In this document: positions 1 to 64,000 of the stretch, in pieces | How positions within the stretch are numbered: the first letter of the stretch is position 1 | Layout of the letters: the number at the start of each line of letters is the position of its first letter | Made by a program: the position numbers and the translations under genes | Assembly: GCA_963850905.1 (NCBI GenBank) | Contig: CAWKMU010000003.1 | Location: forward strand, 576,001-640,000 | Source: an uncultured Gemmatimonadales bacterium | GTDB taxonomy: Bacteria; Gemmatimonadota; Gemmatimonadetes; Gemmatimonadales; Gemmatimonadaceae | Reading direction: 5' to 3' | DNA length: 64,000 bases | Notes under the pieces: generated by a model | Databases searched by the model: none | What the model was told of the DNA's origin: nothing | What the model saw: only the letters and a program-made list of their open reading frames with translations

Positions 1-86
1 GCCAGCTCCCGAAGGAGAACGCCTAGTCCACGACGCCCGCCGGTTGGGCTCGTTTGGCCGTTGGAGAGCTGTACTTCGCGGTCCAT
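1..86 (-). CDS. 5' part of a probable phage-holin-family/DUF1469-like membrane protein, truncated by the window edge
   Basis: Manual translation from ATG at 86 gives MDREVQLSNGQTSPTGGRRGLGVLLRELA, with a GGGGGA RBS. It follows a DUF883-like gene, a typical pairing. Confidence 0.45.
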   Translation of the reverse strand, partial: MDREVQLSNGQTSPTGGRRGLGVLLREL

Positions 87-115
87 TGGCTCCCCCTGTC
101 ACCCGGGCCGAGTAG

Positions 116-586
116 CTAGTCCGACAGCGACCGACCGAGGAGGTAGCCTATGCCAAGGGCGATGAGCAGGGTGCGAACGGGATGCCTCTGCACTTGCTGC
201 ACGACGTTGTCGCCAAAGTCGCCGACGTCCCGGCGGCGCAGCCACCCGGCGGTCCGCTCCATTCGGGTCGCCACCGTGTCCGAGTAGTTCTGCAGGCGCT
301 GCGTCGCAGCGGCTCCCAGGTCCGACGTGGCCGCGGCGACGCGCTCCGCGCCCTCGCGCGTACGCGAGCGGAGCGAGCCGGCGCCCGTTTCGAGCTTGTC
401 GGCGATCGACGACTTCGTGTCGTTGATCTTGTCCTTGGCGTCGCGTAGAGGTTCAGCCCGCGCGCTCCGCGGGGCGCCCGCCGCGCTGCCGGCCTGGATT
501 GCTTCAGCTCCACCTTGCGCCCCAGTCCTGCCGGCGTCCATCGCGCCGCGCTCGGACCTGCCGCCTTGCTGCTCGGTACGCTCCAC
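116..586 (-). CDS. DUF883/ElaB/YqjD-like tail-anchored protein
   Basis: Helical charged body with C-terminal VQRHPVRTLLIALGIGYLLGR motif. AAGGGG RBS before the GTG start. Confidence 0.7.
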   Translation of the reverse strand: MERTEQQGGRSERGAMDAGRTGAQGGAEAIQAGSAAGAPRSARAEPLRDAKDKINDTKSSIADKLETGAGSLRSRTREGAERVAAATSDLGAAATQRLQNYSDTVATRMERTAGWLRRRDVGDFGDNVVQQVQRHPVRTLLIALGIGYLLGRSLSD

Positions 587-618
587 GTGTCACCCCCTTG
601 TAAGTGACCGCATGACGC

Positions 619-634
619 TGCACGCTGCATGCCG
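619..634 (-). promoter_or_regulatory. Possible sigma-54 (-24/-12) promoter for the DUF883 operon
   Basis: Minus strand reads CGGCATGCAGCGTGCA, i.e. GG-N10-GC spacing, about 33 bp upstream of the start codon. Confidence 0.3.
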
Positions 635-669
635 GGCCGTTGGGACGGCCGTTGGCCGTCGCAACGAGC

Positions 670-773
670 CAGAAAGTAGAAAGTAGACAAAGACGACACC
701 GGCGAACGCCTCCGGGTGGCGGCGGGCGATGTCGGCCTTTGTCTACTTTCTACTTTCTGTGGTTCTACTCTCT
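670..773. repeat. AGAAAGT-heptamer inverted-repeat element
   Basis: CAGAAAGTAGAAAGTAGACAAAG (670-692) is the perfect reverse complement of 737-759. Related arms occur at 54029-54061 and 59094-59130. Confidence 0.9.
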
Positions 774-3700
774 AGGCAGGTCGCCCGCGCCGTGCGCGGA
801 CGACCAGCGTCGGTACGACGAACAGGGTGATGGGAGTCGACAACGCCAGGCCGCCGATCACGGCGATCGCCAGCGGGCGTTGCAGCTCGCTCCCGGCGCC
901 GAGACCCAGCGCCAAGGGCAGGAGACCAAACAGCGTGCAGAGAGTGGTCATGAGGATCGGCCGGAGACGCGTCCGGGCCGCCTCGCGGATCGCCACCTCC
1001 AGCGAAACGCCCTCCGTCCGCATCCGCAAGCGGGTGAAGTCGAGCAGGATGATGCCGTTCTTCACGATGAGCCCCACCAGCAGGATCAGCCCCATGTATG
1101 ACGAGACGTTGAACGGCGTCCGCGTCACCAGTAGTAGCACGATCGCCCCGACGAAGGAGATGGGTGCCGCGAGCACGATGACGAGCGGCTCGACGAACGA
1201 TTGGAACTGAATCACCATCACGGCGACGACGCTCACACACAGCGAGCGCAAGAACGACCAGCAAGGCACGAAATGCCGCCTGTTGTCCAGCGTACTGACC
1301 GCCGAGCTCGACTCGAATGCCGGGCGGCGGCGGGTGCGCGGCCAGCACGCGCTTCACGTCGGTCATCACGTCGCCCAAGGAGCGTTGATCGACGTCCGCC
1401 GTCATTGTGATCATCTGCTGCTGATTCTCGCGTGTCAGCTCGCTCCGCGAGTCCAACGACCGAACCGAGGCGACGGCGCTGAGCGGCGTCGGACGCCGCG
1501 CCTGTCCCATGATCGGGGAGCGAACCCAGTCGCAATGCGTCGTACCGTACCGAGTCGGGCGCGCGGACCCGCACGTCGATCGCGCGGTCGTCCAGCCGGA
1601 TCTCACCGGCATCCACCCCCAACAGCGATCCGCTCACGTCGGCCCCAACCTGCTGCGGCGTCATGCCGATGCGCGCCGCCTCGGGGCCACTGACCCGGAG
1701 ATACATCTCGGCCGACGGTTCACTCACACCGGAGTACAGATCGGCCAGACCGTCAACTTTTTGCATCGGCGCGGCAAGCGCCGTCGCGTAGGTCTCGAGC
1801 TGGTCGAGCTGCTCTCCGTACATCTTGATCTCGACGGCCCGTGCTGCGCCCTCCAGATCGTTGATGAGGTCGGTGAGAATCTCCACGAATTCGATGTGCA
1901 GCCGGGGGACGGCCCGTGCGACCTGCACGCGCACATCGTCGATCACTTGATCGGTGCTGCGCGACCGCTGGCTCGCCGGCGCGAGCCGGGCGACGATGTC
2001 ACCACGGTTCTGCAAGGTCGCGAACAGCCCGAGCTCGGCCCCCGTCCGGCGCGATGTGCCGACGATCTCCGGCGTCGACATCAGGATGCGCTCGATCGTG
2101 TGCACCTGGCGGTCCGTCTCCGCCAGCGCGGTCCCGCCCGGACTCAGGTAGTCGAGCACAAAGGCGCCCTCATCCATCTCGGGCAGAAACCCGGTGCCGA
2201 CGAACTGGTAGGCGACGATCCCGCCGACAACGAGCAGGGCGGCGGCCGCGACGACGAGCCACGGCCGATGCAGGACACGGCCGAGCGCCGCCTCGTACCG
2301 GTCAGCCAGGCCATCGACGAATCGGCTGGCCCGAGCCAGCACCCCCCGCGCCTCCCGAGGCGCACCTTCGGCGTCGGCCGCCGTCACGAACCGGGCCGCG
2401 AGCAGCGGAATGATCGTCAGCGCGAGCCCCAGTGACACCAGCACGGCGATCGTCAGCGTGATCGACAAGGCAATGAAGAACTGACCGACGACACCCTCGA
2501 GCAGACCGAGGGGAAGGAACACGACGACGGTCGTGATCGTCGACGTCGTGACAGGCCAGATCAGCTCCTGCACGGCATCACGCACCGCCGAGCGGCGATC
2601 CGGGCTGAACGTCGAGATGTCGGGCGATGTTTTCCGTGATCACGACCGCGTCATCGATCACAAGACCAATGGCGATCGCCATCGCGCCCAGCGTCATCAG
2701 GTTGAAGGTCTGCCCGACCAGGCGCATGACGAACACCGTGATCGCCAGTGTCAGCGGGATCGACGTCGCGCTGATGGCCGTGATCACCCCATGGCGCAGA
2801 AACACCAGCAAGATCACGATCGCAAGCGCCGCGCCGACGAGCATCGCGTCACGGACGGAAGTGACGGCGTCGCGGACGAGCGCCGCCTGGTCGTAGACCG
2901 CCTTGAGATGCGACCCTGGCGGAAGGGTCGGCGCGAGCGCGCGCATCACTCCCGCGACGCTGTCCGCGACCGCGACCGTGTTGCCGCCGATCTGACGCGA
3001 GACGTTGATGAGCGCCGCCGGCTTCCCGTCGCCGGCGACCACGTGCGTGTGATCCTCCGTCCCCATCCCCACCCGGCACAGGTCCCGCACGCGCAACCCC
3101 GCGCCCGCCGTCGGCGTGACCACGACATTGGCGATGTCGTCGGGGCTGTGCGCTTCGGCATCCGTGACGACGAGGTACTGCTTGTAGTTCTGTGCCAGTC
3201 GACCGACGGCATCGACCGATGTGGCCTGCTTGATCGCCGCCGCGACATCGTCGTAGGAGATGCCCTGGCCGGCCAGTCGATCGGGATCGCAGACCACTTC
3301 GACCTCGCGCACATCGGTGCCCTGGACCTCGACCCGGCCCACGCCCGGCACGCGCGAGACGACCGGCTTGATCTGGTAGCGCGCGACATCGTACAACGTC
3401 GCGGCATCCCCGCCCTCGAGGTTGTACGACAGGATCGGGAACAGCGACGGCGTGAGGCGCTCCACCTCGATGTCGAGGCCGGGTGGCAAATCCGCGCGCA
3501 CTTCGTTCACGCGCGCCTGGACGAGCTGTAGCGCGTAGATCATGTCGGTGCGCGGCGCGAACGTGATGTTCGTCTCGACGGCGCCGCGAATCGATCGCGT
3601 CTGGACTCGAATGACTCCCGGCACGACGCTCACCGCTTCCTCGATCGGCCGCGTGATGCTGAAGACCACCTGGCGCGCCCCGAGCGTGGAGCCTTGCGCG

Positions 3701-3843
3701 ACGATCGTCACGCGCGGAAAGGTGAGCTCCGGGTAGATCGCCGAGGGGAGGCGCGTTGCGGCCCACAGCCCCGCCGCGCTCAACACGCCGACGAGGAGGT
3801 AGATGAATCGACGTTGGGAGTCCAACGCATCGAAGAGTTTCAT
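772..3843 (-). CDS. RND efflux permease (AcrB/CusA family), split by several frameshifts
   Basis: ORF pieces 2578-3843, 1233-2585 and 772-1269 carry GLVIDDAVVITENI, GLIVKNGIILLDF and RLRPILMTT motifs. Confidence 0.9.
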
Positions 3844-5009
3844 TTGATCGGGACTACCTTGGCGCTGTCCTCGACGCCAAAGGCGCCATCGGTCACGACC
3901 CTCTCGCCTGCGTGCAGGCCGTCGGTGATCTCCGCCAGTGTCTCGGTCCGTCCCCCGACCGAGACCGCACGGGCGTGCGCGATGCCGTCTGGCCCGACGA
4001 CGAACACCTTGAGCGCGTCGCCATCCGGTACCAGCGCCTGCACCGGAACCGTGACCGCGTGCTGGCGCACTGCGGTCGTAACTCGCCCGGTCACCGTCTC
4101 ACCGATCATGAGCGCACGGGTCGGGTGCGCGATGTGCGCGCGGACGGGGATGGTGCGAGAGGTGGTGTCGAGCGCCACGCCCACCGCGACGACCACGCCG
4201 TGCCCGAGCGGCTCACCGACGAGTCCACTCTGGCCCGCAGTGACCTCCACAGAGTCCCCGCGCCGCACACGAGGCGCCTCGCGCGGCGACACACCGAGGA
4301 CGATATCGAGCGCGCCGGGATCAGCCACGCCGACGACGGGCGCCCCCGCATCGACCGATGCGCCGAGAACCGCCGACATATGGGTCACGACGCCGGCGAG
4401 CGGTGCACGCAAGGTCGCCAGCTCCTGAGAACGCCGCGCAGTCACGTCCGTGGTCTGCGCCTGCGCCAGATCCGCCGCCGCCTGGTCCACGTCCTTGCGC
4501 GCCACCACGCCGGCGGCCGACAGGCGTTGCGCCCGATCATAGGCACGTTGCGCAACCAGGAGCGCCGCGTGCGCACCCGCGGCCGCCGCGTCGAACGGGG
4601 CGCGGTCGAACTCCACGAGCGGATCGCCCGACGCGACCACATCCCCCGCCCCCACGTAGATGTGCATCACCCGAGTCGGCCCGGGAGCCGAGAGTTCCGC
4701 GTAGTGCCCCGGGCGCGGATTGACGGATCCGATCACGGCGAGCGTCTCGTCGAAGCGCTGCAGGCTCGCCGCGGCCGTCTTCGCGCCCACGACGGGTGCG
4801 GGAGCGGCATCCTCCTCTCCACCCTTGGACACCTCTTCCTTGGCCGCGTCTTCGCCCGCCGGCTTCTCGCGGGTCGAGTCCGAATCGGCTGATGCCGTCG
4901 CGAGAGTGGCGGCCTTGGCGGCGCCATCCTCGGCGGGCTTCCCGCGTCCGCACGCCGAGACGAGGACGGCGGCGAGGCACGCGATCGATGGAACGAGACG
5001 GTGAGTCAT
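3840..5009 (-). CDS. RND efflux periplasmic adaptor (MFP) lipoprotein
   Basis: Lipobox VSAC, lipoyl/hairpin motifs (LRAPLAGVV) and C-terminal GLHAGERVVTDGA. 4-bp overlaps with neighbours. Confidence 0.9.
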   Translation of the reverse strand: MTHRLVPSIACLAAVLVSACGRGKPAEDGAAKAATLATASADSDSTREKPAGEDAAKEEVSKGGEEDAAPAPVVGAKTAAASLQRFDETLAVIGSVNPRPGHYAELSAPGPTRVMHIYVGAGDVVASGDPLVEFDRAPFDAAAAGAHAALLVAQRAYDRAQRLSAAGVVARKDVDQAAADLAQAQTTDVTARRSQELATLRAPLAGVVTHMSAVLGASVDAGAPVVGVADPGALDIVLGVSPREAPRVRRGDSVEVTAGQSGLVGEPLGHGVVVAVGVALDTTSRTIPVRAHIAHPTRALMIGETVTGRVTTAVRQHAVTVPVQALVPDGDALKVFVVGPDGIAHARAVSVGGRTETLAEITDGLHAGERVVTDGAFGVEDSAKVVPIK

Positions 5010-6391
5010 CGCGACGTGGCGCTGAGTTTGAAGAGTCGCACCTCGCCGGCCGCCATATTGGCGGCCGCGAGATCGTCGACGTACTGCCCTAAGGCCTCGC
5101 GGGCACTGCGCTGCGCCTCGAGAACGCTCGGCAGCGCCGTGGCGCCTTCGGCAAACGCGGTCAAGGAGCCGGCCACCACGCGTTGAGCCGCCGCCAACAG
5201 CTCGCGGTCTCGCTCGGTGCGCGCCAGCGCGATATGCAACTCCCGCCGCGCCTGCGCCGATTGCGCGGCGGCTTCACGGCGGGCCAGGTCGAGCTCCGCG
5301 ACCGCGCGGTCGCGGCTCGCCGTAGCCAACTGAATCTCGCCGCCATTGCGATTGAAGAGCGGCAGCGGGATCGAGACCCCGAAGGTCGGCAACAAGAACG
5401 GCTGGGTGGGGTCCCCGTACTCGACTCCAGCCTGGAACGACGGCTGCGCAAGCACGGAGCCGCGGGCGAGCGAGAGGTTCGACTCCTCCGATTGGAGCGC
5501 GGCTTGGGCCGCGGCGACCTGCAACGGCACCTCGCTCGAGCCCGGGACTCCGCCCGACGCCGCAGCAGCTGTCGGCTGGCGCGGTGCGCCGCCATTTCGC
5601 GTGAATTGCAGCGATGCGCCGCCGGCATTGGACGCGAGCTGACTCGTGTCGGGCACCTCGAGCGTGTCGGCCAGCGCGACGACCTGGCGATCGGCCGGCA
5701 GGCCGACGATCGCCTGGAGATCCAGGAGCGCGCCGAGTGCCGCGAGTGAATCGGACGCCGCAACGTTGATCTGCTGGCCAGCGTTGACGCTCGCCAGCTC
5801 CACGTCCATGTCGCTGGCATCGCCCGACTCCCGGCGGATGACAGCGAGCCGTCGGAGACTGTCCGCATCGAGGGCGTTGCGGCCCGATACGCGCGCATGC
5901 GCGAGCGCCGCGAGTGCGCGCGTGTACATCGTGTCGACCTCGAACTGGGCCGCCGCCCGCTCGAAGGCGTACCGATAGGTCGCGGATCGGTAGTTCGCAT
6001 CGGCCGCGCGCACACGGGCGTCGCGGATCCAGGGATAGTCGAACGCGAAGTTGAGGATGCCGTGGTAGTGTGGCTCGTCGCGCGTATAGGTCAGATTCGC
6101 GACGGGATTGGGATATTCATGCGCCGTCCCCTGCAGCGCACGCGCCATGAGCGAATCGGCCCGCGCCAGCGCCAGCCGCGCGCCGCGAATGAGCGCAGTG
6201 TCGATGGCGGCCAGCCGCGTGAGGGGGACGAAGCTTTCGGCGCTGGAACTCTCGCCCGCCACCGCTGCGTTCCCGGCGGTCGCAACCGCCCCGCCCTGCG
6301 CGAGCGCCCCCCGCCCCGGAATGCCAATCAGGAGCGCCGCGACACCGAACCACCGCCCGCAACGTGCCGCGCCGACAGCGCCTCGAAGCAT
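5006..6391 (-). CDS. TolC family outer-membrane efflux protein
   Basis: Signal peptide, VSIPLPLFNRNGG motif, helical repeats and operon context. Confidence 0.85.
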   Translation of the reverse strand: MLRGAVGAARCGRWFGVAALLIGIPGRGALAQGGAVATAGNAAVAGESSSAESFVPLTRLAAIDTALIRGARLALARADSLMARALQGTAHEYPNPVANLTYTRDEPHYHGILNFAFDYPWIRDARVRAADANYRSATYRYAFERAAAQFEVDTMYTRALAALAHARVSGRNALDADSLRRLAVIRRESGDASDMDVELASVNAGQQINVAASDSLAALGALLDLQAIVGLPADRQVVALADTLEVPDTSQLASNAGGASLQFTRNGGAPRQPTAAAASGGVPGSSEVPLQVAAAQAALQSEESNLSLARGSVLAQPSFQAGVEYGDPTQPFLLPTFGVSIPLPLFNRNGGEIQLATASRDRAVAELDLARREAAAQSAQARRELHIALARTERDRELLAAAQRVVAGSLTAFAEGATALPSVLEAQRSAREALGQYVDDLAAANMAAGEVRLFKLSATSR

Positions 6392-6426
6392 GCGGGAACG
6401 CTAGCCGGGTGTAGCTGTCAGGAGCA

Positions 6427-7827
6427 TTACATGGGGCCGGGCACGGGAGAGGGAGAAAACCGAATCGTCACCTGCGTCCCGCTAGCAGGGGTCGAGACGA
6501 CGTCGATGCTCGCGCCATGCGCGTCCGCGATCCATCGGGCGATCGATAGACCCAGACCCGCGCCGTCGCCTCTCGCCCGCGCGTCACCCCCCCGATAGAA
6601 CCGATCGAAGATGTGGGCGAGGTCGTCCGCCGGAATGCCGATCCCCGTGTCCTCCACGAGAATCAGCGCCGAACGGCCACCGTCGGCACGCACCCGCAGC
6701 GACACGCGCCCGCCGGCGGGCGTGAACTTGATCGCGTTGTCCAGCACGATCACGATCAGCTGGCGTAGCAGCAGGGGGTCCGCCTCGACCGCGGCCTCCT
6801 CGAATTCAGGCACCGCGAGCTCCACGCCGCGCCGCTCGGCCAGCACGCGCACCCCGTCGACCGCGTCGAGCGCCATGTCGTCGAGATACACGCGCTCACG
6901 GACGATGGGCCGCTCCCCCGCGTCTGCCCGCGCGAGGGTCAGCAGGTCGTCGACGATACTCCCGATCCGTTCAGCCTCGACACCGACCGCCTCCAACGCC
7001 GCCGCGTACGCCGCCGGGTCGCGCTCACGCTGGAGCGCCACTTCAGCACGGCTCCGCAACACCGCGACCGGCGTGCGCAACTCGTGCGCGGCGTCGGCCA
7101 TGAACTGCCGCATCTGCGCCATGGTCCGCTCGATCGGCGCAGTCGACTTGCCCGCCAGGAACCAGCCACCCGCGGCAACGAGGAGCAACGCCGCAGCCGC
7201 ACCGCCGGCCAACGCCGCGATGAGCGACGCGTAGCGATCCTCGAGCTCCACCCGATCCGCGACCGCCGCAGCGACATAGCGATGGCCACTCGCGAGCGTG
7301 AAGCGCTCGGCATGCACCTGGAAGTCGCGCTCGCCTCGTTCCCGACTCGTCCGCTTGAAATGTCGATCGGCCTGTCCTTCTTGCGCAGTCGCGGCCAGCG
7401 CGGCGACCGCCGTGATCGTGGAGTCCGCCTGGGCGGGCGTGAGCGGGCGGCCCGCCGAATCGAACAGATAGAGCGCACGCCCCGGAATGGTCAGCTCTTG
7501 CACCGCGTCCGCAGCGCCCTTGGCCGATACGGCCTCCACCTCGCGGATCCCCGTCGCCTGCGCGATCGCGCGCGTCGCCGCGTGCAGCGACGTCTCGAGA
7601 TCCGCCGCGATCTGGTGCGCGATCGCCGCGAAGAGCGCGGTGCCGAGCATGAGGAGAATGAGCGCGAACGTCCCGACGTACCACGCCGTCAGCCGCAGCC
7701 GTAGCCCGAGCAGCGCGCGCCGCGCGAGCGCGGCCCGCCCGGGCCGCGGCGTCGCATGGTCGGGCCGCCGCCCAGCAGGTGCGCCGCCCCCACCCCGCGT
7801 CGGGCGGACTAGCGCACCGGCGCCCAC
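6427..7827 (-). CDS. Sensor histidine kinase (CusS/BaeS-like)
   Basis: Two TM segments, H-box ADAAHELRTP, N-box LDNAIKF, G-boxes DTGIGI and GAGLGL. Start uncertain. Confidence 0.9.
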   Translation of the reverse strand: MGAGALVRPTRGGGGAPAGRRPDHATPRPGRAALARRALLGLRLRLTAWYVGTFALILLMLGTALFAAIAHQIAADLETSLHAATRAIAQATGIREVEAVSAKGAADAVQELTIPGRALYLFDSAGRPLTPAQADSTITAVAALAATAQEGQADRHFKRTSRERGERDFQVHAERFTLASGHRYVAAAVADRVELEDRYASLIAALAGGAAAALLLVAAGGWFLAGKSTAPIERTMAQMRQFMADAAHELRTPVAVLRSRAEVALQRERDPAAYAAALEAVGVEAERIGSIVDDLLTLARADAGERPIVRERVYLDDMALDAVDGVRVLAERRGVELAVPEFEEAAVEADPLLLRQLIVIVLDNAIKFTPAGGRVSLRVRADGGRSALILVEDTGIGIPADDLAHIFDRFYRGGDARARGDGAGLGLSIARWIADAHGASIDVVSTPASGTQVTIRFSPSPVPGPM

Positions 7828-7862
7828 CGCCAGCCTCGGAGGCCACGACGCCAGTCGGCGTG

Positions 7863-8531
7863 TCAGAGACCGAACCGGTATCCGGCGCCACGAATCGTAT
7901 GGATCAGTTTCGGCTCGAACTCGTCGTCGATCTTGCGACGCAGCCGGCGTACGAGCACCTCGAGCACGTTGGTGAACGGATCGTGATTGTCGTCCCAGAC
8001 ATGCGCGGCGATGGCCGCCCGGTCAACCACGATACCCTCGTGCCGCGCAAAGAACTCGAGCAGGGCAAACTCGCGCGCGGTCAGCGTAATCGAGCGCCCA
8101 CCCCGCGTGACATGTCGAGTCGACAGGTCGACCTCCAGGTCGGCCAACGCCACCCGTTGCGGCGCGATGGCCGGCCGCCGCCGTGCGAGCGCGCGCACGC
8201 GTGCGAGCAGCTCACGAAATGCGAACGGCTTGATCAGGTAGTCGTCTGCGCCGGCCTCGAGTCCGCGCACCCGATCGTCGATCGCATCGCGAGCCGTCAG
8301 CATGAGGATCGGAGTCGTGCTCCCACGCCCGCGCAGCGAGGCGCACAGATCGAAGCCGCTCCCGTCCGGCAACAACACGTCCAACAGGATAACCTCGTAC
8401 GACCCGAGCGCCGCTCGCTCGCGACCCCCCGCAATGCTGTCCGCGACGACCGCCTCGATGTGGTGCTCGCCAAATCCTTGCGCGAGGATCTGCGCCAGCT
8501 CGCGATCGTCCTCGACGATGAGTAAACGCAA
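7863..8531 (-). CDS. OmpR-family response regulator
   Basis: LLIVEDD...LLDVLLP...GADDYLIKPF...IHTIRGAGY. Probable TTG start at 8531 with GGAG RBS. Confidence 0.92.
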   Translation of the reverse strand: MRLLIVEDDRELAQILAQGFGEHHIEAVVADSIAGGRERAALGSYEVILLDVLLPDGSGFDLCASLRGRGSTTPILMLTARDAIDDRVRGLEAGADDYLIKPFAFRELLARVRALARRRPAIAPQRVALADLEVDLSTRHVTRGGRSITLTAREFALLEFFARHEGIVVDRAAIAAHVWDDNHDPFTNVLEVLVRRLRRKIDDEFEPKLIHTIRGAGYRFGL

Positions 8532-8548
8532 GGGCGAACTCCAATCGT

Positions 8549-8650
8549 GTAAGGGCGAGGCATTGCCTCGCCCTTTACTGCCTCTCCGCGAGATAGGGGC
8601 GAGACATGCCCTCGCCCTTTCATGGAGGGGCGAGGGGCGCCGCGCCCTTT
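8549..8650 (+). repeat. Cluster of degenerate REP-like palindromes
   Basis: GTAAGGGCGAGGCA-T-TGCCTCGCCCT followed by two weaker GGGGCGAG...CGCCC units. Confidence 0.6.
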
Positions 8651-8653
8651 CTC

Positions 8654-9097
8654 CTACGCGCGCGCCTCCGCCGCACCAACCGGCGCGCAATATCGGTCAA
8701 ACGCCCCCATCAGATCTCCGGCAATCGCCTCGGCCGTCCGCCCTTCGATCTGGTAGCGCTCCAGCATGAACACGAGCCGGCCTTCCTTGAGAAGCGCGAT
8801 CTGCGGCGATGACGGCGCATAGCCGATGAAATAGCTCCGCGCCTGGCGCGTGGCGTCGACGTCCTGGCCCGCAAAGACGGTCGTCAGCCGGTCGGGCTTG
8901 ACGGCGTGCTGCAGCGCCATCGCGACGGCGGGACGCGCGTTCCGCGCAGCGCATCCGCACACGGAGTTGACGACGACCAGGGTTGTCCCGCGCGATGCGC
9001 GGAGCGTCGAGTCGACCGCCTCCGGCGTGCGCAACTCGTCGACTCCGAGCCGCGTCAGCTCCCGGCGCATCGGTGCGACTAAACGTTCATCGTACAT
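8654..9097 (-). CDS. BrxA/BrxB family bacilliredoxin
   Basis: MYDERLVAPMRRELT...VVNSVCGCAARNARP...TVFAGQD...PSSPQIAL, with the CGC motif. Confidence 0.9.
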   Translation of the reverse strand: MYDERLVAPMRRELTRLGVDELRTPEAVDSTLRASRGTTLVVVNSVCGCAARNARPAVAMALQHAVKPDRLTTVFAGQDVDATRQARSYFIGYAPSSPQIALLKEGRLVFMLERYQIEGRTAEAIAGDLMGAFDRYCAPVGAAEARA

Positions 9098-9185
9098 TCT
9101 GAAACTCCTCAGAAGTGTGAGCCTACTACGCCGAAACATAACCGGCCCGCGCCGGCCGCCGGTCGCGGTGGTCGCCTTCCCCCTT

Positions 9186-10271
9186 CTACGACTGCGCCAG
9201 CGCTCGTTCCACTGCGTCGACGGTTGCCGGGACGACGGGCGCGCGCTCGTCGAGTTGCGGCGCGTACTGCGGGTCCTTGAGGCCATGACCAGTACACACG
9301 CAGACGCAGCGTTGCGCGGCCTGCGTAGCCCCATCTGCGACGCGTCGCCGGAGCCCGGCGATGCCGGCGGCGGAGGCTGGCTCACAGAAAATGCCCTCGA
9401 GCCGCCCGATTTCGCGGTACGCTGTGAGGATCTCGTCGTCCGAGACGGACACGAACGCACCCCCGGACTCGTGCGCCGCGGCGACCGCCGTCTGCCAGCT
9501 GGCGGGCCTGCCAATGCGGATCGCGCTCGCGATGGTGTCGGGGTGGTCGATCGGCCGTCCGCGCACGAGCGGCGCGGCGCCAGCCGCTTGGGCACCCAGA
9601 ATGACTGGCAAGTGCTCAATGTGACCGTCGCGATGGTACCGCCGAAAGCCCGCCCAGTAGGCCGAGATGTTTCCGCCGTTGCCAACCGGCAGCGCAAGCA
9701 AGTCGGGGGCGCCACCGAGCGTGTCGCAGATCTCATAGGCGGCCGTCGCCTGCCCGGCGATGCGGTGTGGATTGACGGAGTTGACGAGCTCCATCGGACG
9801 TCGATCCGTGAGCTGTCGCGCGGCGTCCAGCGCGGCGTCGAAGTTCCCATCCACGATGACCGCACGGGCGCCGTAGGCGAGCGCCTGTGAGACCTTCGCC
9901 CCGGCCACGCCGCCCTGTGGGAGCAGCACGACGGCCCTGAGCCCCGCGCGAGCCGCGTAGGCGGCGGCGCTCGCCGCGGTGTTGCCCGTCGACGCGCACA
10001 GTACCGTGTCGATGCCCCGCTCGGCCGCCTTCGCGACCGCGACAACCATTCCGCGGTCCTTGAAGGAACCGGTGGGATTCATCCCCTCGAACTTCACCCA
10101 GAGCTCATCGACGCCGACCCACCGCGCGAGCCGCGGCGTCCTGAGAAGCGGCGTGTCCCCCTCGAGTAGCGTCAGGTCGGGTGTGGCACGCGTGACTGGC
10201 AGAAACGACGCATAGCGGGCGAGGACGCCGCGCCGTCCGCCGCGGGGGCTTGCCGCCTGGAGATCACCCAT
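9186..10271 (-). CDS. thrC: Threonine synthase
   Basis: PLP motif NPTGSFKDRG, plus ASTGNT, PVGNGGN and EPASAA. Confidence 0.95.
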   Translation of the reverse strand: MGDLQAASPRGGRRGVLARYASFLPVTRATPDLTLLEGDTPLLRTPRLARWVGVDELWVKFEGMNPTGSFKDRGMVVAVAKAAERGIDTVLCASTGNTAASAAAYAARAGLRAVVLLPQGGVAGAKVSQALAYGARAVIVDGNFDAALDAARQLTDRRPMELVNSVNPHRIAGQATAAYEICDTLGGAPDLLALPVGNGGNISAYWAGFRRYHRDGHIEHLPVILGAQAAGAAPLVRGRPIDHPDTIASAIRIGRPASWQTAVAAAHESGGAFVSVSDDEILTAYREIGRLEGIFCEPASAAGIAGLRRRVADGATQAAQRCVCVCTGHGLKDPQYAPQLDERAPVVPATVDAVERALAQS

Positions 10272-11189
10272 GCGTCAGACCGCGCCCGGCGGGTTCGAGA
10301 GGGAAGGCGATGACGCCGTACGGCCCCGTCACGCGGCGGAACGCACCCGCCATCGCGTCCGCGATGTCGCCCGCACGTGACGGGTCTCCGACCGCGATCA
10401 GCCCGGACCCGGCGCCGGAGACGGTCGCGCCCCACGCCCCCGCCTCTCGCGCCGCGTCGATGGCCGCGTCGGCGCCAGGGATGAGCGCCAGGCGAACACG
10501 CACGTGGAGCCGGTCGCTGAAGCCCAGGTCGAGCAGCGTACGGTCGCCGGTCGCAAGCGCGCGCGTGAGCGCGGCGAGCGCGCCGAGATTGTGCACGGCG
10601 TCGCGCAGCGGGACGCGCTCGGGCAGCGCCGCACGCGCCTGCCGCGTCTCGAGCTCGACGCCCGGGGCCGCGAACGCGAGTCCAACGTGCTCCGACAGCG
10701 GCAGTTGAAACGCGTGCGGCCGATCGTGCTCGTCGCGCGCCACGGCGACGAGACCGCCCAGCAGCGCGGGTGCGACATTGTCGAGATGGCTCTCGTGCTC
10801 CTGCGCGAGATGCAGCACGCGCTCAGTCGACGCATCGACATCGCGACTCGCCATGGCGAGCGCGATCGCCCCGACGACGGCCGCGGCCGACGAGCCAAGC
10901 CCACGCCCGATGGGGATCTCCGAGTCGAGCGTCAGCGTGCCGTCCGTCGTCCCCGCGCCCATGATCTCGAGCGTGCGGCGGAACACGCGCAGAAAGAGAT
11001 CGTGCGTGTCCGGCCGGTCCTCCAGGGCCCGCAGCGTCCCCCGTCGCTCCACGCGTAAGCCCGCCGATCCAGGTGTGGGAACGAAATCGGCCGTGAGATA
11101 CCGCGCCAAGGCGAGCCCGATGCAGTCGAATCCGGCACCGAGATTCGATGTGCTGCACGGCACGCGGACGTGCGCGCGCCGTGGCTCAC
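10264..11189 (-). CDS. thrB: Homoserine kinase
   Basis: STSNLGAGFD, GHMP motif PIGRGLGSSAAA, HLDNVAP and SGAG. The likely GTG start at about 11189 needs a 1-bp correction; the intact frame runs from 11163. Confidence 0.92.
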
Positions 11190-11277
11190 GCGCCCCGCGG
11201 AGCGCGAGCGACGCCGGCTTCGCACCGGGCGCCTCACTGGGACGAGACAGCCGCCTGCCCTCGGTCCGCGCGCGGGC

Positions 11278-11808
11278 TCAGCCCACGCGCCCCTCGTGAA
11301 TGGCTTCGACGGTCGACTCCCGGTGCTCGTGTCGGACGAGCGCCGACCGAACGACCTGCACGACCCCGGCGAGCAGCGCCGCAAACAGACACACGGAGAT
11401 CAGATCCGTAATGAGAAAGCCCGCTGCCATCGAGGGCCAGGCGTGCCAGTTCGCGTGCGACGAGCCGACGCGCTCGCGGTGCAGCGCGACGAGCACGGCA
11501 CTGGTCGCGATCGTGGCCATCGCCGCGATCGCCGCAAAACTCGGCGCGCGCCAGATCCAATGCCGCAGCGGGAAATTCGCCAGGTGCGCCGCCGCGGCGC
11601 CAAGGAGCGCGAGCAGAATGACGGCATCGAGGATCGTTAACAGCATCCACCGGCCCTCGGGGATGTACGCGAGGGCAAGAGTGCGGACGAGATGCAGGAC
11701 GACACCCGCGAGGAGGCCGCTCCCGACGAGCGACAGCGTGAGCGCGCGGAACGCCGCCGGCTCTTCGATCTTCCAGGCGATGGTCTGTCGCGGGAAGTAG
11801 CCGACCAT
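11278..11808 (-). CDS. Hypothetical membrane protein (about 4 TM)
   Basis: Hydrophobic segments; co-oriented upstream of thrB. Confidence 0.65.
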   Translation of the reverse strand: MVGYFPRQTIAWKIEEPAAFRALTLSLVGSGLLAGVVLHLVRTLALAYIPEGRWMLLTILDAVILLALLGAAAAHLANFPLRHWIWRAPSFAAIAAMATIATSAVLVALHRERVGSSHANWHAWPSMAAGFLITDLISVCLFAALLAGVVQVVRSALVRHEHRESTVEAIHEGRVG

Positions 11809-11874
11809 GTCGCGCTAAGGTACTGCACCGGCGAGCACCCAGCCAGAGCGGCGGCGGGTACGTGCCCTCAGCCG

Positions 11875-11899
11875 GTAGGGGCGACGCCTTGCGTCGCCC
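11875..11899 (+). repeat. GTAG-REP palindrome
   Basis: GTAG GGGCGACGC CTT GCGTCGCCC. Confidence 0.9.
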
Positions 11900-11953
11900 T
11901 CCAGCATCGCCCCGAAAAACGTGTGGAGTGACCCAGGACTCTGCTCGCGGTCG

Positions 11954-12454
11954 TCAAAGTCCTCGCAGCCGATCCGCGGCTTCGGTGCGCACTGCAGCCG
12001 CACCTTGCGCCGTCGCCATCTCTCGCGGCCCTGCTGGACCCTCTCCCCCCTCGGAGCTACTGGCGTGCTCGAACCGGCGCGCGCCGTTACCGCTGCGTGC
12101 AACCGCCCCAATGGCCGCGAGCCCAAGAGCGAGATACGGCACGCTCGGCCGCCCGCGGCGCCATCGCCACGCGGCCAGGACCGCCGCCGCACTCGCCATC
12201 GGCACGGTCGAGAAACCCGGTCGGCGCGACCTGACTGCCAGCCCTCGCTCGGGCGCCGCGTGCGTGTCCCCGAAGCCGCCAGCCGCCGCGAACGCGGCGG
12301 CCGCGGCCGCAGCGGGCATCACGTACCGGGCCACCTGCTGGAGCTTGGCGCTCCCGACAATCCGGCCGAGCACGTCCGCACCCAGACCGATCCCAAACAG
12401 TGTCAGCGGCAGATTGATCGGAGCGGTGTGAGTCTCCAGTGTTCGGTCGGTCAT
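11954..12454 (-). CDS. Hypothetical membrane protein (DUF2231-like)
   Basis: GGAGG RBS, HTAPINLPLTLF N-terminus and TM segments. Confidence 0.45.
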   Translation of the reverse strand: MTDRTLETHTAPINLPLTLFGIGLGADVLGRIVGSAKLQQVARYVMPAAAAAAAFAAAGGFGDTHAAPERGLAVRSRRPGFSTVPMASAAAVLAAWRWRRGRPSVPYLALGLAAIGAVARSGNGARRFEHASSSEGGEGPAGPREMATAQGAAAVRTEAADRLRGL

Positions 12455-12619
12455 GGATGCCACCTCCGTAGCTGAGCGCAACTGTGCAACCCCGGCCCCG
12501 CCGCCAGCTCGTAAACGACCCGCTCGTGGCCCTGTCTACTCTCTGCGTGCGGTGATTCGGGCCTCCCGGACGCCCAGTGCCCGTGCCGGCAGCCTGAGCT
12601 ACTGTGCAAAAGCGGGACC

Positions 12620-13438
12620 CTAACGGATCCAATGCCCGATGCGGCCCCAGCGGATCTCGGTGAAGATACGGAAGTAGTCGAGGCCCGCCTCGGGATCGTA
12701 TGAGTAATACACGAAGAGGGGGCGACCCCGAAAGTTCTTGCGCGGTACAAAGCCCCAGTAGCGACCGTCTTTCGACTCATAGCGGTTATCGCCCAGCATG
12801 AAGTAATGCTCGGGCGGGACGAGCAACGGCCCCCAATTGTCGTGCGACGGCTCCGCCGGCGCCGACCCGAACCGTGTGTTCGTCAGGCCGAATGTCCGTT
12901 GCCACGCGAAGTCGGGGTCGGTCCCGTCCGGATGGGTTTCATTCCCTGCAAAGGCGGGTCCCTGCGGATACGAAACGCCGTTCACGGAGAGCACGCCGTT
13001 CCGCATGAGTACCGTGTCACCGGGCAGTCCCCAGAGGCGCTTGACGAGAGTCGGTGTGCTGTCGCCCATGTCGTGCTGTGGCGGCGAGACGAATACCACC
13101 ACGTCCTGTCGCTTGGGCTGCGCGTAGCCCGGCAGGCTGACGTCGAGCACGGGGACATGCGGGCCATACACCAGCTTGTTCACGAACAGCCAATCGCCGA
13201 CCAGCAGCGTCGGCACCATGCTGCTCGACGGGATGCGATACGCTTCGACCAGGAAGACGCGGACGAACAGAAAGATCAGGATCGCGCCGATGATCGATTT
13301 CGCATTTTCCCACGCGTGCGCACGGCGCACTGACGCTGCAGCACGCGCAGGCGTTGCGCGTGCCGCAGCGCTCGATCCATCGGCCGCCGACTGACCTGGG
13401 CGCTGGCCGCGCCGCCCAGGCGGCGGACTCACCATCAT
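12620..13438 (-). CDS. lepB: Signal peptidase I
   Basis: IPSSSMVPTL (catalytic Ser), LVKRL (Lys) and GDNRYESKDGRYWG. Confidence 0.93.
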   Translation of the reverse strand: MMVSPPPGRRGQRPGQSAADGSSAAARATPARAAASVRRAHAWENAKSIIGAILIFLFVRVFLVEAYRIPSSSMVPTLLVGDWLFVNKLVYGPHVPVLDVSLPGYAQPKRQDVVVFVSPPQHDMGDSTPTLVKRLWGLPGDTVLMRNGVLSVNGVSYPQGPAFAGNETHPDGTDPDFAWQRTFGLTNTRFGSAPAEPSHDNWGPLLVPPEHYFMLGDNRYESKDGRYWGFVPRKNFRGRPLFVYYSYDPEAGLDYFRIFTEIRWGRIGHWIR

Positions 13439-13511
13439 TGCAACTCCGACCTCGCCAACGTCGCCGGGCGCCGCTGCGGCGTGTACCGGCGACGCTCCGA
13501 GTGGGACAGAG

Positions 13512-13862
13512 CTACGCGTCCTTCAGGTGGCGGCTGACGAGCTTCGTCATGTCGAACATCGACACCCGCGTCTTGCCACCGAAGACCGCCTTGAGTTGGT
13601 CGTCGGCGTTGATCATGCGACGCTCCTTCGAATCCTGCAGTCCCTTCCGCTTGATGTATCCCCACAACTTCTTCGTCACCTCGGTGCGCGGCATGGGTTG
13701 CGATCCGACAACGGCGGCCAGCTGCGCGGAGGGCTGCATCGGCTTCATGAATGCGGCATTCGGCTTCCGCTTGGATGCGGCCTTCTTTGCGGGGCGGCGT
13801 GCTGCTGCCTTCTTGCCCGCACGCTTGGTCTTCTTCGCAGCCTTTTTCTTTTTGGTGGCCAT
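13512..13862 (-). CDS. SWIB/MDM2-domain protein with Lys/Ala-rich histone-H1-like N-tail
   Basis: PSAQLAAVVG...PRTEVTKKLWGYIK...LQD...INAD...SMFDMTKLV, with GAGGAG RBS. Confidence 0.92.
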   Translation of the reverse strand: MATKKKKAAKKTKRAGKKAAARRPAKKAASKRKPNAAFMKPMQPSAQLAAVVGSQPMPRTEVTKKLWGYIKRKGLQDSKERRMINADDQLKAVFGGKTRVSMFDMTKLVSRHLKDA

Positions 13863-14177
13863 CGGATGTCGCTCCTCGGGAAGTGGGACCTTGGCAGTAC
13901 CTTCTCGCCCGTGCGCCGCTGGCCGTCAGCGACGCGCCTACGAGTGGGCGCAGACGCGGTGCAAAGTACAGAGCCCAGAGACAAGAAACCAGAGGGAAGC
14001 GCCGCTGCGCGCCAGAGGGACGAGAGCGGAGCGAACAGGGGAAAGACGGAAAGTGCACGGGGTGCACGCTCTCGCTGATCGGCGAGTACGGGCACTGCAT
14101 GCACCGCCCTGTGGCGCCGTCCGCGATTATGCCCTCGGTCGCGCCGACGCACGTGTCGCCCTGCCGCGCCGTCCGCA

Positions 14178-15158
14178 TCACTGCATGACCCCGACGCGAA
14201 CCACTCGCTCCCCGCTCCGCGGCGTCCTGGGCTGTGCGCTCACAGGGACCGGCGCCGCCGCGCGCCATGCGACGGCGATGGTATCGTCCTCGAGCGCCAC
14301 GATCGGCGCCGATGCGGCGATGCCGCTGCCGGACACGTCGACCCGATCTTGAAAGCTGTGCCCCGCCGTCACCGAGACGGCGAGCATGAGCTGCGGGATC
14401 GGCACGTTGGGATCCTGGTAGGCGACCACCACGGTATCGCCGTGCCCAGCCACACTCGTCTCAGCCAGCCCCTCGCCATACACCAGTGCGACGGGAGCGT
14501 GGAACATCGACACGGTGTCGCTCGTACGGCCGCTCGCGGCCGTACGAGGCAGATCCATCAGGTGTTCATAGTAGACGCCCGCGCCGGCGTCTGGCTCGAC
14601 ATAATAGGCGAGGTGGGTGTACCCACTCAGTGGATCGAGTGCCACCGCCGGTGGCGGCCGAGTACAGCCGCGGACGCCTCGGTCGCGCGCATCTGCGGCA
14701 GGCGGCGTATCCCAGTGGGCGCCGTCGTCGCGCGAGCGCGCCAGCCGCAACACCACGCTGCTGTCCGAACGCGCCACCCACCAGGCAACCGCGACATCGT
14801 GCGCTCCTGCACGCGCCCACCGCACAGAATTGACACACGCCCCCGCGCCAAGTGCCGGCAGACCGCCGCCCGGAACGGCGATCGCCTGCGCGACCACCCG
14901 CATGGCCCCCGCCTCGCCGCGTAGGATCAGCGCGTCGAGCGGCCCCTGAGCACCCGCAAGCGGCTCCGCCTCGGCCACCCAGTGGACGGGTGCCGCCGAG
15001 CAGCCAGCGAGTAGAAACGCGGCGATGAACCACGGGCGCCGCGGGCGTTTGCGCGCCCAAGAGGGGAACAGCACTAAAAGTGGAAAGTAGACGGGTACCG
15101 AATAGCTTTCATGTATGGCTACCTTCGCCGGCTTGCGGCGCGTTCCCGCGCCCGTCAA
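14178..15158 (-). CDS. Hypothetical lipoprotein with Asp-box (SRDDGAHW)
   Basis: LLAGC lipobox and a sialidase-like Asp-box. True start is probably downstream of 15115. Confidence 0.55.
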   Translation of the reverse strand: MTGAGTRRKPAKVAIHESYSVPVYFPLLVLFPSWARKRPRRPWFIAAFLLAGCSAAPVHWVAEAEPLAGAQGPLDALILRGEAGAMRVVAQAIAVPGGGLPALGAGACVNSVRWARAGAHDVAVAWWVARSDSSVVLRLARSRDDGAHWDTPPAADARDRGVRGCTRPPPAVALDPLSGYTHLAYYVEPDAGAGVYYEHLMDLPRTAASGRTSDTVSMFHAPVALVYGEGLAETSVAGHGDTVVVAYQDPNVPIPQLMLAVSVTAGHSFQDRVDVSGSGIAASAPIVALEDDTIAVAWRAAAPVPVSAQPRTPRSGERVVRVGVMQ

Positions 15159-16813
15159 TGAGGTCGTTCGTCCCTATGCACCGGGGTCCAGCGAGCGCCG
15201 CGCTCTTCGAGCGCGACTGACCGCCATGGCCACCGAGCGCATCGACATTCCACTCATTATCGGCGGCACCGAAGTGCGCACGGGCAACATGCGCCAGGCC
15301 GTGATGCCGCACAAACATCGCCATGTGCTCGCCGATTGGCACCAGGCGCGCCCGGAGGATGTCACGCGTGCCGCCCGCGCCGCCGCGGAGGCGCGCCGCG
15401 AGTGGAGCCAGTGGCCCTGGGAGGAGCGTGCCGCCGTCTTTCTGCGGGCGGCCGAGCTGCTGGCGACCTCGCATCGCGATACGCTCAACGCCGCGACGAT
15501 GCTAGGCCAGTCCAAGACGGTCTATCAGGCCGAGATCGATGCGGCGGCGGAGCTGATCGACTTCTGGCGTTTCAACCCCCACTACGCGCAGGAGCTCTAC
15601 CAGGAGCAACCGATCAGCCCTCCGGCGAGCGGCGCGTGGAACCAGCTCGACTACCGGCCCCTCGAGGGGTTCGTGTATGCGGTGACGCCGTTCAACTTCA
15701 CGTCGATCGCGGGCAACCTGCCGACCGCGCCTGCCCTCATGGGCAACACCGTGGTCTGGAAGCCGGCATCGAGCGCGATGTTGTCGGCCTACTACCTGAT
15801 GCGGCTACTGGAGGACGCCGGCCTGCCGCCGGGTGTCATCAACTTCGTGCCCGGCGATGCACAAGCCATCTCGGCCGTCGCCCTCGAGCACCGCGACCTC
15901 GCCGGTGTCCATTTCACTGGCAGCACCGCCGTGTTCAACACGATGTGGCAGACGATCGGGAGCAACATGGGACGCTATCGCTCCTATCCCCGCATCGTCG
16001 GCGAAACGGGGGGCAAGGATTTCATCGTCGCCCATGCATCAGCCGATGCACAGGCACTCGCCGTCGCGATCGTGCGTGGCGGGTTCGAGTACCAGGGTCA
16101 GAAGTGCTCGGCGGCGAGCCGCGTCTACGTACCGCACTCGCTGTGGCCCGATGTCCGTGATCGGGTCGTCGAGCATGATGGAGGAGATCCGCTTCGGTGA
16201 CATCATGGACTTCCGCAACTTCATGGGCGCGGTCATCGACGCGCGCGCTTTCGCCAAGATCAGCGGATACCTTGCCGATGCCAAGCGCTCCGGCACGATC
16301 GTGCACGGCGGCGATGCGCACGATGACGTGGGCTATTTCATCGAGCCGACGCTCGTCGAGACGCCCGATCCCAGCGCCCGCATTCTGTGCGAGGAGATCT
16401 TCGGTCCGGTCGTGTCGGTGCACCCGTACCCCGACGCCAAATGGACCGAGACGCTCGCGCTCGTCGACCAGACGTCGCCCTACGCCTTGACGGGTGCCGT
16501 GTTCGCCCGCGACCGCGCGGCGACGCACGAGGCCGCCGCAGCGCTCCGCAACGCGGCCGGCAACTTCTACATCAACGACAAGCCAACCGGTGCGGTCGTC
16601 GGTCAGCAACCGTTCGGTGGCGCGCGTGCCTCGGGAACCAACGACAAGGCCGGCTCCAAGTTGAACCTCGTCCGCTGGGTCAGCGCGCGTGCCGTGAAGG
16701 AGACCTTCGCGCCACCTCGCGATTTCCGCTACCCGTTCATGGGCGAGGCCGCCCACGAGTCGATCGGTGAGCTGACTGGCGAAGCAACAGGCGTCCCCGA
16801 GGGCGCACTCTAG
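15115..16813 (+). CDS. pruA: L-glutamate gamma-semialdehyde (P5C) dehydrogenase, one frameshift near 16175
   Basis: TPFNFT, GETGGK, YQGQKCSA, EEIFGPV and GNFYINDKPTGAVVGQQPFGG motifs across ORFs 15115-16200 and 15833-16813. Confidence 0.93.
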
Positions 16814-16850
16814 TGGGCTCGCACGGCCAGCCGGCACGCATGCCGTCGGC

Positions 16851-17894
16851 GTGACGACACCGCGCCTCGGCTCCGCCGCCGAGGTCGTGTCGGATCCTCG
16901 ACCGATGTCAGCACCACCCGACGGGGGCGGCAAAGCCGCCCCCGCGCGCCGAGCCGTCATCCTCGCGTTCGCCGCCGTCTACATCACGTGGGGCTCGACG
17001 TATCTCGGGATCGCGTACGCCATCCGCACGATCCCCGTCTTTCTCATGGGCGCGATGCGGTTCACCGTCGCCGGACTCGTCTTCGTCGCCGTCGCCGCGA
17101 TACAAGGTGCTCCGCGACCCAGCGCGCGGCAGCTGCGCTCGGCGGCGATCGCGGGCGTCCTGCTGCTCTCCATCGGCAACACGGCGGTCGTCTGGGCGGA
17201 GACGCGCGTCCCCAGTGGCACCGCGTCGCTCCTCGTGACGACGCCCGTGTGGCTCGTGCTCATGGAGTGGATGCGGGGCCATCGACCCACGCGAGGGGTC
17301 GTGTGTGGACTCATCCTCGGCGCCATCGGCATCGCCATTCTCGTCGGACCTCAGGGAGTGGCCGGTGCCGGTCGGGTCGACCCGCTGGCCGCGTGCGTGC
17401 TCATCGCCAGCTCGTTGTTCTGGGCGTCCGGCTCGCTCTACAGCCGCTACGCACCCCTGCCGCCGTCACCGCTGCTCGCCACCGGCCTCCAAATGGTGTG
17501 CGGCGCCGCCGTGCTCTTCGTCGTCGCCGGTGCCACAGGAGAGATCCAGCACTTTAGCTTCGCCCAGGTCTCCACGCTGTCCTGGGCCGGCTTCGCCTAT
17601 CTCGTCGTGTTCGGCTCGTGGGTCGGCTTTACAGCCTATATCTGGCTCATGCGAAACGTGCCCACCGAGCACGCCGCGACCTATGCGTTCGTGAATCCCA
17701 TCGTCGCCGTCATTCTTGGCTGGGCCGTCAACCACGAGCCCCTGTCGCCTCGCACCGCGATCGCCGCCGTGACCATCATCGCCGCCGTCGCATCGATTAC
17801 GCTGACCGGCAGGGATCAGGGACCAGGGGTCAGGGGTCAGGGAACAAATCGAAAGGCCGGTCACGGTGCACGCTTACCGGCGTCGGACCGGTAG
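16851..17894 (+). CDS. EamA/DMT family transporter (YedA-like)
   Basis: VYITWGSTY and YAFVNPIVAV motifs, about 10 TM. The C-tail reads into a repeat element. Confidence 0.9.
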   Translation: MTTPRLGSAAEVVSDPRPMSAPPDGGGKAAPARRAVILAFAAVYITWGSTYLGIAYAIRTIPVFLMGAMRFTVAGLVFVAVAAIQGAPRPSARQLRSAAIAGVLLLSIGNTAVVWAETRVPSGTASLLVTTPVWLVLMEWMRGHRPTRGVVCGLILGAIGIAILVGPQGVAGAGRVDPLAACVLIASSLFWASGSLYSRYAPLPPSPLLATGLQMVCGAAVLFVVAGATGEIQHFSFAQVSTLSWAGFAYLVVFGSWVGFTAYIWLMRNVPTEHAATYAFVNPIVAVILGWAVNHEPLSPRTAIAAVTIIAAVASITLTGRDQGPGVRGQGTNRKAGHGARLPASDR

Positions 17895-17974
17895 GGGCGA
17901 CGCATGGCGTCGCCCGTTGTTGTCGTTCGCGGTTGCCGTTCCCCTGACCCCTGACCCCTGACCCCTGGCTCCTG
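17811..17974. repeat. Composite element: (GGGTCAG)n arm, REP, (CTGACCC)n arm
   Basis: Inverted heptamer arms around a GTAG-REP at 17891-17915. The interior closely resembles the copy at 63158-63336. Confidence 0.9.
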
Positions 17975-18844
17975 CACCGCCAACCCAATCCGCCCCCACC
18001 GTATCCGCCCCGTCGTGCGATCGCGCGAGAAGTAGATCGTTCGCGGTCGGCCGAGGACGTCGCTGTCGGCGACAAATCCAATGTATCGACTGTCGATGGT
18101 CTCGCCCCGATTGTCGCCCAGCACAAAGTAGGAGGCTCGCGGCACGACCAGCGGACCCCACGTCGTCAGCGTCGGCCAATAGCTCGCGGAGTCCGACAGG
18201 ACCGCGTACGGGCGCTGCCAATCGAATCGCCGATCCCGGATGTCTCCTTCGTCCGCATGGATGGCGTAGGGCTCGAGCATCGGTCGCCCATCGAGCGACA
18301 GCACGCCGGCATGCATGGCGAGCGTGTCGCCAGGGACGCCGACCACGCGTTTCACGTAGCGTGTCTCCCACAGCTTGTACACGATGAGATCGCCGCGGCG
18401 AACCGGGGTGTTCCGTCGCGGTGCGACGAACAGTCGGTCCCCTTTTAGCAGCGTCGGCGCCATGGTGTCGGTGTCCACGCGGACTCGATCCGCAATGGCG
18501 CTCTCGACCAGGGTGGTCCACGCGACTGACGCGACCCACACGATGCCACAGGCCACGAGGATCGACGCCGGGCGCTGATACCACCGCCAGCCCGCGGCTG
18601 CCGGCCGACGGCGGACGACCCGGACGGCGTCCGCCGCGATGGCAGAGAGGACACCAATGTACACGATCGCGTACGCCGCGAGGCCAACGTGTCCCGCGAG
18701 GACGATGACGGCACCCGCCGCGAACAGCACGACCAGCCGACTCGCGAACCAGGCGGCCGCCCCGCGCCTCGGAGCCCCCGCGTACAGATGGCCCACCCCC
18801 GGCGCGATGAACGACAGGAGAGCAGCGGTCCAGGGACGGGGCAC
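17861..18844 (-). CDS. Signal peptidase I paralogue with extra N-terminal TM domain
   Basis: PGVGHLYAG N-domain, MAPTLLKGD, YVKRVVG and GDNRGETIDSRYIG. The catalytic Ser position is Thr. Confidence 0.85.
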   Translation of the reverse strand: MPRPWTAALLSFIAPGVGHLYAGAPRRGAAAWFASRLVVLFAAGAVIVLAGHVGLAAYAIVYIGVLSAIAADAVRVVRRRPAAAGWRWYQRPASILVACGIVWVASVAWTTLVESAIADRVRVDTDTMAPTLLKGDRLFVAPRRNTPVRRGDLIVYKLWETRYVKRVVGVPGDTLAMHAGVLSLDGRPMLEPYAIHADEGDIRDRRFDWQRPYAVLSDSASYWPTLTTWGPLVVPRASYFVLGDNRGETIDSRYIGFVADSDVLGRPRTIYFSRDRTTGRIRWGRIGLAVQEPGVRGQGSGERQPRTTTTGDAMRRPYRSDAGKRAP

Positions 18845-18871
18845 GAGGAAAGGGATGCTAGACGTCCAACG

Positions 18872-19535
18872 TCACTTCGTCCCCGTCCGCTGATCGTCAT
18901 CGTCGATCGCTGGATACTCGCCGCTCAACACGTCCAGCTCCCGCTCGAATGCGCGCACGGCCGGATCCTCAATGCGCTGGCCGGCTCGACTGACGTAGAG
19001 CAGCACGAGCACGCCAACGAGACCGGCCAGCGCGAGCGCGATGACATCCTCGTAACGGCGTACATGCCGCATCACGAGGTCGGCCGACCGACCGAACACC
19101 CACCCCAGCACCGTGAAGAGGCTGGCCCAGGTGAAGGAGCTGATGCCGCTGCCTGCGAGGTACTCGGCGAGTGGCACGTGCGCGGCGCCGCACGCGATCG
19201 GCAGCGTCAGTCGCAGCCCGTACGCATACCGCACGGCCAGCGAGGAGCGCCATGGGGCGCGGCGGACACCCATCAGCGTCCGCGCGAGTGGCCGACGCAG
19301 CCTCGGCCACCGCTTCCGGAGCCACACGCCGCGCCAGCGGCCCAGAAAGTATAGCCCGAGCCCGCCGACCCACGTCCCAATGGCGCAGCTCAGGGCCACC
19401 CACACGAGTCGCGAGATGCTGCTCGTGCGCCGCGATGCCGCCCGTGATCGGCGAGATCTCCTCGATCACGTTGCTGAGCGCTCCGAGCGAGACGTACGCC
19501 CAGAACGATGTGAGTAGGTCGAGGATCGACGACAT
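18872..19535 (-). CDS. DedA family membrane protein, frameshift near 19405
   Basis: EE..PITGGIAAH, GLYFLGRWRG and VRYAYGLR motifs. Confidence 0.8.
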
Positions 19536-19561
19536 CGGCGAAAGCTATTGCCCCTGGGCGC

Positions 19562-22500
19562 TCAGTCCCCCGGGGCGCCCCCGGGCATCGGCATCCCCGC
19601 GACATCGCCGCGGCTTGAACCACCCGATGCCGATGCGTGCGCGTCCGGCGAGGCGCGGACCCGGAGTCGCGCGAGCAACCGATCGCGCCACTCGTCCAGA
19701 ATCTCGTAGAACGTGGGGATGACGAGCAGCGTCAAGATCGTCGACGTGACCACACCGCCGATCACCGCATCGCCCAGCGGCGCACGGAAGTCCGCGCCCT
19801 CTCCGACGCCCAGCGCAACGGGGATCATGCCGGCGATGAGCGCGACCGTTGTCATGAGGATCGGACGCAACCGAATACGTCCAGCCTCGATGAGCGCCTC
19901 CCGCGTCGACAGCCCGCGCTCCTCGCGCGACCACTTCGCGAAGTCGATGAGCAGAATCGCGTTCTTCGCGACGATGCCCATGAGCAGGATCACGCCGATC
20001 AGGCTCATGATGTTGAGCGTCTGCCTCGTCACGATCAGCGCGAGCACCACGCCGATCAGCGACAGCGGGAGCGACAGCATGATGGCCAGCGGATCGAGGA
20101 ACGATCCGAACTGCACCACCAGGATCAGGTACATGAGCGTCACGGCCACGACCGAGCGCGATCCCGATGCTGTTGTAGACGGTGGCCTGGTCCTTCACTT
20201 GACCGCCATAGGTGATGCGGACACCTGGCGGCCACGGAATCTTGCCCAACCGCTTCTGGATCTCCGAGGAGACCGCACCCAACGGCGCGCCAACCGGATT
20301 GGCGCCGACCGTCACCACTTCGTCTCGATCGAGGTGGTCGATCTCCGCGGGACCAAGTGTCGTGTTGATGGTCGCGACCTGCCCGAGCGGGATCGTCGTC
20401 AGCTGCCCCAGGTTCGTCCCCAACGGCAGCGACATCCCGGGCGCGAGCACGAGCGGCAGTTGTTCCAGATCGGCGGCGTTCGTGCGGAACTCCGGCGCCA
20501 GCCGCACAGTGACGTCCCGCGTCTTGCCCGTTGGATCGACCCAGTCGCCCGCGTGGACGCCGGCAAACGCAGGACGGAGCGACTGCGCGACTTGTCCAAC
20601 CGTGACGCCGAGCGTGCCAGCGAGCCCACGATTGAGATCGACCTCGAGCTCCGGCCGCTGCCCCTTGCTCGAGAGCCCGACGTCCGCTGCGCCCGGCACG
20701 CTGTCCACGACCGGCAGCAGTCGCTCGGCGAACCGCGTGGACCTCGGCCAGGTCGTTGCCGCGGACATCCGCCAAGATCTGCTTCCGGTTGTCGCCGAAC
20801 CCGTTCGAGAACACCCAGGCCGTGACCCCCGCGACGCGCTTCACCTCGTCGCGCACGAGGTTGGAGACCTCGTTCTGGCTCTGTCGTCGCTGCGCCTTGG
20901 GAACGCAGCCGGACGTAGAGGTCCGCCACGTCCACGGCGCCCGACCCCGCCGCGTCTCCGACCGTCGAGTACGTGTACGCCACTTCCTTGTGCGACCGCA
21001 CGATGCGCCCCAGCTCCTCCAGCTTGATCCGCATGTAGTCGAGATTCGAGCCCGGCGGCGTCTGCACCTGGATGTCGAACTCCGAGCGGTCGCTGTCCGG
21101 GATGAACCCGAAGCCTCCGATCCACTGCTGCAGGCCAATGGCGCCGGCGAACGAGCAGACGGCCAGCCCCACCATGACCCAGCGATGGTCGAGCGCCCAG
21201 GCGATCAACCCTTTGTAGGCGTCCGCCTGCCGATCGAACCACGTGTTGAACCGGGACAGGGCTCGCGCGACCGGATTGCGCAGCTCGTGCGTCCTCGAGC
21301 TGGGGGTCCGGCCAGTAGGCGGAGAGCATCGGGTCGAGCGAGAACGACACGAACAGGGACACGAGGACCGCGCACGCAATGGTCAGCGCAAAGGGCTTGA
21401 ACCACTGGCCCGCGATGCCGTTCATGAACGCGACCGGCACGAACACGGCGACGATCGAGAAGGTCGTCGCGGCGACGGCGAGGCCGATCTCGTCGGTGCC
21501 CGTGTGCGACGCCGTCGACGTGGTCTTTGCCCAGCTCGATGTGCCGCACGATGTTCTCCCGGACGACGATCGCATCATCGATCAGGATGCCGATCGCGAG
21601 CGAGAGCCCGAGCAGCGACATCGTGTTGAGCGTGAACCCCCAGGCCCACACCGCGATGAATGCGGCGAGCGTCGACACGGGGAGCGCGAGCCCCGTGATC
21701 ACGGTCGAGCGCCAGCTGTTCAGGAAGAGGAAGACGACGAGGACGGTGAGCAACGCGCCCTCGATGAGCGCCTCCTCGACGTTGCGGACGGAGTTGCGCA
21801 CGCGCTCGCCGGCATCCTTCACGATCGCCAGCTTCACGCCCGCCGGCAGCGTGCGCTGGATCGCGACCACCTGCGCCTTGATGTCGTCGGCCACCCGTGC
21901 CGTGCTCGTCCCTCTGGTCTTGGTGATGTCGAGTCCGATGCCCGGCTGATCATTGAGAAACGCGAGCGACCGCGCCTCGACCGTCGTGTCCTTGCACGTC
22001 CGCTACCTGGCCGAATCGCACGAGCTGCCCGCTTCGATTGGCTACCACGAGCTGGAGAAAATCCTGCGGCGTCTGCAGCCGGCCGACCAGGCGGATCTGC
22101 TTCTCCGTCAGGTCGCCCGTGATGCTGCCGACCGGCGCGGCGAGGTTCTGCGAGTTGAGCGCGTTGACCACGTCGGCGACCGCCACGTGCGCCGCCGCGA
22201 GATCGGGCGGCCGCACGTTCACCGCAATGGTGCGCGCGACGCCGCCCGACACGTTGACCTGCGCCACCCCGACGATGCCACGCAGCTCCTTCGTGATCCC
22301 GGGATCGGCGAGGATCGTCAGCTCGGCCGGCGTCATCGTCTGGGAGGTGAGCGCGAGCGACACGATCGGCAGCTCGTCGGGGTCGAGCTTCTTGATGATC
22401 GGCTCTTTCATCTCGGCCGGCAGATTGTCCCGGATCTCCGGAGATGGCGTCGCGGACATCCTGCGCGGCTTGATCCGCGCTCTTCGCTGAAAACGAACTG

Positions 22501-22780
22501 CAGGATGATCTGCGCAAAGCCATCGGTCGACATCGAGCGGATCTCATCGATCCCGCTGATCGCGTTGAACTGCTCTTCCATGCGGTCGACGACTTCGCGC
22601 TCGACCTGGCCCGGCGAGGCGCCCGGATAGGGCACGACCACCATCACGATCGGCTGGTCGATGTCCGGGAACTCGTCGACATCGAGATTGAAACAGCGAG
22701 ACAACGCCGAAGAGCACGAGCGCGAACATGACCACGATCGTGACCATCGGCCGCCGAATCGCGAAGTCGGAGATGAACAC
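19562..22780 (-). CDS. RND efflux permease (AcrB family), heavily frameshifted
   Basis: [11 protein letters not shown] start, [27 protein letters not shown] and RLRPILMTT in successive frames. Confidence 0.88.
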
Positions 22781-22783
22781 AGC

Positions 22784-23916
22784 CTACCGCTCCGCCGTCG
22801 TCGTATCGGTCACCGGTGTCACCCGGACCGGCGTCCCCGGATCGATCGCCTGCGCGGCGCCGCGCAGGAGCGTGTCGCCCGCGGCGACGCCCGCGACGAT
22901 CTGGACACGGTTCGCCTGGCCGTCTCGCATGCCGAGCTGGACGTCCACCCGTTCCACCCGCCCCTGGCGCACGCGCTCCACGACCGGCTGCAAGTTGCGG
23001 GTGTCGATCGCCGCGATGGACACCATCAGCCCGTGCGCGCTGTCGCTCACGATGCGACCGCTGGCAAAGAGTCCCGCGACGAGCGCGTTGTTCGGATTGG
23101 GCAACGTCGCGTAGACCTGCGATCTGCCGCGTACTGGGGTCCGCGATCGGGCTGATGCGCAGCACCGTGCCGCGAAAGCTGCGTTCGCCATATCCATTCA
23201 ACGAGAATGTGACCGGCTGGCCGACGCGCACCGCCGCGATCTGATCCGCCGGCACCGAAGCTTCCAGTTGCAGTTGCGACGGGTCGACGACGGTGAACAC
23301 CAGCGTCCCCACCTGGACGACGTCACCCGCACTCACGTCGCGGTCCGCGACGACCCCGGCAAACGGCGCGCGGATGATCGTGTAGCCCGAGCTGCTTCTC
23401 GGCGGTCACCAGCCGCGCCCGCGCGTCGGCCAATGCCGCCTGTGCCTGCGCGTTCTGCTGCACGACCGTCTCGATGTCGCTGCTCGAGACGGCACCCGCC
23501 TTGTACAACGTGTCGTAGCGCTGGGCCTGGCGTGCCGCGTAGTCGGCGGCCGTCTGCGCGGACGTCACGGCGGACCGCGCCGAGAGCTCGGCGTCGCGCA
23601 GCCCCGCGGCGTCGATCTCCGCGAGCACCTGCCCGTTGGACACGTGCTGCCCCTGTTCCGCATCGATCCGCACGACGGATCCGCTGACCTGCGTGCGCAG
23701 CTGCGCGTTCCGTACCGGCGCGAGCGTGCCGGAGATCACCGGCCCGGTCCGCAACACACCTTCGGTGACAACCGCAATGTTCTCGGGTCCAATCTGCGTC
23801 GGCGGCTGCACCCCCGACCCCGCAGCCGACCCGCGACTACACGCGACGATCGCCGCCAGGCACGCCAAATGGAGGGGCGATGCATGCGTCGCCCGCCGTT
23901 GACGCGTCGCCCTCAT
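22784..23916 (-). CDS. RND periplasmic adaptor lipoprotein, frameshifted
   Basis: IVAC lipobox, QVSGSVVRI and LQLEASVP motifs. ATGA overlap with the TolC stop. Confidence 0.85.
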
Positions 23917-25826
23917 TGTACGGAATTTCCAGGCGTACCGGTGCTCGTCATCGTCGCCGGCGTAGGAGTAGCCGACCCCGGTGCACCCGGCACCCCGGGC
24001 GCGCCCGGAGCGCCTGGCGCGCCCGGCACGGTGGGCGGCGCGCCCTGCGGCGGCGCGCCTTGCTGCGGCGACGTCGTGCTCGACGGGCTCCCCTGCGAAG
24101 CGCTCTGGGCCGCGCTCGCTCCGGCTTGCGACGTGTTGCTCAGTGGCAGGTCGGCGATGAGCGCGAGATAGATCCGCGCGACTTGCAGGTTCCGCGCAGC
24201 CTGCGCCCGGTTGGCGAGCGCCTGCTCCTGCGCCAGCCGCTGATTCGTGAGCTCGGTCTGCGTCGAGATCCCCTCCCGATACCGCAACTCGGCGATCTGG
24301 TACGCCCGCGCCGCCTGACTCACCGTCCCCACCGTCGCACGCCACGCCGCGTCCGACTGTCGCAGGTTCGCAATGGCCGTACGTGCGTCCAGCGCAGCCA
24401 GCTCACGGGTCTGCTGCAAACGCGCCTGCGCCTCGATGAGATTTGCGCGCGCCACCAGGATGTCCCCGTTGATGTGCCCTCCCGTGAACACGGGTACGGT
24501 GAAGCCCAGAGCCACATTCCAGTTGGTGAGAAAGTCCGGCAGCGACGGAATGCCGACCGGATACGCAATCCGCTGGTAAAAGGAGCTCAGTGAGAGGGTC
24601 GGCAGTCGCTCCGACACCGCCAGCCGGCGCAGCGCCGCCTCCTCCTTGACCGTCTCCACTTGTTCGCGCACGGCCGAGCGGCGGGCGACTGCCGTGTCGA
24701 GCGGCTGCGCGATCGTGTCCGTCGTGGTCACGACGCCGTTCGGACCGACGCTCGTCGCGAGTGACACCAGGTGCACGCCATCCGGAGCCGCAGTGGAGTC
24801 CTCGACGTCGGTCGTCAGGGTCACCGCCGCGTCGAGTGGAAGCTTGAGCAGTTGCTTGAGCCGGTAGTACGCAATGTCGCGATCGCCGCGACGCTGGATC
24901 ACGACAGGGACTTGATTGTTCCGAGTGACCTGTGATTGCAGCAGGTCGAAATCGCTCTGCGTCCCGACATGTGTCCCGACCTGCGCCTGCCGGTAGGTCT
25001 GATCCGCTTCGACCAACGTGGACTCGGCGATCGTCACGAGCCGGTCGGCGAGCGCTGCGTCGTAGTACGCTTGCGTCACGTCGTACGTGACCTGGGCCGT
25101 CTGCGCCCGCACCTCGATCTCGGCTGAGCGACGGGGCGAGGATGCAGCCTGGTTCTGCGCGAGGACCTGGCCGCTGAAGATGGTCTGCGAGAAGTTGAGA
25201 CCGAGGCTGTATTGATTGAGGGCGCCGAACCCGACGCTGCTGAAGTTGATGCCGTTCACGCCGCTGGGACACGATTGTGCAGCATTGAACGCCGCCTGTC
25301 GCTCTCCCGGCGTCGCGAGCGTATCGAGCCGCGGCGTGCACAACGCCTGCAGCGTCGAGGGACTCGGCTCGGACGTGGTGCTGCCCCCAAAGACGCGGTT
25401 GAACGCGGAGTACTGCGTCAACAGCGTGCGGGTATACGCGCCAGCGATCGACAGCTGCGGGAACCATCCCGAGCGGGCCTGTTGGACTTGCCCGCGCGCC
25501 CGCATGATGCCGGCTTGCGCGATCCCGACTGCCTCGCTTTTCAGTACCGCGATCCGGACTGCTTCCGCCAGCGAAAGCGGGTGTGCAGCCGGCGGCTGGG
25601 CGGCCTGAGCGGTCGTGTCGAAGCTCGCGGCGTTCGGCCCGGCGGACGGCGGCGCGACGGCCTGCCCCTCGACCACTCCCGCCGTGAGCAGCACACGCCC
25701 GATGAGGGCGCCAGCGAGCCATGCGCGGACGCCGCGAGGTAAGATCACGCGGCGCGGCGGAGGCGCGTGGCCCCCGACGCACGAGAGAGGAGACAGAGGA
25801 GGGGAGATGAACCGGACTGCATGCAT
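23913..25826 (-). CDS. TolC family outer-membrane protein with Pro/Gly-rich C-tail
   Basis: LSLAEAVRIA, FTVPVFTGG and AELRYREGIS motifs. Start uncertain. Confidence 0.88.
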   Translation of the reverse strand: MHAVRFISPPLSPLSCVGGHAPPPRRVILPRGVRAWLAGALIGRVLLTAGVVEGQAVAPPSAGPNAASFDTTAQAAQPPAAHPLSLAEAVRIAVLKSEAVGIAQAGIMRARGQVQQARSGWFPQLSIAGAYTRTLLTQYSAFNRVFGGSTTSEPSPSTLQALCTPRLDTLATPGERQAAFNAAQSCPSGVNGINFSSVGFGALNQYSLGLNFSQTIFSGQVLAQNQAASSPRRSAEIEVRAQTAQVTYDVTQAYYDAALADRLVTIAESTLVEADQTYRQAQVGTHVGTQSDFDLLQSQVTRNNQVPVVIQRRGDRDIAYYRLKQLLKLPLDAAVTLTTDVEDSTAAPDGVHLVSLATSVGPNGVVTTTDTIAQPLDTAVARRSAVREQVETVKEEAALRRLAVSERLPTLSLSSFYQRIAYPVGIPSLPDFLTNWNVALGFTVPVFTGGHINGDILVARANLIEAQARLQQTRELAALDARTAIANLRQSDAAWRATVGTVSQAARAYQIAELRYREGISTQTELTNQRLAQEQALANRAQAARNLQVARIYLALIADLPLSNTSQAGASAAQSASQGSPSSTTSPQQGAPPQGAPPTVPGAPGAPGAPGVPGAPGSATPTPATMTSTGTPGNSVQ

Positions 25827-25899
25827 CACGCCTTCAAAAGGTAGTCTCCTTTCTCCGTTCTGCAGTTCTCCTGTCTGGGGACGCGACGCGCGCGACGCG

Positions 25900-26838
25900 C
25901 TAGCCTCCACCCGGCTCCTGCCCGCGTGCAATGGGCGCGCGGACCGTGTTGCCCCACTCCGTCCAGCTGCCATCGTAGTTCCGCACACGGTCATATCCCA
26001 GCAAGTACGTGAGGACAAACCACGTGTGTGACGATCGCTCCCCGATGCGGCAGTACGCGATCACGTCGTCGCTGGCCTTGAGTCCCTGCTCCGTCTCATA
26101 GATCGCGCGTAGCTCCGGCGCGGTCTTGAACGTGCCGTCCGGGTTGGCGGCACGAGCCCACGGAACGCTCTTCGCGCTGGGAATGTGTCCGCCGCGTAGT
26201 GTGCCCTCCTGCGGGTAATCCGGCATATGCAGCCGCTCACCGGTGTACTCCTGCGGTGACCGCACGTCCACGAGCTGGCCGTGTGCGCCCAGATGGCGGC
26301 GCACGTCGGGGCTGAACGCGCGAATGGGCTCATCGGATCGCTCGCCCGCCACGAATCGCGTCGCCGGATAGCGCGGGACGTCCGTCGTCATCGGCCGCGA
26401 TTCGGATTCCCACTTGCTGCGGCCCCCATCGAGCAGCGCGACGTTGTTGAAGCCAAACAGTTGAAAGACCCAGAAGGCGTACGCCGCCCACCAGTTGTTC
26501 TTGTCCCCATAGAACACGACCGTGGTCGTGTCGTCGATGCCGAGCCGGCGGAGCAGCGCCTGGAACTGGGCGACGGAGAGGTAGTCGCGCACGACGGGAT
26601 CGTTGAGATCCTCGTGCCAATCGATCTTCTGGGCGCCGGGAATGTGCCCGGAGTCGTACAACAGCACATCCTCGTCGCTTTCGAGCACGCGGATGTGTGG
26701 ATCATCGAGGTGCTGCGCGAGCCACGTAGTCGTGACGAGCACGTCGGGATGCACATATCCCTTGGCCGCAATCGTCGGGTCGACTGCGCCGGCGGTGATC
26801 GTCGGGGAAGCGCGGGGCGTCATGGTTGCGGGTGCCAT
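25900..26838 (-). CDS. Thiosulfate/3-mercaptopyruvate sulfurtransferase (two-domain rhodanese)
   Basis: [14 protein letters not shown] active loop and YDGSWTEWG. Confidence 0.93.
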
Positions 26839-26947
26839 CGGTGAGTCTCCACGGAGAATCCGGAATTGGGCGGCCTGCAAAAAACAGACGGGTCGTACGA
26901 ACGAGCGCGCGTCTCTCGCCGCTGCTCCAACATCTGCACTCGTCTAG

Positions 26948-26980
26948 ACAAAAACGGCCGCCTCAAGAGAGCGGCCGATT
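26948..26980 (-). terminator. Rho-independent terminator after DoxX
   Basis: Minus strand CGGCCGCTCTC-TT-GAGGCGGCCG followed by TTTTT. Confidence 0.7.
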
Positions 26981-27017
26981 GAGCATGGGCGTAGCCTACT
27001 TGAGGCGGCGGGGAGGG

Positions 27018-27428
27018 TCAAGGGAAACGCGTGGCGCTGCGATCGGCCGTTCGTACGAGCCCAGCGAGCAGGACCAGCCCCACCAGCGTCGCCCCGGACG
27101 AGAGCGGCGGTCGGTCGAGGATCAGGATCTCGGTCGCGCCCGCGCCGAGCATGAGTGCGCTCAGGGCCACGGTGCCCGCGACGGTCGTCCGCGGATACGC
27201 GAGTAAGGCCGCCCCGGCCAGCTCGTACAGCCCGACCGCATACCGGAACCACTGCCCCAGGCCGACCATGGCAAACAGCGTGACGGCCGGGGACACCCCC
27301 GCGAGCTTCCCCGCCCCTGCGCCCACAAACACCAGGACGAGCAACCAGCGAAGCCATGGAATCACCCGCTCCGGCGATCGAGTCCCGGCCGCACGCACGG
27401 CGCGATCGGAGCGCGGCGCGTGCGTCAT
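27018..27428 (-). CDS. DoxX family membrane protein
   Basis: FVGAGAGKL...GLGQWFRYAVGLYELAGA. Confidence 0.85.
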   Translation of the reverse strand: MTHAPRSDRAVRAAGTRSPERVIPWLRWLLVLVFVGAGAGKLAGVSPAVTLFAMVGLGQWFRYAVGLYELAGAALLAYPRTTVAGTVALSALMLGAGATEILILDRPPLSSGATLVGLVLLAGLVRTADRSATRFP

Positions 27429-27472
27429 CGAATCGGACCGCCCACTCGGTTGCTGCACCAATCCTCGTCGCG

Positions 27473-28339
27473 TTACGGGATGACGTAGCGAATTGACAGG
27501 CGCCATGTCGTGAGATCCGTGGGCACCGAGTACACTTCGGCCGCCGCATCCAGGCCGCTCACGATGGGCACGCTGATCCCGCCGAAAAGGGCCACGCAAT
27601 GCAGGGAGACCTCGACCAACGTGTGATCAGTCGCGTCGTCCAGATTGGTGAACCCGACACGGAAATGCGGGTCCATCCAGTTGTAACCGAGGCCGGCGAA
27701 ACCACCGAGCCCGTGATGGTTCGCCACGCCGACCGTCGCATTCGCGCCGATTGCGTTGGGATAGAAGGTGTCGGACGACTCCTGGGTCCCGTAGCACGGC
27801 TCGTTGGCGTCGGTCTGCTGCAACGCGCTCGAGGGGCACGTGATCGGCCCGACGACGCGCCCGAGTGTCCCGAAGAAGCGGCCGCCGATCGTCACGGTCG
27901 GCCCACTCTCCGACGGCGCGACGAGGTAGTCCGCGTACGTGAGGGCGAAGTTGAAAATGTTCGGTTGCGCTTCATCGATCGTGATCGGCGGGAGATAACT
28001 GAGCTCGATGCCGAATCCCGCCGGCAGGCCCAGCGCCACACGGAGCCGCGGCAGGACCGGCGAGAGGTGCGTGCCCTCTTGCTTCGACTCGTAGCAGAAG
28101 CTCGTCTGACTGATCGACGCGCTCGGCGCAGGCACCCCCGTCAGCTCGCCCGTCAGCGCGACGTGCCACGGCGCGAGGACCGTCGGTAGGTCGAGCGCGG
28201 CGAAGTTGAGGGGCGCCTCGTAGTGCGCCAACAACAACGCCTCGTTGCTGTTGGTCGGCGGAAAACACTGCGCAAACGCGGTCGCAGGAATCGCGCTCAG
28301 GACTACGGCGCCGACTGCGTGCACGGCGACCAACCTCAT
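27473..28339 (-). CDS. Secreted hypothetical protein, possible outer-membrane beta-barrel
   Basis: Signal peptide AFAQ, amphipathic strands and C-terminal WRLSIRY. Confidence 0.6.
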   Translation of the reverse strand: MRLVAVHAVGAVVLSAIPATAFAQCFPPTNSNEALLLAHYEAPLNFAALDLPTVLAPWHVALTGELTGVPAPSASISQTSFCYESKQEGTHLSPVLPRLRVALGLPAGFGIELSYLPPITIDEAQPNIFNFALTYADYLVAPSESGPTVTIGGRFFGTLGRVVGPITCPSSALQQTDANEPCYGTQESSDTFYPNAIGANATVGVANHHGLGGFAGLGYNWMDPHFRVGFTNLDDATDHTLVEVSLHCVALFGGISVPIVSGLDAAAEVYSVPTDLTTWRLSIRYVIP

Positions 28340-28743
28340 TGCGCCACCAGCGTGCCGTGCATGTACGGATGAATGTTGCAGTGCCACGTATAGGTACCCG
28401 CCTTGGTGAACGTACGGACGGAGTCCGCGTTGCTCGTCGCCTCAATGTTTGCGAGCGTCACCGGTCCGCTGTCGAAAATCACGGTGTGCGCCACATCGAG
28501 AAACGAGAACGTCACCTGGGTGCCCGCACTGACCGTGTCGGGTGAGGGGCTGTAGTAGTACTGGCCACCACTCGTGTTCCCGAATCCGTTGTTGGAGCCC
28601 GACGATCCGGACGCAACGATGGTGCTACTCCGTCCGCCGAGCGGGAGGCTTGGGCCCATGCTGCTGCCGCCACCACTGCACGCCGCCAGGGCGAGTGCGC
28701 CGAAGGCCGAGCTCAACACCAGGCGCCGTTTCGAGTGTGTCAT
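28336..28743 (-). CDS. Cupredoxin (plastocyanin-like) lipoprotein
   Basis: LAAC lipobox and type-1 copper ligands H (VAHTV) and C-x2-H-x2-M (CNIHPYM). Confidence 0.85.
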   Translation of the reverse strand: MTHSKRRLVLSSAFGALALAACSGGGSSMGPSLPLGGRSSTIVASGSSGSNNGFGNTSGGQYYYSPSPDTVSAGTQVTFSFLDVAHTVIFDSGPVTLANIEATSNADSVRTFTKAGTYTWHCNIHPYMHGTLVAQ

Positions 28744-28805
28744 GCCACACGCTCCATGCGAAATGAGCACAGGACCCGGCGCCGCGGCCCGGTGGTCGTC
28801 CCCTC

Positions 28806-28921
28806 GACGAACCCCGGTCGTGCAACGCGTCGTTCGATTCCTGTGTCGGGTCAACCTAGGCGCGATCGCCGCGCCTCGCAGCGATCGTGGGGTGAATGAC
28901 TACCATCGGGGGGCGAACCCG
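28806..28921 (-). promoter_or_regulatory. Putative LytTR-binding direct repeats
   Basis: Minus-strand GGTTCGCC, CATTCACC, GGTTGACC and GGTTCGTC spaced 21, 42 and 43 bp apart, upstream of the cupredoxin operon. Confidence 0.5.
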
Positions 28922-28927
28922 CCCTCG

Positions 28928-29797
28928 CTACAGGGCGCGGTCGAGCAGTGCTTGGACTGCCGCCCGGTACCGCCTCCCCGTTGTCAACTTCGTGCCGTCG
29001 CCAAGAATCAGGACGTAATCGCCAGCGAACCACGGCTGCACCTCACGGATCCGCTCGACGTTGACAATCGTGGATCGATGGATGCGGAGAAACGACTGCG
29101 CTGGCAATCGGTGCTCGAGGTGGGTCAGCGTCTCGCGCATGATGTGCGTCTCACGCCCGACGTGGAGCCGGACGTAATTGTCCATCGCCTCGATCCAGTC
29201 GACGTCCGCGGTTCGCACGAATATCACCCGGCCATCGCCTTTGATCGCCAACCGCGCCACGCCGCCGCGCGCCGCTCCCGCAGTCGTGGCGACGGCCGCA
29301 GACACTTCCGCGACCAGCGCGGCCAGCCGGGAGCGCACATCGTGGTCTTCGTCGCGATCGGCCGTCTCGCCGAGTCAATGTTTGGCGCGGCCGATGGCCT
29401 CCATCAGGCGATCACGATCGACGGGTTTGAGGACGTAGTCGACCGCGTGCACTTCGAACGCACGGACCGCGTGCGCGTCGGATGCCGTCACGAAAATGAC
29501 TGCGGGCATGCGATCTGTCCCGATCGCGCGGAGGACACCGAACCCGTCGATCTCCGGCATCTGGATGTCCAGCAGCACGAGATCAGGCTCGTCACCAGTG
29601 ATGCGCGTGACAGCGTCGGCGCCATTGCCGCACTCGCCGACGATCATGAGATCGCTTTCGTCCTGCAGCAGCTCGCGGAGACGCGCGCGCGCCAGCGGCT
29701 CGTCGTCAACGATCAGGACGCGCAGCCGGTGATCGCTTGCCGCCTTGGCCGGCGCGCGCGTGGACGCCGGGCTCGGCGCCGCGATGCGTTCAGTCAT
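28928..29797 (-). CDS. LytR/AlgR family response regulator interrupted by one in-frame TGA (29375-29377)
   Basis: Receiver domain (VDDEPLAR, LDIQMP, DYVLKP) and LytTR domain (IEAMDNYV, FLRIHRSTIVN) lie in the same frame. Confidence 0.9.
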
Positions 29798-31194
29798 TCC
29801 CGGTACGGGACGTCGATTTCAACCATGAAGCCAGCTCCAGGAGCGGTCGAGACCTGCAGCCGTTGGCGCGATCCGTACAAATACTGCAACCGTGCGCGTG
29901 TGTTCCCCAGCCCCACGCCCTCTCGCGCGAGCGACCCGGTCGGGCTCAGCTCCGAGCCGACCCCATCGTCCGTCACGCGGATCCGAAGGTCGGGACCCGT
30001 CCGTACAATGTCGACCGCGACCGTGCCCCCCGCGGCCCGTGGCCCGAGTCCGTGACGAATGGCGTTCTCCACGAGCGGCTGCAGGAGCAGGTTGGGCACA
30101 ATGGCTTGTCGCACATCCGGAGCGGCCTCGACGTGAACGGCGAGCCGATCCTGGAAGCGCAAACGCTGGATCGCCACGTAGTGGCCCAGAAGCTCGAGCT
30201 CGCGCTCGAGACGCACCTCGTGATCGCCCGATCGCGTCAGCGACAACCGCAAGAGCTCGCCGAGCCCGTGGATCGTGCGCTGGGCCGCGCGCGGATCGCC
30301 GGGAATGAGGGCACTGATCGTGTTGAGCGCGTTGAACAGAAAGTGCGGCTGCAGCTGATGCTTGAGTCCCTCGAGCTGCGCGCGCGCCAGTCGCGCCTCC
30401 AGGCGGTCACGCTCGTGCGAGGCGTGGAAGTAGGAGCGAACGAGTCGTTCCTGCCACGTCGTCGCATAGGTCGCGACAGCGCCGGCGACAGCCAGGAGGA
30501 GCAGCTTCGCACCCTCGTCGAGCGGCGCGATCGCCGTGCCCGAGACGGCCGCCAGTGGACTCGCCGTCAGCTCCACCCAATGCGTGCCCAGGACGAACGC
30601 GAGCAGCAGCGCGTACTGGCCAACAGTGAGCGCGGCGACGGCCGCGGCCCGCCGCGTGGAGGAGGTGATCGGGCGCGCCGCGAGAATGACGAAGTATGCG
30701 AGGTACATGGGCGCCTTGAGCCCGAGCGCGGCCGAGTCGGCGATCGCGTATCCCGCCATGCTCGCGGTTACCGCGGTGATGTCGACGATGGGATTCGCGA
30801 TCGTGAGCCACCCCGGCAGTCTCGGCCGGCGGTACCAGAGCAGATACTGGCCGAGCGTCCAGATCAGCATCGGCACGAGCAACGAGAGGTTGACCAGCCG
30901 GAGCGTGGGGGTCAGTTCGGGTGCGTACGCCAGTGCCGCGGTTGCGAGCAGCGCCAACACCAGCGCGCGCACCGTGTTGAGTTGCCGTTCCGCCCGATCC
31001 CGTAGCTGGGCGAGCGGTTCTCCCGGAAGCGCGGCCACCAACCCTTCGTCGAGGGGCGTGCTCGGCCATTGCCCCGGGGCGACTGCGCCCGCTGGACCAT
31101 CGCTCGGCGGCCTCGCCGACTCGGGCTCTCTCGCCAGCATCGATTGCGGCATGGGGGATGGAACCGTGCACGGTCCGGAACGGGTTCCCTGCAT
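29794..31194 (-). CDS. LytS-family sensor histidine kinase
   Basis: QLQPHFLFNALN, QPLVENAIRHG and GVGLGN motifs, multi-TM N-terminus. Start uncertain. Confidence 0.9.
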   Translation of the reverse strand: MQGTRSGPCTVPSPMPQSMLAREPESARPPSDGPAGAVAPGQWPSTPLDEGLVAALPGEPLAQLRDRAERQLNTVRALVLALLATAALAYAPELTPTLRLVNLSLLVPMLIWTLGQYLLWYRRPRLPGWLTIANPIVDITAVTASMAGYAIADSAALGLKAPMYLAYFVILAARPITSSTRRAAAVAALTVGQYALLLAFVLGTHWVELTASPLAAVSGTAIAPLDEGAKLLLLAVAGAVATYATTWQERLVRSYFHASHERDRLEARLARAQLEGLKHQLQPHFLFNALNTISALIPGDPRAAQRTIHGLGELLRLSLTRSGDHEVRLERELELLGHYVAIQRLRFQDRLAVHVEAAPDVRQAIVPNLLLQPLVENAIRHGLGPRAAGGTVAVDIVRTGPDLRIRVTDDGVGSELSPTGSLAREGVGLGNTRARLQYLYGSRQRLQVSTAPGAGFMVEIDVPYRE

Positions 31195-31294
31195 ATTGAC
31201 GGGTTGAGACCCGCCGGGCCAGCGGGCAGCGCCGTGCCAGCACGGGAAACATTATGTTCTCTATGCAACGGCCGCTCGCGCGGCCGAGCGTGGG

Positions 31295-31317
31295 GTAGGG
31301 GCGACGCATGGGTCGCC
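31295..31317 (+). repeat. GTAG-REP palindrome (imperfect)
   Basis: GTAGGGGCGACGCATGGGTCGCC. Confidence 0.75.
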
Positions 31318-31387
31318 TTCCGTGCGCAATCACGTTGGTCAAGAATAAGGACCGCCGGAGCCTCGCCAATCGGAGGGTATCCGAGTC

Positions 31388-32266
31388 ATGATCCGAAGGC
31401 CCGCCGCCCGTTCCCACCCTGGGCTGATCCGTGCGGCGCTGTGCACCGCAGTCGCCGCGAGCGCTGCCGGATCGCCGAGCCGCGCACAATCGCCCTCGAC
31501 ACGATCGGCCCGCGCCGAGCCGGCGGGGGCCTTTACCTATGCGCCCGGCACCCGGCGATACGAGCTCACGACCGTCGTCTCGCGCTCGCAGAATCAGGCG
31601 GGCGGGCGCGCGCCGTTCGAGTTCAGCACCACGACAACAATGGCCGTCACGTTGACGCTGGCGCGGCGTGCACGGGATACACTCGCCCTCATGCTCACGA
31701 TCGATTCCGTCGCGGTCACGTCGGATCTCAATGCGCCGCCTGCGGACATCTCGGCCTACAAGGGCGCGAAGCTCATCGGGCTCATTTCGCCCCAAGGCAG
31801 GATCTATCGCTTCGAGCCGCCCGCCCACGCGAACAACCCTCTGCCGTCCCTCTATCGGTCATTCCAACGATTCCTGGTGCCGTTCCCGAGTGGCGACATC
31901 GCGCCGGGCGCTGTGTGGAGTGATACCACGACGACGCCAGTCCAAGTCGGCGGCTTCGAAACGAAGACGGTGGCGATCGTGAGCTCCAGGATCGCCGCGG
32001 ACACGACGGTCGACGGCCAGCGCGCCTGGCGGATCGATCGGATCGGCAATATCACGATCGCCGGCACCGCAGCGGCGCCCACCGACACCGTCGGGCTCAC
32101 GGGCGACGGCACCATCCGCGCAACCGACTATGTGACGGTCGCCGGCGTCTTCCTGCGCAACACGTCCACCCAGACCACGCAGCTGCAACAGTACAAGCCC
32201 AACCGGCCCGCCGTCCAAAGCGTGCCGATCCAGCAGACGATCAAGTCGACTGTGAGGGGGATCTAA
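31388..32266 (+). CDS. Secreted hypothetical beta-rich protein
   Basis: GGAGG RBS, signal-like N-terminus and GC3-biased codons. Confidence 0.7.
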   Translation: MIRRPAARSHPGLIRAALCTAVAASAAGSPSRAQSPSTRSARAEPAGAFTYAPGTRRYELTTVVSRSQNQAGGRAPFEFSTTTTMAVTLTLARRARDTLALMLTIDSVAVTSDLNAPPADISAYKGAKLIGLISPQGRIYRFEPPAHANNPLPSLYRSFQRFLVPFPSGDIAPGAVWSDTTTTPVQVGGFETKTVAIVSSRIAADTTVDGQRAWRIDRIGNITIAGTAAAPTDTVGLTGDGTIRATDYVTVAGVFLRNTSTQTTQLQQYKPNRPAVQSVPIQQTIKSTVRGI

Positions 32267-32396
32267 GGTCGGGGGTCAGGGGGGTCAGGGCCCAGGGAAC
32301 CAAACGCACAGCCAGCTGCCGCTCACCGCGACTCGCCTTTCGGTTTGTTCCCTGACCCCCGACCCCTGACCCCTGACCCCGCCGTTCAGCCGTTCA
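32267..32396. repeat. GGGTCAG inverted heptamer element without REP
   Basis: GGGGTCAGG...CAGGGAACCAAA paired with TTTGTTCCCTGACCCC...GCCGTTCA, between convergent genes. Confidence 0.85.
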
Positions 32397-34075
32397 CGCC
32401 CTTACCAGCCTCTTATACGCTATTCGATGCGGCCGGTCCGCATCCACGCCCTTGCGTCGATGGAAGTCCTCGGCGTACGCCCGGTAGTTGCCTTCGAACC
32501 AGACGACCTCGCTGTCGCCCTCAAACGCGAGAATGTGCGTCGCGATGCGGTCGAGAAACCAGCGGTCGTGCGTGATGACGACGGCGCATCCGGCGAAATC
32601 CAGCAGCGCCTCTTCCAGCGCGCGCAGCGTGTCGACGTCGAGATCGTTCGTCGGCTCGTCGAGCAGCAGGAGGTTGCCGCCGCTCTTGAGCAGTTTGGCG
32701 AGGTGCAGCCGATTGCGCTCCCCACCCGAGAGGTCGCTGCACTTTCTTCTGCTGATCCGCACCGCGGAAGTTGAAGCTCGCGAGATACGCGCGCGTGTTC
32801 ATCTCGCGCTTGCCGACGAGCATCGTCTCGTGCCCACCGCTCACCTCCTCCCACACTGATCGCGCGCCGTCGAGGGTCGCGGCTCTGATCCACGTACGCG
32901 AGCTGCACGGTCTCGCCGATCGTGAGCGTACCGCTATCGGGCTTCTCCTCCCCGACGATCAGTCGGAAGAGCGTCGTCTTGCCCGCGCCGTTCGGGCCGA
33001 TGACTCCCACAATGCCGCCACGCGGCAGCGCGAACGACAGCCCGTCGAACAGCAGCGTGTCGCCGAAGCCCTTCTTGAGATCCGTCGCAGTCACGACTTC
33101 GTTGCCCAGGCGCGGCGGTGGCGGAATCACGATCTCGTTCTGCATCACACGCTCGGCCGTGTCGGCTTTCGCGAGATCCTCGTATCGCTGCACGCGAGCC
33201 TTGGACTTCGCCTGCCGGGCGCGCGGCGCCATCCGCACCCACTCGAGCTCGCGCTCGAGCGTCCGCTGGCGGGCCGATGCCTGCTTCTCCTCCTGCGCGA
33301 GCCGCGTGCGCTTCTGCTCGAGCCACGCGCTGTAGTTCCCCTCGTACGGGATCCCGTGCCCGCGATCGAGCTCCAGGATCCAGCCGGCGACGTTGTCGAG
33401 GAAATACCGGTCGTGCGTCACCGCGACGACCGTCCCCGGAAACTCGGCAAGGTGCCGCTCCAGCCACGCCACGCTCTCGGCGTCGAGATGGTTCGTCGGC
33501 TCATCCAGCAGCAGCATGTCGGGCTCCTCGAGCAGCACACGGCAGAGCGCGACGCGACGGCGCTCACCGCCCGAGAGACGCGACACATCGGCGTCGCCCG
33601 GCGGCAGTCGCAGCGCGTCCATCGCGATCTCGATCTTGCGATCGAGCTCCCACGCGTTGCGTGGCCTCGATGCGCTCCTGCACCGCCGCCTGCTCGTCGA
33701 GCAGCTTCGTCATCTCGGCGTCGCGACATCGGCTCGGCGAACCGCAGCCGAGATCTCCTCGTAGCGCCGCACGAGGTCGCGCGTTGCGCGCACCGCCTCC
33801 TCGACATTGCCGCGCACGTCCTTCGACGCGTCCAGCTGCGGCTCCTGCGACAGAAAGCCGATGCGCGTGCCCGCATGCGGCCAGGCCTCGCCCTGAAAGT
33901 CCTGGTCGACACCCGCCATGATCCGCAGGAGCGAGGACTTCCCGGCGCCATTTGCGCCCAGCACGCCGATCTTTGCGCCCGGATAGAAGGACAGCCAAAT
34001 GTCGCGCAAGATCTCCCGCGACGGCGGGACGACTTTGCGCAGACCCTTCATGACGTAGATGAATTGGGGAGCCAT
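32394..34075 (-). CDS. ettA: Energy-dependent translational throttle ABC-F protein, several frameshifts
   Basis: [12 protein letters not shown]...[39 protein letters not shown] and [13 protein letters not shown]. Confidence 0.93.
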
Positions 34076-34110
34076 AATCGGCAGAATGCTAATGGGCTCC
34101 TGGCGTTGAC

Positions 34111-34334
34111 TGAACGGCCGCACGCCAAACAGCGGGGTCAGGGGTCGGGGAAGACCGCGATCCGTCCCTTGGCGGGTAGGGGCGACGCATGCGTCGCCCG
34201 TCGGCGTGACCGCACGACCCGCCTTGGACCGGTAGGGGCGACGCCTTGCGTCGCCCGTCGTTGTCGTTGCGGTTGTTGGTCCCAGACCCCAGACCCCAGA
34301 CCCCGGGTCCCTGACCCCCGCTGTTTGCCGTTCA
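34111..34334. repeat. Composite heptamer element with two REPs (34176-34199, 34232-34256)
   Basis: Termini TGAACGGC..AAACAGCGGGGTCAGGG and CCCTGACCCCCGCTGTTTGCCGTTCA, with internal (CAGACCC)n. Confidence 0.9.
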
Positions 34335-34502
34335 AACACCAGACAGATCGCCCCTCAAAAAGGCCCATTCCGGAACATTTGACCTACTCCCAACTCGCAA
34401 TCTGCCAGTCAGTTACAGAATTGTAGCGCTCGGTTAGGGTGAGTCGTCCCGGGCTTGACGGCGAGCTCAGCAGTGAGCCCGCCCCAGCCGAGAGGGACCA
34501 CC

Positions 34503-36059
34503 ATGACCGGGACGATCCCAGGACCGGCCGCGCAGCGTCCTCGCGCGGCTTCCCGGCGGTGCGCAGCCAAGGTTTACGCGTGCCTCGTGACCGCAGTCAC
34601 CACCGCGTGCTTTGTCGGTGCAGCCTCCGATACCACTGGCCCGTCGGGTGCCCTCGGCTTCAGGCCGCCCCCGCAACCACCACCGCCACCCACCAGCGCG
34701 GCCACACCGCCACCCACGGAGGCGGACACGGTGCTGGTGACGCCCAACATCAGCCGGCCCGGCTTCGCGATCGCCCCGAACTTCGAGGGATTGAGCCTCG
34801 AGATCTGGGACGCAATCAACAACCCGCGCCTCGCCGATCCGGCACTCGAGCAGTTCCTCGTCAACCTCGGACCGGGCGTGCTCCGCATCGGCGGCATCAC
34901 GGCCGATGAGCACTGGTGGAACCCCACCACGCGCGTCGCGCGCACCGACGGCGCGCCGGTCATCATCAACGCCGACTTCACCACGCTCTTCGCGTTTTCG
35001 CGCGCAACCAACTGGCCGGTCATCTACACCGTCAACCTCGCGAACTTGCAGCCGGACACCGCGGCCGCCGAAGTCCAGGCGCTGGCCGCCGCCGGGGGAA
35101 AGTCACTCCTTGGCGTCTCCATCGGCAACGAGCCCGATCAGTACGTGTCGGATGGATTCCGCTCCAGCAGCTGGGACTGGACGCAGATGCAGAGCCAGTG
35201 GACCAGCTACGCCAATGCGATTCAGGCGCGCACGCCCGGCGTCAAGTTCGTCGGCCTCGATGGATGCTGCGTGACCGCACTCGGCTGGCTTCCAGGCTTT
35301 GTCAGTAGCCAAGCGTCGCGGCTCGCCCTCGGATCGCATCACATCTATCCCGAATGGAACGGCGCCCAGTCGGGCACCAACTACTATCCGTCCATCACCA
35401 ATCTCTTGGACTCGCTGACGACCAATCGAGTGAGCAGCGACGTCGTGGAGCTCTACCAGGCGCTTGGTGGGCAAGTCCCGCTTCGCATCACGGAATCGAA
35501 TTCGGTCGCAGCCGGCGGCGCACCAGGCGTCAGCAACGTGTTCGCGGCGAGCCTGTGGGGAATCGAGCACATGTTCACGTTGGCCGAAAACGGGGCAACC
35601 GGTGTGAACTTCCACGGTTCGCTGAGCGGCGGTACCTACCAGCCGATCGACGGCACCCCCGGTAACTACACCGCGCGCCCCCTCTATTACGCGATGCTGG
35701 TGTTCCACTCCGCCGCACAGGGACAGACCATCCCCGTCGCAGTCACCACGCACTGGAACGTGGCCGTCCACGCGACGGTGGCCTCCGACGGCACGCTCCG
35801 CATCACGGCGATCAACCGCGAGCCCTCGACCGCCGTGCAAGTCCGCGTCACCCCGGGCCGCTCATACACGCACGCCGGCACGCTCCGCCTCACCGGTCCA
35901 TCACTGACTGCCACGTCGGGCATCACCTTCGCCGGCAGCAGCGTGAGCTCGACCGGCGTGTGGAAGCCCGGGACGCAGGAAGCCGTGTACACGCAAAACG
36001 GCGTCTACGCGATCTCGCTCCCGGCCGCAAGCGCGGCCGTCCTCACCCTGCAGCCGTAA
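34503..36059 (+). CDS. Glycoside hydrolase family 79-like (beta-glucuronidase/heparanase), secreted, Pro-rich linker
   Basis: GLSLE, LRIGG, IGNEPD (acid/base), RITESNS (nucleophile), GVSNVFAASLW, GVNFHG and RPLYYAM. Confidence 0.82.
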   Translation: MTGTIPGPAAQRPRAASRRCAAKVYACLVTAVTTACFVGAASDTTGPSGALGFRPPPQPPPPPTSAATPPPTEADTVLVTPNISRPGFAIAPNFEGLSLEIWDAINNPRLADPALEQFLVNLGPGVLRIGGITADEHWWNPTTRVARTDGAPVIINADFTTLFAFSRATNWPVIYTVNLANLQPDTAAAEVQALAAAGGKSLLGVSIGNEPDQYVSDGFRSSSWDWTQMQSQWTSYANAIQARTPGVKFVGLDGCCVTALGWLPGFVSSQASRLALGSHHIYPEWNGAQSGTNYYPSITNLLDSLTTNRVSSDVVELYQALGGQVPLRITESNSVAAGGAPGVSNVFAASLWGIEHMFTLAENGATGVNFHGSLSGGTYQPIDGTPGNYTARPLYYAMLVFHSAAQGQTIPVAVTTHWNVAVHATVASDGTLRITAINREPSTAVQVRVTPGRSYTHAGTLRLTGPSLTATSGITFAGSSVSSTGVWKPGTQEAVYTQNGVYAISLPAASAAVLTLQP

Positions 36060-36072
36060 CACGCATGGACCG

Positions 36073-36170
36073 GTAGGGGCGACGCATTGCGTCGCCCTCC
36101 TGCACCGCCCGCACCGATTCCCCCTGCGGCGGGTGGGGGCGACGCATTGCGTCGCCCTCCCTCACCGCCC
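36073..36170 (+). repeat. Two tandem REP palindromes with 60-bp period
   Basis: GTAG/GTGG-GGGCGACGCATTGCGTCGCCCTCC..CACCGCCC at 36073 and 36133. Confidence 0.9.
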
Positions 36171-36747
36171 CCTAAATCGCAATTCCAACATCGTCGCCGG
36201 CCGCCCCGCCTCATCCGCAACCGATAGCGTCAGCCGGTCCAAGTGTGCCGGCTCGGCGAGATCCACCGCCAGCAGGGCACGCCGCGCGTCCGCCGTCAGC
36301 GTGCGATAGAGGTTGAGCGTGACGTGAGGAGTGAACGTGAAGCGCACGGGCCCGAATACGAGGCCTGATTGCGCGATCCGGTCGTGCAGGATGCGCAGCG
36401 GCCCATGCGGGTCGAGCGGCAGGCTGATGATGTCGGTCTGCATGAAGCGATGCGGCCGGCCCAGCGCCAGGGTAAGGGGCTCGCGTATCGTCGACGATCG
36501 GCCCGAGCGCACGCTCCAGCGCCTGGCGCGGCGTACCCGCGCGAATCGGTCCGACACCAGATGAGCCCGCGAGCGTGATATGCGGCGGGAACGAAGCGGC
36601 GAGCTTGGGATCGTGCCGCTCCTGCAGGTCGTGGATGACCGCCGCCGTCGGGCCCGCGATCGGCGCCAGCACGAAGATGCCCGCCGGTCGTCGCCACTCA
36701 CCGTACTCGTCATCGACCGCGTGCTGGTCGAGCCGGGCGTCATTCGC
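36162..36747 (-). CDS. 2H phosphoesterase (2'-5' RNA ligase family), frameshift near 36485
   Basis: Two HxT motifs, PPHITL and TPHVTL, in adjacent frames. Confidence 0.8.
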
Positions 36748-37965
36748 GCAAGGCGAATCTCGCGAGAAAGGCTGATGTCCGCCTCGAACATCGCTTCGGC
36801 TTCGGCGCCCGTCTTCGGATCTTCGATCACCGCGTCCAGCTCGAAGTTGATCGCCACACCCAGCGGATTGAAGTCGGTCGATCCGACGCGGATCCAGCGG
36901 CCGTCGGTCACCGTCGTCTTGGCATGCATCATTTCGCCCGTCCACTCCCAGATCCGCACCCCGTTCATGAGCAGGCGACGGTAGAACTGACGCGTCAACA
37001 GCCGGATCCACGGATGGTCGTAGCGGCTGGGCACCAAAACGCGGACATCGACGCCATCGCGCGCGGCGCCGTTCAGCGCTTCCACCTCGCTGTAGGACGG
37101 GACGAAGTAGGCGCTCGCGATCCAGATCGAGCGTTCGGCCGACACGGCTTGCATCTGCAGTGCGCGCGCGACGCGGAAGCGCCCGGGCTCGCCCTCGATG
37201 ATCCCGACCAGTGCCGGCGCGTCCGTGGACGGATCGAGGTGTGCGCCGCGCGACCTGCCGCGTGACGTAGCGATGCGCCCCGCGCCGCTCCTGACCATGG
37301 CTGCGGTGCCACATGTGGTCGAACGCGCTCGCTCAGGTCGCGAGCGGCTGGGCCGTCAATGCGCACCGCCGTGTCCCGCCACGGCGACCGACGCCGCTTG
37401 AGCACGCCCGTGCGCCACTCGTTGCCAATGCCGATGCCCCCCGGTGACACCGGCCGCGCCGTCGACGACCAGGAGCTTGCGGTGATCGCGTGGCACGAGC
37501 CCCAGCCAGCGTCGTGTGAGCGATGGCGGATTGAAGATCGAGACGTCGACGCCGCGAGGTCGCATTCTGCGTGAAGAACGAGCGCGGGGTGCCCATCCGC
37601 CCGACCCAGTCGACGAGCAGGCGCACGCTGATACCGCGCGCCGCCGCAGCCATGAGTGCATCGGCGAACCGCCGACCGACCTCATCGCCCCGGAAGATGT
37701 ACGCCTCGACCGCGACCGACTCCCGCGCGCCGTCGATGAGCTCGAGCATCGTCGCGAAGGTGTGATCCCCATCTCGGAGCAGCTGGACCTGGTTGCCGCT
37801 CGATACGTCCGCCGACGCGATGCGCCAGAGTCCGCGCGCGAACGATGGCCCCGAACCGACCGGGACCACGCCCACGCCGCCCGGCGCCGGCTCAACCGGC
37901 GACAGACCCGGCGGCTGCTCGACCGTCGGGGCATCCAGCGGTAGTCGAGGGCTAGGAAGCGCCAC
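36744..37965 (-). CDS. Cardiolipin synthase-like phospholipase D, frameshifted
   Basis: Two HKD motifs (RDHRKLLVVDG and MHAKTTVTDG), plus GNQVQLLRDG and WRDT. Confidence 0.87.
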
Positions 37966-37994
37966 AGGACTCGCCGCGAGGCGGCTCGTAGTGC

Positions 37995-38208
37995 GGAGAA
38001 AGGAGAGAGGAGAAAGGAGACAGCGAGGGGGGCCGACAGGCTAGCATAAGGAGGAGAGATAACACCTGGCGTATACCTGCTCCCAGAGCACCAACACCAA
38101 GAGACTGGGCACCAAACAGACGAGTACCGCTCAGTCCTCGTCCCGGCGGTGCGTCCGCGCAGATGCTAGGCGTTGTCTCCTTTCTCCTTTCTGGGGTTCT
38201 CCTTTCTC
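37995..38208. repeat. GGAGAAA inverted heptamer element between divergent PLD and fabI
   Basis: GGAGAAAGGAGAGAGGAGAAAGGAGACAGCG ... CTAGCAT, paired with ATGCTAG ... CGTTGTCTCCTTTCTCCTTTCT. Confidence 0.8.
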
Positions 38209-38269
38209 GGGCGCGTAAGCGCCCGCCCCGCCCCCTTCTGTTCGTAAGCCAACATTCACATCATCCGCC

Positions 38270-39163
38270 ATGCTGACGATCGATCTCACGGGAAAACGCG
38301 CGCTCATTGCAGGCGTGGCCGACGACGCGGGGTACGGGTTTGCGATCGCCAAGGCGCTGGCGAGCGCGGGCGCGACGGTCAGCGTAGCGACATGGCCTCC
38401 AGCGCTCACGATTTTCAGGAACCTGCTCGAGCGCGGGAAAATGGACGCCGCCCGGCGGCTGCCTGACGGGTCGTTGCTCACGTTCGAGCGGATCTATCCG
38501 TTCGACGCGGCCTTCGATACGCTGGCGGACGCACCAGAAGATCTGCGCACGAGCAAACGGTACAAGGAGGTGGGTGACTTCTCGGTCGCCGGACTTGCCG
38601 ACCGCTGGAGGACAGATTTCGGTGATCGCTCGCTCGATATTCTCGTGCACTCGCTCGCGAACGGGCCTGACGTGACCAAGCCCCTGCTCGACACGAGCCG
38701 AGCCGGATACCTCGCAGCTGTGAACGTGAGCGCCTTTTCCCTCGTCGCCCTCGTCGCGCGTCTCGGCCCGCTCCTCCGTCCCGGTGCATCCGTCCTGTCA
38801 CTCACCTACATGGCGAGCGAGCGCGTCATCCCCGGGTACGGCGGCGGCATGTCGTCCGCCAAGGCGGCGCTGGAAAGCGACACGCGCGTGTTGGCCTTCG
38901 AAGCGGGCCGACGTTTTGGCGTCCGCATCAACACGATCTCCGCGGGCCCCCTCGCCTCACGAGCCGCGAGCGCCATCGGCATCATCGAGCGCATGGTCCA
39001 ACACTGCGCCGCCAACTCGCCGCTCCCCGAGCCGGTCCAACCCGCCGACGTCGCCTATACCGCCGCGTTCCTCGCCAGCCCCCTCGGCGCCGGCATCACG
39101 GGCTCCACGGTGTACGTGGACAAGGGGTACCATGTGATGGGGATGGATGTGGGTAAGGCATAA
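38270..39163 (+). CDS. fabI: Enoyl-ACP reductase, plant/Chlamydia type
   Basis: GVADDAGYGFAIAK, HSLANGP and PGYGGGMSSAKAALESDTRVLAFEAGR. Confidence 0.93.
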   Translation: MLTIDLTGKRALIAGVADDAGYGFAIAKALASAGATVSVATWPPALTIFRNLLERGKMDAARRLPDGSLLTFERIYPFDAAFDTLADAPEDLRTSKRYKEVGDFSVAGLADRWRTDFGDRSLDILVHSLANGPDVTKPLLDTSRAGYLAAVNVSAFSLVALVARLGPLLRPGASVLSLTYMASERVIPGYGGGMSSAKAALESDTRVLAFEAGRRFGVRINTISAGPLASRAASAIGIIERMVQHCAANSPLPEPVQPADVAYTAAFLASPLGAGITGSTVYVDKGYHVMGMDVGKA

Positions 39164-39321
39164 CGGCGGGTTTGGGGTTTGGGGTGGGGAACTGCGACAA
39201 ACAGAATCGGCCAATCACGGTGCCCCGTGACTGGCCGTCGCGTTTGTTGTAGTGACCCCAGACCCCAAACCCGCCGTTCAGTTTCCACCCCAGACCCCAA
39301 CGACCCTAGACCCGCAGTTCA
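39162..39321. repeat. GGGTTTG/CAGACCC inverted heptamer element with internal hairpin
   Basis: AACGGCGGGTTTGGGGT paired with ACCCCAAACCCGCCGTT; inner CGGCCAATCACGG..CCGTGACTGGCCG. Confidence 0.85.
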
Positions 39322-39525
39322 GCCCCTCGCATCGTCCCGACTTCCCACCACGTCGGCCGGAATGGTCGTCGGCAGCCGCGGGTCCCGATACGTCGCCTTG
39401 TGGATCGCGTACGCAGTCACGTAGAGAGCAACCGTCAAGATCGAGATGAACGCAGCCACGCCCCAGCCCCGGTTGCCCGGGTAGGGGATGTAGCGGCCGC
39501 CGTTCGATCGATTGGTGTCAGCCAT
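39319..39525 (-). CDS. Small single-TM protein (68 aa)
   Basis: GGAGG RBS; MADTNRS...GWGVAAFISILTVALYVTAYAIHKATYRDP. Confidence 0.65.
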   Translation of the reverse strand: MADTNRSNGGRYIPYPGNRGWGVAAFISILTVALYVTAYAIHKATYRDPRLPTTIPADVVGSRDDARG

Positions 39526-39547
39526 GTCAGAGCCTCCGGGCGGCAAA

Positions 39548-41671
39548 TTATCGAGGGACGATCGGCGGTGCCAGTCCGCCATCCGTCGCCGGACCGGGTG
39601 GATCGCCGAGTGGTGCGTCGCCCCAGGTATCGTCGGACGGTCGCATGTCGGGAACCGCCGCGCGGTTCGGCCACAGACGCGCGCCGACCACGCGGGCAGC
39701 GACGGGGATCTCGACGTCGATGGACATGCCGCGCGCCCACAGGTCGACGGGCAGGTGCACATCCTGGGTTGAGCCGTTGGCGAGCTTCAGCCGCAGCGAC
39801 ACCGGGAAGACGAGCCGCGAGTATCGACGCAGTGTGACGACCGCCGTCGCCCTGGCCGCGGTGTCATGCCCCATTGATCCGCGCATTCTGAATGCTGTCG
39901 ATGCCGACGTCGAGCCGCGCGGTGGTGTAGAAGTATCCGCGCCAGAGCCACGCCAGGTCGGCGCCCGTCACGTTCTCGATCGTTCGAAAGAAATCGCCCG
40001 GCGTCGGATGCTTGTACGACCAGCGCCGGAAGTATTCCCGCATCGCCCGATCGAACGCGTCGCGCGCGACGACATGGTCACGCAACGCCAGCAGCACGGC
40101 AGCCGGCTTCTCGTACGCGTCGTTGGCCAGCGCCACTTCGTCGATGTGATCCGGACGTGTCATGAGCGGTGCATCAATACCCGCCGCCGCGGTCTGCTCC
40201 CAGATCGCGAGGAAGCTGGCCCAGTTGTCCATCCCAGGCGGCCACTTGCGCGGATCGGTGCCGTAGCGCCGCTCCTGCGAGAACGCGTTCATGTACGTGT
40301 TGATGCCCTCGTCCATCCATGCGAAGCGCCGCTCATTCGACCCGACAACCATCGGGAACCACTCGTGGCCGTGCTCGTGATCGTTCGTGCGAAAGACATC
40401 GCCCGGCGCACCGCGCTGCGTGTATTCGACCATCACGAACATCGGATATTCCATCCCCGATACGGGGCCGGCCACCGAGGACGCTTGGGGATAGGGGTAG
40501 GCCCCGATCAGCGCCGAGTACATGCGCAGCGTCCACTGCGTGTTCTCCGCGACGTGCTCCCACTCGCGACCGGCCTTCGGCTCCTCGTAGTACGACTGGC
40601 ACAACGCGCCAGCCTCGCGTCCCGCGAGGGGTCCGCTCCAGGCAGCATCCCAGCGGAAGTCCGGAGCGCCACCCCACGCGACGTCGCGCACGTTCTGCGC
40701 ACGGAAGTGCCACGTCTTCGTGCCCGGCACGCACCCGCCCCTTGGCGCTCTTGGCTTCGTCCGCCGTGATGATCCCGACAACTGCCGTATCGTGCGCGGC
40801 CTGGGCCAGGCGGTCCCGCTCGACGCTCGTCAGGACCTCCGCCGCGTTCTCGAGCACGCCGCTGCCACCGACCGTGTAGCCCGCGGGCACCGTCACGCTG
40901 TAGTCGATGTCGCCGTACTCGAGGTAGAACTCCCCCTGCCCGAGATACTGGTCCGTATTCCATCCGCGGACGTCGTCGTACACCACCATCCGCGGATACC
41001 ACTGGGCGAACTCGTACAGTGGCCCGTCCCGCCCCATGCGATCCGAACCGTGTTCGGGGATGAGAAACCGGTATTGCACGACGACCGTGAGCTGCCCGCC
41101 GCGAGCCGGGAGCGGCTCTAGCAGATCGAGTCGCATCATCGTGCCGTCGACGAATGGCGTGACGGCCTTGCCATCGGCGGTGATCGTCCCCAGGACGTAG
41201 CCGCCGTCGAAGCCAGCGCCGCTGTTCCGGCTATCGCCGGGAAAGAGGAAGGACCCCGCACTCCCGCGCCGAAAGAGGTTCTGGTCCAGCTGCATCCACA
41301 CCGAACGCAGCGTGTCGGGCGAGTTGTTGGTGTAATGCACCGTCACGGTACCGCTGAGCGTCTTGGCCGCCGTGTCGAGCGGTCGCGACGATGCTGTAGT
41401 CCGCGCGCTGCTGCCAGTACTGCGGGCCAGGCGCGCCCGAGGCGTCTCGGTACACGTTCGGCCCCGGCCAGTCCGACCGGTTCATCGTGAAGAAAGGACT
41501 GTCCATCGCGTCCGCGACACCCGAGTCGAGTGAGGGCAGTCGCGTGACGGGGACGGGCCCGTGACTCACGATCGGCGTGGGAGCCGCCGCAACCGGCGCG
41601 TTGCGGGATTGTGATGCGCACGCCGCGGCAAAGAGCCCGGCAGCCATCCCAGCAGTCAACACGCAGCGCAT
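39548..41671 (-). CDS. M1 family metallo-aminopeptidase lipoprotein, about 3 frameshifts
   Basis: AAAC lipobox, YWQQRADY, GMEYPM and HEHGHEWF...WMDEG (HExxH-x18-E). Confidence 0.9.
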
Positions 41672-41731
41672 GACGCCTGAGGGAGAGAAGAGAGTGGTCG
41701 GAGGGGACGAGCCGGGAGGTGCGAGCCGAGC

Positions 41732-42271
41732 TTATTGTCGGGCGGACGCCTTCCGCTTGCGCGTGCGCGCAGGCGCCGGCGAGCGTCGCCGAGACTTCCG
41801 CCGCGGCGGGGGCGCGAGGATCGTGCCCCGACAGGCGGATGTGCCGCACCGGCAGGGATAGAGGGCCTCATCTTCGGGGCCGGCGTCGTCGGCTCGCTCG
41901 TATGCATAGTCGTAAAACAGCTCCGACCCCACCGGGATCGGTCGCAGCGCATCGATGAAGACCCGGCCCTGCTCGATGACGGCCTCGCAGTTCGGTGCAC
42001 AGGAGTGGTTGATGAAGCGGGTGTCGTTGCCTCCGATCGCCGCGTCGATCACCGTCCGGGAAGTCACCGTGAATAGAAAGGTGTGATGCTGCGCCATCGC
42101 CTCATCGTCGTACCGGCGATCGCCCTCGGCTTGGGAAATCCGCTCCCCCACGTACTCCCCCAGGCGGTCGCCCTTCCGGATCGGGCGCGCCGCGTAGGCC
42201 CCCAGCCCATGGATCGAGGAAGTGCGGATCTCGAACGGCTGCGTGTCGGGCACCGGTTTGCTCAACGCCAT
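41732..42271 (-). CDS. SET-domain protein-lysine N-methyltransferase with post-SET domain and basic tail
   Basis: SSIHGLG, RFINHSCAPN, ELFYDY and CRCGTSACRG. Confidence 0.93.
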   Translation of the reverse strand: MALSKPVPDTQPFEIRTSSIHGLGAYAARPIRKGDRLGEYVGERISQAEGDRRYDDEAMAQHHTFLFTVTSRTVIDAAIGGNDTRFINHSCAPNCEAVIEQGRVFIDALRPIPVGSELFYDYAYERADDAGPEDEALYPCRCGTSACRGTILAPPPRRKSRRRSPAPARTRKRKASARQ

Positions 42272-42386
42272 AACAAAACTGTCGTCTCCACGCTACGCTG
42301 TGATTGATGAGGCCGGCAAGTCGCGGCCCCGTGGGAATTTACGGTTTGGCGCTGCAGGTACGTAACGTGCTGCTGGGCCTGCCTGC

Positions 42387-43049
42387 ATGCCGCAACCCGC
42401 CGACGTTCGGCCCACAGCCCCGCCAGTGCCGACGCCGGCCGCAGCCACTGGCAACCCCGGGGTGCTGGCATCGTGGCGGACGACCCTGTCCCGGCCTGCC
42501 TCCCCGGTCGCCATTCTGGCCGCAACAGCGACCGCGGTGGCCGTGATCGACCTCGCGACCAAGCAGATCGCGAGCTTCGTCCTGGGCACCCAGGGCGATG
42601 TGTCGATCCCCCTCATCCACCAGGCTGTCCGCCTCAGGGTCATTCTCAACGACCAGTCCGCGTTTGGCGTGTCGCTCGGCCCCTATACGTGGCACATCAA
42701 CCTTGTGCTGACCGCCGTCGCGCTCCTGTTGTGCCTCTCCCTCTGCCGAGCACTCGCCGTCATCGACCACTGGTCTCCCGTGATGCTGGGGCTCATCACC
42801 GGCGCCGCAACTGGCAATCTCGTCAGCCTGATCTCCTCTCCCGAGGGCGTCCCGGATTTCATTGCCGTGCGCAGTGCCCACGGGCACGAGCTCGTATTCA
42901 ACCTGGCCGACGTGGCCGCTGTCATCGGCGTGGCGCTCCTCATCCGCACGACCTGGGCCGTCGCGCGCGCCCTCGCGCACCCACGAGAAACCAGACCGGG
43001 ACCACGCCAGCCCAGCCCTGACCGCACAAACCCACTGATCGGCGGGTAG
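42387..43049 (+). CDS. lspA: Lipoprotein signal peptidase II (divergent)
   Basis: DLATKQ, N..SAFG, GAATGNL, VPDFI and FNLAD. Confidence 0.75.
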   Translation: MPQPADVRPTAPPVPTPAAATGNPGVLASWRTTLSRPASPVAILAATATAVAVIDLATKQIASFVLGTQGDVSIPLIHQAVRLRVILNDQSAFGVSLGPYTWHINLVLTAVALLLCLSLCRALAVIDHWSPVMLGLITGAATGNLVSLISSPEGVPDFIAVRSAHGHELVFNLADVAAVIGVALLIRTTWAVARALAHPRETRPGPRQPSPDRTNPLIGG

Positions 43050-43127
43050 GGCCGACGCCATGCGGCACCCGCCGTCACCGTCTGCACCACGTGACGCGCC
43101 CACCGTTCCCCAAGTCCCCAAGGTGCC

Positions 43128-44798
43128 ATGTATTGCGCCCAATGCGGCACCCTGGTTTCTGCAAACTCTCGCTTTTGTGTCGGATGTGGCGTGCGCGTGA
43201 CAGACCCGGCCGCGGCGGCCGCGGGCACGCTCACGCTGACAGCGAGCGGGGACGAGCAACTTCTCAGCTCCGTGCGCCGCGCCCTGGCGGCAGAGTACGA
43301 CGTCGAGCACGAGCTCGGGCGCGGCGGGATGGCAGTGGTGTTCAAGGCACGCGACAAGGAGCTCGACCGACCGGTCGCGCTCAAGGTGCTGCCGCCGGAG
43401 CTCGCGCCGGTCGCGACGGTCGCAGACCGGTTCAAGCGCGAGGCAAGGCTCGCGGCCTCGCTCGATCACCCGAACATCATCCCGGTGTATCGCGTCGCCC
43501 AGGCGGGCGGCGTGCTGTATATGGCGATGAAGTTCATCGACGGACGTTCCCTCGATGCAGTCGTCGCGGACACCGGACCGCTCCCCCTTGCGGTCATCCT
43601 GACGGTGCTGCGGGCGGCCGCGCGAGCCCTCGCTTTCGCACACGACCACCGCATCGTCCACCGCGATATTAAAGGCGCGAACATCCTCATCGATCGCGAT
43701 GGACGCGTCGTGGTGTCCGATTTCGGCATTGCGCGGGCGGTCGAGTCGTCGACGCTGACGGCGACCGGCGTCATGATCGGCACCCCGCACTTCATGAGCC
43801 CCGAGCAGTGCTCGGGCAAAGCCGTCGGTCCGCAGTCGGACCAGTACTCGCTCGGCGTCGTCGCGTACCAATTGCTCACCGGTTCGGTGCCGTTCGACGG
43901 CGACTCACTCCCCGAGATCCTGCAACACCACTGGTTCACGCCGCCGCCCGACATCAGCATGTCGCGCCCGGATACCCCCGCCGCACTCACGGCCGCGGTC
44001 CTCCGGCTGCTCGCGAAAGATCCCGCCGAACGGTTTCAGTCGACCAACGATCTCGTCGCCACGCTCGAGAGCATCCCGTTCCCTGCGGCCGAGCGCGCGG
44101 CGGGAGAAGCAAGACTTCGCGCCCTCGCCGCCCCGAAGGCTGCGGCGCCCGTCGCAGGAGCCGGTCACACCGTCCCCGCCCTCACGGCCCCCCCAGCAGA
44201 CGTTGCGCCTGCCGCACCCGCTCCAGCGGCACCCGGCCCCGCTGCAGTTCCGCGAACCGGCGCGCGGCAGGCCGCGCCAACGCAACCGATCGCAGCGACG
44301 TCGCACACCGTCCCCGCAACTCAGGTCGCACCTCGCGGAGCTTTGGAGGTGCAGCCGGCTCCGGCGAGGTCGGCCGCCACCGTCGTCGAGGGGGCACGCG
44401 GCGACGCGCGCGGTCCGGCCGCCCAAGCACCGACTGCGCGACGGAAGCCGCCAGCGCCGGCGCGACGCGGCCGCAGCACGAGACCCTGGCGTCTCGTTGC
44501 CAGCGTGCTCGTCGTGCTCCTGTGCCTCACTGGCGTCGTCAAAGCGGTCAGTGTCCGCCGAAGCGCAGTGGCAGCCGGCAAATCGCCCGCGCTGCCGCCC
44601 CGCCTCGACGCGACAGCCATGCGGGACGCCGGTGACAGAGCGTACCGGGCCGGCGCCTACGAGCTCGCCCGCCGCTTCTTCGTGCGAGCCGTAGCCGCCG
44701 ACCCGACCGACCAGCGCGCCCAAGACCAACTGGCGTGCGCGCTATCGAAGCTCGGTCGCACCGATGGCCCGCAGCCGAGCAAAGGGAGTTGTGGGTAG
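43128..44798 (+). CDS. Hanks-type Ser/Thr protein kinase with N-terminal zinc ribbon, TM and TPR-like C-terminus
   Basis: CAQC..CVGC, GRGGMAVV, VALK, HRDIKGAN, DFG and GTPHFMSPEQ. Confidence 0.93.
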   Translation: MYCAQCGTLVSANSRFCVGCGVRVTDPAAAAAGTLTLTASGDEQLLSSVRRALAAEYDVEHELGRGGMAVVFKARDKELDRPVALKVLPPELAPVATVADRFKREARLAASLDHPNIIPVYRVAQAGGVLYMAMKFIDGRSLDAVVADTGPLPLAVILTVLRAAARALAFAHDHRIVHRDIKGANILIDRDGRVVVSDFGIARAVESSTLTATGVMIGTPHFMSPEQCSGKAVGPQSDQYSLGVVAYQLLTGSVPFDGDSLPEILQHHWFTPPPDISMSRPDTPAALTAAVLRLLAKDPAERFQSTNDLVATLESIPFPAAERAAGEARLRALAAPKAAAPVAGAGHTVPALTAPPADVAPAAPAPAAPGPAAVPRTGARQAAPTQPIAATSHTVPATQVAPRGALEVQPAPARSAATVVEGARGDARGPAAQAPTARRKPPAPARRGRSTRPWRLVASVLVVLLCLTGVVKAVSVRRSAVAAGKSPALPPRLDATAMRDAGDRAYRAGAYELARRFFVRAVAADPTDQRAQDQLACALSKLGRTDGPQPSKGSCG

Positions 44799-44829
44799 AG
44801 CGAGACGCTAGACGCTGGACGTCTCGCTC

Positions 44830-46710
44830 CTATGAGCTCACCGCCGCTTCCTGCACGGCCCCGGCCCTGTTCCCCTCCACGACGCGATCCGCGCTCCCCC
44901 ACACCACCCATCGCCCGGAGGTGGTTTGCGTCGCGATGCGCGCGGGCAGCGTCACGCTGAAAACGCTGCCTCGTCCGACGACACTACTCACCACGATGTC
45001 GCCGTCCATGAGACGCGCCAGCCGCCGCGACACCGATAGGCCGAGACCCGTGCCGCCGGCGCGCCGCGTCGCCTTCTGCTCGACCTGCCAGAAGGGATCG
45101 AAGATGCGGTCGAGGAACTCGGCGGAAATGCCGATGCCCGTGTCGCCTATCGTGAGCTCGAGGCCACGATCGACCAACCGTGCCCGCAGCCATACACTGC
45201 CGCCCGCGTCCGTGAATTTGACCGCGTTTGACAGCAGGTTGACGAGGATCTGCCGGACTTTGTGCGGATCGGTATGGACCACGAGCTGGGGATCGAGTCG
45301 CCCCACCGTGAACGTCACGCCTTTCTCCGCAGCCAGAGGCTCGATCAGCGCGGCCGCTTCATCCAGGACGTTGTTGACCCTCGCGACCTCGTAACGGACT
45401 TCTTCTTTCCCCGCTTCCGCGCGCGAGTAGGTCAGGATCTCGTCGATCAGCTGCAGGAGATGCCGCGCGCTGACCTTGATGCGCCCGAGCTGTTGTTGTT
45501 GCGCTTCCGTCACCGGGCCCGTGATCCCGTCGGCCAGCAGCTCCTGGTATCCGATGATGGCGCTGAGCGGCGTCCGCAGCTCGTGCGACATGACCGCCAG
45601 GAAATCGCCCTTTGAACGGTTCGCGCTCTCGGCGTCGCGGCGCGCGGCCTGTTCGCGGACGAGGAGCCGGGCGCGTTGTACGTCGGTCGCATGCACCACA
45701 CGTGCGCTCCGGGCCACGAGCCAGACGAGCGCCACGCTGCTCGCGACCACGAAGAGCGACGGGCCATCCGCCCGGTCCCAGAGATCTGCGCGCTGCCCCC
45801 ATAGCCAGATCCAGCCCAGCACGATCGGCAGGAGGACTGCCGCCGGCAGCAGTCGGCGGGCCAGGACGCCGCCCGCCGCGTCGTCGATGAGAATCGCGGC
45901 GAGGCCCGCGGTCCGGCGGGCGAAGATCGTTCCCACGCTGAGCGCGGCGACTGCAACCGCCGTGAAGATCGACATGCCGCCGATGTGGGCAATGTTGTAC
46001 AGATGCGCCGCCCCGTTCACATACCCGACGATCGCGGTGAAGGTGACGAGCAGCGCGATCGTAGCCGCCCACTGCGCGGGGCGACGCCCGCGCTTCAACT
46101 CGATGTCCAACGTCGCCAGCGACAGCCCAAGGAGCAGCAGCGGAATCGTTGCGTTGGCCGCCGGGCGTCCGGGAGCGAACGCCGGCCCGACCGCCTGCAG
46201 CGCTTGACCGAACAGCAGGAGATCGACGCCGATGCTGCGCCCGGTCACGATCTCGTACGTGAAAACGCTGGCGAACACGATGACCGCGCAGGCGAGCACG
46301 CGCGAAAGCACCAGCGACCAGGTGGGCAGCGAGCGATCACGCCCAAACCACAGCGACGCACCGGCGAGCAGCAGGCCGACGCCCGTGAGCGGCCATACCA
46401 CCAGGCCACTACGGCTCCACGCGAGCACAAGTGGCCCTCCGATCGCCCAGACCGTCAGCACGGCGATCGCGAATGCAACGACACCCGCCCCAGCGAGCCC
46501 GGGCAACCGTAGGAAGAACTGAATCCCCCGGCGCGGCGCGACAACCATGGCCCCAAGGTGCTTCACGGCCGAGTGAACCCGCAAGGCGGCGCGCTGGACC
46601 GAGTCCTCGCGACCAGCCTCCTCACCGTCCGGCGGAACGTCGTGCCGGTATCCCCGTGTCACCGTTCCGGCAACCTTCGCGACAACGCCGTCCGTGAGCC
46701 GCCGGTGCAC
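44830..46710 (-). CDS. Multi-TM sensor histidine kinase
   Basis: SHELRTPL, NLLSNAVKF and GTGLGL. Start may be 46548. Confidence 0.9.
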   Translation of the reverse strand: MHRRLTDGVVAKVAGTVTRGYRHDVPPDGEEAGREDSVQRAALRVHSAVKHLGAMVVAPRRGIQFFLRLPGLAGAGVVAFAIAVLTVWAIGGPLVLAWSRSGLVVWPLTGVGLLLAGASLWFGRDRSLPTWSLVLSRVLACAVIVFASVFTYEIVTGRSIGVDLLLFGQALQAVGPAFAPGRPAANATIPLLLLGLSLATLDIELKRGRRPAQWAATIALLVTFTAIVGYVNGAAHLYNIAHIGGMSIFTAVAVAALSVGTIFARRTAGLAAILIDDAAGGVLARRLLPAAVLLPIVLGWIWLWGQRADLWDRADGPSLFVVASSVALVWLVARSARVVHATDVQRARLLVREQAARRDAESANRSKGDFLAVMSHELRTPLSAIIGYQELLADGITGPVTEAQQQQLGRIKVSARHLLQLIDEILTYSRAEAGKEEVRYEVARVNNVLDEAAALIEPLAAEKGVTFTVGRLDPQLVVHTDPHKVRQILVNLLSNAVKFTDAGGSVWLRARLVDRGLELTIGDTGIGISAEFLDRIFDPFWQVEQKATRRAGGTGLGLSVSRRLARLMDGDIVVSSVVGRGSVFSVTLPARIATQTTSGRWVVWGSADRVVEGNRAGAVQEAAVSS

Positions 46711-47105
46711 TAGCGAAGCCGCTCAGCGGCCTCGGCGATGCGATCGATGTAACTGGCCACGGATTCCTCCGGCCCGCGCGCCGGCAGCACGTACGCAGGA
46801 TCGTCGGGCTGCTCGACTCGGCTGAGGTGCCGCGCGGTCGGGGTATCGATGAACAGGTCACCGCCCTGCGCCTCCACCGCAGACTCGAACTGGTCGACCG
46901 CGTCGAGGAGATCCGCCATCTCGCTCGGTGACTCACGCCCCGTGAGCCCCACGCCGCGCCCCCGCAGTCGAGCAGCCACCTCTTGCTCGACGCTGTGCCG
47001 CTCCTCATCCCGGTGCGGGTCGAGCGCGCGCTGCAACTCTTCAAAAGTGCCCCGCTCGACCGGCGGACTGGGGCGTTTTTCGGATGGAAGGCGAGGATCC
47101 GTCAT
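46710..47105 (-). CDS. Hypothetical protein
   Basis: Coherent 131-aa ORF (FESAVEAQGGDL..PDDPAYVLP). Confidence 0.65.
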   Translation of the reverse strand: MTDPRLPSEKRPSPPVERGTFEELQRALDPHRDEERHSVEQEVAARLRGRGVGLTGRESPSEMADLLDAVDQFESAVEAQGGDLFIDTPTARHLSRVEQPDDPAYVLPARGPEESVASYIDRIAEAAERLR

Positions 47106-47290
47106 CGAAATCGTACCGAACGGTCAACGGGTGAGTGTGCGCTTTCGGGGCTCAGAGACCACGCCGGCCCTACAGATCGCCAGTTGCCGTTGCAGTATAG
47201 CGCGGATGGCACTCGCGCGGAGGCTCCACTCAGCGCGACACAACCTACCGAGCTCCGCTGTACTCGCCTACTGCATCCGAACTTCTTGCT

Positions 47291-48065
47291 TCACGCCGCG
47301 CCGGCAAACCGGTCGAGCGTCGCCCGTTCTTCGGGAGTGAGACTGCGCACGCCCGTTTGATCCACCTTGGCGAGCAACCGCACGATCTCGTCGCGATTGA
47401 CGGGATGCAGATCGTCGAGACGGATCTCACGCCATCGCCGTAGTTGATCGCCGTCGCCGAACACGCGCGGCTGCGCCGTGGGCCCGACCTGACGCCGCCA
47501 TTGTCGCGCCGGCGATCGCCACGCGTGGACGGTCAGATAGAGAAACCCGGCGGCCGCGCCCCCAAGGTGCGCGAAGTGGGCAACCCCTGCGCCACCGATC
47601 CCGAACGCACCGCTGAGATCCCGAGATGACGTAAAGCAGGATCAACAGCCACGCCTCGACCGGCACGACGCCGTAGAGGTAGAAGCGCACGCGCGGCCAA
47701 TACCGCGCAAACGCGACCATCACACCCATGATCGCCCCCGACGCACCAACGATCGGCACCATGCGAGTCGCCGGGATCGCAAACGAGAGCAGTGCGCCCG
47801 CGATGCCACTGATGAAGTACAGCGTCAGAAACGATCGCCCCCCCAACCGCTCTTCGACGCGCGGCCCGAACCAGAAGAGCGCCAGCATGTTGAAGAGGAT
47901 GTGCAGCCACCCCCCGTGCACGAACAGATACGTGATCGTCGTCCACGGGCGCACGAGGATGAACGCGGGCACGAACCACAGCATCTGGGTGAGCGGCGGG
48001 TACAGCTGCTGTGCAACGAACACAACGACGTTCAGGACAATGAGCCGCAGCACCCAGGGAGTCAT
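47291..48065 (-). CDS. Rhomboid intramembrane serine protease with C-terminal helical domain, frameshift near 47625
   Basis: HILFNM and GASG motifs, then AHFAHLGG...LLAKVDQTGVRSLTPEER in the shifted frame. Confidence 0.88.
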
Positions 48066-48107
48066 GGCGGAAAGTTAGTGAAAATCCGGGATTCGGGATT
48101 CAGAACG

Positions 48108-48257
48108 TCAGGCTCTCTTGAAGAACTGCACCGCCCGCTCATGCTGTTCAGCCGCCTTCCGTGTCTTGAACGTGCCGAGGTTGCGCCGCTTTCCCGTCTT
48201 CGGGTTCCGCTTCTTCGAATACAGACGATACTCACCGGATTTGAGTTTTCTGATCAT
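48108..48257 (-). CDS. Small basic protein (49 aa)
   Basis: GAGGAGG RBS; MIRKLKSGEYRLYSKKRNPKTGKRRNLGTFKTRKAAEQHERAVQFFKRA. Confidence 0.8.
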   Translation of the reverse strand: MIRKLKSGEYRLYSKKRNPKTGKRRNLGTFKTRKAAEQHERAVQFFKRA

Positions 48258-48340
48258 GCTTGCCTCCTCGCTCTCAGCACGTTCGCCATCGTGGTCGTCG
48301 CGGTCAGCGCCTGATTCACGTCGAGTGGATCGAGTGTCGT

Positions 48341-48806
48341 CTACAACGCGTAACTGGTGCCGCCGCCGCTCGCCGTCAGCGTCGTGTCGTCCACCGCGAC
48401 GTGAGTGCTGATGTCGACGGTCGCAGGCCGCCCGCAACTTTCGCCTTCCAGTAGCCCGACGCCGTCCGGCGAATCGACACCGCAAGGCCAATCAACTTCT
48501 GCGCGCGTGACAGTCGACATCCGACCAGCAGGCAGCGACCACCGTGACGGCACGATCCTGAGATGCCCGGCCGAGAGATCTGGGGCTGCCATCGGCGGCG
48601 GCATTCCGATGGGCACCCCGCTCGCGTCGAGCGCCGGGGAGGATCGACAGCGCAACGGTGCCGAACTCGACTGGAGTACCGTGCGCACTCGGCAACGCCC
48701 GCGCAACTCGAGCCTCCCCAGCGGTTTGAAGCGCCTCGAGCCCCGCCACGACGGTCGGGAGGAGCGAGAGGATGAGGCCGCTAAAGATGAGAAAAATTCG
48801 GCGCAT
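48341..48806 (-). CDS. Hypothetical exported protein, probably frameshifted
   Basis: Signal-like MRRIFLIFSGLILSLL; plausible continuation in the 48341-48706 frame. Confidence 0.3.
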
Positions 48807-48986
48807 TGGTGGAACCGCCGTTCAGCGTCGGGGTTCGAAACGCTGGAAAATGGAGTTGCAACCTAATTGCTGATGTGTCCGTTATTCCTCGTGTCGACGC
48901 TGGCCTGACGCTTGCGTTAGCCCTCACCCGCGTCACCCCAGCTGCTACACACGAGTCCGCTGCTTACTCTCACTTGGACTGGCCCC

Positions 48987-49304
48987 ATGAATCAGACGGC
49001 TGTTGCCTCCCCGCGGCCCGCTGTGACGCACCACCTGGATCACGCTGAGCTGCTGCTCCTGGACAACGCCATAGCCCGCCTGGCCGAACGCTACATCGCG
49101 AACGGAACGCTGAGCGCCGCCCAGCGCGGCGTGCTCGGCGAGTATCGATCAGACCTGGCCGCATTGGCGCCGGACTTGGCCGGTCCAGCGCGTGAATACG
49201 CCGATCAAGTGATGGCGTTGGCGCGCACGATCCTGGATGCTCAACCGGACGCGACCGTTCTCGAGCTCGCCGATGGCTCGGGCGGCGCACACCGGGCAGC
49301 GTAA
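48987..49304 (+). CDS. Hypothetical helical protein
   Basis: 105-aa ORF with amphipathic helices. Confidence 0.5.
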   Translation: MNQTAVASPRPAVTHHLDHAELLLLDNAIARLAERYIANGTLSAAQRGVLGEYRSDLAALAPDLAGPAREYADQVMALARTILDAQPDATVLELADGSGGAHRAA

Positions 49305-49324
49305 GGGAAAAGCGGGATCAGGGT

Positions 49325-50836
49325 TCAGAGCCCGTACAACTCCCCATACTTCGCTCGCAGCACACTCACCAGGATCGCAACGTTCGGCGGCTCGCCGGTT
49401 GCACGTTGCACCAGAGCCGGCGCGCTGAGGCTGTGGCCATGCCGGTGCACGTTCGCGCGGAGCCAGTCGCGCAACGCGCCAAACTCGCCGCGAGCCATCG
49501 CCACGTCGAGATCACCAATCGCACGCTCCGCCGCAGCGTACAGCTGCGCGCTGTACACATCCCCGAGGGTGTAGCCAGGGAAGTAGCCGATCGACCCGGC
49601 CGCCCAGTGAATGTCCTGGAGGCATCCCTCCGCATCGGTGGCCGGAGCCACGCCCAGGTATTGCGTGTACAGCGCGTTCCACGCCTCGGGGACATCGCGC
49701 GCCGCGAGCGTACCGGAGATGAGCTGCCGCTCGAGCTCGAATCGCACGAGCACGTGCAGGTGGTACGTGAGCTCATCGGCCCGTACCCGGTTGGTAGACG
49801 GCGCGACCGCGTTCGCGGCGAAGTAGGCCTCTGCCGTCGACAACCCGCCCAACGCGCTGGGAAACGCATCGCGAAGCACCGGCAGACAGTAGTGCCAGAA
49901 GGCGTGGCTTCGCCCGACACGATTCTCCCAGAGTCGCGCCTGGGCTTCGTGCAGCCCGTGGGACGCCGCTTCGCCGAGTGGAGTGCCGAACTCGCGCGGG
50001 TCGAGCCCCTGATCGTACAGGCCATGACCACCCTCGTGCAGAATGCCGTAGAGCGCGGCCGTCACGTCCTGCGTATCGTAGCGAAGGGTGAGTCGGCAGT
50101 CGCCGGGACCAATGTGGATCGCGAAGGGGTGGGCACTCGTGTCGAGTCGCCCCGCCGAAAAATCGAACCCGATCGCCGCTGCGATCGACGCCATGACCGC
50201 GTGCTGCTGCTCGATCGGGTACGTCGCCTGGAACGCGTCTCGGCGGGGCTGACGGGACGACGACGTCACCGCAGCGACCAGCGGCACGAGCTCGACCCGA
50301 ATGCCGTCATACAGCCGGCAGATGTCGCGCGTCGTCGCACCCGGCTCATACTCGTCGAGCAGCGCATCGTACGGCTCGTCGACGTAGCCGATCGCGTCCG
50401 CTTCCGCCCGACGCAGAGCGACAATGCGCTCGAGCCACGGACGAAAGCGCGCGAAGTCGTCGTCCGCCCGCGCGATGACCCACTCCTGCTGCGCCAGGGT
50501 CGTGACGCGCGACAGCTCCTCCGCGATCGCAAGCGGGATCCGCGCCTCGCGATCAAAGGTCCGGCGAATCTCCCGCACATTGGCCGCCTCGGGGGATTCG
50601 GGGTCCCGCACGAGCGGCGAGGCCTCGACGATCTCCAGCAGCTCCCGCGTACGTGGGTCGGTTGCGCGCCCGTGCAACTGCGTCGTCAACCAGGCCGACT
50701 GATCGCTTCGGTGTGCGAGGCCGGCCGCGGGCACGTAGGTCTCCTCATCCCACGACAGCAGATCCACGCATGACGCGATGATCGCCTGTTCTCGTGCGCG
50801 ACCGATCAATTCGACGTAGGCCGATTCGGCATCCAT
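49325..50836 (-). CDS. M32 family carboxypeptidase (Taq-type)
   Basis: YDALLDEYEPG, HPF, HEGGH, HEAQ, RVRADE, GCLQDIHW and GYFPGY. Confidence 0.93.
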   Translation of the reverse strand: MDAESAYVELIGRAREQAIIASCVDLLSWDEETYVPAAGLAHRSDQSAWLTTQLHGRATDPRTRELLEIVEASPLVRDPESPEAANVREIRRTFDREARIPLAIAEELSRVTTLAQQEWVIARADDDFARFRPWLERIVALRRAEADAIGYVDEPYDALLDEYEPGATTRDICRLYDGIRVELVPLVAAVTSSSRQPRRDAFQATYPIEQQHAVMASIAAAIGFDFSAGRLDTSAHPFAIHIGPGDCRLTLRYDTQDVTAALYGILHEGGHGLYDQGLDPREFGTPLGEAASHGLHEAQARLWENRVGRSHAFWHYCLPVLRDAFPSALGGLSTAEAYFAANAVAPSTNRVRADELTYHLHVLVRFELERQLISGTLAARDVPEAWNALYTQYLGVAPATDAEGCLQDIHWAAGSIGYFPGYTLGDVYSAQLYAAAERAIGDLDVAMARGEFGALRDWLRANVHRHGHSLSAPALVQRATGEPPNVAILVSVLRAKYGELYGL

Positions 50837-50981
50837 GCGGGACTCGTGCCTCACCAACGCGGCGCGCGCACCCGGGGCCAGGGGCGGCCGGTCTGGTGCG
50901 AGCGCGGTACGCGCCGCAAACTAGCCATCATGGCGCAGGCTTCCTACCCCGACCGGGAGTGCGCCCCGCGCGCGCCGCAGC

Positions 50982-52412
50982 GTGCGATCGCCCGCTGAAG
51001 CGATCGGCCTGAGCGACCGTGCGCTGGATGCCCTCGTCCAGGCGGCGCTCGCGCGCATCTCCCCGCGCGCGCTCAAGCGACTGGACACCGCGTTGCACGC
51101 GGAGGCGGAGCGTGGACGACTGACATACCTGCGGGACGGCGAACCAGAGACGGTTCGCGTATTCCCGTACCCCATCGTGGTCGTGCCCGAGCAAGTGCAG
51201 TACGTGCACGCGGTCACGCTCGCCGTCCAGAACGCACTGAAGCGCATCATCGAGTTCTATCGCGGAGACGCGGGCGTGCGCGCTCTGCTCCCCCTGACGG
51301 GGGGCGAAGAGCGGTGGTTGTGGGAGTGCCTGGGTCCGAGCCTGCACGTGTCGAATCCGGTGTTTGGCCGACTCGACGCCATCGCCGACTTCGCAGGACC
51401 CGAGTGGCAGGACTCGATCCGGTTTCTCGAGCCGAATCTCACGGGAGTCGGCGGCCTGCACATGGTGCCGACGTGCGACCGTATCGTCACCGATCTCGTC
51501 GTGCCCATTCTGGCGGCCACCGAGCCCGGCCTGACGCTCGAGCGCGGGCAGGACGTGCGTGAGCTGCTGTTGCAGACGGTGCTCGATCATGGCCGCTCGA
51601 TCGGGCGGCGCGTGCAGCACCTGTGTCTCGTCGAGCCGAAGTACGCCGGAAGCGGCCCCGAAGAGCAACAGGCACTGGCCGAATACCTGCGTCGGGAATA
51701 CGGCCTGCGGATCACGCACGCGGATCCGGCGGAGTTGGAGCTCAAAGGCGGCGACGTCTGCTACAGCGGCTCGCCGATCGACATCGCGTATCGCGACTAC
51801 GCCGTGGCAGACCTCCTCGAGCTGGAGTCCGAAGGGGTGGACATCGAGCCGATGCGCGTGTTGTTCCGGCAGAATCGCGTCGTGTCGTCGATCGCGGGAG
51901 AGCTGGATCACAAAAGCAGCTTCGAGATCCTGACGTCACCGCAGTACGCGGACCGGTACTTCACGGCGGACGAGCGCCAGCTCTTTCATCGACATGTCGC
52001 ATGGACGCGCGTGGTCGCGGAGCGCCGCACCGAGTTGCCCAACGGACGCTCGGCCGAGCTGGTGCCGTGGATCCGGCGCCAGCGTGAGCACCTCGTCCTC
52101 AAACCGAGCCGCGGCTACGGGGGCGATGACGTGGTGATCGGCCCGAGCGTGACCGAGGCGGTCTGGGATGCGACGCTCGAGCGCGCACTGGGCGGCAGCG
52201 ACCAGTGGGTGACGCAGACGCTCGTCCCGATCTTCGACCGAGAGTATCGGATCGCCGACGACGGTGACACGCGGCTGGTCCACGTGTTCACCGTCCTCGG
52301 GTTCTTCGCCAGCCGCGATGGCCTTGCCATGATGGCGCGCGCGTCGCGCGCCGACGTCGTCAACGTCGCCCAACACGGCGGCCTGTGCGCGGTGCTGATT
52401 GGGAGGGCGTGA
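50982..52412 (+). CDS. Circularly permuted ATP-grasp peptide ligase (glutathione/glutathionylspermidine synthetase-like)
   Basis: R-x-D (GRLD), E-x-N (FLEPN), DHK, LKPSRGYGG and VVNVAQHGG. Confidence 0.8.
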   Translation: MRSPAEAIGLSDRALDALVQAALARISPRALKRLDTALHAEAERGRLTYLRDGEPETVRVFPYPIVVVPEQVQYVHAVTLAVQNALKRIIEFYRGDAGVRALLPLTGGEERWLWECLGPSLHVSNPVFGRLDAIADFAGPEWQDSIRFLEPNLTGVGGLHMVPTCDRIVTDLVVPILAATEPGLTLERGQDVRELLLQTVLDHGRSIGRRVQHLCLVEPKYAGSGPEEQQALAEYLRREYGLRITHADPAELELKGGDVCYSGSPIDIAYRDYAVADLLELESEGVDIEPMRVLFRQNRVVSSIAGELDHKSSFEILTSPQYADRYFTADERQLFHRHVAWTRVVAERRTELPNGRSAELVPWIRRQREHLVLKPSRGYGGDDVVIGPSVTEAVWDATLERALGGSDQWVTQTLVPIFDREYRIADDGDTRLVHVFTVLGFFASRDGLAMMARASRADVVNVAQHGGLCAVLIGRA

Positions 52413-52424
52413 GGGGCCAACTGC

Positions 52425-52636
52425 GAACGGCGGGGTCAGGGATCAGGGGTCACGGATCAGGGGAACCAAAGGAAAGGCAGGTCCCCCTGCACCGTGACCT
52501 GCCCTGGACCGGTAGGGGCGACGCATTGCGTCGCCCGCCGTGGCCGGGCCGAACGACGACAAATCGGTGCACCAACACCGCTCCAGCCTCCGCGCTTTGT
52601 TCCCTGACCCCTGACCCCTGATCCCTGACACCGTTC
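52425..52636. repeat. Composite heptamer element with REP (52512-52536)
   Basis: GAACGGCGGGGTCAGGGATCAGGGGTCA paired with TGACCCCTGATCCCTGACACCGTTC. Confidence 0.9.
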
Positions 52637-53983
52637 TTAGGATCCCTTATACGTCACCTTCCACACTCGGCCGTTCTGGTCATCCGTGACGTAGAGTGAG
52701 CCGTCGGGCCCTTCGGCGAGGCCAACCGGCCGATGGTCGGCCTTGTCCGGCTGCATCACCTTTCCCGCGAATCCATCGGCGAACGTCTCGTGTGTGCTGT
52801 CCGGGTGCGCTGACCACGGCACGAAGGTGATGTTGTAGCCACCCTGCGGCAACGGCGCACGATTCCACGAGCCGTGAAACGCGATGAACGCGCCGCCCTG
52901 GTAATGCGCGGGGAATTGCGTGCCGCGATAGAAATGCATGTCGTCGGGTGCCCAATGTCCGGGGTACCAGCCGACCGGCGCACGCTTGCGGGCGCAGAGG
53001 CCGACCGTCTTGCCGTTGCCCCCGTACTCCGGCGCGAGCACCAGCTTGCCTTGCTGACCATCGAAGTAGCAGTACGGCCACCCGTAATCGCCCCCCCGCA
53101 CCACCTGCACCACTTCTTCCGCCGGCAGCTCGGCGCTTTGCGCCATGGTGTACTCCTTGGGCCAGTTCTCTCCCAGCTGATCGCGGCCATGCTGCGTCAC
53201 GTACAGCTTCCCGTCCGCAGGATTGATCGAGTACCCCTCGGCGTTGCGCAATCCGGTGGCGAAGCGCGCCTTGGCCGAGAACGCCTGGCCCGTCTTCTTG
53301 GCATCGTACTTCCAGACACCGGCGCGCGTCGACAACTCGGGGCACGGCTTCACGCCGGGCGCCTGCAGCGCCCGGTCCTTCGCTTGGCAGGAGTTCGAGG
53401 CGCTGCCCATGTCCACGTACAATGCCCCGGTCGAGTCGATGAGGAAGGGGTGCATCGTGTGGCCGTGCTCAATGGGCATGCCGCTCAGAACGACTTCGGT
53501 CGTCGTGTCAGGCACGAGCGCGCCTGGCTCCAGCTTGTAGCGGACGATGTTGGAGCCGTCCTCGGCGTACACATATCCACCGTACACCGCGATTCCGGTG
53601 CCCCCCGTGTGCGGCTGCGTCCCGTCCGAACCGAAGCGGGCGATGATGCTCGCATGCCCACTGTGATTCGTGTCGCGGAGCGCCACGATCACCCCGCCCG
53701 GGTGTGGAGGCGGACCGTTCTGCCCGCGTGACGGGGTTGTGTTGACGTAGACGTCGCCATTGGGAGCGACCGCGATGTGGCGCCCGTGGCCAATGGTGTC
53801 GGCAAAAACCGTGGCGCAGAATCCCGCCGGCAGTGTCAACGTCGTGTCACACGCCGTCGTCGCAGCCGCGCTGGTCGCTGTCGACGACTTTTCGCCACCA
53901 CTGCAAGCACACGCCGCGAGGATCGCGGCTGAAGACAGGAAGGAGCCCACACAGCGCACAAGTGTCGCACGCGATCGCAGCAT
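52637..53983 (-). CDS. Glucose/sorbosone dehydrogenase family lipoprotein (beta-propeller)
   Basis: LPAGF, GLRN, GWPYCY, FHGSWNR and RPVGLAEGPDGSLYVTDD. Confidence 0.88.
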   Translation of the reverse strand: MLRSRATLVRCVGSFLSSAAILAACACSGGEKSSTATSAAATTACDTTLTLPAGFCATVFADTIGHGRHIAVAPNGDVYVNTTPSRGQNGPPPHPGGVIVALRDTNHSGHASIIARFGSDGTQPHTGGTGIAVYGGYVYAEDGSNIVRYKLEPGALVPDTTTEVVLSGMPIEHGHTMHPFLIDSTGALYVDMGSASNSCQAKDRALQAPGVKPCPELSTRAGVWKYDAKKTGQAFSAKARFATGLRNAEGYSINPADGKLYVTQHGRDQLGENWPKEYTMAQSAELPAEEVVQVVRGGDYGWPYCYFDGQQGKLVLAPEYGGNGKTVGLCARKRAPVGWYPGHWAPDDMHFYRGTQFPAHYQGGAFIAFHGSWNRAPLPQGGYNITFVPWSAHPDSTHETFADGFAGKVMQPDKADHRPVGLAEGPDGSLYVTDDQNGRVWKVTYKGS

Positions 53984-54028
53984 CTCTCGCCTCCGTTGTA
54001 GTTCGCTAACCCTGATGCCTGTCGTTCC

Positions 54029-54061
54029 GTCTACTTTCTACTTTCTGTGCTTCTACTCTCT
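54029..54061 (-). repeat. AGAAAGT heptamer arm
   Basis: 33-nt exact reverse complement of 59094-59126; supplies the stop codon of the methyltransferase. Confidence 0.9.
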
Positions 54062-54775
54062 CGGGCGCTTTAGCGCATCCCCCATCGTGCGTCGGACAGT
54101 GTACAACGAGATCTGCTGATGCACAGCCCCTTCGTCGTACGGACGGATCTCGGTATTCGCGAGCGCGAGACCGTGGGCCGATAAACTCTCGAGAAACGCC
54201 GGCGCCGCCACCCGCCCCGGATCGGCGATCGTCGCGATCCCGCCCGGCGCCAACGTCTGCAGAATTGCGAAGGCGATGAGCGGCGCGTAGTGCTGCTCGT
54301 AGAGCACGTCCGCCGCGATCACCCGATCAAACTGTCCGAAGTCGGAGGGGAATGTGCGCCAGTCGACCAGCCGCGTATCGGGCACGCAATGCAACGCATG
54401 CCACGCGTTGGCGATCGTAAAACGCAATGCGGCTTCATAATAGTCGGTGGCTGTCACCGCGTAGCCGGCGCGCAACGCGGCGATGGTCGCTAGCCCCAGA
54501 CCGCATCCGAGCTCGAGCAGACGGGGCCGCGGCTCCGCTGCCGGGAGGGGAGTCTCCGCCAATACAGTGGCGAGCACGCGCGCCGACGGCCAGATGTCAG
54601 CCCAATACGGCAGCCGCTCATCGCGCACGAAATCAGCTTCGCTGATGAGATCATCGGGGTTCCGCGGACGCAGGATTTCGACCTCCCACCCGCCCACGGA
54701 CACCGTTTCGACTGCCGTGACGAACTCCCGCTCGAGCGCGCCCCACACCACCGCCGGCGCCGCGTTTGCACACAT
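54053..54775 (-). CDS. Class I SAM methyltransferase, METTL21/Methyltransf_16-like
   Basis: PYWADIWPSA, LELGCGLG and AADVLYE. Confidence 0.85.
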   Translation of the reverse strand: MCANAAPAVVWGALEREFVTAVETVSVGGWEVEILRPRNPDDLISEADFVRDERLPYWADIWPSARVLATVLAETPLPAAEPRPRLLELGCGLGLATIAALRAGYAVTATDYYEAALRFTIANAWHALHCVPDTRLVDWRTFPSDFGQFDRVIAADVLYEQHYAPLIAFAILQTLAPGGIATIADPGRVAAPAFLESLSAHGLALANTEIRPYDEGAVHQQISLYTVRRTMGDALKRPRE

Positions 54776-54816
54776 CGATCGCTGCCCCGGTCGAGTTGTT
54801 ATCTCCTTTCTCCTTT

Positions 54817-55326
54817 CTACCGCCGCGAAGCGGCGGTCGGTTCTCCGGTATTCGGATCGCGCAGCCCGTGTCGCGACTCGTACTTGGTGATGAAATACAA
54901 CGTCAGGCTGGTAAAGCCGCTCAGCGCCACCGCGATCTCGAACCGCCCATAGCCGACCGCAGCGCCCAGAATGCCCGTCGACCAGATCGCGGCGGCGGTC
55001 GCCGTACCGCGCACGCGGTTCCCCCCGAGCCGGACGATCGCGCCGCCACCGATGAATCCGATCCCGGTCACCAGGCCTTGCAAGATGTGTGTCTGTTGAT
55101 CGGACGAGATGCCGAACACCTGGCCCGCGAGGAGAACGAGCGAGCAGGACGCCGCGGCAACGACGGGGAACGTCCGCAACCCCGCGCTGCGGTCGTCACG
55201 CGCCCGCTCGACGCTGATCGGGAACGTCAGCACCCAGGCTAACGCAATCTTCCCGATGAGGGAGATGAACAGCGCCACATCAAAGTGGACGTCCTGCATG
55301 ACCTGGCGAATGAGCGAAGTCCACAT
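54817..55326 (-). CDS. MgtC/SapB family membrane protein
   Basis: SAGLRTF, GIGFIGGG and GTATAAAIW. Confidence 0.88.
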   Translation of the reverse strand: MWTSLIRQVMQDVHFDVALFISLIGKIALAWVLTFPISVERARDDRSAGLRTFPVVAAASCSLVLLAGQVFGISSDQQTHILQGLVTGIGFIGGGAIVRLGGNRVRGTATAAAIWSTGILGAAVGYGRFEIAVALSGFTSLTLYFITKYESRHGLRDPNTGEPTAASRR

Positions 55327-55351
55327 AGGGTAAGGCGAGGTTGGAGCGTAG

Positions 55352-55483
55352 GACGGCAGACGCTGGACGCTGGACGCTAGAGACAAACCTCGAGGCCAGC
55401 TAGATGCAGCGTGCCTGGCCTCGAGGTTTCTCTCCGACGTCCAACGTCTAACGTCTAGCGTCCAGCGTCTAACGTCCAGCGTC
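55352..55483. repeat. GACGCTG inverted heptamer element around a hairpin
   Basis: (GACGCTG)n, then AAACCTCGAGGCCAG..CTGGCCTCGAGGTTT, then (YARCGTC)n. Confidence 0.85.
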
Positions 55484-55508
55484 GAGCCTTTTAGATTCCC
55501 CTCCACCC

Positions 55509-55865
55509 ATGTCTACTATCGAGCATCGTCATGTCGGGCCCCGGATGAGCCAAATGATCATTCACGGGGACACCGTGTACCTGGCTGGCCAGGTAGCCAA
55601 TCGGACCGCCGGCGGATCGGTCGCCGAGCAGACCCGAGAAATCTTGGCCCGGATCGACCAGTTCCTCGCTGAAGCTGGCACCGACAAGTCCAACATCCTG
55701 CAGGCCACTATCTGGCTGGCCGAGATCTCGTCATACGCCGAGATGAATGAGGTGTGGGATACCTGGGTGACCCCGGGCAAGCCACCGACGCGTGCCTGCG
55801 TCGAGGCGGCGCTCGCCGGCCCAGCCTACGCGGTCGAGATACGGGTGGTGGCGGGGAAGCCCTGA
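55509..55865 (+). CDS. RidA/YjgF family protein (YoaB-like)
   Basis: VYLAGQV, MNEVWDTW and PPTRACVEA. Confidence 0.9.
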   Translation: MSTIEHRHVGPRMSQMIIHGDTVYLAGQVANRTAGGSVAEQTREILARIDQFLAEAGTDKSNILQATIWLAEISSYAEMNEVWDTWVTPGKPPTRACVEAALAGPAYAVEIRVVAGKP

Positions 55866-55904
55866 GTTAAGGGGTCAGGGGTCAGGGGTCCCAGACCCCG
55901 CAGG

Positions 55905-57416
55905 TCAGCCCCTCAACCCCGTACTCACAAACTTCGTCTCCAAGAACGCATCCATCCCCTCCGGCCCGCCTTCTCGACCGAGGCCGGATTCTTTGAAACC
56001 GCCGAACGGGGCCTGTGCCGTCGACGGAAGCGGGTCGTTGATCCCGACGATGCCGAACTCGAGACGCTCGGCGACTCGCCACGCGCGCGAGAGGTCGTTG
56101 GTGTAGGCGTACGCCGCGAGCCCGTACTTGGTCGCGTTCGCGCGCTGCACCACTTCGTCCTCTGTCGCGAAGCTGGTGACCGGCGCGACTGGGCCAAAGG
56201 TCTCCTCGCGCATGACACGCATCCCGTCGTGCACACCGGCCAGGAGCGTCGGAGCGAAGAAGTGCCCGCGCTCATGGTCCGCTGGACGGTCGCCCCCGAC
56301 GACGACTTGCGCCCCGGACGCGACCGCGTCGCGCACGTGCGCGTCGACCTTCTCTACTGCGGCCGCATCGATGAGTGGGCCGATCTGCACCCCTTCGGTG
56401 AGACCATCGCCGACCCGAAGCGCGCGGATCTGCGGCGCCAACGCTTGCAGAAATGGCTCGAGGACCGACGCATGTACGTAGAATCGGTTCGCGCACACGC
56501 AGGTCTGGCCCGCGTTCCGGAACTTGGATGTGATCGCGCCACGCGCGGCCGCCTCAATGTCCGCGTCGGCAAACACGATGAACGGCGCGTGGCCTCCCAG
56601 CTCGAGTGAGACGCGCTTGACCGAGGCCGCCGCCTCGCGGGCCAGATGCTTGCCGACTTCCGTCGAGCCCGTGAACGTGATCTTCCGCACCGCGGGGTGC
56701 TGCAACATCTCGGCGCCCGCGGGCACGGGATCGTGCGTGGGCACGACGTTGAGCACGCCCGGGGGCAGTCCGGCATCACCAAGGATCGCCGCGATCCGGA
56801 GTGCCGTGAGCGGGGTCTGTTCCGCAGGCTTCAACACCACGGTGCATCCCGCGGCAATTGCAGGCCCCACTTTTCTTGTGACCATCGCGGCCGGGAAATT
56901 CCACGGCGTGATCGCCGCAACGACTCCGACCGGCTGGCGGAGCGTGAGCAATCGCTTGCCAGGGACCGACGCCGGAATCACGCGCCCGTAAATGCGCTCG
57001 GCCTCGCCCGCGGCCCAACCCAGGAAGCTCGCTGCATAGGCGATCTCGCCGCGCGCCTCGGCGAACGGCTTGCCGCCCTCGAGGGTAAGCGTCCGAGCCA
57101 GGCTGCCAGACTGCTCGAGCATCAGCGCTTCCGCTCGTCGAAGAACGCGCGCGCGCTCGAGCGCCGGCGTATCGGACCACGCTGGCAGCGCCCGGCTCGC
57201 ATCGTCTATCGCACCGCGCACATCCTCGCGATCGGCGTCAGCGACCGTCGCAACCGGCTCGAGCGTGGCGGGATTGTAGACCGTGAAACTGCGCTTCGCC
57301 CTGCGCCGCTCTCCACCGACCCACAACCCCTCGCTGGGCGGGGCACTGGGCGCGGCCCCTGCGGTGCGCGGCTCGGTCACACCCGCCGCCGCGCTCTGTA
57401 CCCGGGACGTTGTCAT
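55905..57416 (-). CDS. gabD: NAD(P)-dependent succinate-semialdehyde dehydrogenase
   Basis: ITPWNFP, FTGST, LELGGHAP, NAGQTCVC and EETFGP. Confidence 0.88.
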   Translation of the reverse strand: MTTSRVQSAAAGVTEPRTAGAAPSAPPSEGLWVGGERRRAKRSFTVYNPATLEPVATVADADREDVRGAIDDASRALPAWSDTPALERARVLRRAEALMLEQSGSLARTLTLEGGKPFAEARGEIAYAASFLGWAAGEAERIYGRVIPASVPGKRLLTLRQPVGVVAAITPWNFPAAMVTRKVGPAIAAGCTVVLKPAEQTPLTALRIAAILGDAGLPPGVLNVVPTHDPVPAGAEMLQHPAVRKITFTGSTEVGKHLAREAAASVKRVSLELGGHAPFIVFADADIEAAARGAITSKFRNAGQTCVCANRFYVHASVLEPFLQALAPQIRALRVGDGLTEGVQIGPLIDAAAVEKVDAHVRDAVASGAQVVVGGDRPADHERGHFFAPTLLAGVHDGMRVMREETFGPVAPVTSFATEDEVVQRANATKYGLAAYAYTNDLSRAWRVAERLEFGIVGINDPLPSTAQAPFGGFKESGLGREGGPEGMDAFLETKFVSTGLRG

Positions 57417-57641
57417 ACGCCAAAGCTAGCCAAGCTTCGACGTCTGCGATGCCGGCAGTTCCCCCTCGCGGGGCCGGCCTCAGTTGCGTATTATTGTTGA
57501 GGCTGGCGGCGCCCCAGATGGCCCTGCCGCACCCTATCCCAAACGCCAATTGCACGTTGCCCGATGTCCACCAGATGTTTACGTGAGGCGACCTCACGTG
57601 ACAGGGGAACTTATTGCAACGAAACGGACTATCTAAGCCGT

Positions 57642-57995
57642 ATGGACAGAGTGATCATGCAGCACTTCGCGGTCACCCTCGCGTTGACACCTCGCAGTTG
57701 CGAGGCGATCAAGCATGCGCTCTCAGCCGCCGGAATGGGTGGCGAGGGCGGCGGGCTACGGATCAGTGCGCATCGCGGGCGTGATGGAGTGGAATATCGC
57801 TTCGGGGTCGAGGCGCAAGCCGCCGAAACCGATTACGTGATCGAACAACACGGGGCTCGCGTCTACGTTGACCCGTTTTCTGCACCGCTTTTGGATGGAG
57901 GGTCGGTCGACTTTGTTCCGGCGGGGACTGAGCAGGTGTTCGCGTTGACCCCGCCACGATCGGTCGCACGGTGGCAACCGAGGCTGGTCGCGTAA
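57642..57995 (+). CDS. HesB/IscA-like protein lacking canonical cysteines
   Basis: LRI...YRFG...D.VIEQHGARVYVDPFSAPLLDGGSVDF pattern. Confidence 0.65.
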   Translation: MDRVIMQHFAVTLALTPRSCEAIKHALSAAGMGGEGGGLRISAHRGRDGVEYRFGVEAQAAETDYVIEQHGARVYVDPFSAPLLDGGSVDFVPAGTEQVFALTPPRSVARWQPRLVA

Positions 57996-58025
57996 CGAGA
58001 GCAGGTAGCGAGCCGAGCAGTTTGT

Positions 58026-58051
58026 GGGGCGGCCGCTTTGGGGGCCGCCCC
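58026..58051 (+). terminator. GC hairpin after the HesB-like gene
   Basis: GGGGCGGCC...GGCCGCCCC with a weak U tail. Confidence 0.4.
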
Positions 58052-58058
58052 GTGTGTT

Positions 58059-58102
58059 CTCCCAGAGTCGCCTGATTGATCTCCCAGAGTCGCCTGATTG
58101 AT
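58059..58102 (+). repeat. Perfect 22-bp tandem duplication
   Basis: CTCCCAGAGTCGCCTGATTGAT twice. Confidence 0.9.
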
Positions 58103-58125
58103 ACTGTATGCAGCGGAGGAGTGGA

Positions 58126-59076
58126 ATGGACGTGACGACCAAGGCTGAGCGACCCACCCGGCGCAGTCGAACAAGGGCGGGGACACAGCCTGCGATCGGC
58201 GGGGCTGAAGGACAGGAGCTGCTCGATCTCTACATTGCAGAGCTCGGGCGTATGCCCGTATTGTCGGCTGCCGCCCAGAAGGACATCGCGCGGCGGATGC
58301 GCAACTCGGCCCTGCCGGCGCGCGACCGCGCCGCTGCGCGCGCCGAGTTGATTAATGCGAACCTGCGCTTCGCGTTTTCGATTGCCAAGAAATACCAGCA
58401 TCGCGGTCTCGCCCTCGAGGACCTCGTCGGCGAAGCCAATGCGGGCCTCTGTCGCGCCGCCGACAAGTATGACCCCGACGTGGGGGTCAACTTCATCAGC
58501 TACGCGGTCTGGTGGATTCGCCAGGCACTGCACGCGTCCATCACCACCAAGGGACGCTCGGTGCGGTTGCCCCTCGGTCGGGCCGGCGACCTGTCCAAGG
58601 CCGTCAAGGCGCAGAGCATCCTCCGCGGAACGCTGCGCCGCGAGCCGACCAACGAGGAGATCGGTGAGGCCTGCAACCTGAGCCCCGAGATCGTCGAGAG
58701 CCTGCTCGGGCTCGTACAGCCCGAACGGTCGCTCGACGACCCACTCGACGGCTCCGCGGGTGGCGATGGCCGCTCGCGCACACTCGCCAGCGTGATTCGG
58801 GCCGAAACCGAGGACGGCGACGACCGCCTCCCCGGTACGCTCGAGGAAGAGTCGCGTCGCGAGGCGGTCCGTCGTGCGCTGGCACCCCTGCCGCCGCGCG
58901 ATCGCCGGGTACTCGTACTGTACTATGGCCTCGAGTCCGGCGAGCCGAAGACGTTGGACGAGATCGGCCGCATGCTCGGTGTCACGCGTGAGCGCGTCCG
59001 CCAGCTCCGCGACCGCGCACTCGCTGCCCTGCGCGACGGTGGCGCCGCCGACATGCTCAGGGACTGGGCGGCGTAA
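58126..59076 (+). CDS. RNA polymerase sigma-70 factor (group-2/RpoS-like, no region 1.1)
   Basis: NLRFAFSIAKKY, FISYAVWWIRQ and TLDEIG..GVTRERVRQ, with GGAGGAG RBS. Confidence 0.93.
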   Translation: MDVTTKAERPTRRSRTRAGTQPAIGGAEGQELLDLYIAELGRMPVLSAAAQKDIARRMRNSALPARDRAAARAELINANLRFAFSIAKKYQHRGLALEDLVGEANAGLCRAADKYDPDVGVNFISYAVWWIRQALHASITTKGRSVRLPLGRAGDLSKAVKAQSILRGTLRREPTNEEIGEACNLSPEIVESLLGLVQPERSLDDPLDGSAGGDGRSRTLASVIRAETEDGDDRLPGTLEEESRREAVRRALAPLPPRDRRVLVLYYGLESGEPKTLDEIGRMLGVTRERVRQLRDRALAALRDGGAADMLRDWAA

Positions 59077-59129
59077 CGCCGAAGGCGTTACGCAGAGAGT
59101 AGAAGCACAGAAAGTAGAAAGTAGACAAA

Positions 59130-59170
59130 GACGAAGGGCTGGGACCTGTCCCAGCCCTTCGTCCTTTCCT
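59130..59170. terminator. Strong, probably bidirectional terminator
   Basis: GACGAAGGGCTGGGAC paired with GTCCCAGCCCTTCGTC, between convergent genes. Confidence 0.8.
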
Positions 59171-59232
59171 TTGCCGTTCATCTCCTTTCTCCTCTCCCCT
59201 CACTCCTCTCTCAAGGCTAACGCGCCAGCGCG

Positions 59233-59709
59233 TTAGCCTTGCGGCGCTGCCATATTCCCGCACGCAATCACCATCCCCGTGTTGCTCGGCGCGGCCAGGA
59301 CCTCGACGAAGTAGTCGCCCGCTTTCGGTGGCGGCAGCGTCTGCTGCGTCTTGGCCGTCGCGGTCCCGTCATTGCCTACTTTGAGCGGAGGGTAGGCGCG
59401 GTCCGAGCCGTACACCCCGCGATCGTTGCCACACGTCCCCTCATGCACCGCCCACGGATGGACGCCCCCAGGCGCCGCGTTCGCGATCGCGATCGAGATG
59501 AGTGCTCGCCCCGTATCACCAACGGCCGGCGGGGCCATCCATGCGGACCCATGGATCTCGACCGCCCCGCGCAGATCCTTTGGACTCGCCAGTGTTGCGG
59601 TCCAACGCGCCGACACGGGAATCGATGGCGCTGGATTGACTTCGACCGAATGGTGACACCCGGTCGCCATGACCACGAGCGCCGCACTGCTCAACCAATA
59701 CCGCCACAT
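59233..59709 (-). CDS. Lipoprotein, Cu/Zn-SOD-like or CHRD-like fold
   Basis: ATGC lipobox, HPWAVHEGTCG and VIACGN. Confidence 0.65.
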   Translation of the reverse strand: MWRYWLSSAALVVMATGCHHSVEVNPAPSIPVSARWTATLASPKDLRGAVEIHGSAWMAPPAVGDTGRALISIAIANAAPGGVHPWAVHEGTCGNDRGVYGSDRAYPPLKVGNDGTATAKTQQTLPPPKAGDYFVEVLAAPSNTGMVIACGNMAAPQG

Positions 59710-60048
59710 CGATGCTCCGGCTCCCGAGAGTTGTGTTCGTTCGCACGGTACCGCACACTCCAACCGACTCTCGATTACGGTTGAAGTCGCGGGTGAGCCG
59801 CGCATTGGCTCACTGCACGCGCATGCGCGCCCCCTACACCAAAGCGAATTCCGTGCGAGAGCGCCGGAGCGCATCGACGGTTGACGGGATCCGCTCTGAT
59901 CGACGAGACTGCTTGTGTCGTGTGCCGCTACGCTCGCGTTCGCCGCTGCAGCGCAGACGCAGGACCGGATACACGAGCGTTGATCTGCACCGGACGCCAT
60001 GCATCACCATCTCACCGAGGCGCTGTGTCCGCCACCGTTCCTGACACC

Positions 60049-61026
60049 ATGCAGTTCATTGAGTGTGAGCATCCCGGCCCGCCGGACGTGCTGCGCATCA
60101 CGACGGGACCGACACCGCGGCCACGCGATGACGAGGTCCTCGTTCGAGTGGCGGCAGCGAGTGTCAATCGCCCGGATCTGTTGCAGCGCCAAGGCAAGTA
60201 CCCGCCACCGCCGGGTGCGTCGCCGATCCTCGGTCTGGATGTCGCCGGCGATGTCGTTGCCGTGGGATCGCAGGTGCGGCGTTGGCGAATCGGTGATCGC
60301 GTCTGCGCGTTGGTGTCAGGCGGCGGCTACGCCGAATACTGCGCCGCGCCGGCAGAGCAGTGCCTGCCGGTGCCGCACGGGTTGTCACTGGTCGAAGCCG
60401 CTGCGATCCCGGAGACGTTTTTCACGGTGTGGACCAACCTGTTCCAGCGCGGACGCCTGGCCGCGGGCGAATCCGTTCTGATTCACGGCGGCGCAAGCGG
60501 GATCGGCACGACCGCCATTCAACTCGCGCGCGCACGCGGCGCACGCGTCTTCGCGACGGCCGGCTCCGCCGCCCGATGCGACGCGTGCGTGAAGCTGGGA
60601 GCGGAACTGGCTGTCAACTACCACGACACCGACTTCGTCGCAGCGGTGCGTGAGGCGACAGGAGGTCGGGGTGTCGACGTCGTGCTCGACATGGTCGGCG
60701 GCGCGTACGTCGAGCGCAATCTCGCGGTCCTCACCGTCGAAGGACGACTCGTCCAAATCGCGTTCCTGACGGCGAGCCGCGTCGAAGTCGATCTGCGCAT
60801 CGTGATGACCAAGCGGCTGACCATCACGGGATCGACGCTGCGCCCCCGGTCGATCGCGGAAAAGGGGGCGATTGCCATGGATCTCGAGAGGCACGTGTGG
60901 CCCATCCTCGACAACGGGACGATTCGACCGATCATCTACCGCACGTTTCCGCTCGCCGAGGCGGCCGCCGCACACCGACTCCTCGAGGAGGGCGGCCACG
61001 TGGGCAAGATTGTTCTGCAGGTGTGA
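60049..61026 (+). CDS. NAD(P)H-quinone oxidoreductase (PIG3/zeta-crystallin family)
   Basis: VNRPDLLQRQGKYPPPPG, HGGASGIG, GSTLRPR and HVGKIVL. Confidence 0.92.
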   Translation: MQFIECEHPGPPDVLRITTGPTPRPRDDEVLVRVAAASVNRPDLLQRQGKYPPPPGASPILGLDVAGDVVAVGSQVRRWRIGDRVCALVSGGGYAEYCAAPAEQCLPVPHGLSLVEAAAIPETFFTVWTNLFQRGRLAAGESVLIHGGASGIGTTAIQLARARGARVFATAGSAARCDACVKLGAELAVNYHDTDFVAAVREATGGRGVDVVLDMVGGAYVERNLAVLTVEGRLVQIAFLTASRVEVDLRIVMTKRLTITGSTLRPRSIAEKGAIAMDLERHVWPILDNGTIRPIIYRTFPLAEAAAAHRLLEEGGHVGKIVLQV

Positions 61027-61045
61027 CCACGCGTTTCCGTGCGGG

Positions 61046-61105
61046 GTAGGGGCGACGCCCTGCGTCGCCCGCCATTTGCCGTAGGGGCGACGCCACCCGT
61101 CGCCG
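61046..61105 (+). repeat. Two GTAG-REP palindromes
   Basis: GTAGGGGCGACGCCCTGCGTCGCCC at 61046 and a degenerate copy at 61081. Confidence 0.85.
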
Positions 61106-61388
61106 TTCATCGCGCTCTGTTCTCGGGCGCGAACCGCCGGGGTCGTCGCATCGCCCCCGCAATGCCGCGTGGCTTCTCCGCATCACCGCCGCAACTCCGT
61201 CTGAAACGCCCCGCGTAACTCGTTTGCACGATGAGCCTTGGCGGATGCCCCGGCGTGGCCTGGGATTCGCAATTGGGCAAAACCGCGGATGTGGCTGGCA
61301 CCACCGCGGATCCGAGCGCGCGACCCGTCAGCTCGACGGTGGTGGTGGCAGTCACTCGGTCGGTTCACCGTTCGCCTCGCAGCCCTCG

Positions 61389-62381
61389 ATGCTTCGGCGT
61401 CTTTCGCAGGTTGCTCGACTGAAGTCGGTCGTTCGTACTCACGTCGTGAGTCGGCTCGCGCTGACGGCGTGGGCGATGATGATGGGATTGGCATCACTCA
61501 TCGCCGGAGCGGTCGCCTTGTCCGTCCGGCTGGCGCCCCACGCGTCGCGACGCAGTACGGCGTCCACGCACGCCCCGGACGCGACCCGTCGCGCGCGCGG
61601 CACCCCAGTGCGTCTCGCCAATCTCGCTCCCTCGGTCATTTTTGCCGACGCCAGCACGCTCTCGTACCGCACGAGCCTCACCGACGACGCGCCGGACATC
61701 CAGGACGTCGTCCGCCGTGCAACCCCTGGCGGTCGGCCGACTGAACCCAGTATCGCCGTGCACACCGCGATCGGCGCGTGCCTCACATCCGACCTCGATG
61801 GCTCGGCACACGATCACGACCTGACGGTCACGTGGTTCTTCGCGGCCGACAGCGGCGCGCCACACGGCTCCGGCGAGTATGTCCTCTGGGAACAGCGAAA
61901 CGACTCGACGCCAGTCGCACTCGTGCGGCATGTGCTGCGCGATGGACGCCGGCCATTTCTCGACTACCAATACGTCGTCCCGAGCGGTGACGGCGCTGAC
62001 AGCATTGCCATCGTGCCGCGCACGATGCTCCCCATCAGTCGAGCCGACACGGTCTCGACCCCCGTCGAATGTCCGGTCGTTGCGCGCCGTGTCGTGGCAC
62101 TTCCTCGTGGTCCTCGACGCGAGCGTCCATCCGGCGCACATGGCGCGTGTCCATGTGCTCACCTCACTGCCAGCAATCGACCGCCTCGATCGCCACGAAT
62201 GCCGTGCATCAGTGAAGCGGCAACCGATACTCGCAGCACGAGACGGAGCGCCGCCGGCGTTCACCGGCTAGCCCGAACGGCGCGGTCAGGGATCAGGCGT
62301 CAGGGACCAGGGTACCAAACCACGAGGCCAGTCACGTCGGACTGTGACCGGCCTCGCGTTTTTTGTTTCCCTGACCCCTGA
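61389..62381 (+). CDS. Hypothetical membrane-anchored protein; 3' end uncertain
   Basis: One TM segment (AWAMMMGLASLIAGAVAL), then a beta-rich region. A frameshift near 62100 is possible. Confidence 0.45.
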   Translation: MLRRLSQVARLKSVVRTHVVSRLALTAWAMMMGLASLIAGAVALSVRLAPHASRRSTASTHAPDATRRARGTPVRLANLAPSVIFADASTLSYRTSLTDDAPDIQDVVRRATPGGRPTEPSIAVHTAIGACLTSDLDGSAHDHDLTVTWFFAADSGAPHGSGEYVLWEQRNDSTPVALVRHVLRDGRRPFLDYQYVVPSGDGADSIAIVPRTMLPISRADTVSTPVECPVVARRVVALPRGPRRERPSGAHGACPCAHLTASNRPPRSPRMPCISEAATDTRSTRRSAAGVHRLARTARSGIRRQGPGYQTTRPVTSDCDRPRVFCFPDP

Positions 62382-62400
62382 CTCCTAATCCCGCCGTTCG
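62274..62400. repeat. GGGTCAG element enclosing a terminator-like hairpin
   Basis: CGAACGGCG and CGCCGTTCG termini; inner GAGGCCAGTCAC..GTGACCGGCCTC followed by a T run. Confidence 0.85.
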
Positions 62401-62406
62401 CCATTC

Positions 62407-63159
62407 GTGACAATGCGACAAACGACCCCCACAGAGATGTCGAGCCGCCCTTGCCGTCCTGCGTGGCGGCGGGCCGTATCCTGCGTTAGCATAGGCACAC
62501 TCATGCGTACACGTCTTGCGACGCTCGCCGCGACGCACCCGCGTCGCCAGCCACGACTCCCGGTGTGGATCGGCGCCCTCGCGCTCCTCGCGAGCGCGTG
62601 CAGCCATCGCCCCCCCGTCGAGACAGCCGTTGCCCCCGACGCGCATGTCATTCGCCTCCGGAACTTCACCGTCCTGCAACCGCAAGGCGCGACCAACGCA
62701 TCCGCTTCCTCCGACGCGGTCGTCCGGAATCCGACGACGCTTCACACGATCGGCTTCGAGCTGCTGCTCGCCTTCCAGGCGCGGGGATACTTCGCCGACA
62801 CGGCAGCCCCGGATTTCGCAGTCGCGTATTACGTCGGCGAGCACCTGCCATTCGATACGTCGGTCTTCAAGTACTCGTACCCCTTCGCTCCCTACACCTG
62901 GTGGCACGACTCGCCAGCTGTGCTGCAGGCGTCGCAGTCCCCGTCGCAGGGCATTCTCGTCGTCGACGTGATCAACTCGAAGACCAAAGCGCTGCTCTGG
63001 CGCGGCGAAGCGGCGGTCCCGCTCCCAGGCGACCGCGCCGCATACGTCGAGGCGCTCCAGAACCTCGCCAATGCCATCGCCGGGAAGTTCCAGGCCGGCC
63101 TCGGCACTGGCCCGGTCGCCCCCGCGCCTCTGCCGCACGGAGGCAGACCGGGACGGTAA
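62407..63159 (+). CDS. DUF4136 family lipoprotein
   Basis: LASAC lipobox, PDFAVAY and GILVVDVIN..TKALLWRG. Start is probably 62503. Confidence 0.75.
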   Translation: MTMRQTTPTEMSSRPCRPAWRRAVSCVSIGTLMRTRLATLAATHPRRQPRLPVWIGALALLASACSHRPPVETAVAPDAHVIRLRNFTVLQPQGATNASASSDAVVRNPTTLHTIGFELLLAFQARGYFADTAAPDFAVAYYVGEHLPFDTSVFKYSYPFAPYTWWHDSPAVLQASQSPSQGILVVDVINSKTKALLWRGEAAVPLPGDRAAYVEALQNLANAIAGKFQAGLGTGPVAPAPLPHGGRPGR

Positions 63160-63336
63160 CGGCGGGGTCGGCAAACGGCGGGGTCAGGGGTCAGGGAACA
63201 AATCGAAAGGCTGATCACGGTGCGCCGCGACCAGCCTTGGACCGGTAGGGGCGACGCATTGCGTCGCCCGTTGGTGTCGTTGCCGTTGTCGTTCCCCGGC
63301 GCCTGACCCCTGACACCCGATCCCGCCGTTTGCCGT
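63158..63336. repeat. Composite heptamer element with REP (63245-63269)
   Basis: CGGCAAACGGCGGG and CCCGCCGTTTGCCG termini; interior nearly the same as 17811-17974. Confidence 0.9.
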
Positions 63337-63377
63337 CATAATGCGCGTTAGCTTTCCCTTCTCAGCCCGGAGTCACC

Positions 63378-64000
63378 ATGTCCGACGCATACATCGTCGA
63401 CGCCGTGCGGACGCCGCGCGGCAAAGGGAAGCGGGGGAAAGGGGCGCTCACAGAGATCCACCCCCAAGAGCTGCTCGCCCAGACGCTCAATCGCCTCGTC
63501 GAGCGCAGCGGCGTCTCGCCTGGTGATGTCGACGATGTGGTGATCGGCTGCGTGTCACAGGTCGGCGAACAGGGCGCCAACCTCGCGCGCAATGCCGTGC
63601 TCGCAGCCGGCTGGCCCGACGAGGTGTCGGGCACCACGATCAACCGCTTCTGCGCATCCGGGCTGCAGGCTGTGAACTTCGCCGCCATGGGCGTCCTCGC
63701 CGGGGTCCAGCAGGTCACGGTCGGTGGCGGCGTCGAGAGCATGTCGCGCGTGCCCATTGGTGCCGACGGCGGCGGCACCGATGGCGGCAACACGCACCTG
63801 CGCCAGCGTGTGTTCCAGGTGCCGCAAGGCATTAGCGCCGACTTGATCGCCACCCGGGAGCGGATCGCGCGCGAGACCCTCGATGCCTTCGCGCTCGAAT
63901 CGCAGCGCCGTGCGGCCGTCGCGCAGCGCGAGTGTCGCTTCGGGAAGAGTCTGTTCCCCGTCAAAGACCCGACGACGGGTACCCTCGCACTCGATCGGGA
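63378..64000 (+). CDS. Acetyl-CoA C-acyltransferase (thiolase), truncated at window end
   Basis: Manual translation gives [15 protein letters not shown]...[12 protein letters not shown]...[10 protein letters not shown]. Confidence 0.92.

Follow-up and report, generated by a model that had tools for sequence, protein, structure and literature searches.

The window, a stretch of 64,000 nucleotides, carries a family of gene-less palindromes whose inverted arms are built from repeated 7-base units and which sit at gene 3' ends, where related genomes show them replaced as whole elements. With a probability of about 0.55, we read them as gene-less derivatives of an IVP gene cassette that spread via existing hairpins and are replaced whole by sister families, with the GTAG-REP as a passenger of a RAYT system. 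Below, G000 denotes the genome under study (82% complete), G004 a 92%-identical relative (93%), and G001 (70%) and G002 further relatives; sites were compared across three genomes, all kin (G000, G004 and G001). Families are named after the arm unit as GG (GGGGTCA-type), AC (GACGCTG/GACGTTG) and AG (AGAAAGT/AGAAAGG).

Anatomy of the palindromic elements

The sequence-only reading had described seven elements and a stub, and all of them are present where it placed them. The anatomy consists of a terminus, a heptamer arm, a shared inner hairpin and a mirror arm. A 16-mer taken from the arm has 122 exact matches in the genome versus 0 for a backwards control, and the four full elements subjected to folding gave long hairpins (z = -6.4, -3.7, -11.1 and -7.4; stub z = -1.8). 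All window copies are gene-less and lie between protein genes, none in 23S rRNA, and an Rfam scan of the window returned no family at threshold.

The same reading had counted four REP-bearing elements, two with an ordinary hairpin and one with neither. The four hold, but the alternative cores do not, as one inner hairpin is common to six of the seven full elements (degenerate at 32267), and only the element at 34111 is without a clear one. The REP lies 3' of this hairpin and is added to it, not exchanged for it. The proposed swappable core thus gives way to an addition beside a shared core, while swapping itself proved real, but of the entire element at a fixed site.

The first REP-bearing GG element spans 17811-17972, with its left arm at 17811-17842, inner hairpin at 17855-17881, REP at 17891-17915 (plus strand) and right arm at 17938-17972. 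An EamA-family ORF (16905-17894) runs through the left arm, and its stop codon is the TAG of the REP's GTAG; G004 and G001 carry an AG-family element at this site instead. The GG element at 52425-52636 (inner hairpin 52476-52503, REP 52512-52536) occupies a convergent gap that holds an AC-family element in G004. Two further REP-bearing GG elements are nested, with double termini. The one at 34111-34334 contains two tandem REPs (34176-34199 and 34232-34256), and its site shows a short collapsed hairpin in G004, the AG family in G001 and GGGGTCC-type arms in G002. The other, at 63158-63336 (inner hairpin 63209-63236, REP 63245-63269), is matched by the AG family in G004 and G001.

The REP-free GG element at 32267-32387, whose inner hairpin (32309-32337) is degenerate, occupies a convergent gap after two stop codons, and its site is taken by an AC-family element in G004 and G001. 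The GG element at 39162-39280 is built from the variant unit GGGGTTT/GGGGTCT, with an inner hairpin at 39209-39236 and a leftover second right arm reaching to about 39325. At its terminus it shares bases with the TAA that ends the upstream reductase gene (38270-39163), and the site carries the AC family in G004 and G001 and the AG family in G002. Only one window site is conserved, that of the REP-free element at 62274-62400 (inner hairpin 62326-62353), which is whole in G004 and retains its left arm and core in G001. The collapsed GG stub at 55866-55912 lies in a convergent gap, where G004 and G001 show comparable stubs that flank a small hairpin. In short-read contigs of a public run, possibly that of the source sample, the 62274 element and the right-hand portion of the 52425 element recur without a single substitution.

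Sister families are also found in the window. An AC element at 55351-55475, absent from the earlier reading, combines GACGCTG/GACGTTG arms with an inner hairpin of the GG type. An AG element with AGAAAGT/AGAAAGG arms lies at 670-773, with further AG copies at about 25790-25885, 38000-38230, 54029-54075 (a single arm) and 59094-59200. Free GTAG-REPs, outside any arms and all on the plus strand, occur at 36073-36097, 11875, 31295 and 61046.

Placement and turnover at gene 3' ends

Across G000 we counted 243 paired palindromes (112 GG, 83 AC and 48 AG), with the inner hairpin present in 82/112, 54/83 and 3/48 of them, respectively. Presence was counted for paired elements only because the relaxed GG arm detector also reports spurious arms (66 in a reversed 1.5 Mb versus 242 real ones). 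The genome-wide copies and the comparison with relatives bear out the earlier idea of a dispersed, gene-less and fast-turning-over family. Element ends are positioned at -10 to +20 nt relative to a stop codon in 55/69 and 56/70 cases, with gene ends taken from a home-made gene caller and an assembly that carries 1-base indel errors, and the stop codon is often supplied by the element. Convergent gaps hold 46/112 GG elements and divergent gaps 6/112.

The suggested likeness to MITEs stands for a short non-coding unit with terminal inverted repeats in 112 copies, but fails for target duplication, a hallmark of MITEs (0/22). Among 22 elements with clear termini, 3 showed a 2-nt match and none a match of 3-9 nt. 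A search for an autonomous IS with these terminal repeats found no IS-like arm-enclosed gene in G000 (82% complete) or in the relatives' stretches.

The sequence-only reading had recommended inspecting orthologous sites for empty sites and target duplications; empty sites were seldom seen, and whole elements were exchanged instead. In G004, 17/40 GG sites carry an AC or AG element versus 12/435 element-free gaps (p = 4e-13), a background that is too high because a fourth family (GGGTGAC arms, 16 pairs) and degenerate copies escape the arm detector. By gap type, replacement amounts to 12/25 versus 8/333 in tandem gaps and 5/14 versus 4/39 in convergent gaps. Among G000 gaps without a remnant, 333/338 are element-free in G004 as well, and 230/236 gaps of at least 60 nt are without an AC or AG element there.

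Sites persist under whole-element replacement, and they also show nesting, collapse and inversion of the interior. Between G000 and G004, the core is kept where both genomes carry a GG element (similarity 0.59 vs 0.01, n = 8, p = 0.0005) and is not kept at GG/AC sites (0.04 vs 0.04, n = 9, p = 0.47); a GG/AC swap exchanges termini, arms and core together. The same GG/AC comparison between G000 and G001 gives a borderline result (0.13 vs -0.01, n = 7, p = 0.05), which counts against our preferred explanation. Rewriting of the arms around a kept core, in a telomerase-like manner, was rejected for G000/G004, where GG/AC core sharing does not exceed that of random pairs, and is borderline for G000/G001.

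Newcomers are found within older arms, forming nested intermediates, and some interiors are inverted between G000 and G004 (C3:432575 and 830628). AC-inside-GG intermediates are rare, with 1/83 having both GG termini although AC/GG is the commonest swap, and this likewise counts against the preferred explanation. Several sites have collapsed with no element replacing them, and at orthologous AC sites each genome has its own arm variant. We propose that a new copy would enter a hairpin already resident at the site, and that older layers would be deleted during replication.

Heptamer arms around IVP genes

In other genomes, these arms are wrapped around genes for the four-helix-bundle IVP protein (S23p / 23S_rRNA_IVP, PF05635, TIGR02436). 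An arms-first search of 185,579 GTDB genomes found a TIGR02436 gene filling the arms in 6/11 loci (76-129 bits, cut-off 24), and the same search in 401 same-phylum genomes did so in 3/3 loci; the GG heptamer unit itself encloses IVP genes at loci L073-L075, L077-L079 and L148. The IVP gene is absent from 5/11 of the GTDB loci with these arms, a point against the IVP reading. Starting from the gene, inverted 7-mer arms occur at 14/29 of the relatives' IVP genes versus 2/400 same-sized G000 genes. One filled/gene-less pair is orthologous: both flanks of the AC-armed IVP cassette of G001 (L026) correspond to those of a gene-less AC element in G000 (about C3:2817425-2817560). From these Pfam and NCBIfam profile searches, we conclude that the elements are likely derivatives of an IVP gene cassette.

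The sequence-only reading had suggested looking for a small gene within the same arms, and G000 (82% complete) yielded none. IVP genes with GG arms went undetected in G000, G004 (93%) and G001 (70%) alike, so the GG family flourishes although no gene enclosed by its own arms was detected, and the lack of a same-armed gene in G000 and its two closest relatives leaves the mover unproven. G000 has four IVP hits, all with an AG palindrome upstream only and three of them matching only part of the profile; G004 has two IVP genes of the same type, and G001 one that is AC-armed. Candidate gene-filled GG cassettes, sought in G000 and in 1.38 Mb from relatives, were unconvincing, the long left-to-right pairs being chance pairings of single arms. 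The GxxExxY nuclease was rejected as an arm partner, with a PF13366 gene in 0/5 genomes (G000, G001, G002, G004 and G009; 67-98% complete).

In the weakest step of the preferred explanation, the IVP protein might act in trans as a helper while host enzymes cut and join the DNA, to which we give somewhat less than an even chance. The family has no known catalytic activity and, according to PMC4990558, 'no known function', which counts against the IVP reading. It is rather unlikely that the palindromes represent a class of transposase-free mobile DNA, in which four-helix-bundle (Avd-like) proteins would help copy heptamer-armed palindromes into 3'-end hairpins and families would compete for fixed slots with REPs as cargo. 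If true, this would assign a function to the IVP family, a large group of orphans, account for the heptamer repeats scattered in bacteria, and mean that stop codons and 3' UTRs are rewritten by competing families.

Turnover might also proceed by host processes only, with palindromes that break or slip at the replication fork being repaired from other copies by ectopic recombination, and with the IVP gene carried along as the REPs are, so that nothing encoded by the element would be required. The missing target duplication, the inverted interiors, the genome-specific arm variants, the replichore polarity of single arms (see below) and the absence of a GG-armed gene from three genomes rich in the GG family all agree with it. 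We consider it unlikely, however, as the joint swap of GG and AC termini, arms and core leaves little homology for conversion, and as the heptamer arms of many different units that accompany IVP genes in various phyla are left unexplained.

GTAG-REPs, RAYT and related systems

The window's REP is a 25-nt hairpin of the GTAG-REP type, GC-rich and with GTAG at the 5' foot, with 228 copies in G000. It is found in 31/112 GG elements. REPs are present in 40/112 GG elements versus 3/131 AC and AG elements, and 72/112 GG, 80/83 AC and 48/48 AG elements are REP-free (200/243 overall). The claim that the window has no transposase gene agrees with a Pfam scan of 73 window ORFs, which found no transposase domain. 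Two RAYT-like genes lie elsewhere in G000. One of them (C3:704429-704998) lies 64 kb outside the window, between arrays of the window's REP that have the same GGACCG 5' flank, and its best family is NF047646 (E 1e-18), at 67.5 bits and thus below the 80-bit cut-off. Its homologues in relatives are also flanked by the same REP. The REP, with its fixed place in the element, probably came in as a passenger through the genome's own RAYT, a separate known system, and one REP-bearing copy may have been amplified as a unit in the G000 lineage.

On the left replichore of G000, REP strand polarity is 161:6, independent of gene direction, and in G004 it flips at dnaA (9:1 vs 1:7). REP-free single arms are polarised as well (40:2, 27:2 and 39:12). 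The right replichore of G000 shows no clean reversal (REP 19:14, single arms about even), which counts against the preferred explanation.

Alternatively, the RAYT could recognise the internal REP and move the whole composite in a REPIN-like manner, with REP-free copies as products of decay. Besides the matching gene, close RAYT homologues (E < 1e-40) are present in G001, G002 and G004, which alone among 40 relatives show the REP-plus-3'-flank pattern; the composites look young, as G004 keeps the REP at 2/23 and a paired GG element at 4/23 REP-bearing sites versus 10/20 plain GG sites; and G001 shows one apparent clean REP loss at the orthologue of C3:558891. We find this doubtful given the large REP-free majority, the loss of the core at orthologous sites in the nearly REP-free AC family (p = 0.15 and 0.37), the polarity common to REP-free single arms, and an arm-enclosed gene that encodes the four-helix-bundle IVP protein and not a RAYT. 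The suspected RAYT link therefore survives for the REP, but not for the movement of the arms. Nor is the whole element a REPIN, since its ends are heptamer arms and not two inverted REPs, and the REP is internal, single or tandem, with no inverted doublet. Wide insertion with survival only where a 3' hairpin does no harm or is required (to terminate transcripts, stabilise RNA or offer a site for RNase III), so that different families would meet at the same sites with no targeting, would fit the clustering at stop codons, the excess of convergent gaps, the stop codons provided by elements and the RNase III cleavage described for a related rRNA element in the available text of PMC4990558, but is improbable, as enrichment persists within tandem and within convergent gaps separately, many roomy gaps are empty in both genomes, newcomers lie inside older arms and several sites collapsed with nothing replacing them.

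The elements resemble the ORF-bearing 23S rRNA intervening sequences of Coxiella and Leptospira (PMC4990558), in which terminal inverted repeats form a long stem, the 5' arm has tandem heptamer repeats (reported for Coxiella) and filled copies carry a gene for a four-helix bundle in their loop. The elements described here differ in that they are gene-less, number in the hundreds, follow the stop codons of protein genes and turn over between close relatives. The loop ORF, missing from the window copies, is present at the orthologous AC sister site in G001.

The internal hairpin and the RAYT-like gene flanked by it resemble the GTAG-REP/REPIN/BIME systems, for which a location downstream of genes is typical in the sections available (PMC3733652, PMC6006769, PMC3116915). 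Larger palindromes with regular REP insertions have been described before, and in the cases of Anabaena and Halothiobacillus the host palindromes were not found REP-free (PMC3733652). Here, in contrast, the host palindrome is an abundant family of its own, mostly REP-free, with heptamer arms, a different associated gene and a REP singlet at a fixed internal position. The elements share with MITEs such as NEMIS, RUP and ERIC, as described in the available part of PMC3733652, a length of 70-300 bp, non-coding character, terminal inverted repeats, strong folding and a position beside coding sequences. Unlike MITEs, they lack a transposase with the same arms, vary in heptamer number, reuse occupied sites and leave no target duplication. 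The cyanobacterial STRRs are dispersed, intergenic short arrays of 7-base units; by description, the arrays studied here differ from them as paired arms of a defined element with shared core and termini.

Two look-alike systems are thereby separated, a known REP/RAYT pair being carried inside a larger repeat tied to an orphan protein family. In literature that mostly excluded subscription journals, the precedents found were rRNA intervening sequences and REP-in-palindrome cases, with nothing on heptamer-armed IVP genes elsewhere than in rRNA, or on one repeat family taking the place of another at the same site; family replacement at orthologous gene ends, with no target duplication, is a turnover mode for which we found no description. 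Between 92%-identical relatives it alters the 3' UTR at a considerable fraction of sites, in some cases along with the stop codon, and it makes two old questions testable, the role of the IVP protein and the spread of palindromic repeats that lack a transposase. Another type of REP forms true inverted doublets, which are nested within some GG arms.

Architecture and families of the palindromic elements

A de novo scan of the source genome for tracts of seven-base periodicity revealed three abundant families of gene-less palindromes, whose repeat tracts form inverted pairs: GG (arms of GGGGTCA and its variants, 112 paired elements), AC (GACGCTG/GACGTTG, 83) and AG (AGAAAGG/T, 48). A fourth family with GGGTGAC arms (16 elements) was recognized later than the other three. 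The basic GG element spans ~100-115 bp: its terminus leads into 2-5 heptamers, then a short linker rich in A and an inner hairpin, after which the order is mirrored. The pattern of this hairpin is present in 82/112 GG, 54/83 AC and 11/16 GGGTGAC elements, as well as in 3/48 AG elements; being common to the GG, AC and GGGTGAC families, it indicates that these are sisters with different arms.

All elements described in the window by the sequence-only reading are present, and their palindromic nature was confirmed by folding, with four full elements forming long hairpins (z -3.7 to -11.1) and the stub at 55871 reaching z = -1.8. The element at 62274 is matched without substitutions by a short-read contig, from a run that is possibly the source sample, and is thus not a long-read artefact. 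The window corresponds to C3:576001-640000 of a 4.49 Mb assembly, which is 82% complete and contains 1-base indel errors. Across this assembly, a 16-mer of the arm has 122 exact matches and the backwards control none.

Element ends lie -10 to +20 nt from a stop codon in 55/69 and 56/70 cases on the two sides, but such proximity to a start codon is seen in just 7/31 on each side, all by home-made gene calls. An EamA-family ORF (16905-17894) ends inside whichever element fills the 17811 site. This ORF lacks a stop of its own, and the element adds ~30 residues to it; in the relatives G004 and G001 the stop is apparently supplied by a different element. At 37990-38235, upstream of an enoyl-reductase-like gene, AG arms enclose ~130 bp of unique DNA, which is conserved in both relatives and is possibly a captured promoter or small RNA. 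In three loci from other phyla (L070, L071, L072), GGGGTCA arms surround other repeat types where a gene might be expected, which suggests that nesting is a general feature.

Heptamer arms and the IVP gene family

The heptamer arms belong with the gene system of IVP, the four-helix-bundle family (PF05635/TIGR02436) of 23S rRNA intervening sequences. Starting from the gene, an automatic test was applied to 29 PF05635 loci of relatives, for the most part the top hit of each genome among over 130 listed matches. Inverted 7-mer arms were detected at 14 of these 29, every locus with a unit of its own, compared with 2 of 400 same-sized genes of the source genome. Starting from the arms, the exact GG-arm pattern with arms 421-481 nt apart occurs at 11 loci in 185,579 genomes, where an intact TIGR02436 gene fills the interior in six and is missing in five. 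A relaxed pattern yielded three loci in 401 same-phylum genomes, all three with a TIGR02436 gene and one with GGGGTCA arms. Furthermore, both flanks of an AC-armed IVP cassette of G001 (L026) map at 82% identity to C3 ~2817425-2817560 of the source genome, which carries a gene-less AC element at this site. Tandem heptamers are also described in the stem of the Coxiella rRNA intervening sequence (PMC4990558).

The most fitting classification of the element is as a variant of this intervening-sequence design that lacks the gene. It works in a similar way to REP/BIME and MITE elements, but membership in either class suggested by the sequence-only reading, REPIN or MITE, did not hold: the element ends are not REPs, as they would be in a REPIN, and, for a MITE, no target duplication of at least 3 nt was found in 22 elements with clear termini, nor any IS with matching ends. 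Our literature search, which covered article texts, returned no account of the IVP/heptamer-arm design at sites other than rRNA, and none of one family replacing another in place; PMC3936711, PMC3116915 and PMC10053308, as far as covered, contributed nothing on these points.

In the genomes rich in the GG family (G000, the 82% complete source genome, G004 and G001), no GG-armed IVP gene was found. The four IVP hits of G000 and the two of G004 have an AG palindrome upstream only, and the single IVP gene of G001 is AC-armed. The IVP protein may participate in the spread of the elements, which is the weakest link in the proposed mechanism because of this missing GG-armed gene and because no catalytic activity is known for IVP. 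Host repair acting alone, with the IVP gene travelling as cargo, is in our judgement an unlikely substitute.

In a distinct IVP subfamily, the gene is not enclosed by arms but has a complete AG palindrome immediately upstream (L001-L004, G000:C3 13553-46430; L031 and L035 in G004; L032 and L036 in the relative G002; L037 in the relative G009). L031 lies directly 3' of a tRNA-Pro gene; at its orthologous site in G000, the palindrome is retained without the IVP gene.

The internal REP, RAYT-like genes and strand polarity

The core had been read as swappable, but in the 31 GG elements that carry the REP, it is an addition directly 3' of the inner hairpin with a recurring junction. A second REP type of the genome lies inside 9 further GG elements, and REP-bearing copies make up 3/131 of the AC and AG elements (p = 1e-12). 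The REP is an ordinary GTAG-REP, with 228 copies of the internal type in G000, and REPs within larger palindromes are already on record (PMC3733652). The anticipated RAYT association was borne out by a RAYT-like gene at C3:704429-704998 (best family NF047646, E 1e-18, score below the family cut-off), flanked by arrays of the exact internal REP with the same 5' flank. A second RAYT-like gene (C3:875545-875057) is paired with the other REP type. Close homologues of the first gene occur in G001, G002 and G004, and the REP-plus-3'-flank pattern is restricted to these 3 of 40 relatives, which are kin and not independent. The homologues in close relatives (L141-L143, L146) are just 48-59% identical, with neighbouring DNA at 85-92%; the G004 copy lies in a non-syntenic place and the G001 copy has an internal TGA.

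Below 1.1 Mb, 44/50 GG elements could be mapped to G004. The 23 REP-bearing ones correspond to a paired GG element at 4 sites and to a REP at 2, whereas 10 of 20 plain ones are retained; the one element left over contains the second REP type. This suggests that the composite has expanded recently in the G000 lineage. Most likely, RAYT would have placed the REP into one GG copy, which then amplified.

The REPs and single arms are also strand-polarized. dnaA at C3:1.000 Mb coincides with the sign change of the skew, and on the left replichore 161 REPs are on the plus and 6 on the minus strand (summed), independent of neighbouring gene direction. In G004, REP orientation flips at dnaA (9:1 left, 1:7 right). 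REP-free single arms on the G000 left replichore show the same one-sidedness (40:2, 27:2, 39:12), which means that the bias extends beyond RAYT substrates and points to the replication fork. That RAYT moves the whole composite is quite improbable. IS608-type HUH enzymes are documented to depend on the lagging strand (PMC6006769); judging by the skew, the GTAG strand of the REP would be the leading-strand template.

Polarity is weak on the G000 right replichore (REP 19:14, single arms about even), which does not mirror the strong one-sidedness of single arms on the left. The left replichore (C3 0-1.0 Mb) also has a stronger skew than 1.0-2.5 Mb and more REPs (121 vs 33). A rearrangement or an assembly problem is a possible cause of this asymmetry. 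Two extra DnaA-domain matches lie in one 684-aa open frame (G000:C3:2846145-2847758), far from the origin.

Replacement of one family by another at orthologous sites

Orthologous sites were compared over 860 kb of G004 and 460 kb of G001. In the window, where flank identity to G000 is ~93% for G004 and ~85% for G001, both relatives carry AG elements at 17811 and 63158 and AC elements at 32267 and 39162. The 34111 site holds a collapsed hairpin in G004 and an AG element in G001. In G004, 52425 is occupied by an AC element and 55871 by a stub, and the 62274 element is shared with G000.

More generally, 40 of 584 orthologous gaps carry a paired GG element in G000, of which 17 hold AC/AG and 13 GG in G004, where the other 10 show single arms or are empty. 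Among gaps in which no arm was detected in G000, 12/435 have AC/AG in G004, compared with 17/40 (p = 4e-13); by gene arrangement, the values for GG sites and arm-free gaps are 12/25 vs 8/333 (tandem) and 5/14 vs 4/39 (convergent). The 12/435 background is itself too high, since most such occupied gaps carry remnants in G000: among 15 arm-free gaps with any G004 element, a remnant or fourth-family element was recognized by pattern in 10 and by eye in 3 more. Of the remnant-free gaps, 333/338 are empty in both genomes. Tolerant slots filled with no targeting are a very unlikely alternative.

Family swaps between G000 and G004 run in both directions. GG/GG orthologues share a conserved inner loop (n = 8, p = 0.0005), whereas GG/AC orthologues do not (n = 9, p = 0.47; borderline against G001, p = 0.05, n = 7) and AC/AC orthologues do not clearly do so (p = 0.15 and 0.37), indicating that whole elements are overwritten. 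Intermediates include AG elements and REP doublets within GG arms, as well as collapsed remnants. Doubled termini occur in 14/112 GG elements, and inverted interiors at C3:432575 and 830628. Most likely, a new palindrome would be copied into a hairpin that already follows a stop codon, while the older layers would collapse during replication, presumably at the fork.

Three genes in the window are split across several frames, namely an ABC-F (EttA-like) gene (32420-34076, minus strand) and two AcrB-family genes (743-3843 and 19545-22459, both minus strand). Given 1-base differences in short-read contigs elsewhere in the window, these splits are probably assembly errors.
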